NCBI GenBank assembly: GCA_964016885.1
Contig: CAXHJY010001665.1
Span: forward strand, 1 to 63,400
DNA: 63,400 bases
Reading direction: 5' to 3'
Source of the DNA: Eledone cirrhosa
Lineage: Eukaryota
Part shown: positions 1 through 63,400 of the stretch, one piece after another
How the letters are laid out: each line of letters starts with the position of its first letter
Position numbering within the stretch: position 1 is the first letter of the stretch
Position numbers and translations under genes: made by a program
The notes under the pieces: model-generated
The model's database searches: none
The model's input: the letters and a program-made list of their open reading frames with translations, nothing else
What the model was told of the DNA's origin: nothing

Positions 1-3214
<3,214 letters not shown>

Positions 3215-3862
3215 ATTAAACTTTCATTCTCTACCACCCCTAATATTAGTTCTCATTTAGCTAGATCTAACAATAGGAAAATTAGGGATGGATTCTCCTC
3301 TCTACATACTACTAGTCTGAACAGATCCGGCAATGCATTACCACCAGAACAGTCCTTATCTAATAGCAATCCTACGTGTAATGCATCACCACCCGAGTCA
3401 ACCAATAACACCCGGAAGTGCAATTGTAGTGTGAGTGCTAATTGCCCTTTAAACGGTAACTGCCTTTCTAAGAACATTGTCTATGCTTGCGAAGTTATAA
3501 CTAATTCCTCTAATAGAACTTATATAGGCTCTACATCTAACACTTTTAAGACTAGGTTTAACTCTCATATCTCTAATTTCAAGCATGTTTAGTTTAAGAA
3601 TTCTACTTCTTTAGCACATTATGTCTGGGATCTTAAGATAGCTAATTTACCATATAGCCTTAACTGGCGTTTAGTAGCACGCTCTAACCACCTTTCTACA
3701 CATACTAAGTTTTGTAATCTCTGTATCCTCGAGACACACTCTATAATCTTCTCTAGCGCATCTTTACTTAATAGAAAGTCTGAGATATTCTCTTCTTGCC
3801 CCCATGCTATTTCTAATTCATACTTTTATTATAAACCTAAACGTTCTAGTAGTACAAATTGA
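3215..3862 (+). pseudogene. 5'-truncated PLE ORF (linker, CxC...CPLxGxC, GIY-YIG) of subfamily 1a
   Basis: Paralogous to ~8413-9069; in-frame TAG at 3590-3592 replaces AAG. Confidence 0.9.
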
Positions 3863-5598
3863 ACCCATTAGCTGATATATTCCATTATTTATTTTTTAGT
3901 TTAGGTCCTTTTGTTTGCCAACATTATTATTATCATCATTATTATAATTGGTTTTTGATGACTCCTCATTCTAGATCTCATAATCTTTTGGCTACTGTAC
4001 CATATCTGTCTTCTTACGCATTAAATTTTCACTGTTACACCTTATGAATGTATATAAGATTATATATTTTACGCTATTTATTTTATTTTATTCTTATTTT
4101 TATTTTTATCTTTATTCGGATTCCTCTTTTGAACCCCCCCACCCCCCCCCAATGCGCACATAAACTTATTGTCAACCCCTCCAAATTGACTATGATTATA
4201 TTATATTTAACCCCCCCCCCTCTTTACACTCCTTTCTCTTATGTAATATAGTATATCGACAATATTTTATGCCCCTTTGCATCCTCCATACATTTCTTCA
4301 TTTCTGTCCCTATTAGCCTACCTTAATTCTGCTTAAGTCAGTTTTTTAGATATCGTTATGTATATGATAATAAAAAATGTTCATTCCTTTTTGTAAACAT
4401 TTGGAACGAAATATTAACGTTTATAAACTTTAATGACTTAAACTATAGCCAATATTATACTGCCTTATTGGATAGTTTAAATATTTTTAATATTAATTTA
4501 TCAAATAGGGTTTTCGAGTCATTTACAGGGGTTGTTTCCTTAGCTTTTACTTAACTACTTAACTGCATGTGAGACCTAAATGTATACGTTTGTTTTTGTT
4601 TTTTTAATTTCCGGTTGATTCTATTTATTTATTTTATTCTATATTTTATATTTTATATTTTATTTGTAATACTACTGTGCATTATATTTACTGTCTGGCA
4701 CTTACTCACTCATCCATATACATGTCTGTCTACCAACCTTGTAATTATAAGTAATTATATATTATATTGTATTAATTTATTTTATATAATATGTTATATT
4801 ATATTGTATTTTTTATTGTAATATTGATCCTTATTACTTACCGTTAATTATATGTAACATTATGATATGTTAAACTTTATATACCATGTAAGATGTTTGT
4901 ACTTCTGTACCATCATAATTTTTTTTTTAGGTATTTATTTTTCCTCACCTACTCTGTAACCCAATATGAGTACATTGATAAATGTTAGTATATTGTATAT
5001 TGTAAATGTTATTATTATTATATTATTATTGTGACATCTATTTTGTTTGTGTAAATTAACCGGAGATTATCTATTCTATTATATTGTATTATATAGTATA
5101 TAATTGTATTATTTATTATTATATGTGTTACTTATAATTATATCATATTATTACCTCATGTATATTGGGTAGATGTATTAGTATTATTATTATTATTATT
5201 TTCATTCCTATCATGCTTATTTTTATATTCAAATTCTTAATAAGGTTTAATTTGTGCAGTGGAAGATGGATGTGTGTATTGTTGTATGTGTATGTGTGTG
5301 TACGTGTGCGCACATATATACATATGCATATTGTATCTTTTGATTTTTATTGTAATTTTAATGTTGGTAAAGGTATATTATAGTATGTTATATTGTATTA
5401 TATAAAATTCCACCTTTGTTTAGCTCTAGTTTTTGCTTTGGACTATATTTGTAATATGGTTCTTAATGTTATATACATCCTTAGTAATTATTATCATATA
5501 TTTTTATTATATATTTTTGTAATACTTCAGTGTATGTACACTCCATATTCTTCGGAGCTTCCGGCTTGTATCTGCCGATATTACTTCTTGTTGTTTTA

Positions 5599-5643
5599 AT
5601 TGCCCTGATGAGTCCTTAATAGGACGAAAAATTGTCGGCTAAT
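5599..5643 (+). ncRNA. Minimal type I hammerhead ribozyme (subfamily 1a; stem III C>A change)
   Basis: GCC-CTGATGA-GTCCT taat AGGAC-GAAAA att GTC-GGC, followed by AATAAA. Confidence 0.8.
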
Positions 5644-5648
5644 AAAGA

Positions 5649-5750
5649 TATTTTCACTATTGCCATGCTTATTTTTGATATTTTTGATGTGCAAACTTCC
5701 AATAGGGCTTAATTTCTGTGTAATAGAAAATAGATATGTGTATGGTAATA

Positions 5751-5782
<32 letters not shown>

Positions 5783-6199
5783 CGTATATACATGTATATA
5801 TTGTACCTTTTGATTTTTAATTTGGAATTTTAATGTTGGTATAGATATATTATTATTATAATGTATTATACTGTGTTATATATAATTCCTGCTCTATATA
5901 ACCAAATTTGTTTAGATTTAAGTTGGTGACTTTGGACTATATTTGTAATATGGTTCTTAATGTTATCTACATCCTTAGTTATTATAATTTTATTATTTTT
6001 ATCTTCATTTTTATTATCGTATATCTTTGTAAGACATTAGTATATGTAAACTCCATATTCTTCAGAGTTTCTGGCTTGTATCTGCTGAAATTACCTCTTG
6101 TTGTTTTGATTGCCCTGATGAGTCCTTAATAGGACGAAACATTGTCGGCTAATAAAAACTTTTGATGTATTAAAGGATTCTTTGTTTTACTCTCTTAAT
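5649..6199 (+). repeat. 5' pseudo-LTR of subfamily 1b (direct repeat of 10586-11137)
   Basis: Near-identical ~550 bp direct repeat at an offset of ~4937. Confidence 0.92.
6109..6153 (+). ncRNA. Minimal type I hammerhead ribozyme
   Basis: ATTGCC-CTGATGA-GTCCT taat AGGAC-GAAAC att GTC-GGCtAAT; canonical core and GUC cleavage triplet. Confidence 0.9.
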
Positions 6200-6376
6200 T
6201 TTTCGGCTCTGTTTAACTGCATTGAGCTATACCTTTTACTGTCATTTCTATAATACGAAGAGGGTGTTTGACTCAAACACGCTCCAGTATTCTAATCCTT
6301 GTAACTGCTCCCGATAGGTTGAGCTTACTCACATATATACTGGCATTTTGGCCTCTATATATTTTTATCTGACAGT

Positions 6377-9069
6377 ATGCTGACAAAGAGTTACTTGCCT
6401 TTATCTCTGAAAAATATTCCCACCCCCTCTAAGAATACTTACCAAAAACTACTGATAGCTAGTGTTAACTCCTTTGTAAAAAGGATTAGATGGCGTGCGT
6501 TTCACTACGATAGTAATAAGAATAGGAACGAACCCAGGATTAGAACTAAGTTTAATAGCTACGGCTTCAAAACGTATAAGAGCCCACCACACAACATACT
6601 ATTAGACAGTTTCGAAAGTGACTTACTCTCTCTGGTTAAAAATGTTAGGTTTAGGCGAAATGATAGACATAGAAACAATAGTAATTTTGATAAATCCCAA
6701 TCCAGACTTAAAAATATTGTTACGGGTTTTGGTGAGAATAAGTCCATTCTGGTCCCGGCAGATAAGACTAAGAATCTATACTCCATGGACTATAGTACAT
6801 ACCGCGATTTTATTTATAAAGAGTTATATAGAAACTATAAAAAACTACGCTTGAGAATTTGAACCACATCAATAGTGAGGGCCTTAGAATAGTCTCTGAC
6901 CTCGGACTCGATAAGTATACCCAGCCATATTACCCTCGAGAGCCGAGATTCACACTTAAGGACCATAAGGTTGATTTTATTAGTAACCCCTCAGTTAGAC
7001 TTATCTGTCCTTCTAAGTCGGATATAGCCATTATCAGTAAAAAAATCCTTGACCTTATTATACCAGATGTTAGGGATAAGGTTAATTTTAACTTATGGGG
7101 GAACACTAAGGAAGTTATAGATTGGTTCTCTGGGATTAATAGACTTGAATCTAATAAGTTTATCCAATTCGATATTGATGCCTACTACACATCAATTTCA
7201 CCCATCCTCCTCAATAAAGCCTTAATGTTGGCCATGAGAGTGTCCAGCCTTACACGATCGCAGGTAGATATTATACTAGCAGCCCGTAAAACTATTATTA
7301 AATTTGAGGACACTTTTTGGACCCGTAAAAACACGCCCAATAATTTCGACGTTACAATGGGTTCGAGCGATTCGGCCCAGGTTACTGATCTTGTTGGGTT
7401 GTTCCTCCTTAATGAACTATACGCTACCTTCCCGCACCTTGTAGGCGGACTATATCGTGATGATGCATTGTTTATAATTAACTCTAGCACCAACAATGTA
7501 GAACGTAATAAGAAGAAGCTTTATAAGTTTTTTAATAACTACAACCTTTCAATCATGATAGATAGAAATGATAGAGCGGTTAACTTTTTAGATGTGACTT
7601 TGGACTTGGCCACTAATAGTTTTAAACCCTTCCATAAGCCTAATGAAATTCTTTCTTATGTTAGCCCCAATTCTAACCACCCTAAGTCTATGATAAACTC
7701 TATAATTAATGGCGTTTCTAATAGGATTTCCACACTATCTAAGGACATAGGAACTTTTAATGAACATGCGGAATACTACAATAATGCCCTAGCAAATTCA
7801 GGTCACTCTAGTAAAATAAATTATAATAATAGTAACTTTAGAAAGTCTCCGCTTACTCTTAATAATAATAACATTATATCACATAACATGGCTATGAATG
7901 TGAGTAGCAAACTTAGTAACCGTAGAACTTATATAGGAGTATCTGAACCCACCCATAAGTTATCCCACCGGACTCGTAATAACAAATATAATACCTCTAA
8001 GAGACAAGTCGAGCCCCCTGTGCGCTCACGCATTGGTGTTGGTTTGGCTGGATCTAGTTCTAGTAATGTTTCCCCTACTGATCCTATCATTGGCCTTAAT
8101 CCTCTTGTAGGGATTCTGGACAACAGCGAATCTACTAGAGGTAGAAACTATAATAGGCATAATGATATTATGGCTGATTCTATGAATGTGGCTTCAACTA
8201 TTCCCGATAGTAACCCTAGTCTCGACGGTGGGACTTTTGATAGAGGTAGGGTCGATAAGAATAAAAATAAAAATAGAAGGCGATTGAATACTTATTTCAA
8301 CCCGCCATATAACCAGGATGTATCAACTAATATCCCTAGGTCTTTCTTCACTATCCTGGAGAAAAATTTCCCCCCTTCTCACAAATACCATGGTATTTTT
8401 AATAAAAATGTTATTAAACTATCATTCTCTACCACCCCTAATATTAGTTCTCATTTAGCTAGCACTAATAATAGGAAAATTAGGGATGGATTCTCCTCTC
8501 TATATAATGATAGTCTGAATGAATCGGACAATGCTTTACCACCAGAACAGTCCCTATCTAATAGAGGTCCTACGCGCAATACATCACCACTCGAGTCAAC
8601 CAATAACACCCGGAAGTGCAATTGTAGAGTGAGTGCTAACTGCCCTCTAAACGGTAACTGCCTTTCTAAGAACATTGTCTATGCTTGCGAGGTTATAACT
8701 AATTCCTCTAATAGAACTTATATAGGCTCTACATCTAACACTTTTAAGACTAGGTTTAACTCTCATATCTCTAATTTCAAGCATGTTAAGTTTAAGAATT
8801 CTACTTCTTTAGCACATTATGTCTGGGATCTTAAGATAGCTAATATACCATATAGCCTTAACTGGCGTTTAGTAGCACGATCTAACCACCTTTCTGCACA
8901 TAGTAAGTTTTGTAATCTCTGTATACTTGAGACACACTCTATTATTTTCTCTAGCGTACCCTTACTGAATAGAAAGTCTGAGATATTCTCTTCTTGCCCC
9001 CATGCAATTTCTAATTCTTACTTTTATTATAAACGCAAATGTTCTAGTAGTACAAATCGTACCCATTAG
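6377..9069 (+). pseudogene. Naiad-type PLE polyprotein (RT + GIY-YIG endonuclease) with a single frameshift near 6840
   Basis: SLKNIP, RIRWRA, ADKT, QFDID, MGSSDSAQ, GLYRDD, CNC...CPLNGNC, IVY-YIG and CNLC motifs. ORFs 6377-6862 and 6859-9069 join if one A is added to the A6 run at 6839-6844. Confidence 0.9.
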
Positions 9070-10462
9070 CAGATATATTCCATTACTTAGTTTTTTTGTT
9101 TGGGTCCTTTTGTTTGCCAGCACTATTGTTATCATTGGTTTTTGATGACTCTTCATTCTAGCTCTCATAATCATTTGGCCACTGTACCATATCTATGTCT
9201 TCACTATTACACCTTGTTAGTATACATAAGATTACACACGTTACTATCTTTATATATTCTTTTATTATCATTAACTTTAATTTTAAATTTTAACATCATT
9301 TTTATTTTTATTTTTATTTTTAATTCTATTTTTAATTCTATTTTTATTTCTAAGTCTATTCTGATTTATCTATCACCCCCCCCCCCCCCCCCCATGCACG
9401 CATAAACTTATTGTCAACCCCTCTAGATTGAATATGATTATATTAAACCCCCCCCTCTTTTATGCTCTGTTCTATTATTTATTATAGTTTATCGAATATA
9501 TTTTATGCCACTACGCACCCTCCATATATTTTGTCAATTCTGTCCCCATTAGCCTACCTTAACTCTACTTAAGTCAGTTTTTTAGATATCGTTGCGTATA
9601 TGATAGTGTAATTTTATTCCTTTTCGTAAACATTTGTAACGATACATTAAAGTTTATATACTTTAATGACTTAGACTATAGCTAATTTTATACTACCTTA
9701 TTGGATGGGTTTGATATTTTTAATATTAATTTATCAGATAGGATTTAGAGTCATTTAAAATGATCGCTTTCCTTGGTGTTTACCAAATTTCTTAATGCAC
9801 GCGAGGCCTAAGTGTGTATACATTTGCTTTGTTTTGTAATTTCCGGTTGATTGTATTTATTTGTTTTATCCTATATTCTATTTACTATTCACTGTCTTGC
9901 TTCGTTCACTCATCCACACATGTCTGTCTACTAACCTTGAAATTATAAGTATTTATTTACATATTTTATGCCAATTTTTAAAATATATTACATTATGATA
10001 TAGATCCTTATTGCTTACCGTTTATTATATATAACATTGAGATAGTTAAACTTTATATATCATATAAGATGTCTGGATTTTTTAATTTTTTAATATTTTA
10101 ATATTGTAATATGTAACATTATAGTATTTAGACTTTACATGTCATGTTAAATGTCTGTATATTTTTCTGTAACAACATTTTTCTGTAACATCATAATTGT
10201 TCCCTGTACCAATATAGTTTTTTTGAGTATTATTGTATTATATTATATGATTGATATTTCCTCATTTATTATGTAACCCAGTATGAATCATGTTGTACAT
10301 ATTGTTTATGCTAATTGTTAATATAATGTTAACAATTTATCATTGTATTTCACTGTGACATCTATATTGTTTCTGTAAATTAACCGGGGATTATTATATA
10401 TTCTACTTTATTATATTGTATTGTATTATATAATTTTGTTGTTTATTATTTATTATAAATGT

Positions 10463-10511
10463 ACCAGTAATGCACTGGGTAATTGCTGGCCTTGTGCCTA
10501 AAGTAGAAACA
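10463..10511 (+). mobile_element. Truncated SINE-like 3' fragment with an 18-bp TSD inside the PLE 3' UTR
   Basis: ATTATTTATTATAAATGT at 10445-10462 and 10512-10529; the insert is absent from the paralogous 1a UTR (~5110-5135). Confidence 0.75.
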
Positions 10512-10585
10512 ATTATTTATTATAAATGTTTCTTGTAATTATATCATATTATTGCCTCATGTATATTGGGTAGATGTATTAGCAT

Positions 10586-11275
<690 letters not shown>

Positions 11276-11495
11276 CGTTTCTGAATTTGTTTAGCAAGAT
11301 TCTTTATCTGAAATCGTGTGTTGAAACCGATATTGTTATACTTTGGGAGGGTCATGTTGCCAATAAGAAACACACACACCAGTTGCTTTCACTTCAATTT
11401 ATTATATATTTATAAATTTATAAATTTACAAATCTACAAACTTATAAATTTCTGGTTGGTTGGTTGGTTCCACAACCAGATAGTTGTTTATATAT

Positions 11496-11540
11496 AGTCA
11501 TAGTCCTTTCGTCACACACTCTGTGACCTCTTCAGTGACT
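11496..11540 (-). ncRNA. Minimal hammerhead ribozyme
   Basis: Minus strand reads AGTCA-CTGAAGA-gGTCACA gagtg TGTGAC-GAAAG ga CTA-TGACT. Confidence 0.82.
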
Positions 11541-11738
11541 GGGGATTCCTTTCTTTGTTTCTGTGCCTTTCCTTTCTTCTGTCCTACGCCATTTTGTTTC
11601 TGTGTGTGTGTTGTGTGCTCAGTTTGCGCATGCGCCACATCCAGGTGTTTGTGTTCATTTATCTATTTGTTTATTTATTTATTTATTTATTGTTGGTTGG
11701 TTGTTTGTTCTATGTGTGTGAGTGTTTTCATTTTGTCC

Positions 11739-12432
11739 TTAATTGTAAGTTGTGATGTTGCTGTTCCACTCATATTTTCTATTTAATTTTGGTTGTAATT
11801 CTTTTATGCTTACTGCCTCTGTAATTTGCCTAAACATTGCATCTTTTCTGTGTGTGGATTCTATTTTTATTTCTGTTCTCTAATTTACCCCTGTGTTCTA
11901 TCTTAGCATGTTGGTAGAGCACAGATGATTCTTTATTATCTTGAAGGTCTCGCCAGTGTTCATTTATTCGTCACCCTATACTACGAGCTGTCTCACCTAT
12001 GTACACTATATTTTTGTTTCTACATTGTCCTTCAGTACATCTTATGCTATACACTACATTTCTAGTTTTACAGTTAATATGGGGGCTTATTTTACAGGTT
12101 ATACATTTCTTATCTATACATGAGTGTCTTTGGAACGGGTATGTCTTGCTAATAAGTGTTTTTACGGAGGTACCTGGTCTTTCTACTATCTTAATATTGA
12201 GTTTATGTTTATTTAGGGCCCTTCTAAATTTGTTGGCTAGTTCGCCTCTAGGGGTTGTATTGATGAACATTACACTCTGGTATTTATTGCTATCATACCA
12301 TGAGTTTATTCTATTGGCCTTGTTCCTAGTTCTTTCTATTCTATTCCAAAATTTGGTCCTATACAAGGGGCAGGTCCCATTTATGTCATTATTTACCATT
12401 TTTTCCCATTTGGTTCTGGCTCCTCTATACAT
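11739..12432 (-). pseudogene. PLE ORF C-terminus: RT thumb/linker, CxxxxCxxC finger and GIY-YIG (frameshifted)
   Basis: CIDKKCITC...CKTRNVVY...YIGETARS; continues out of frame to RQITEAV...LNRKYEW with a stop at 11739. Confidence 0.85.
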
Positions 12433-12433
12433 C

Positions 12434-12478
12434 AGTCACTGAAGAGGTCACAGAGTGTGTGACGAAAGAACTATCACT
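12434..12478 (+). ncRNA. Hammerhead ribozyme copy in the inverted pLTR (stem I mismatch)
   Basis: AGTCA-CTGAAGA-...-GAAAG aa CTA-TCACT. Confidence 0.7.
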
Positions 12479-12636
12479 ATATATAAACAACTATCTGGTT
12501 GTGGAAGCAACCAACCAACCAGAAATTTATAAGCTTGTAGATTTGTAAATTTATAAGTTTATAAATATATAATAAATTGAAGTGAAAGCAACTGGTGCGT
12601 GTGTTTCTTATTGGCAACAGGACACTCCCAAAGTAT

Positions 12637-12733
<97 letters not shown>

Positions 12734-12930
12734 TATATATATACAGAGCATATGATGTTATTCCAAATTGAAGGATAAGTGTTTCAAACTTTATTTTATC
12801 ATGAGTTAAAGGTCTATAGATTTTCCCTGGATTTTACTAAATTCTGTGGATGAATTTATATCCTGATTCTCTTTTGAGATGAGTTTGAGTTATTTTTCCT
12901 AAATCTTTCGTTAACTACTTTTCCTAACTA

Positions 12931-15075
<2,145 letters not shown>

Positions 15076-15580
15076 GAAATATAAGAATCAAAGAACTGTT
15101 GAAAACATTATTGTGCTTACAGCTGTTTCCTCCAAACCGAGGTTTGGATTCTTCGGAGCAATTTATTAATGCATGGACAGTTATATGACCTCCTTTTCAG
15201 CCGAGAGACATACCAATACATATTCAAACATTGATACATATTCAAACATTGTGGGTCAACATTCATTACAGAATTTAGAGTGGCAGTACACACTTCGAGA
15301 TTACATTTATATTAATAGGTACAATCAAAAATCAAAGATATAGGTTAAAGTACAACATGAAGATAAGTGGTTATATAGTGCAAATGTTATATGTGTGGCA
15401 CGCATGTGCGTCTTGTTTATATAGTGTGGCAGAGAGATATGTGTGGTAGAGGCACTTAGGTAGGTAAATAAGAGTGTTAGGTTGGTAGATCTGGTGGCAA
15501 AGTCTTTATATGATTGATATAGTCTGTGTGTGGAGAAATATTATAAGCATTAAAGATAGTGCAATCATTAAAAGTGTTAT

Positions 15581-15721
15581 AAATTCTGTAACCTCTGTAT
15601 ACTAGAGACACACAATATTATCTTCTCCAACCGTAACCTACTTAACAAAAAATCTGAGGTGTTTGCAACTTGCCAGCACCGCCTCAGACATTCCTTCCAA
15701 AACTTTAAGCACTATATATAG
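15581..15721 (+). pseudogene. C-terminal remnant of a Naiad GIY-YIG domain
   Basis: KFCNLCILETHNIIFSNRNLLNKKSEVFATCQHR...*, homologous to the end of the 6859-9069 ORF. Confidence 0.88.
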
Positions 15722-17164
15722 CAATGTCGGACTGGAACCTAACACCACATCTAGCATCAAACACCAGAGACACACCTATACTACATACCCAACACTAGCT
15801 GATCCATTATAACACAAACAACGACATCCCTCTGGAACCCTTCGCAGGGAAAATACCCATTTATACCTCTACGGCAGGTGTGACAACATCCACCCACTTG
15901 GACGACACTACACCGCTCTAAGGGTAATTTGAGCATGAATTGAGCGGTTGGATGGTGTTGGGCAGAGGAAACACCTTCCTTAGACAGATGTAAAATGATT
16001 TAATCGAGTAGCGCTGTTGACCAGTAGGACCGGGCTGCTGAGCGCAGTGAGTGAATGCAATGCAACTGCCGTGCGGGTTGTACGTATATGGATGATCTGA
16101 CGGTCAGAGAGGGGTCGCGAGGACTGCGGATTGACCTTTGGCCTGCCTGGGGACGATTATCTTTCGACATCCAATGTAGCAAGCGATGACCCAGATCTTA
16201 CCAGAGATCATTGGGTCCTGAAGCAATCCTGCAATCACCGCGCCTGGTCATATGAGCAGACTACAAACCACAGAGATCATTAATTTAGAATCCTCGCTCA
16301 TCATCTATAATTTCCATTTGTAGCACCTTAAGATGGGTTAATCCACCTTAATAATAATATGATCACCTTCAGCATAATTTAGTTAAACTACTCTATAGTT
16401 AGTACACTTTATGCTTTAAAAGTCTCTCTTGGAAGGTGCACCTCACCATAGAATTTAGGGTCTATATTGGGACACATTTTAATGGCTAGATATAGAAACC
16501 CCAGAGTTACCTCCCCGCATGCATTAACTCCCCTTAGCCACACACACACTTCCGGTATTCAATGGCGTTTCTCGAAACGTAACAACCTCCTGTATCGAAC
16601 TAAAGAACACCAGACTACGATCTCTAACTGGATTGTCGTGGATTATGTGAAAGGCATATAATCGAAATATACACTCCCTTGACCATGAAAATGCCGAAGT
16701 ACATGAATTACTTGACATCCCTGCGCTGTGCATCTCCAATACTTATAACACTTTTAATGCTTGCACTATCTTTAATGCTTATAATATTTCTCCACACACA
16801 GACTATATCAATCATATAAAGACTTTGCCACCAGATCTACCAACCTAACACTCTTATTTACCTACCTAAGTGCCTCTACCACACATATCTCTCTGCCACA
16901 CTATATAAACAAGACGCACATGCGTGCCACACATATAACATTTGCACTATATAACCACTTATCTTCATGTTGTACTTTAACCTATATCTTTGATTTTTGA
17001 TTGTACCTATTAATATAAATGTAATCTCGAAGTGTGTACTGCCACTCTAAATTCTGTAATGAATGTTGACCCACAATGTTTGAATATGTATCAATGTTTG
17101 AATATGTATTGGTATGTCTCTCGGCTGAAAAGGAGGTCATATAACTGTCCATGCATTAATAAAT

Positions 17165-17211
17165 TGCTCCGAAGAATCCAAACCTCGGTTTGGAGGAAAC
17201 AGCTGTAAGCA
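17165..17211 (+). ncRNA. Variant hammerhead ribozyme with CCGAAGA core; reverse copy at ~15114-15160
   Basis: TGCT-CCGAAGA-aTCCAAACC tc GGTTTGGAg-GAAAC agct GTA-AGCA. Confidence 0.72.
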
Positions 17212-17420
17212 CAATAATGTTTTGAACAGTTCTTTGATTCTTATATTTCATATAACTGCTCTGTAAATCATCTGATGTTTTTTACATTGAGCTACTTAAC
17301 TTACTGGTAATAAGGTAGTAATACATTACTGCCTACCACTATTTAGGGTGTGTGTAAAATACTTACAACTGCTTAAGGTTTTGTGTTTACATAACCATAA
17401 ATAGTATAACTAATACTATA

Positions 17421-19432
<2,012 letters not shown>

Positions 19433-19622
19433 TATGTAGATAAATCTACCAAGAGTTTACGGTAGTGTCCAATCCGTATGAAGAACTCAATGTATTCCGG
19501 ATATCATGGAAAGAAGAGATGCGATGAAAATCCACTTTCGGTGAAAGACAAACGGTATACAGAGTCAAGATAAAATATTAAACAAATAATGAATAAACAA
19601 TTCCTTATATTAAACAAAAAAA

Positions 19623-19777
19623 TTCATTATTTAACGATCGTTTCTAGGGTATATATGTGTTATAATTGGTATGCATATTCAACAGATCTATGTACAAAAT
19701 TATACAAAATTATACAAATTATCAAGATTAAATATACATACCTAACACATATATACGCCGTCTTCAGAAATAATGAA
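19623..19777 (-). ncRNA. Hammerhead ribozyme with extended stem II
   Basis: Reverse complement of 31610-31764. Confidence 0.75.
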
Positions 19778-20603
19778 GTATATTTATTGATAATAACAAC
19801 AATTCAAAATATCAGTTCAAAATTGACCAATGAAAACACAAAGGGTTAAAAGCAGTTCGGTGTGTGTATATACATGTAAAATCCTTACACATATTTTACA
19901 AAAATGTGTGTATAATTTGTATACGCATACTAAAAAGATGGATGCAAACACAAAATTTCAAGGTTAATATCTCTGTAAGCTTTATGCGCTGATAAGATGC
20001 ACATTGATACTTATGGAGTCAAGCATATAAATATATTTTTTCATACTCACACATATCAGTATAATCACACATACATGCGCGTATATGCATAAATATACAC
20101 ATAACCACGAACATACAAACACACACACTCCCCCACTCACATTTATATATGTGGATATAAAATCATAAGCACATAGAAATTAAATCACTCACATAAAACA
20201 CTGGCACACACATTTCAAGATCAAGATACAGAAATTAGGTGGGAGGGGGGGGAGGGGTCAGTATTCAATTGTCTGAGCAGACTGCCTAATATAAATGTAT
20301 CTATAAATTAAGAAAAATAAAAAAATAAAACAATAAAATATAATAACTATAATATAATATATATACACACATACAGATATATAAACACACATACATACAT
20401 GTACGCACACATAGAGATATTTACGCATACACACATACACACATACATATACAGTCATACACACACATACACTTACACGAACATACACATACACATATAA
20501 AAAGATATATATATACACACACACACACGCGCAACACATACACACATACACATATATATAAAAAAAATAGATAATAAAGATATATATCCACATATATATA
20601 CAT

Positions 20604-20648
<45 letters not shown>

Positions 20649-20747
20649 TATACATACATATACATATACATACACATACATCTAAATATACATACACATA
20701 CATACACACATACATGTACATACATGTACATACATATACGCACATCG

Positions 20748-20789
<42 letters not shown>

Positions 20790-21125
20790 TCACATAGACA
20801 TATAGATACATACACACACAACTTACATACACACGTATATATATATATATATATAGATGTACCTTCATACACAGAATTAGATATATAATCATACATACAT
20901 ATGCACCTACTTATACTCATATATATAAATACATACGCTTCCATAAATGTGTATATACATAAAAAACAATACAACCTCACCAAACTCAGACATACAAATA
21001 AAGATAATAATAAAAAATAATAAAAAAGCATATGTATATACATACACACACGCATTAATAGAGATATATATATATATATATATACACATACACACACACA
21101 TATATATACATACACACACATATAT

Positions 21126-21180
<55 letters not shown>

Positions 21181-21186
21181 TAGACT

Positions 21187-21223
<37 letters not shown>

Positions 21224-22562
21224 ATATATATCCACACACACATACCACCATAAAAACACATACAAACACCCACATGTATATATATATATATATATATATA
21301 TCCATATACACACACGTACATATATATACACATATATACATACATACATATATATACACACACACATAAAAAACAGACATGCACATATATATATATATAT
21401 ATATATTTTATTACTCTTATATATACACATATTATATATACATACACAACCTCACTTATACACATATACACATAAGTTATATTATAATAATAAAGAATAA
21501 TATACATATATATATATACATATACACATATATATATATATATATATATACATACATACATACACATACATACATACACATAAATACATACATACATAAA
21601 TACACACATACTAATAAAGACATATATTCACACATAGACACCTATATATATATATATATATATATATCTATATATATATATACATATATATATATATACA
21701 TATATATATACACACATACACACACACACACACACACAGACACACATACACACTCACATATATATATATATATATATGTGCATGTGTGTGTGCGCACATA
21801 CACATATATACACACACACATACAAACACACACAAACACATACATATGCATACGTGCACACACACACACATATATCACATAGATACGAAGATAAACATAT
21901 AAATAGAGAGACATACATATATATTCATACATAGACGCTTACAAATACAGATGATAATAGTATGGGGGAAAGGGGGGGTTTGGAGAAGGGGATCAAAGTA
22001 AATATATGTTTCAAGAAACATATAATATTTTCCGTATCTTAATTCAATGTATGTTCTTACATATTTTCAGTGCTAGGAAATACGAAATCTATGCATCTCA
22101 AAATAAATAAGTATACCATTAATCATATGTTAACTAAACCAAAGATAGCCAACATATTGATTTCTAAGGTGTAAATTAGTTAGGTTTATAATATTTGAAG
22201 CAGAATTTTGAAGTCAAACAGTAGTAGATTATTAATTACAATATAACTAAATTAAAGTTAATAACGTTATGGTATCAATATTAGGAGATGAATTTAGTAA
22301 TAGGGAAAAGAAACCCAAATAAAAATAAAATAAAGTATTACATCGGTAGTAGCATATAAATTATATGTTAACTAAATTAAAAATTATATATTTATTTCAA
22401 TAGTATACGTTAATTAGTATATGTTAATTAGGTATACAATACATAAAGCAGATATTGTATTTCATCAATAGCATAATATAATTATATGCAAATAGAAATC
22501 AAAATTAATACGCATACATATACATATACATACACATACACATATACATACATATACACACG

Positions 22563-22596
<34 letters not shown>

Positions 22597-23131
22597 CACA
22601 TATACACATACATACATACATACAGATACACATACACAACACACACATATACATACACATATACATATACATATCTTTTTCAAAAAATTGCACAGAATAT
22701 ATTAACTAGGTATATATCCAAAACACATCCCATTCTATGATTACATGACATTCTGCAATTCGTCTGTATAAGGATACTAATTATAAGCAAATTAAAATTA
22801 AAATTTTTAGGTTGATTAAAACTAAAACCAAATAATAAATATATTTCCAAAATGTATATTAATTATGTCTATAATACTAAAAATTATTTCTCCGTCATTG
22901 GAAACATGATATTATTTTGCTATATTTTATCTGTAAAAGAATTATAATAAAAGGTTTAAATAAATTAAAATTAATCTATAAATTAAATTACTAAGTATAT
23001 ATTAGTAATATTTAAAGGTTTTTCACAATTTATGATTACATAATATTTTCTCATCTGTAATAAAATATTAATTAAATTAAATTTATAGGTTAACTAACAT
23101 TTAAATTAAATTAATTTCTAGAATAATGTTA

Positions 23132-25573
23132 TTAATTAGGTTTATAATATTTAAATGTTTTTTTTAGTTTATGATTACACGATATAATTAATTCCTGTCG
23201 TTTATTTAATAAGATATCCTTAGACTTCATTATTTCAAATAGTTCTTGGGAACATAATCTACATTCCTTTCTATTATTTTGATAAGGGGTGGCTCTTTTG
23301 AGCACACTCCAGGTCAAATCATATTTTATATTCTTATTTTTATAACTATTGATTTTTTCTGCTAGAGATGTTGTATTAGCCAGTGCGGCATTTTTAAAAC
23401 TATGCTTGTGGGTATTAAACCTTGTCTTAAAATTGTTAGAGGTAGCTCCTATATATGAGCAAATAGAATCTTTAGTTTTAACATTACATTTATAGACTAT
23501 GTTGTTAACAAGACAATTCCCTTTTAATGGGCAGTTTGTTTTGTTTCTACAGTTACATCCTTTCGTTAATTCTGTATTTGAGGAGATATTATTGTTAATT
23601 TGATGTACTGGTGGTATACTTATGGTTTTCTTACATTTATATGCATTATATGCACTTATATTTTGTTTTATGTTATTTGTTGTAGAGTATGAGAATTTAA
23701 CTGTAGACCTATTTAAGATTTGATGGTATTTGTGGTTTGGCGGGAAGTTTTTCTCAAGGATATAAAAAAATTTTTTAGCAATATTATCCTTAACTTGTAA
23801 ATTAAAAGGAGCATTATACCAAGTAACTCGTCTATTACGGTTTCTATGTTGTTTATTATTTTTATTATTTTTATAGGTTGTATCATGATTTTTACTAGGA
23901 GGATTAATGTTAATGATCTCACCACAACTATTTTTAGTTATATTTGTAGATTTAGGTGTTTTATCTTTTTTATTAGGAGTTTTATTATTAATATTTATTA
24001 TAGTTGTATGATGAGTAGTTTTTTGAGGGTTACTATACTTTATATTAGAAGATTTAGTATTTTGGGGTATATTGTGGGTGGCATTAAGGTGTGTACTTTT
24101 CATTTGGTGTTTGTTGGTAATATTATGCTGTATGCTTTCAGTATTTTTAGTAGAAGGTATATACTCTAATCTATTTTTGTGGCCACTTCTATCTAGAGCT
24201 TCATTATAAAAGGTCGCATTTTTATCAAATACATCTTGGTTAGAAGAAAGGTTAGAAATTCTAAGTGATATATTATATGCAAGGTTTTTAAGGATAGATT
24301 TAGGGTGATTAGATTGTGAGTGTATGTAATGTAAGTTTTGGTTAGGTTTATGGTAAGGTTGGTATATACCCGTAGCTAAATCTAAAGTTATATCTAGGAA
24401 ATTTACTACTTTACTTGTTTTTTCAAAAGTAATATTAAGATTATAATAGTCTTTAAGGAAAGTTCTAATATGTTTTTTGTTTTTTTCGATTTCTGAAAGG
24501 CTAAGGTTGTTAGAAAGAAGAAGACAGTCATCACGATATAAACCACCTTTGAGGTGGGGAAAAGAGGCATTTATGTTGAAAAGGAGAAAGAGGCCCACAA
24601 GATCAGTAATTTGGGCGGAATCGCTTGAACCCATAGTAATATCAAAAAGATTACTGTATGTGTTTCTGGTCCAGTATTCATTCTGAAATTCAATAAGTGT
24701 TAGTCTAGCATGTGTAATAATGTTAATGTCATCCGAAGTTAAATTAGATCTATTTTTAGCAAATATTAATGCTTTGTTCAGGAGTATAGGTGATATAGAA
24801 GAATAGTAATTATCTATATCAAATTGTAGGAAAGAAGCAGAAGATTTACACCTAATATTTTTAAACCAGTTAATTACCTGGGAGGTGTTTTCCCAGAGTG
24901 GTAAAATAACGTGTTTTCTTATTTGTGGGATGACTCTATCTAAAATTTTTTTGCTAATTATTCCAATATCTGATTTGGAGGGACATATAAGTCTAATAGA
25001 AGGATTAGAGTTAAAGTTAGATTTGTGATCTTTCAGGTTGAAGTGTGGTCTTTTCAATGCCAAAGGTTCAGTTCTATCTTCAATGTTTAGTTTTTTTACT
25101 ATGTTGTGTGTTTTGTTGTTGATGTTGGTGAGTGACACATTATTAGATTTTTTATAATTTTTTCTGAGTTCTTTATATATGAACTCATTATAATGTTCAA
25201 TATCCATATGATACAAGTTACCAGTTTTGTCCGAGTGGACATGGATTTTTTTAGACTTTTTTAGGTCCAATAGGGTAGAATCAAGGTCCTTTTGAAAGAC
25301 GGATTTATACTTTTTAAATTTGAGGTGTTTAATTAAATTAAAAAGGTCTTTCTCGAAGTCTTCAAGTAAAAAGTTGTGTGGTGGATTCTTGTAAGTATTG
25401 AAATCATACATATATTTCCGATCTGCTTTTTTAGATTTCCTATCGAAGTGGTAGGCTCTCCATCTAACCCTTCTGATAAAATTATTAGTTTTCTGAATCA
25501 TAAGGAGTAAGAAGTCGTCCTTAGAAGGTATTGGTATGTTTTTTAAGGAGGTTCCTAAATATTGTTTTTCCAT
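23132..25573 (-). CDS. Naiad-type PLE RT/GIY-YIG polyprotein, 813 aa from ATG (unit A)
   Basis: SLKNIP, SDKT, QFDID, GLYRDD, CNCRNKTNCPLKGNC, IVY-YIG and CRLC motifs; intact. Confidence 0.95.
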   Translation of the reverse strand: MEKQYLGTSLKNIPIPSKDDFLLLMIQKTNNFIRRVRWRAYHFDRKSKKADRKYMYDFNTYKNPPHNFLLEDFEKDLFNLIKHLKFKKYKSVFQKDLDSTLLDLKKSKKIHVHSDKTGNLYHMDIEHYNEFIYKELRKNYKKSNNVSLTNINNKTHNIVKKLNIEDRTEPLALKRPHFNLKDHKSNFNSNPSIRLICPSKSDIGIISKKILDRVIPQIRKHVILPLWENTSQVINWFKNIRCKSSASFLQFDIDNYYSSISPILLNKALIFAKNRSNLTSDDINIITHARLTLIEFQNEYWTRNTYSNLFDITMGSSDSAQITDLVGLFLLFNINASFPHLKGGLYRDDCLLLSNNLSLSEIEKNKKHIRTFLKDYYNLNITFEKTSKVVNFLDITLDLATGIYQPYHKPNQNLHYIHSQSNHPKSILKNLAYNISLRISNLSSNQDVFDKNATFYNEALDRSGHKNRLEYIPSTKNTESIQHNITNKHQMKSTHLNATHNIPQNTKSSNIKYSNPQKTTHHTTIININNKTPNKKDKTPKSTNITKNSCGEIININPPSKNHDTTYKNNKNNKQHRNRNRRVTWYNAPFNLQVKDNIAKKFFYILEKNFPPNHKYHQILNRSTVKFSYSTTNNIKQNISAYNAYKCKKTISIPPVHQINNNISSNTELTKGCNCRNKTNCPLKGNCLVNNIVYKCNVKTKDSICSYIGATSNNFKTRFNTHKHSFKNAALANTTSLAEKINSYKNKNIKYDLTWSVLKRATPYQNNRKECRLCSQELFEIMKSKDILLNKRQELIISCNHKLKKTFKYYKPN

Positions 25574-25915
25574 TGTGATATGGATGATGGACAATTGAAA
25601 GAGCTCAACTAAATGTATATGGGTTTACAAAATCATACATATATATATGTTTATACATAAATATAAAATTAATACACACATACAGTACAAAAATACGAAT
25701 ATTTCCGTGAAAATAGGAGCAAAATTATGTAGATAAATCTACCAAGAGTTTACGGTAGTGTCCAATCCGTATGAAGAACTCAATGTATTCCGGATATCAT
25801 GGAAAGAAGAGATGCGATGAAAATCCACTTTCGGTGAAAGACAAACGGTATACAGAGTCAAGATAAAATATTAAACAAATAATGAATAAACAATTCCTTA
25901 TATTAAACAAAAAAA

Positions 25916-26070
25916 TTCATTATTTAACGATCGTTTCTAGGGTATATATGTGTTATAATTGGTATGCATATTCAACAGATCTATGTACAAAATTATACAA
26001 AATTATACAAATTATCAAGATTAAATATACATACCTAACACATATATACGCCGTCTTCAGAAATAATGAA
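25916..26070 (-). ncRNA. Hammerhead ribozyme with extended stem II
   Basis: Reverse complement of 31610-31764. Confidence 0.75.
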
Positions 26071-26526
26071 GTATATTTATTGATAATAACAACAATTCAA
26101 AATATCAGTTCAAAATTGACCAATGAAAACACAAAGGGTTAAAAGCAGTTCGGTGTGTGTATATACATGTAAAATCCTTACACATATTTTACAAAAATGT
26201 GTGTATAATTTGTATACGCATACTAAAAAGATGGATGCAAACACAAAATTTCAAGGTTAATATCTCTGTAAGCTTTATGCGCTGATAAGATGCACATTGA
26301 TACTTATGGAGTCAAGCATATAAATATATTTTTTCATACTCACACATATCAGTATAATCACACATACATGCGCGTATATGCATAAATATACACATAACCA
26401 CGAACATACAAACACACACACTCCCCCACTCACATTTATATATGTGGATATAAAATCATAAGCACATAGAAATTAAATCACTCACATAAAACACTGGCAC
26501 ACACATTTCAAGATCAAGATACAGAA

Positions 26527-28251
26527 ATTAGGTGTAAATCTTCTGCTTCTTTCCTACAATTTGATATAGATAATTACTATTCTTCTATATCACCTATACT
26601 CCTGAACAAAGCATTAATATTTGCTAAAAATAGATCTAATTTAACTTCGGATGACATTAACATTATTACACATGCTAGACTAACACTTATTGAATTTCAG
26701 AATGAATACTGGACCAGAAACACATACAGTAATCTTTTTGATATTACTATGGGTTCAAGCGATTCCGCCCAAATTACTGATCTTGTGGGCCTCTTTCTCC
26801 TTTTCAACATAAATGCCTCTTTTCCCCACCTCAAAGGTGGTTTATATCGTGATGACTGTCTTCTTCTTTCTAACAACCTTAGCCTTTCAGAAATCGAAAA
26901 AAACAAAAAACATATTAGAACTTTCCTTAAAGACTATTATAATCTTAATATTACTTTTGAAAAAACAAGTAAAGTAGTAAATTTCCTAGATATAACTTTA
27001 GATTTAGCTACGGGTATATACCAACCTTACCATAAACCTAACCAAAACTTACATTACATACACTCACAATCTAATCACCCTAAATCTATCCTTAAAAACC
27101 TTGCATATAATATATCACTTAGAATTTCTAACCTTTCTTCTAACCAAGATGTATTTGATAAAAATGCGACCTTTTATAATGAAGCTCTAGATAGAAGTGG
27201 CCACAAAAATAGATTAGAGTATATACCTTCTACTAAAAATACTGAAAGCATACAGCATAATATTACCAACAAACACCAAATGAAAAGTACACACCTAAAT
27301 GCCACCCACAATATACCCCAAAATACTAAATCTTCTAATATAAAGTATAGTAACCCTCAAAAAACTACTCATCATACAACTATAATAAATATTAATAATA
27401 AAACTCCTAATAAAAAAGATAAAACACCTAAATCTACAAATATAACTAAAAATAGTTGTGGTGAGATCATTAACATTAATCCTCCTAGTAAAAATCATGA
27501 TACAACCTATAAAAATAATAAAAATAATAAACAACATAGAAACCGTAATAGACGAGTTACTTGGTATAATGCTCCTTTTAATTTAAAAGTTAAGGATAAT
27601 ATTGCTAAAAAATTTTTTTATATCCTTGAGAAAAACTTCCCGCCAAACCACAAATACCATCAAATCTTAAATAGGTCTACAGTTAAATTCTCATACTCTA
27701 CAACAAATAACATAAAACAAAATATAAGTGCATATAATGCATATAAATGTAAGAAAACCATAAGTATACCACCAGTACATCAAATTAACAATAATATCTC
27801 CTCAAATACAGAATTAACGAAAGGATGTAACTGTAGAAACAAAACAAACTGCCCATTAAAAGGGAATTGTCTTGTTAACAACATAGTCTATAAATGTAAT
27901 GTTAAAACTAAAGATTCTATTTGCTCATATATAGGAGCTACCTCTAACAATTTTAAGACAAGGTTTAATACCCACAAGCATAGTTTTAAAAATGCCGCAC
28001 TGGCTAATACAACATCTCTAGCAGAAAAAATCAATAGTTATAAAAATAAGAATATAAAATATGATTTGACCTGGAGTGTGCTCAAAAGAGCCACCCCTTA
28101 TCAAAATAATAGAAAGGAATGTAGATTATGTTCCCAAGAACTATTTGAAATAATGAAGTCTAAGGATATCTTATTAAATAAACGACAGGAATTAATTATA
28201 TCGTGTAATCATAAACTAAAAAAAACATTTAAATATTATAAACCTAATTAA
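26527..28251 (+). pseudogene. 5'-truncated copy of the same ORF (unit B), starting at the inversion junction
   Basis: Begins at IRCKSS; one Q>K change (FNLKVK). Confidence 0.92.
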
Positions 28252-28786
28252 TAACATTATTCTAGAAATTAATTTAATTTAAATGTTAGTTAACCTATAA
28301 ATTTAATTTAATTAATATTTTATTACAGATGAGAAAATATTATGTAATCATAAATTGTGAAAAACCTTTAAATATTACTAATATATACTTAGTAATTTAA
28401 TTTATAGATTAATTTTAATTTATTTAAACCTTTTATTATAATTCTTTTACAGATAAAATATAGCAAAATAATATCATGTTTCCAATGACGGAGAAATAAT
28501 TTTTAGTATTATAGACATAATTAATATACATTTTGGAAATATATTTATTATTTGGTTTTAGTTTTAATCAACCTAAAAATTTTAATTTTAATTTGCTTAT
28601 AATTAGTATCCTTATACAGACGAATTGCAGAATGTCATGTAATCATAGAATGGGATGTGTTTTGGATATATACCTAGTTAATATATTCTGTGCAATTTTT
28701 TGAAAAAGATATGTATATGTATATGTGTATGTATATGTGTGTGTTGTGTATGTGTATCTGTATGTATGTATGTATGTGTATATGTG

Positions 28787-28823
<37 letters not shown>

Positions 28824-29449
28824 GTGTGTATATGTATGTATATGTGTATGTGTATGTATATGTATATGTATGCGTATTAATTTTGATTTCTATTTGCATA
28901 TAATTATATTATGCTATTGATGAAATACAATATCTGCTTTATGTATTGTATACCTAATTAACATATACTAATTAACGTATACTATTGAAATAAATATATA
29001 ATTTTTAATTTAGTTAACATATAATTTATATGCTACTACCGATGTAATACTTTATTTTATTTTTATTTGGGTTTCTTTTCCCTATTACTAAATTCATCTC
29101 CTAATATTGATACCATAACGTTATTAACTTTAATTTAGTTATATTGTAATTAATAATCTACTACTGTTTGACTTCAAAATTCTGCTTCAAATATTATAAA
29201 CCTAACTAATTTACACCTTAGAAATCAATATGTTGGCTATCTTTGGTTTAGTTAACATATGATTAATGGTATACTTATTTATTTTGAGATGCATAGATTT
29301 CGTATTTCCTAGCACTGAAAACATGTAAGAACATACATTGAATTAAGATACGGAAAATATTATATGTTTCTTGAAACATATATTTACTTTGATCCCCTTC
29401 TCCAAACCCCCCCTTTCCCCCATACTATTATCATCTGTATTTGTAAGCG

Positions 29450-30161
29450 TCTATGTATGAATATATATGTATGTCTCTCTATTTATATGTTTATCTTCGT
29501 ATCTATGTGATATATGTGTGTGTGTGTGCACGTATGCATATGTATGTGTTTGTGTGTGTTTGTATGTGTGTGTGTATATATGTGTATGTGCGCACACACA
29601 CATGCACATATATATATATATATATATGTGAGTGTGTATGTGTGTCTGTGTGTGTGTGTGTGTGTGTATGTGTGTATATATATATGTATATATATATATA
29701 TGTATATATATATATAGATATATATATATATATATATATATAGGTGTCTATGTGTGAATATATGTCTTTATTAGTATGTGTGTATTTATGTATGTATGTA
29801 TTTATGTGTATGTATGTATGTGTATGTATGTATGTATATATATATATATATATATATGTGTATATGTATATATATATATGTATATTATTCTTTATTATTA
29901 TAATATAACTTATGTGTATATGTGTATAAGTGAGGTTGTGTATGTATATATAATATGTGTATATATAAGAGTAATAAAATATATATATATATATATATAT
30001 GTGCATGTCTGTTTTTTATGTGTGTGTGTATATATATGTATGTATGTATATATGTGTATATATATGTACGTGTGTGTATATGGATATATATATATATATA
30101 TATATATACATGTGGGTGTTTGTATGTGTTTTTATGGTGGTATGTGTGTGTGGATATATAT

Positions 30162-30202
<41 letters not shown>

Positions 30203-30208
30203 AGTCTA

Positions 30209-30259
<51 letters not shown>

Positions 30260-30599
30260 ATATATGTGTGTGTATGTATATATATGTGTGTGTGTATGTG
30301 TATATATATATATATATATATCTCTATTAATGCGTGTGTGTATGTATATACATATGCTTTTTTATTATTTTTTATTATTATCTTTATTTGTATGTCTGAG
30401 TTTGGTGAGGTTGTATTGTTTTTTATGTATATACACATTTATGGAAGCGTATGTATTTATATATATGAGTATAAGTAGGTGCATATGTATGTAGGATTAT
30501 ATATCTAATTCTGTGTATGAAGGTACATCTATATATATATATATATATATATACGTGTGTATGTAAGTTGTGTGTGTATGTATCTATATGTCTATGTGA

Positions 30600-30639
<40 letters not shown>

Positions 30640-30738
30640 CGATGTGCGTATATGTATGTACATGTATGTACATGTATGTGTGTATGTATGTGTATGTATA
30701 TTTAGATGTATGTGTATGTATATGTATATGTATGTATA

Positions 30739-30783
<45 letters not shown>

Positions 30784-31030
30784 ATGTATATATATGTGGA
30801 TATATATCTTTATTATCTATTTTTTTTATATATATGTGTATGTGTGTATGTGTTGCGCGTGTGTGTGTGTGTATATATATATCTTTTTATATGTGTATGT
30901 GTATGTTCGTGTAAGTGTATGTGTGTGTATGACTGTATATGTATGTGTGTATGTGTGTATGCGTAAATATCTCTATGTGTGCGTACATGTATGTATGTGT
31001 GTTTATATATCTGTATGTGTGTATATATAT
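29450..31030 (+). repeat. Complex (TA)/(TG)/(TATG) microsatellite block within the PLE 3' UTR, present in every unit
   Basis: Equivalent blocks at ~20360-21935 (-), 35750-37320, 42045-43620 and 48345-49915. Confidence 0.93.
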
Positions 31031-31609
31031 TATATTATAGTTATTATATTTTATTGTTTTATTTTTTTATTTTTCTTAATTTATAGATACATTTATATTA
31101 GGCAGTCTGCTCAGACAATTGAATACTGACCCCTCCCCCCCCTCCCACCTAATTTCTGTATCTTGATCTTGAAATGTGTGTGCCAGTGTTTTATGTGAGT
31201 GATTTAATTTCTATGTGCTTATGATTTTATATCCACATATATAAATGTGAGTGGGGGAGTGTGTGTGTTTGTATGTTCGTGGTTATGTGTATATTTATGC
31301 ATATACGCGCATGTATGTGTGATTATACTGATATGTGTGAGTATGAAAAAATATATTTATATGCTTGACTCCATAAGTATCAATGTGCATCTTATCAGCG
31401 CATAAAGCTTACAGAGATATTAACCTTGAAATTTTGTGTTTGCATCCATCTTTTTAGTATGCGTATACAAATTATACACACATTTTTGTAAAATATGTGT
31501 AAGGATTTTACATGTATATACACACACCGAACTGCTTTTAACCCTTTGTGTTTTCATTGGTCAATTTTGAACTGATATTTTGAATTGTTGTTATTATCAA
31601 TAAATATAC

Positions 31610-31764
31610 TTCATTATTTCTGAAGACGGCGTATATATGTGTTAGGTATGTATATTTAATCTTGATAATTTGTATAATTTTGTATAATTTTGTACATAGA
31701 TCTGTTGAATATGCATACCAATTATAACACATATATACCCTAGAAACGATCGTTAAATAATGAA
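31610..31764 (+). ncRNA. Hammerhead ribozyme with ~115-nt extended stem II
   Basis: Stem I TTCATTATTT/AAATAATGAA (10 bp); CTGAAGA; long hairpin; GAAAC-gatc-GTT. Confidence 0.78.
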
Positions 31765-32106
31765 TTTTTTTGTTTAATATAAGGAATTGTTTATTCATTA
31801 TTTGTTTAATATTTTATCTTGACTCTGTATACCGTTTGTCTTTCACCGAAAGTGGATTTTCATCGCATCTCTTCTTTCCATGATATCCGGAATACATTGA
31901 GTTCTTCATACGGATTGGACACTACCGTAAACTCTTGGTAGATTTATCTACATAATTTTGCTCCTATTTTCACGGAAATATTCGTATTTTTGTACTGTAT
32001 GTGTGTATTAATTTTATATTTATGTATAAACATATATATATGTATGATTTTGTAAACCCATATACATTTAGTTGAGCTCTTTCAATTGTCCATCATCCAT
32101 ATCACA

Positions 32107-34548
32107 ATGGAAAAACAATATTTAGGAACCTCCTTAAAAAACATACCAATACCTTCTAAGGACGACTTCTTACTCCTTATGATTCAGAAAACTAATAATT
32201 TTATCAGAAGGGTTAGATGGAGAGCCTACCACTTCGATAGGAAATCTAAAAAAGCAGATCGGAAATATATGTATGATTTCAATACTTACAAGAATCCACC
32301 ACACAACTTTTTACTTGAAGACTTCGAGAAAGACCTTTTTAATTTAATTAAACACCTCAAATTTAAAAAGTATAAATCCGTCTTTCAAAAGGACCTTGAT
32401 TCTACCCTATTGGACCTAAAAAAGTCTAAAAAAATCCATGTCCACTCGGACAAAACTGGTAACTTGTATCATATGGATATTGAACATTATAATGAGTTCA
32501 TATATAAAGAACTCAGAAAAAATTATAAAAAATCTAATAATGTGTCACTCACCAACATCAACAACAAAACACACAACATAGTAAAAAAACTAAACATTGA
32601 AGATAGAACTGAACCTTTGGCATTGAAAAGACCACACTTCAACCTGAAAGATCACAAATCTAACTTTAACTCTAATCCTTCTATTAGACTTATATGTCCC
32701 TCCAAATCAGATATTGGAATAATTAGCAAAAAAATTTTAGATAGAGTCATCCCACAAATAAGAAAACACGTTATTTTACCACTCTGGGAAAACACCTCCC
32801 AGGTAATTAACTGGTTTAAAAATATTAGGTGTAAATCTTCTGCTTCTTTCCTACAATTTGATATAGATAATTACTATTCTTCTATATCACCTATACTCCT
32901 GAACAAAGCATTAATATTTGCTAAAAATAGATCTAATTTAACTTCGGATGACATTAACATTATTACACATGCTAGACTAACACTTATTGAATTTCAGAAT
33001 GAATACTGGACCAGAAACACATACAGTAATCTTTTTGATATTACTATGGGTTCAAGCGATTCCGCCCAAATTACTGATCTTGTGGGCCTCTTTCTCCTTT
33101 TCAACATAAATGCCTCTTTTCCCCACCTCAAAGGTGGTTTATATCGTGATGACTGTCTTCTTCTTTCTAACAACCTTAGCCTTTCAGAAATCGAAAAAAA
33201 CAAAAAACATATTAGAACTTTCCTTAAAGACTATTATAATCTTAATATTACTTTTGAAAAAACAAGTAAAGTAGTAAATTTCCTAGATATAACTTTAGAT
33301 TTAGCTACGGGTATATACCAACCTTACCATAAACCTAACCAAAACTTACATTACATACACTCACAATCTAATCACCCTAAATCTATCCTTAAAAACCTTG
33401 CATATAATATATCACTTAGAATTTCTAACCTTTCTTCTAACCAAGATGTATTTGATAAAAATGCGACCTTTTATAATGAAGCTCTAGATAGAAGTGGCCA
33501 CAAAAATAGATTAGAGTATATACCTTCTACTAAAAATACTGAAAGCATACAGCATAATATTACCAACAAACACCAAATGAAAAGTACACACCTTAATGCC
33601 ACCCACAATATACCCCAAAATACTAAATCTTCTAATATAAAGTATAGTAACCCTCAAAAAACTACTCATCATACAACTATAATAAATATTAATAATAAAA
33701 CTCCTAATAAAAAAGATAAAACACCTAAATCTACAAATATAACTAAAAATAGTTGTGGTGAGATCATTAACATTAATCCTCCTAGTAAAAATCATGATAC
33801 AACCTATAAAAATAATAAAAATAATAAACAACATAGAAACCGTAATAGACGAGTTACTTGGTATAATGCTCCTTTTAATTTACAAGTTAAGGATAATATT
33901 GCTAAAAAATTTTTTTATATCCTTGAGAAAAACTTCCCGCCAAACCACAAATACCATCAAATCTTAAATAGGTCTACAGTTAAATTCTCATACTCTACAA
34001 CAAATAACATAAAACAAAATATAAGTGCATATAATGCATATAAATGTAAGAAAACCATAAGTATACCACCAGTACATCAAATTAACAATAATATCTCCTC
34101 AAATACAGAATTAACGAAAGGATGTAACTGTAGAAACAAAACAAACTGCCCATTAAAAGGGAATTGTCTTGTTAACAACATAGTCTATAAATGTAATGTT
34201 AAAACTAAAGATTCTATTTGCTCATATATAGGAGCTACCTCTAACAATTTTAAGACAAGGTTTAATACCCACAAGCATAGTTTTAAAAATGCCGCACTGG
34301 CTAATACAACATCTCTAGCAGAAAAAATCAATAGTTATAAAAATAAGAATATAAAATATGATTTGACCTGGAGTGTGCTCAAAAGAGCCACCCCTTATCA
34401 AAATAATAGAAAGGAATGTAGATTATGTTCCCAAGAACTATTTGAAATAATGAAGTCTAAGGATATCTTATTAAATAAACGACAGGAATTAATTATATCG
34501 TGTAATCATAAACTAAAAAAAACATTTAAATATTATAAACCTAATTAA
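32107..34548 (+). CDS. Naiad-type PLE RT/GIY-YIG polyprotein (unit C)
   Basis: Intact; protein identical to unit A. Confidence 0.95.
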   Translation: MEKQYLGTSLKNIPIPSKDDFLLLMIQKTNNFIRRVRWRAYHFDRKSKKADRKYMYDFNTYKNPPHNFLLEDFEKDLFNLIKHLKFKKYKSVFQKDLDSTLLDLKKSKKIHVHSDKTGNLYHMDIEHYNEFIYKELRKNYKKSNNVSLTNINNKTHNIVKKLNIEDRTEPLALKRPHFNLKDHKSNFNSNPSIRLICPSKSDIGIISKKILDRVIPQIRKHVILPLWENTSQVINWFKNIRCKSSASFLQFDIDNYYSSISPILLNKALIFAKNRSNLTSDDINIITHARLTLIEFQNEYWTRNTYSNLFDITMGSSDSAQITDLVGLFLLFNINASFPHLKGGLYRDDCLLLSNNLSLSEIEKNKKHIRTFLKDYYNLNITFEKTSKVVNFLDITLDLATGIYQPYHKPNQNLHYIHSQSNHPKSILKNLAYNISLRISNLSSNQDVFDKNATFYNEALDRSGHKNRLEYIPSTKNTESIQHNITNKHQMKSTHLNATHNIPQNTKSSNIKYSNPQKTTHHTTIININNKTPNKKDKTPKSTNITKNSCGEIININPPSKNHDTTYKNNKNNKQHRNRNRRVTWYNAPFNLQVKDNIAKKFFYILEKNFPPNHKYHQILNRSTVKFSYSTTNNIKQNISAYNAYKCKKTISIPPVHQINNNISSNTELTKGCNCRNKTNCPLKGNCLVNNIVYKCNVKTKDSICSYIGATSNNFKTRFNTHKHSFKNAALANTTSLAEKINSYKNKNIKYDLTWSVLKRATPYQNNRKECRLCSQELFEIMKSKDILLNKRQELIISCNHKLKKTFKYYKPN

Positions 34549-35083
34549 TAACATTATTCTAGAAATTAATTTAATTTAAATGTTAGTTAACCTATAAATT
34601 TAATTTAATTAATATTTTATTACAGATGAGAAAATATTATGTAATCATAAATTGTGAAAAACCTTTAAATATTACTAATATATACTTAGTAATTTAATTT
34701 ATAGATTAATTTTAATTTATTTAAACCTTTTATTATAATTCTTTTACAGATAAAATATAGCAAAATAATATCATGTTTCCAATGACGGAGAAATAATTTT
34801 TAGTATTATAGACATAATTAATATACATTTTGGAAATATATTTATTATTTGGTTTTAGTTTTAATCAACCTAAAAATTTTAATTTTAATTTGCTTATAAT
34901 TAGTATCCTTATACAGACGAATTGCAGAATGTCATGTAATCATAGAATGGGATGTGTTTTGGATATATACCTAGTTAATATATTCTGTGCAATTTTTTGA
35001 AAAAGATATGTATATGTATATGTGTATGTATATGTGTGTGTTGTGTATGTGTATCTGTATGTATGTATGTATGTGTATATGTG

Positions 35084-35122
<39 letters not shown>

Positions 35123-35985
35123 GTGTGTATATGTATGTATATGTGTATGTGTATGTATATGTATATGTATGCGTATTAATTTTGATTTCTATTTGCATAT
35201 AATTATATTATGCTATTGATGAAATACAATATCTGCTTTATGTATTGTATACCTAATTAACATATACTAATTAACGTATACTATTGAAATAAATATATAA
35301 TTTTTAATTTAGTTAACATATAATTTATATGCTACTACCGATGTAATACTTTATTTTATTTTTATTTGGGTTTCTTTTCCCTATTACTAAATTCATCTCC
35401 TAATATTGATACCATAACGTTATTAACTTTAATTTAGTTATATTGTAATTAATAATCTACTACTGTTTGACTTCAAAATTCTGCTTCAAATATTATAAAC
35501 CTAACTAATTTACACCTTAGAAATCAATATGTTGGCTATCTTTGGTTTAGTTAACATATGATTAATGGTATACTTATTTATTTTGAGATGCATAGATTTC
35601 GTATTTCCTAGCACTGAAAATATGTAAGAACATACATTGAATTAAGATACGGAAAATATTATATGTTTCTTGAAACATATATTTACTTTGATCCCCTTCT
35701 CCAAACCCCCCCTTTCCCCCATACTATTATCATCTGTATTTGTAAGCGTCTATGTATGAATATATATGTATGTCTCTCTATTTATATGTTTATCTTCGTA
35801 TATATGTGATATATGTGTGTGTGTGTGCACGTATGCATATGTATGTGTTTGTGTGTGTTTGTATGTGTGTGTGTATATATGTGTATGTGCGCACACACAC
35901 ATGCACATATATATATATATATATATGTGAGTGTGTATGTGTGTCTGTGTGTGTGTGTGTGTGTGTATGTGTGTATATATATATG

Positions 35986-36043
<58 letters not shown>

Positions 36044-36460
36044 TGTCTATGTGTGAATATATGTCTTTATTAGTATGTGTGTATTTATGTATGTATGTAT
36101 TTATGTGTATGTATGTATGTGTATGTATGTATGTATATATATATATATATATATATGTGTATATGTATATATATATATGTATATTATTCTTTATTATTAT
36201 AATATAACTTATGTGTATATGTGTATAAGTGAGGTTGTGTATGTATATATAATATGTGTATATATAAGAGTAATAAAATATATATATATATATATATATG
36301 TGCATGTCTGTTTTTTATGTGTGTGTGTATATATATGTATGTATGTATATATGTGTATATATATGTACGTGTGTGTATATGGATATATATATATATATAT
36401 ATATATACATGTGGGTGTTTGTATGTGTTTTTATGGTGGTATGTGTGTGTGGATATATAT

Positions 36461-36497
<37 letters not shown>

Positions 36498-36503
36498 AGT
36501 CTA

Positions 36504-36554
<51 letters not shown>

Positions 36555-36890
36555 ATATATGTGTGTGTATGTATATATATGTGTGTGTGTATGTGTATAT
36601 ATATATATATATATATCTCTATTAATGCGTGTGTGTATGTATATACATATGCTTTTTTATTATTTTTTATTATTATCTTTATTTGTATGTCTGAGTTTGG
36701 TGAGGTTGTATTGTTTTTTATGTATATACACATTTATGGAAGCGTATGTATTTATATATATGAGTATAAGTAGGTGCATATGTATGTATGATTATATATC
36801 TAATTCTGTGTATGAAGGTACATCTATATATATATATATATATACGTGTGTATGTAAGTTGTGTGTGTATGTATCTATATGTCTATGTGA

Positions 36891-36932
<42 letters not shown>

Positions 36933-37031
36933 CGATGTGCGTATATGTATGTACATGTATGTACATGTATGTGTGTATGTATGTGTATGTATATTTAGAT
37001 GTATGTGTATGTATATGTATATGTATGTATA

Positions 37032-37076
<45 letters not shown>

Positions 37077-37902
37077 ATGTATATATATGTGGATATATAT
37101 CTTTATTATCTATTTTTTTTATATATATGTGTATGTGTGTATGTGTTGCGCGTGTGTGTGTGTGTATATATATATCTTTTTATATGTGTATGTGTATGTT
37201 CGTGTAAGTGTATGTGTGTGTATGACTGTATATGTATGTGTGTATGTGTGTATGCGTAAATATCTCTATGTGTGCGTACATGTATGTATGTGTGTTTATA
37301 TATCTGTATGTGTGTATATATATTATATTATAGTTATTATATTTTATTGTTTTATTTTTTTATTTTTCTTAATTTATAGATACATTTATATTAGGCAGTC
37401 TGCTCAGACAATTGAATACTGACCCCTCCCCCCCCTCCCACCTAATTTCTGTATCTTGATCTTGAAATGTGTGTGCCAGTGTTTTATGTGAGTGATTTAA
37501 TTTCTATGTGCTTATGATTTTATATCCACATATATAAATGTGAGTGGGGGAGTGTGTGTGTTTGTATGTTCGTGGTTATGTGTATATTTATGCATATACG
37601 CGCATGTATGTGTGATTATACTGATATGTGTGAGTATGAAAAAATATATTTATATGCTTGACTCCATAAGTATCAATGTGCATCTTATCAGCGCATAAAG
37701 CTTACAGAGATATTAACCTTGAAATTTTGTGTTTGCATCCATCTTTTTAGTATGCGTATACAAATTATACACACATTTTTGTAAAATATGTGTAAGGATT
37801 TTACATGTATATACACACACCGAACTGCTTTTAACCCTTTGTGTTTTCATTGGTCAATTTTGAACTGATATTTTGAATTGTTGTTATTATCAATAAATAT
37901 AC

Positions 37903-38057
37903 TTCATTATTTCTGAAGACGGCGTATATATGTGTTAGGTATGTATATTTAATCTTGATAATTTGTATAATTTTGTATAATTTTGTACATAGATCTGTTG
38001 AATATGCATACCAATTATAACACATATATACCCTAGAAACGATCGTTAAATAATGAA
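37903..38057 (+). ncRNA. Hammerhead ribozyme with extended stem II
   Basis: Identical to 31610-31764. Confidence 0.75.
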
Positions 38058-38399
38058 TTTTTTTGTTTAATATAAGGAATTGTTTATTCATTATTTGTTT
38101 AATATTTTATCTTGACTCTGTATACCGTTTGTCTTTCACCGAAAGTGGATTTTCATCGCATCTCTTCTTTCCATGATATCCGGAATACATTGAGTTCTTC
38201 ATACGGATTGGACACTACCGTAAACTCTTGGTAGATTTATCTACATAATTTAGCTCCTATTTTCACGGAAATATTCGTATTTTTGTACTGTATGTGTGTA
38301 TTAATTTTATATTTATGTATAAACATATATATATGTATGATTTTGTAAACCCATATACATTTAGTTGAGCTCTTTCAATTGTCCATCATCCATATCACA

Positions 38400-40841
38400 A
38401 TGGAAAAACAATATTTAGGAACCTCCTTAAAAAACATACCAATACCTTCTAAGGACGACTTCTTACTCCTTATGATTCAGAAAACTAATAATTTTATCAG
38501 AAGGGTTAGATGGAGAGCCTACCACTTCGATAGGAAATCTAAAAAAGCAGATCGGAAATATATGTATGATTTCAATACTTACAAGAATCCACCACACAAC
38601 TTTTTACTTGAAGACTTCGAGAAAGACCTTTTTAATTTAATTAAACACCTCAAATTTAAAAAGTATAAATCCGTCTTTCAAAAGGACCTTGATTCTACCC
38701 TATTGGACCTAAAAAAGTCTAAAAAAATCCATGTCCACTCGGACAAAACTGGTAACTTGTATCATATGGATATTGAACATTATAATGAGTTCATATATAA
38801 AGAACTCAGAAAAAATTATAAAAAATCTAATAATGTGTCACTCACCAACATCAACAACAAAACACACAACATAGTAAAAAAACTAAACATTGAAGATAGA
38901 ACTGAACCTTTGGCATTGAAAAGACCACACTTCAACCTGAAAGATCACAAATCTAACTTTAACTCTAATCCTTCTATTAGACTTATATGTCCCTCCAAAT
39001 CAGATATTGGAATAATTAGCAAAAAAATTTTAGATAGAGTCATCCCACAAATAAGAAAACACGTTATTTTACCACTCTGGGAAAACACCTCCCAGGTAAT
39101 TAACTGGTTTAAAAATATTAGGTGTAAATCTTCTGCTTCTTTCCTACAATTTGATATAGATAATTACTATTCTTCTATATCACCTATACTCCTGAACAAA
39201 GCATTAATATTTGCTAAAAATAGATCTAATTTAACTTCGGATGACATTAACATTATTACACATGCTAGACTAACACTTATTGAATTTCAGAATGAATACT
39301 GGACCAGAAACACATACAGTAATCTTTTTGATATTACTATGGGTTCAAGCGATTCCGCCCAAATTACTGATCTTGTGGGCCTCTTTCTCCTTTTCAACAT
39401 AAATGCCTCTTTTCCCCACCTCAAAGGTGGTTTATATCGTGATGACTGTCTTCTTCTTTCTAACAACCTTAGCCTTTCAGAAATCGAAAAAAACAAAAAA
39501 CATATTAGAACTTTCCTTAAAGACTATTATAATCTTAATATTACTTTTGAAAAAACAAGTAAAGTAGTAAATTTCCTAGATATAACTTTAGATTTAGCTA
39601 CGGGTATATACCAACCTTACCATAAACCTAACCAAAACTTACATTACATACACTCACAATCTAATCACCCTAAATCTATCCTTAAAAACCTTGCATATAA
39701 TATATCACTTAGAATTTCTAACCTTTCTTCTAACCAAGATGTATTTGATAAAAATGCGACCTTTTATAATGAAGCTCTAGATAGAAGTGGCCACAAAAAT
39801 AGATTAGAGTATATACCTTCTACTAAAAATACTGAAAGCATACAGCATAATATTACCAACAAACACCAAATGAAAAGTACACACCTAAATGCCACCCACA
39901 ATATACCCCAAAATACTAAATCTTCTAATATAAAGTATAGTAACCCTCAAAAAACTACTCATCATACAACTATAATAAATATTAATAATAAAACTCCTAA
40001 TAAAAAAGATAAAACACCTAAATCTACAAATATAACTAAAAATAGTTGTGGTGAGATCATTAACATTAATCCTCCTAGTAAAAATCATGATACAACCTAT
40101 AAAAATAATAAAAATAATAAACAACATAGAAACCGTAATAGACGAGTTACTTGGTATAATGCTCCTTTTAATTTACAAGTTAAGGATAATATTGCTAAAA
40201 AATTTTTTTATATCCTTGAGAAAAACTTCCCGCCAAACCACAAATACCATCAAATCTTAAATAGGTCTACAGTTAAATTCTCATACTCTACAACAAATAA
40301 CATAAAACAAAATATAAGTGCATATAATGCATATAAATGTAAGAAAACCATAAGTATACCACCAGTACATCAAATTAACAATAATATCTCCTCAAATACA
40401 GAATTAACGAAAGGATGTAACTGTAGAAACAAAACAAACTGCCCATTAAAAGGGAATTGTCTTGTTAACAACATAGTCTATAAATGTAATGTTAAAACTA
40501 AAGATTCTATTTGCTCATATATAGGAGCTACCTCTAACAATTTTAAGACAAGGTTTAATACCCACAAGCATAGTTTTAAAAATGCCGCACTGGCTAATAC
40601 AACATCTCTAGCAGAAAAAATCAATAGTTATAAAAATAAGAATATAAAATATGATTTGACCTGGAGTGTGCTCAAAAGAGCCACCCCTTATCAAAATAAT
40701 AGAAAGGAATGTAGATTATGTTCCCAAGAACTATTTGAAATAATGAAGTCTAAGGATATCTTATTAAATAAACGACAGGAATTAATTATATCGTGTAATC
40801 ATAAACTAAAAAAAACATTTAAATATTATAAACCTAATTAA
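38400..40841 (+). CDS. Naiad-type PLE RT/GIY-YIG polyprotein (unit D)
   Basis: Intact; identical protein. Confidence 0.95.
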   Translation: MEKQYLGTSLKNIPIPSKDDFLLLMIQKTNNFIRRVRWRAYHFDRKSKKADRKYMYDFNTYKNPPHNFLLEDFEKDLFNLIKHLKFKKYKSVFQKDLDSTLLDLKKSKKIHVHSDKTGNLYHMDIEHYNEFIYKELRKNYKKSNNVSLTNINNKTHNIVKKLNIEDRTEPLALKRPHFNLKDHKSNFNSNPSIRLICPSKSDIGIISKKILDRVIPQIRKHVILPLWENTSQVINWFKNIRCKSSASFLQFDIDNYYSSISPILLNKALIFAKNRSNLTSDDINIITHARLTLIEFQNEYWTRNTYSNLFDITMGSSDSAQITDLVGLFLLFNINASFPHLKGGLYRDDCLLLSNNLSLSEIEKNKKHIRTFLKDYYNLNITFEKTSKVVNFLDITLDLATGIYQPYHKPNQNLHYIHSQSNHPKSILKNLAYNISLRISNLSSNQDVFDKNATFYNEALDRSGHKNRLEYIPSTKNTESIQHNITNKHQMKSTHLNATHNIPQNTKSSNIKYSNPQKTTHHTTIININNKTPNKKDKTPKSTNITKNSCGEIININPPSKNHDTTYKNNKNNKQHRNRNRRVTWYNAPFNLQVKDNIAKKFFYILEKNFPPNHKYHQILNRSTVKFSYSTTNNIKQNISAYNAYKCKKTISIPPVHQINNNISSNTELTKGCNCRNKTNCPLKGNCLVNNIVYKCNVKTKDSICSYIGATSNNFKTRFNTHKHSFKNAALANTTSLAEKINSYKNKNIKYDLTWSVLKRATPYQNNRKECRLCSQELFEIMKSKDILLNKRQELIISCNHKLKKTFKYYKPN

Positions 40842-41376
40842 TAACATTATTCTAGAAATTAATTTAATTTAAATGTTAGTTAACCTATAAATTTAATTTA
40901 ATTAATATTTTATTACAGATGAGAAAATATTATGTAATCATAAATTGTGAAAAACCTTTAAATATTACTAATATATACTTAGTAATTTAATTTATAGATT
41001 AATTTTAATTTATTTAAACCTTTTATTATAATTCTTTTACAGATAAAATATAGCAAAATAATATCATGTTTCCAATGACGGAGAAATAATTTTTAGTATT
41101 ATAGACATAATTAATATACATTTTGGAAATATATTTATTATTTGGTTTTAGTTTTAATCAACCTAAAAATTTTAATTTTAATTTGCTTATAATTAGTATC
41201 CTTATACAGACGAATTGCAGAATGTCATGTAATCATAGAATGGGATGTGTTTTGGATATATACCTAGTTAATATATTCTGTGCAATTTTTTGAAAAAGAT
41301 ATGTATATGTATATGTGTATGTATATGTGTGTGTTGTGTATGTGTATCTGTATGTATGTATGTATGTGTATATGTG

Positions 41377-41415
<39 letters not shown>

Positions 41416-42278
41416 GTGTGTATATGTATGTATATGTGTATGTGTATGTATATGTATATGTATGCGTATTAATTTTGATTTCTATTTGCATATAATTATA
41501 TTATGCTATTGATGAAATACAATATCTGCTTTATGTATTGTATACCTAATTAACATATACTAATTAACGTATACTATTGAAATAAATATATAATTTTTAA
41601 TTTAGTTAACATATAATTTATATGCTACTACCGATGTAATACTTTATTTTATTTTTATTTGGGTTTCTTTTCCCTATTACTAAATTCATCTCCTAATATT
41701 GATACCATAACGTTATTAACTTTAATTTAGTTATATTGTAATTAATAATCTACTACTGTTTGACTTCAAAATTCTGCTTCAAATATTATAAACCTAACTA
41801 ATTTACACCTTAGAAATCAATATGTTGGCTATCTTTGGTTTAGTTAACATATGATTAATGGTATACTTATTTATTTTGAGATGCATAGATTTCGTATTTC
41901 CTAGCACTGAAAATATGTAAGAACATACATTGAATTAAGATACGGAAAATATTATATGTTTCTTGAAACATATATTTACTTTGATCCCCTTCTCCAAACC
42001 CCCCCTTTCCCCCATACTATTATCATCTGTATTTGTAAGCGTCTATGTATGAATATATATGTATGTCTCTCTATTTATATGTTTATCTTCGTATATATGT
42101 GATATATGTGTGTGTGTGTGCACGTATGCATATGTATGTGTTTGTGTGTGTTTGTATGTGTGTGTGTATATATGTGTATGTGCGCACACACACATGCACA
42201 TATATATATATATATATATGTGAGTGTGTATGTGTGTCTGTGTGTGTGTGTGTGTGTGTATGTGTGTATATATATATG

Positions 42279-42336
<58 letters not shown>

Positions 42337-42673
42337 TGTCTATGTGTGAATATATGTCTTTATTAGTATGTGTGTATTTATGTATGTATGTATTTATGTG
42401 TATGTATGTATGTGTATGTATGTATGTATATATATATATATATATATATGTGTATATGTATATATATATATGTATATTATTCTTTATTATTATAATATAA
42501 CTTATGTGTATATGTGTATAAGTGAGGTTGTGTATGTATATATAATATGTGTATATATAAGAGTAATAAAATATATATATATATATATATATGTGCATGT
42601 CTGTTTTTTATGTGTGTGTGTATATATATGTATGTATGTATATATGTGTATATATATGTACGTGTGTGTATAT

Positions 42674-42707
<34 letters not shown>

Positions 42708-42760
42708 GTGGGTGTTTGTATGTGTTTTTATGGTGGTATGTGTGTGTGGATATATATGTT

Positions 42761-42792
<32 letters not shown>

Positions 42793-42798
42793 AGTCTA

Positions 42799-42855
<57 letters not shown>

Positions 42856-43191
42856 ATATATGTGTGTGTATGTATATATATGTGTGTGTGTATGTGTATA
42901 TATATATATATATATATCTCTATTAATGCGTGTGTGTATGTATATACATATGCTTTTTTATTATTTTTTATTATTATCTTTATTTGTATGTCTGAGTTTG
43001 GTGAGGTTGTATTGTTTTTTATGTATATACACATTTATGGAAGCGTATGTATTTATATATATGAGTATAAGTAGGTGCATATGTATGTATGATTATATAT
43101 CTAATTCTGTGTATGAAGGTACATCTATATATATATATATATATACGTGTGTATGTAAGTTGTGTGTGTATGTATCTATATGTCTATGTGA

Positions 43192-43233
<42 letters not shown>

Positions 43234-43332
43234 CGATGTGCGTATATGTATGTACATGTATGTACATGTATGTGTGTATGTATGTGTATGTATATTTAGA
43301 TGTATGTGTATGTATATGTATATGTATGTATA

Positions 43333-43377
<45 letters not shown>

Positions 43378-44203
43378 ATGTATATATATGTGGATATATA
43401 TCTTTATTATCTATTTTTTTTATATATATGTGTATGTGTGTATGTGTTGCGCGTGTGTGTGTGTGTATATATATATCTTTTTATATGTGTATGTGTATGT
43501 TCGTGTAAGTGTATGTGTGTGTATGACTGTATATGTATGTGTGTATGTGTGTATGCGTAAATATCTCTATGTGTGCGTACATGTATGTATGTGTGTTTAT
43601 ATATCTGTATGTGTGTATATATATTATATTATAGTTATTATATTTTATTGTTTTATTTTTTTATTTTTCTTAATTTATAGATACATTTATATTAGGCAGT
43701 CTGCTCAGACAATTGAATACTGACCCCTCCCCCCCCTCCCACCTAATTTCTGTATCTTGATCTTGAAATGTGTGTGCCAGTGTTTTATGTGAGTGATTTA
43801 ATTTCTATGTGCTTATGATTTTATATCCACATATATAAATGTGAGTGGGGGAGTGTGTGTGTTTGTATGTTCGTGGTTATGTGTATATTTATGCATATAC
43901 GCGCATGTATGTGTGATTATACTGATATGTGTGAGTATGAAAAAATATATTTATATGCTTGACTCCATAAGTATCAATGTGCATCTTATCAGCGCATAAA
44001 GCTTACAGAGATATTAACCTTGAAATTTTGTGTTTGCATCCATCTTTTTAGTATGCGTATACAAATTATACACACATTTTTGTAAAATATGTGTAAGGAT
44101 TTTACATGTATATACACACACCGAACTGCTTTTAACCCTTTGTGTTTTCATTGGTCAATTTTGAACTGATATTTTGAATTGTTGTTATTATCAATAAATA
44201 TAC

Positions 44204-44358
44204 TTCATTATTTCTGAAGACGGCGTATATATGTGTTAGGTATGTATATTTAATCTTGATAATTTGTATAATTTTGTATAATTTTGTACATAGATCTGTT
44301 GAATATGCATACCAATTATAACACATATATACCCTAGAAACGATCGTTAAATAATGAA
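44204..44358 (+). ncRNA. Hammerhead ribozyme with extended stem II
   Basis: Identical to 31610-31764. Confidence 0.75.
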
Positions 44359-44700
44359 TTTTTTTGTTTAATATAAGGAATTGTTTATTCATTATTTGTT
44401 TAATATTTTATCTTGACTCTGTATACCGTTTGTCTTTCACCGAAAGTGGATTTTCATCGCATCTCTTCTTTCCATGATATCCGGAATACATTGAGTTCTT
44501 CATACGGATTGGACACTACCGTAAACTCTTGGTAGATTTATCTACATAATTTAGCTCCTATTTTCACGGAAATATTCGTATTTTTGTACTGTATGTGTGT
44601 ATTAATTTTATATTTATGTATAAACATATATATATGTATGATTTTGTAAACCCATATACATTTAGTTGAGCTCTTTCAATTGTCCATCATCCATATCACA

Positions 44701-47142
44701 ATGGAAAAACAATATTTAGGAACCTCCTTAAAAAACATACCAATACCTTCTAAGGACGACTTCTTACTCCTTATGATTCAGAAAACTAATAATTTTATCA
44801 GAAGGGTTAGATGGAGAGCCTACCACTTCGATAGGAAATCTAAAAAAGCAGATCGGAAATATATGTATGATTTCAATACTTACAAGAATCCACCACACAA
44901 CTTTTTACTTGAAGACTTCGAGAAAGACCTTTTTAATTTAATTAAACACCTCAAATTTAAAAAGTATAAATCCGTCTTTCAAAAGGACCTTGATTCTACC
45001 CTATTGGACCTAAAAAAGTCTAAAAAAATCCATGTCCACTCGGACAAAACTGGTAACTTGTATCATATGGATATTGAACATTATAATGAGTTCATATATA
45101 AAGAACTCAGAAAAAATTATAAAAAATCTAATAATGTGTCACTCACCAACATCAACAACAAAACACACAACATAGTAAAAAAACTAAACATTGAAGATAG
45201 AACTGAACCTTTGGCATTGAAAAGACCACACTTCAACCTGAAAGATCACAAATCTAACTTTAACTCTAATCCTTCTATTAGACTTATATGTCCCTCCAAA
45301 TCAGATATTGGAATAATTAGCAAAAAAATTTTAGATAGAGTCATCCCACAAATAAGAAAACACGTTATTTTACCACTCTGGGAAAACACCTCCCAGGTAA
45401 TTAACTGGTTTAAAAATATTAGGTGTAAATCTTCTGCTTCTTTCCTACAATTTGATATAGATAATTACTATTCTTCTATATCACCTATACTCCTGAACAA
45501 AGCATTAATATTTGCTAAAAATAGATCTAATTTAACTTCGGATGACATTAACATTATTACACATGCTAGACTAACACTTATTGAATTTCAGAATGAATAC
45601 TGGACCAGAAACACATACAGTAATCTTTTTGATATTACTATGGGTTCAAGCGATTCCGCCCAAATTACTGATCTTGTGGGCCTCTTTCTCCTTTTCAACA
45701 TAAATGCCTCTTTTCCCCACCTCAAAGGTGGTTTATATCGTGATGACTGTCTTCTTCTTTCTAACAACCTTAGCCTTTCAGAAATCGAAAAAAACAAAAA
45801 ACATATTAGAACTTTCCTTAAAGACTATTATAATCTTAATATTACTTTTGAAAAAACAAGTAAAGTAGTAAATTTCCTAGATATAACTTTAGATTTAGCT
45901 ACGGGTATATACCAACCTTACCATAAACCTAACCAAAACTTACATTACATACACTCACAATCTAATCACCCTAAATCTATCCTTAAAAACCTTGCATATA
46001 ATATATCACTTAGAATTTCTAACCTTTCTTCTAACCAAGATGTATTTGATAAAAATGCGACCTTTTATAATGAAGCTCTAGATAGAAGTGGCCACAAAAA
46101 TAGATTAGAGTATATACCTTCTACTAAAAATACTGAAAGCATACAGCATAATATTACCAACAAACACCAAATGAAAAGTACACACCTAAATGCCACCCAC
46201 AATATACCCCAAAATACTAAATCTTCTAATATAAAGTATAGTAACCCTCAAAAAACTACTCATCATACAACTATAATAAATATTAATAATAAAACTCCTA
46301 ATAAAAAAGATAAAACACCTAAATCTACAAATATAACTAAAAATAGTTGTGGTGAGATCATTAACATTAATCCTCCTAGTAAAAATCATGATACAACCTA
46401 TAAAAATAATAAAAATAATAAACAACATAGAAACCGTAATAGACGAGTTACTTGGTATAATGCTCCTTTTAATTTACAAGTTAAGGATAATATTGCTAAA
46501 AAATTTTTTTATATCCTTGAGAAAAACTTCCCGCCAAACCACAAATACCATCAAATCTTAAATAGGTCTACAGTTAAATTCTCATACTCTACAACAAATA
46601 ACATAAAACAAAATATAAGTGCATATAATGCATATAAATGTAAGAAAACCATAAGTATACCACCAGTACATCAAATTAACAATAATATCTCCTCAAATAC
46701 AGAATTAACGAAAGGATGTAACTGTAGAAACAAAACAAACTGCCCATTAAAAGGGAATTGTCTTGTTAACAACATAGTCTATAAATGTAATGTTAAAACT
46801 AAAGATTCTATTTGCTCATATATAGGAGCTACCTCTAACAATTTTAAGACAAGGTTTAATACCCACAAGCATAGTTTTAAAAATGCCGCACTGGCTAATA
46901 CAACATCTCTAGCAGAAAAAATCAATAGTTATAAAAATAAGAATATAAAATATGATTTGACCTGGAGTGTGCTCAAAAGAGCCACCCCTTATCAAAATAA
47001 TAGAAAGGAATGTAGATTATGTTCCCAAGAACTATTTGAAATAATGAAGTCTAAGGATATCTTATTAAATAAACGACAGGAATTAATTATATCGTGTAAT
47101 CATAAACTAAAAAAAACATTTAAATATTATAAACCTAATTAA
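44701..47142 (+). CDS. Naiad-type PLE RT/GIY-YIG polyprotein (unit E)
   Basis: Intact; identical protein. Confidence 0.95.
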   Translation: MEKQYLGTSLKNIPIPSKDDFLLLMIQKTNNFIRRVRWRAYHFDRKSKKADRKYMYDFNTYKNPPHNFLLEDFEKDLFNLIKHLKFKKYKSVFQKDLDSTLLDLKKSKKIHVHSDKTGNLYHMDIEHYNEFIYKELRKNYKKSNNVSLTNINNKTHNIVKKLNIEDRTEPLALKRPHFNLKDHKSNFNSNPSIRLICPSKSDIGIISKKILDRVIPQIRKHVILPLWENTSQVINWFKNIRCKSSASFLQFDIDNYYSSISPILLNKALIFAKNRSNLTSDDINIITHARLTLIEFQNEYWTRNTYSNLFDITMGSSDSAQITDLVGLFLLFNINASFPHLKGGLYRDDCLLLSNNLSLSEIEKNKKHIRTFLKDYYNLNITFEKTSKVVNFLDITLDLATGIYQPYHKPNQNLHYIHSQSNHPKSILKNLAYNISLRISNLSSNQDVFDKNATFYNEALDRSGHKNRLEYIPSTKNTESIQHNITNKHQMKSTHLNATHNIPQNTKSSNIKYSNPQKTTHHTTIININNKTPNKKDKTPKSTNITKNSCGEIININPPSKNHDTTYKNNKNNKQHRNRNRRVTWYNAPFNLQVKDNIAKKFFYILEKNFPPNHKYHQILNRSTVKFSYSTTNNIKQNISAYNAYKCKKTISIPPVHQINNNISSNTELTKGCNCRNKTNCPLKGNCLVNNIVYKCNVKTKDSICSYIGATSNNFKTRFNTHKHSFKNAALANTTSLAEKINSYKNKNIKYDLTWSVLKRATPYQNNRKECRLCSQELFEIMKSKDILLNKRQELIISCNHKLKKTFKYYKPN

Positions 47143-47677
47143 TAACATTATTCTAGAAATTAATTTAATTTAAATGTTAGTTAACCTATAAATTTAATTT
47201 AATTAATATTTTATTACAGATGAGAAAATATTATGTAATCATAAATTGTGAAAAACCTTTAAATATTACTAATATATACTTAGTAATTTAATTTATAGAT
47301 TAATTTTAATTTATTTAAACCTTTTATTATAATTCTTTTACAGATAAAATATAGCAAAATAATATCATGTTTCCAATGACGGAGAAATAATTTTTAGTAT
47401 TATAGACATAATTAATATACATTTTGGAAATATATTTATTATTTGGTTTTAGTTTTAATCAACCTAAAAATTTTAATTTTAATTTGCTTATAATTAGTAT
47501 CCTTATACAGACGAATTGCAGAATGTCATGTAATCATAGAATGGGATGTGTTTTGGATATATACCTAGTTAATATATTCTGTGCAATTTTTTGAAAAAGA
47601 TATGTATATGTATATGTGTATGTATATGTGTGTGTTGTGTATGTGTATCTGTATGTATGTATGTATGTGTATATGTG

Positions 47678-47714
<37 letters not shown>

Positions 47715-49052
47715 GTGTGTATATGTATGTATATGTGTATGTGTATGTATATGTATATGTATGCGTATTAATTTTGATTTCTATTTGCATATAATTATAT
47801 TATGCTATTGATGAAATACAATATCTGCTTTATGTATTGTATACCTAATTAACATATACTAATTAACGTATACTATTGAAATAAATATATAATTTTTAAT
47901 TTAGTTAACATATAATTTATATGCTACTACCGATGTAATACTTTATTTTATTTTTATTTGGGTTTCTTTTCCCTGTTACTAAATTCATCTCCTAATATTG
48001 ATACCATAACGTTATTAACTTTAATTTAGTTATATTGTAATTAATAATCTACTACTGTTTGACTTCAAAATTCTGCTTCAAATATTATAAACCTAACTAA
48101 TTTACACCTTAGAAATCAATATGTTGGCTATCTTTGGTTTAGTTAACATATGATTAATGGTATACTTATTTATTTTGAGATGCATAGATTTCGTATTTCC
48201 TAGCACTGAAAATATGTAAGAACATACATTGAATTAAGATACGGAAAATATTATATGTTTCTTGAAACATATATTTACTTTGATCCCCTTCTCCAAACCC
48301 CCCCTTTCCCCCATACTATTATCATCTGTATTTGTAAGCGTCTATGTATGAATATATATGTATGTCTCTCTATTTATATGTTTATCTTCGTATCTATGTG
48401 ATATATGTGTGTGTGTGTGCACGTATGCATATGTATGTGTTTGTGTGTGTTTGTATGTGTGTGTGTATATATGTGTATGTGCGCACACACACATGCACAT
48501 ATATATATATATATATATGTGAGTGTGTATGTGTGTCTGTGTGTGTGTGTGTGTGTGTATGTGTGTATATATATATGTATATATATATATATGTATATAT
48601 ATATATAGATATATATATATATATATATATATAGGTGTCTATGTGTGAATATATGTCTTTATTAGTATGTGTGTATTTATGTATGTATGTATTTATGTGT
48701 ATGTATGTATGTGTATGTATGTATGTATATATATATATATATATATATGTGTATATGTATATATATATATGTATATTATTCTTTATTATTATAATATAAC
48801 TTATGTGTATATGTGTATAAGTGAGGTTGTGTATGTATATATAATATGTGTATATATAAGAGTAATAAAATATATATATATATATATATATGTGCATGTC
48901 TGTTTTTTATGTGTGTGTGTATATATATGTATGTATGTATATATGTGTATATATATGTACGTGTGTGTATATGGATATATATATATATATATATATATAC
49001 ATGTGGGTGTTTGTATGTGTTTTTATGGTGGTATGTGTGTGTGGATATATAT

Positions 49053-49089
<37 letters not shown>

Positions 49090-49095
49090 AGTCTA

Positions 49096-49152
<57 letters not shown>

Positions 49153-49488
49153 ATATATGTGTGTGTATGTATATATATGTGTGTGTGTATGTGTATATAT
49201 ATATATATATATATCTCTATTAATGCGTGTGTGTATGTATATACATATGCTTTTTTATTATTTTTTATTATTATCTTTATTTGTATGTCTGAGTTTGGTG
49301 AGGTTGTATTGTTTTTTATGTATATACACATTTATGGAAGCGTATGTATTTATATATATGAGTATAAGTAGGTGCATATGTATGTATGATTATATATCTA
49401 ATTCTGTGTATGAAGGTACATCTATATATATATATATATATACGTGTGTATGTAAGTTGTGTGTGTATGTATCTATATGTCTATGTGA

Positions 49489-49528
<40 letters not shown>

Positions 49529-49627
49529 CGATGTGCGTATATGTATGTACATGTATGTACATGTATGTGTGTATGTATGTGTATGTATATTTAGATGTAT
49601 GTGTATGTATATGTATATGTATGTATA

Positions 49628-49670
<43 letters not shown>

Positions 49671-50496
49671 ATGTATATATATGTGGATATATATCTTTAT
49701 TATCTATTTTTTTTATATATATGTGTATGTGTGTATGTGTTGCGCGTGTGTGTGTGTGTATATATATATCTTTTTATATGTGTATGTGTATGTTCGTGTA
49801 AGTGTATGTGTGTGTATGACTGTATATGTATGTGTGTATGTGTGTATGCGTAAATATCTCTATGTGTGCGTACATGTATGTATGTGTGTTTATATATCTG
49901 TATGTGTGTATATATATTATATTATAGTTATTATATTTTATTGTTTTATTTTTTTATTTTTCTTAATTTATAGATACATTTATATTAGGCAGTCTGCTCA
50001 GACAATTGAATACTGACCCCTCCCCCCCCTCCCACCTAATTTCTGTATCTTGATCTTGAAATGTGTGTGCCAGTGTTTTATGTGAGTGATTTAATTTCTA
50101 TGTGCTTATGATTTTATATCCACATATATAAATGTGAGTGGGGGAGTGTGTGTGTTTGTATGTTCGTGGTTATGTGTATATTTATGCATATACGCGCATG
50201 TATGTGTGATTATACTGATATGTGTGAGTATGAAAAAATATATTTATATGCTTGACTCCATAAGTATCAATGTGCATCTTATCAGCGCATAAAGCTTACA
50301 GAGATATTAACCTTGAAATTTTGTGTTTGCATCCATCTTTTTAGTATGCGTATACAAATTATACACACATTTTTGTAAAATATGTGTAAGGATTTTACAT
50401 GTATATACACACACCGAACTGCTTTTAACCCTTTGTGTTTTCATTGGTCAATTTTGAACTGATATTTTGAATTGTTGTTATTATCAATAAATATAC

Positions 50497-50651
50497 TTCA
50501 TTATTTCTGAAGACGGCGTATATATGTGTTAGGTATGTATATTTAATCTTGATAATTTGTATAATTTTGTATAATTTTGTACATAGATCTGTTGAATATG
50601 CATACCAATTATAACACATATATACCCTAGAAACGATCGTTAAATAATGAA
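50497..50651 (+). ncRNA. Hammerhead ribozyme with extended stem II (array ends ~50 nt downstream)
   Basis: Identical to 31610-31764. Confidence 0.75.
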
Positions 50652-50818
50652 TTTTTTTGTTTAATATAAGGAATTGTTTATTCATTATTTGTTTAATATT
50701 TTATATAAATATATATATATATAAATATATATATAAATATATATATATATAAATATATATATATAAATATATATATATATAAATATATAAATATATATAT
50801 AAATATATATATATATAA

Positions 50819-50991
<173 letters not shown>

Positions 50992-50997
50992 TAAATA

Positions 50998-51191
50998 GTT
51001 TTAATATAGATGAGATTCTACAGGACTAGAACTGTTTCATTCATTAGAAATCATCATTCCTGATGATTTCTAATGAATGAAACAGTTCTAGTCCTGTAGA
51101 ATCTCATCTATATTAAAACTGTTATACTCTGCTATGTATTGAGTACCTTACTTACTGTGGTTACCTCCGATTCAACCCGGAATAACTAACG
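50998..51191 (+). mobile_element. Short fold-back hammerhead element (family S2, copy 1)
   Basis: Arms ~50998-51056 / 51061-51120; HHR ATTC-CTGATGA-...-GAAACAG...CTGTA-GAAT at 51056-51102; TSD TATATAAATATAAATA at 50982-50997 and 51192-51207. Confidence 0.82.
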
Positions 51192-51215
51192 TATATAAAT
51201 ATAAATATATATATT

Positions 51216-51269
<54 letters not shown>

Positions 51270-51339
51270 TATATATAGATATATATATTTATATATATAT
51301 ATTTATATATAGATATATATATTTATATATATATATATC

Positions 51340-51608
<269 letters not shown>

Positions 51609-51663
51609 ATTATATATTTATATATATATATATATTTATTATATATATATATTTATATATATT

Positions 51664-51756
<93 letters not shown>

Positions 51757-51797
51757 TTATATATTTATATATATATATAAATAAATATATATATATA

Positions 51798-51893
<96 letters not shown>

Positions 51894-51913
51894 TATTTAT
51901 ATATATATATATT

Positions 51914-51970
<57 letters not shown>

Positions 51971-52029
51971 ATTTATATATATATATATTTATATATATAT
52001 ATATATTTCTATATATATATATTTATATA

Positions 52030-52102
<73 letters not shown>

Positions 52103-52103
<1 letters not shown>

Positions 52104-52448
52104 AACAGTTTTATAGATAAATAGATTCGACATACCGTAAAAACACCGACTTCCATTTGAAGAGGTTTACGCTGCCAGCGTAAACCTCTTCAAATGGAAG
52201 TCGGTTTATTACGGTATGTCGAATCTATTTATATATAAAACTGTTTATATTGTATTTTGTCTGAGGAAGGCATAGCATATTGTTAATATGATATACCCGA
52301 AATATATATAATGAAATAAATATGGTTTTATAAATATAGTTTCCATTTATTTAATATTGTAAATATACTCCAAATATTTGTCAAGTGCTTTCATATCAGT
52401 TCTAAATATTTACTAGTTGTAAACCAACAATTTTAAATATAACTTTCC
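52103..52448 (+). mobile_element. Short hairpin-plus-hammerhead element (family S3, copy 1)
   Basis: ~72-bp arms around GCTG-C-CAGC (~52175), followed by an HHR and AATAAA; second copy at 61778-62123. Confidence 0.8.
52253..52318 (+). ncRNA. Minimal hammerhead ribozyme
   Basis: TATTTTGT-CTGAGGA-stem II (CATATT gtt AATATG)-GAAAT atat ATA-ATGAAATA. Confidence 0.72.
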
Positions 52449-52487
52449 ATATATATATATATTTATAAATATATATATATTTATATA

Positions 52488-52528
<41 letters not shown>

Positions 52529-52561
52529 TTATATATATATATATTTATATATATATATATT

Positions 52562-52654
<93 letters not shown>

Positions 52655-52656
52655 TT

Positions 52657-52952
<296 letters not shown>

Positions 52953-53012
52953 ATATTATATTTATATTTATATATATTATATATATATATATATATATAT
53001 TATATTTATATT

Positions 53013-53055
<43 letters not shown>

Positions 53056-53063
53056 TTATATAT

Positions 53064-53105
<42 letters not shown>

Positions 53106-53112
53106 TTATATA

Positions 53113-53260
<148 letters not shown>

Positions 53261-53272
53261 ATATTATATATT

Positions 53273-53362
<90 letters not shown>

Positions 53363-53373
53363 TTATATATATT

Positions 53374-53415
<42 letters not shown>

Positions 53416-53421
53416 TATATA

Positions 53422-57066
<3,645 letters not shown>

Positions 57067-57067
57067 T

Positions 57068-57103
<36 letters not shown>

Positions 57104-57121
57104 CATATATATATATATATT

Positions 57122-57153
<32 letters not shown>

Positions 57154-57350
57154 CGTTATTCCGGGTTGAATCGGAGGTAACCACAGTAAGTAAGGTACTC
57201 AATACATAGCAGAGTATAATAGTTTTAATATAGATGAGATTCTACAGGACTAGAACTGTTTCATTCATTAGAAATCATCAGGAATCTCCTGATGATTTCT
57301 AATGAATGAAACAGTTCTAGTCCTGTAGAATCTCATCTATATTAAAACTA
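57154..57350 (-). mobile_element. Short fold-back hammerhead element (family S2, copy 2, inverted)
   Basis: Reverse complement of 50998-51191 with a different hairpin centre; complete HHR on the minus strand at 57236-57288 (stem I GAGATTC/GAATCTC). Confidence 0.85.

Positions 57351-63400
<6,050 letters not shown>

Follow-up and report, generated by a model that had tools for sequence, protein, structure and literature searches.

How does a Penelope-like element (PLE) come to stand in a genome as a row of copies joined without a single intervening base? The available parts of PMC11167929 and PMC4209133 treat this as an open question, the candidate routes being a circular RNA, a multimeric read-through RNA and jumps between templates. 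The window analysed here, 63,400 nucleotides of Eledone cirrhosa (assembly GCA_964016885.1, contig CAXHJY010001665.1, positions 1 to 63,400), holds in the assembly a 31,272-bp head-to-head array of a 6.3-kb PLE at 19433-50704. Five units that are 99.9% identical and carry ordered shared SNPs are a natural tracer for PLE tandem formation, and these SNPs already argue against one circle alone. Judged from the sequence, it is likely that two or more RNA templates were copied to make the array, and not that it was rolled off one RNA circle.

Architecture of the array

The repeat structure was mapped by k-mer diagonals, and units were numbered from the A of the ATG at 32107 (position 1). Unit length is 6293-6301 bp. 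The left arm, on the minus strand, runs from 26534 to 19433 and comprises unit 5333-6293 followed by 1-6141 (7102 bp, 1.13 units). The right arm, on the plus strand, occupies 26527-50704 (24,178 bp, 3.84 seamless units); it begins in R1 at position 718, takes in R2 and R3, and ends in R4 at position 6004. These values agree with the estimate in the first-pass annotation of about 31 kb in ∼1.1 minus-strand and ∼3.85 plus-strand units. By alignment the left arm resolves into L1 (unit 1-6141, 19433-25573) and the upstream partial unit L0 (unit 5333-6293, 25574-26534), which serves as the pLTR of L1. On the plus strand, the 5′-truncated R1 (unit 718-6293) lies at 26527-32106 and is followed by the full units R2 (32107-38399, intact ORF 32107-34548) and R3 (38400-44700, intact ORF 38400-40841) and by R4 (unit 1-6004, 44701-50704, intact ORF 44701-47142). 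When each segment was aligned globally with R2, 0 bases were added or lost at the unit joints; the reported absence of a (TA)n spacer or TSD between units holds at every joint.

The 3′ ends of both arms face the flanks. At the inversion joint, 26527-26534, 8 nt (ATTAGGTG) are common to both arms, with a chance probability of 4e-4 (non-repeat parts) to 4e-3 (whole unit). Microhomology at this point fits the prediction for priming from both target strands, and together with the head-to-head arms it sustains the earlier proposal of such priming. No piece of the public runs bridges the joint among the 24 matches listed, which stand beside 3918 unlisted ones.

The left end of the array is at the long boundary, unit 6141, and the right end is at the short boundary, unit 6004, where it had been said to stop. 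Only the left end carries a tail, of 137 nt (unit 6005-6141; 19433-19569, minus strand), close to the ∼140 nt first proposed; the structure of its RNA is not significant (z -1.05). The two start sites, 6004 and 6141, lie 289 and 152 nt upstream of the ATG. As had been suggested, the same arrangement of arm, arm and tail is found in the short fold-backs of the window.

(TA)n adjoins the array on both sides. The left flank is an interrupted (TA)n block, taken as the target (17417-19432), and the right flank (50705-50995) is likewise interrupted (TA)n, with a short fold-back element after it. Similar TA patterns at 19387-19435 and 50700-50745 had been read as a possible TSD. Once the junctions were fixed to the ends of the element, the flanks agreed exactly over 15 nt at best, and matches of at least 15 nt occur in 38% of 5000 random TA-block cut pairs, so that the proposed TSD is at chance level. 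In block comparisons the match for the right flank is a TA block's distal arm, with a token score of 20 against shuffle maxima of 10-14. When the empty site was rebuilt from the two flanks, the left flank scored 6-7 against the same pattern, which is no match. With this and the chance-level TSD, a single target site is presumptive.

Coding capacity and hammerhead motif

Four full ORFs (23132-25573 on the minus strand; starting at 32107, 38400 and 44701 on the plus strand) encode identical proteins of 813 aa. The description of four intact identical ORFs is accurate for the protein; at the DNA level they differ at one silent site, unit 1488. A fifth ORF, in R1 (26527-28251), is 5′-truncated at aa 240, and its remnant (aa 240-813) has one amino-acid change. 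The ORF of L1, like the others, would encode an RT (YRDD at 346) and, at the C-terminus, a GIY-YIG endonuclease (VY..YIG at 693-709), both motifs being conserved over 12 aligned proteins. Because a Pfam search of the 813-aa ORF matched neither an RT nor a GIY-YIG domain, this assignment rests on motifs and alignment; for the paralog at 7225, Pfam returned GIY-YIG only, below threshold. An RWR motif is present at 37 (RWK/RWR in 9 of 11 aligned relatives, with R37 and W38 nearly invariant) and DKT at 115. The linker CNCRNKTNC at 673-681 has the form CxCx5C, and CRLC at 771, E777, N790 and CNH at 799 follow. No cysteine pair lies between the YIG motif and 771, and there is no CCHH. Degenerate copies of the ORF 3′ end are found at unit 2528-2811 and about 3330-3480 (z 5.4-7.9 versus shuffles), from which misregistered copying likely occurred earlier in that zone.

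Each unit contains one motif with the layout of a Type I, Hydra-clade hammerhead. In R1 it occupies 31610-31764 (plus strand), with a predicted cut after 31754. Further copies lie at 37903-38057, 44204-44358 and 50497-50651 on the plus strand and at 19623-19777 and 25916-26070, the latter within L0, on the minus strand. The motif has a helix I of 10 bp, the core CUGAAGAC...AGAA, a 116-nt stem II region with one mismatch near the base of this enlarged stem, and the stem III AC-GAUC-GU. The folding z of the region, -6.3, is contributed by stem II. An Rfam scan of the array returned no hammerhead, and its miRNA matches are microsatellite noise. The layout matches that in the published Hydra-clade table, and self-cleavage is predicted.

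These motifs (RWR, DKT, CxCx5C, no CCHH, 3′ hammerhead) would place the element in the Hydra clade of EN+ PLEs described by Craig et al. (2021, PMC8557442). As in that clade, a single ORF appears, by motifs and alignment, to hold an RT followed by a C-terminal GIY-YIG. Also shared are RW[K/R], DKT, the CxCx5C linker, CxxC and CxH around the catalytic E/N, the lack of CCHH, and a 3′ hammerhead with an 8-nt core and an extra base before GAA. Insertion into (TA)n, typical of the clade, is seen at both flanks and at other insertion ends. The elements of the clade are generally short (<3 kb; 1.1-3.0 kb in 27 listed families), whereas the unit here is 6.3 kb, the excess being non-coding 3′ sequence; this length is a tendency and not diagnostic (PMC8557442). 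In R2 the 3′ region upstream of the hammerhead is microsatellite-rich and 3.4 kb long. The distance from ORF end to hammerhead, 3.4 kb, compares with 72-424 nt in 30 of 77 related loci, and in the same 30 the stem II region is 10-25 nt instead of 116 nt.

Differences between units

Substitutions distinguish the units at 9 sites, of which 4 are shared and 5 private, and 7 (TA)n tracts vary in length. Any pair is separated by 1-6 substitutions (∼99.9% identity); the private substitutions sit in three units, and the set of (TA)n lengths is particular to each unit. In sense-strand letters, unit 1488 is T at 24086 (L1) and 33594 (R2) and A at 27297, 39887 and 46188. At unit 6146, L0 (25721) and the end of R1 (31959) have T, and positions 38252 and 44553 have A. 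The linked sites at unit 3696 and 3910 (within 21668-48608) are C,G in L1, R1 and R4 and A,T in R2 and R3. R2 and R3 are the closest pair, with one substitution, yet they are unlike a fresh duplicate since 3 of the 7 variable (TA)n tracts still differ between them (2-6 in the other nine pairs).

Modelling of the four shared sites gave no solution with one template. With two templates the best solution has three switches and the next best has five. All three inferred switches fall within unit 1488-3696 and none at the hammerhead: a unit cut at the hammerhead or at the tail gives four distinct templates, and one cut in 1488-3696 gives two. A neat two-template fit in this register arises in 28 of 100 label permutations, and the mosaic is carried by only four shared sites forming two linked pairs, so this switch zone is only suggestive. 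The first-pass annotation had offered rolling-circle copying or repeated template jumps. Template jumping fits the shared-SNP mosaic; one circular RNA alone does not, as the arms cannot be explained by a single template. An origin of the left arm by fold-back self-priming was rejected, with 3-5 mismatches to the right arm in all three registers, as was R1 as a fold-back copy of L1 (5 mismatches).

Origin of the array

The reading we favour, with a probability of roughly 0.45, is a single insertion primed from both strands, during which the enzyme switched by homology from one sibling RNA to another. The GIY-YIG nuclease of the element would cut both strands of the TA target. On the top strand, reverse transcription would begin at unit 6141, the long site, and copy haplotype H1 into the 7.1-kb left arm. 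On the bottom strand it would begin at unit 6004, the short site, and give the 24.2-kb right arm, reading H1, H2, H2, H1, H2 in synthesis order with the three switches at unit 1488-3696. The two cDNA 3′ ends, complementary over 8 nt, would then anneal and prime each other's second strand. The templates would be at least two near-identical RNAs, linear or circular. According to the accessible text of PMC11167929, both strands are cut and extended by a purified PLE, whose reverse transcription begins at two internal sites bounding the tail. The same mosaic could also be obtained by inheritance from a donor array, by later gene conversion or by the assembler.

Inheritance from a donor array is unlikely. 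A read-through RNA of >31 kb from an already mosaic array would be twin-primed as in L1, the right arm being its 3′ part and the left arm its 5′ part. Seamless joints follow directly from such a template; a multi-copy mRNA template is proposed in the part of PMC11167929 available to us, and PLE-type RTs build elements of up to 40 kb (Terminons, PMC6431247). Downstream of the left-arm priming site, the right-arm truncation follows after just 869 nt, or 14% of a unit; the stretch missing under this model would reach from unit 6141 to unit 718 in the copy after it. A gap so small arises by chance about 1 in 7 times. The donor would need at least five units, which merely pushes the origin of the mosaic one step back, and six hammerhead copies would have to remain uncut.

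Later recombination we consider improbable. Here a smaller insertion (the left arm and about 1.8 right units) would have exchanged unequally with a sibling array, or been converted by it, and so gained two units of H2. If the sequence that is purely H2, from the 3′ part of R2 into the 5′ part of R4, is taken out, the remaining unit has the shared alleles of the left arm (T,T,C,G), and R2 and R3, one substitution apart, are the closest pair. However, their three differing (TA)n tracts and the H2 allele at 1488 still present in R1 speak against it, and an extra event would be required in a very young array.

We give the same low standing to an assembly product, in which the copy number or the mosaic results from reads of near-identical arrays or alleles stitched across identical stretches. 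Typical accurate long reads are 15-20 kb, and the array exceeds them. Exactly two haplotypes suffice, as a pair of alleles or of loci would supply, assemblies are known to have trouble with PLE structures, and none of the listed matches bridges the inversion joint. In L011, a short-read relative, a single site distinguishes two units, and its C/T/C pattern looks like an assembler walking a loop. Against this stand the private substitutions in three units and the unit-specific (TA)n-length combinations. Moreover, since the outer ends lie exactly at family boundaries and the central microhomology is non-random, the overall architecture would be biological even if the count is off.

Hardly tenable is rolling-circle reverse transcription of one 6.3-kb RNA circle closed at the hammerhead, with shared variants added by mutation and conversion: this model, proposed in PMC4209133, accounts for seamless joints and one hammerhead per unit, but it predicts private errors only, while four sites are common to non-adjacent units and across arms, the predicted cut (unit 5941) coincides with neither array end and with none of the inferred switches, and hammerhead cleavage is dispensable for in vitro insertion of a related PLE in the available portion of PMC11167929.

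In the most far-reaching reading, the array would record a single PLE reaction that starts reverse transcription internally and then transfers between RNA molecules in a zone near the ORF 3′ end and not at the hammerhead, extending seamless cDNA over 24 kb. Strand transfer from one molecule to another, not a ribozyme-closed circle, would then be what builds PLE tandems, and the same two-ended reaction would spread the short fold-backs and the TA-only palindromic blocks of this genome. Taken as a whole, we regard this reading as doubtful.

Comparison with known systems

The array is the published typical PLE arrangement. Two or more tandem ORFs, an inverted 5′-end copy and a tail at one end are described in PMC3846280 and in the Fig. 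2 legend of PMC8557442, as far as these sources are available. The novelty is therefore one of size and not of kind: here there are about five units in 31 kb, the inverted arm has a whole intact ORF, the tail is 137 nt compared with 30-40 nt, and the TSD is at chance level. Our literature search, in which subscription papers (e.g. Evgen'ev, Pyatkov, Schostak) were outside, found no EN+ PLE array of such size or with SNP-mosaic units; the supplements of PMC11167929 may show multi-unit PAc loci. The accessible parts of PMC12910113 and PMC9977147 have nothing on multi-unit PLE arrays, and no paper on Hydra-clade biochemistry was found in the search.

In the available text of PMC11167929, PAc (Poseidon of Anolis) likewise has two RT start sites bounding the tail, an AT-rich target, cutting and extension of both strands, and tandem loci. 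PAc belongs to another clade, and its start sites are inside the ORF, whereas here they precede the ATG. Twin or dual priming of L1 (PMC2837659) also gives inverted arms from both nicks, with microhomology expected at the internal joint; the array differs in having no poly(A), arms longer than one unit and both arms from fixed internal sites. PLE-tied head-to-tail multimers with hammerheads are known from non-LTR retrozymes (bioRxiv 10.64898/2026.07.22.740005) and Terminons (PMC6431247), but the former are short and non-coding and the latter are telomeric and without fused endonuclease.

Where switches fall could be mapped by surveying arrays of this type across one long-read genome. The family is young, four of its ORFs are intact here and its start sites, unit 6004 and 6141, are exactly defined, which also makes it usable for in vitro work on the clade.

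Family copies and related loci

Public runs contain many further copies of the family. Elsewhere, the long boundary, mapped at 25726, runs into (TA)n in 585 reads of run X15 and 3 contigs of run X5; it recurs in two of the four public runs examined, and one X4 contig also starts there. The short boundary, mapped at 25863, runs into (TA)n elsewhere in one X5 contig. In run X1 the depth of 3′-end copies is 298,000-404,000 versus 4,000-5,000 for ORF 5′ ends, depth not being equal to copy number. The suggestion that the array is a master locus is structurally possible, as a pLTR with hammerhead precedes each intact ORF; the many family copies in public runs, and a mosaic suggesting that the array was received from donors, weigh against it.

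At some sites, e.g. 27790 and 25842, nearly all sequence of the public runs has another letter than the window, and because these differences are near-fixed the runs may represent other individuals or species. One X1 contig matches 25664-25753 with 0 differences and carries the H1 letter at unit 6146. The array protein has 116 homologs, none bearing a PLE name. Among its relatives, seamless pLTR-ORF-pLTR repeats with a period of about 2.4 kb were present in seven of the eight loci checked, which were picked from 77.

Structure of the array

The anatomy of the array (19433-50704; 31,272 bp) was obtained from k-mer diagonals and from global alignment of the individual segments against the reference unit at 32107-38399, whose position 1 is the A of the ATG. 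On the minus strand, reading from 26534 to 19433, the left arm contains unit 5333-6293 followed by 1-6141 (7102 bp, 1.13 units). Its plus-strand counterpart, the right arm (26527-50704), extends from unit 718, inside the ORF, to unit 6004 via two whole units (24,178 bp, 3.84 units). These measurements bear out the first-pass annotation, which had described two opposed arms of about 1.1 minus and 3.85 plus units without a spacer; zero bases were gained or lost at every joint. The four intact ORFs, also reported as identical, all encode the same 813-aa protein, while a fifth is truncated at aa 240. The left-end tail, put at about 140 nt with the right end at a short boundary, is 137 nt (unit 6005-6141) and is absent from the right end. 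Interrupted (TA)n adjoins the array at both ends. The array is real as assembled, and from its structure it may be a master locus.

The typical arrangement of Penelope-like elements (PLEs), at least two tandem ORFs, a 5′-terminal inverted copy and a tail on one side only (available portions of PMC8557442 and PMC3846280), is the layout of the array, here at extreme scale. Retrozyme multimers (bioRxiv 10.64898/2026.07.22.740005) and Terminons (PMC6431247), as far as the accessible text of each describes them, are related yet different. A search of largely open-access literature turned up no description of an EN+ array this large or of units forming an SNP mosaic.

Formation of the array

At a probability of roughly 0.45, we favor a single event in which two reverse transcriptions would have made the array. 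These would have started at unit 6141 and unit 6004 and switched, guided by homology, between two or more sibling RNAs; an 8-nt overlap would have joined the cDNA ends. The geometry, end points, microhomology and mosaic can be seen directly in the array. According to the part of PMC11167929 available, a PLE in purified form cleaves AT-rich DNA on both strands, extends both, and starts reverse transcription at two internal sites bounding the tail, and hammerhead cleavage is dispensable for it. For L1, two priming events yield inverted arms, called twin priming with one RNA and dual priming with two (PMC2837659, in part).

The arms share the 8 nt ATTAGGTG at 26527-26534. Using 200,000 random reversed/forward joins each, we found at least 8 shared letters with p = 4e-4 for the non-repeat parts and 4e-3 for the whole unit. 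Two cDNAs extended from the flanks toward the centre would have 3′ ends complementary over precisely this overlap. The possible target-site duplication (TSD) suggested earlier did not hold up: the best exact flank match anchored at the element ends is 15 nt, a length reached by 38% of random cut pairs (5000 trials within these flanking TA blocks), and a 36-nt match, reached by 7%, appears only when the right start is shifted flankward by 5 nt. A TA block located elsewhere in the window has a distal arm similar to the right flank; no such similarity was seen for the left flank. A single target site is therefore plausible, short of proven.

Alignment to the reference unit gave nine substitution sites among the units. 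Five are private (three in right-arm unit R1, one in R4 and one in left-arm unit L1), about 1 per 6 kb, a rate that copying errors in a single event could give at general error rates of reverse transcription. The other four are shared. At unit 1488, L1 and R2 have T while R1, R3 and R4 have A; at 3696 and 3910, L1, R1 and R4 have C and G while R2 and R3 have A and T; at 6146, T precedes L1 and R2 and A precedes R3 and R4. In an exhaustive search, two templates and three switches explained all four. Template H1 carries 6146T, 1488T, 3696C and 3910G, and H2 carries A, A, A and T; the left arm consists of H1 throughout, and the order in the right arm, from left to right, is H2, H1, H2, H2, H1. 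All three switches fall within unit 1488-3696, and cutting the units at the hammerhead or tail instead required four templates. Because 28 of 100 label permutations also gave a two-template fit in the 1488-3696 register, the switch location is a hint only. The value of the array lies in its SNP order, through which the question of how tandems form becomes testable.

It is unlikely that a multimeric donor transcript served as the template. Somewhat less probable still are two further explanations of the mosaic, that later recombination added the H2 block and, to the same degree, that the SNP pattern was created in assembly. In support of the latter, the related metagenome contig L011 illustrates how an assembler can pass twice through a loop with two variants; its positions 1-5083 hold just over two seamless 2427-bp units with one differing site in a C/T/C pattern, produced either by a genuine multimer or by looping in assembly. 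Copying of one RNA circle, put forward in the first-pass annotation and as a model in PMC4209133 (in the part available), conflicts with the exhaustive search, which returned zero one-template solutions for the shared sites; with later conversion added, it is very improbable. A fold-back origin of either arm from the other was ruled out by 3-5 mismatches.

Comparison with public sequencing runs

Part of the element is present in thirteen public runs, and none of them is recorded as RNA. Four runs from three studies were aligned to 24857-28700, which covers most non-repetitive unit positions once as well as the inversion joint. At the long boundary (unit 6141; 25726), loose ends into (TA)n pile up in at least 585 reads of run X15 and at least three contigs of X5, and one X4 contig starts there. 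At the short boundary (unit 6004; 25863), at least one X5 contig runs into (TA)n. On account of these loose ends, both end points of the array are family boundaries, the long one firmly.

The runs may come from another individual or species than the window; element copies in the four aligned runs are 90-100% alike, and among the 24 matches listed none bridges the inversion joint. Array units differ by only 1-6 substitutions per pair as against that likeness, and the array is therefore from a very narrow, young lineage.

Non-seamless tandem joints were seen in other copies, 25787 to 25557 (at least three X15 reads) and 25891 to 25560 (at least one contig of run X1). The upstream copy stops at unit 14-17, just inside the ORF, possibly a third start or jump site. 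X1 depth over the hammerhead and tail region (25760-26146) is some tens of times that of the 5′ part of the ORF, and some public reads skip 84-86 nt inside stem II; the family thus includes very many short derivatives that carry the hammerhead with a shortened stem II.

Protein, hammerhead and unit size

A Pfam search of the ORF recognized no domain. Alignment with 11 of 116 homologs shows reverse transcriptase and GIY-YIG motifs. RWR at 37, DKT at 115 and CxCx5C at 673, CxxC and CxH flanking E777 and N790, the absence of CCHH and the (TA)n target all match the defining features of the Hydra clade in the available part of Craig et al. 2021 (PMC8557442). The element represents a new Hydra-clade family of unusual length, arranged here in a known architecture at extreme scale.

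A single CUGANGA core per unit folds as a type I hammerhead, with 10 bp in helix I, a long stem II and a minimal stem III that is palindromic; the predicted cut site follows unit 5941. The 8-nt core and the extra base before GAA match the Hydra-clade table in the PMC8557442 supplement, where, in the part seen, 27 tabulated families measure 1.1-3.0 kb, making this family unusual in size. Among related metagenome loci, 30 of 77 have a downstream hammerhead motif 72-424 nt past the ORF match with a stem II of 10-25 nt, whereas that of the array lies 3.4 kb past the ORF with a 116 nt stem II region. The extra 3′ DNA is microsatellite-rich, with degenerate repeats of the ORF 3′ end. Tandem organization is normal for the Hydra clade: of eight loci chosen because hammerheads flank the ORF on either side, seven have a direct repeat of at least 112 nt at a period of about 2.4 kb, four of these ending in (TA)n, and 9 of the 77 contigs close on themselves. 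A candidate 75-nt intron (GTATGT...TTTAG) lies between tail and ATG at 31997-32071 and in the leader of each unit, reminiscent of the leader intron that Penelope retains.

Other elements in the window

The long (TA)n blocks are non-random. A TA-only inverted repeat at 13533-14969 had a token score of 60.5 against a shuffle maximum of 14, and its pattern recurs at 17696-18843, 57987-58357 and 60293-60657 (54, 28 and 25.5 versus 10-12.5 shuffled). The blocks look like dispersed head-to-head elements of TA alone, possibly spread by PLE enzymes.

Five short fold-backs with a one-sided tail, of three families, lie at about 1865-2030, 50994-51186, 52093-52459, 57155-57351 and 61768-62134; one family has a CUGAUGA hammerhead core in the arm and another CUGAGGA in the tail. 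A larger inverted pair at 15071-17416 has an approximately 160-nt tail. A second Hydra-type PLE family occupies 3217-11137. Its pLTR-ORF-pLTR copy (5649-11137) has pLTRs 99% alike, a frameshifted ORF and Rfam Hammerhead_1 matches, all under the gathering score. Directly 5′ of it, with no TA spacer, an approximately 80%-alike copy (3217-5646) ends at its own hammerhead, so that the two form a head-to-tail join of different templates. Ordinary LINE remnants at 130-1485 and 53887-57209 comprise a reverse transcriptase fragment (Pfam RVT_1) and an AP-endonuclease element (Pfam Exo_endo_phos) that terminates in (ATG)n and that we take to be RTE-like.
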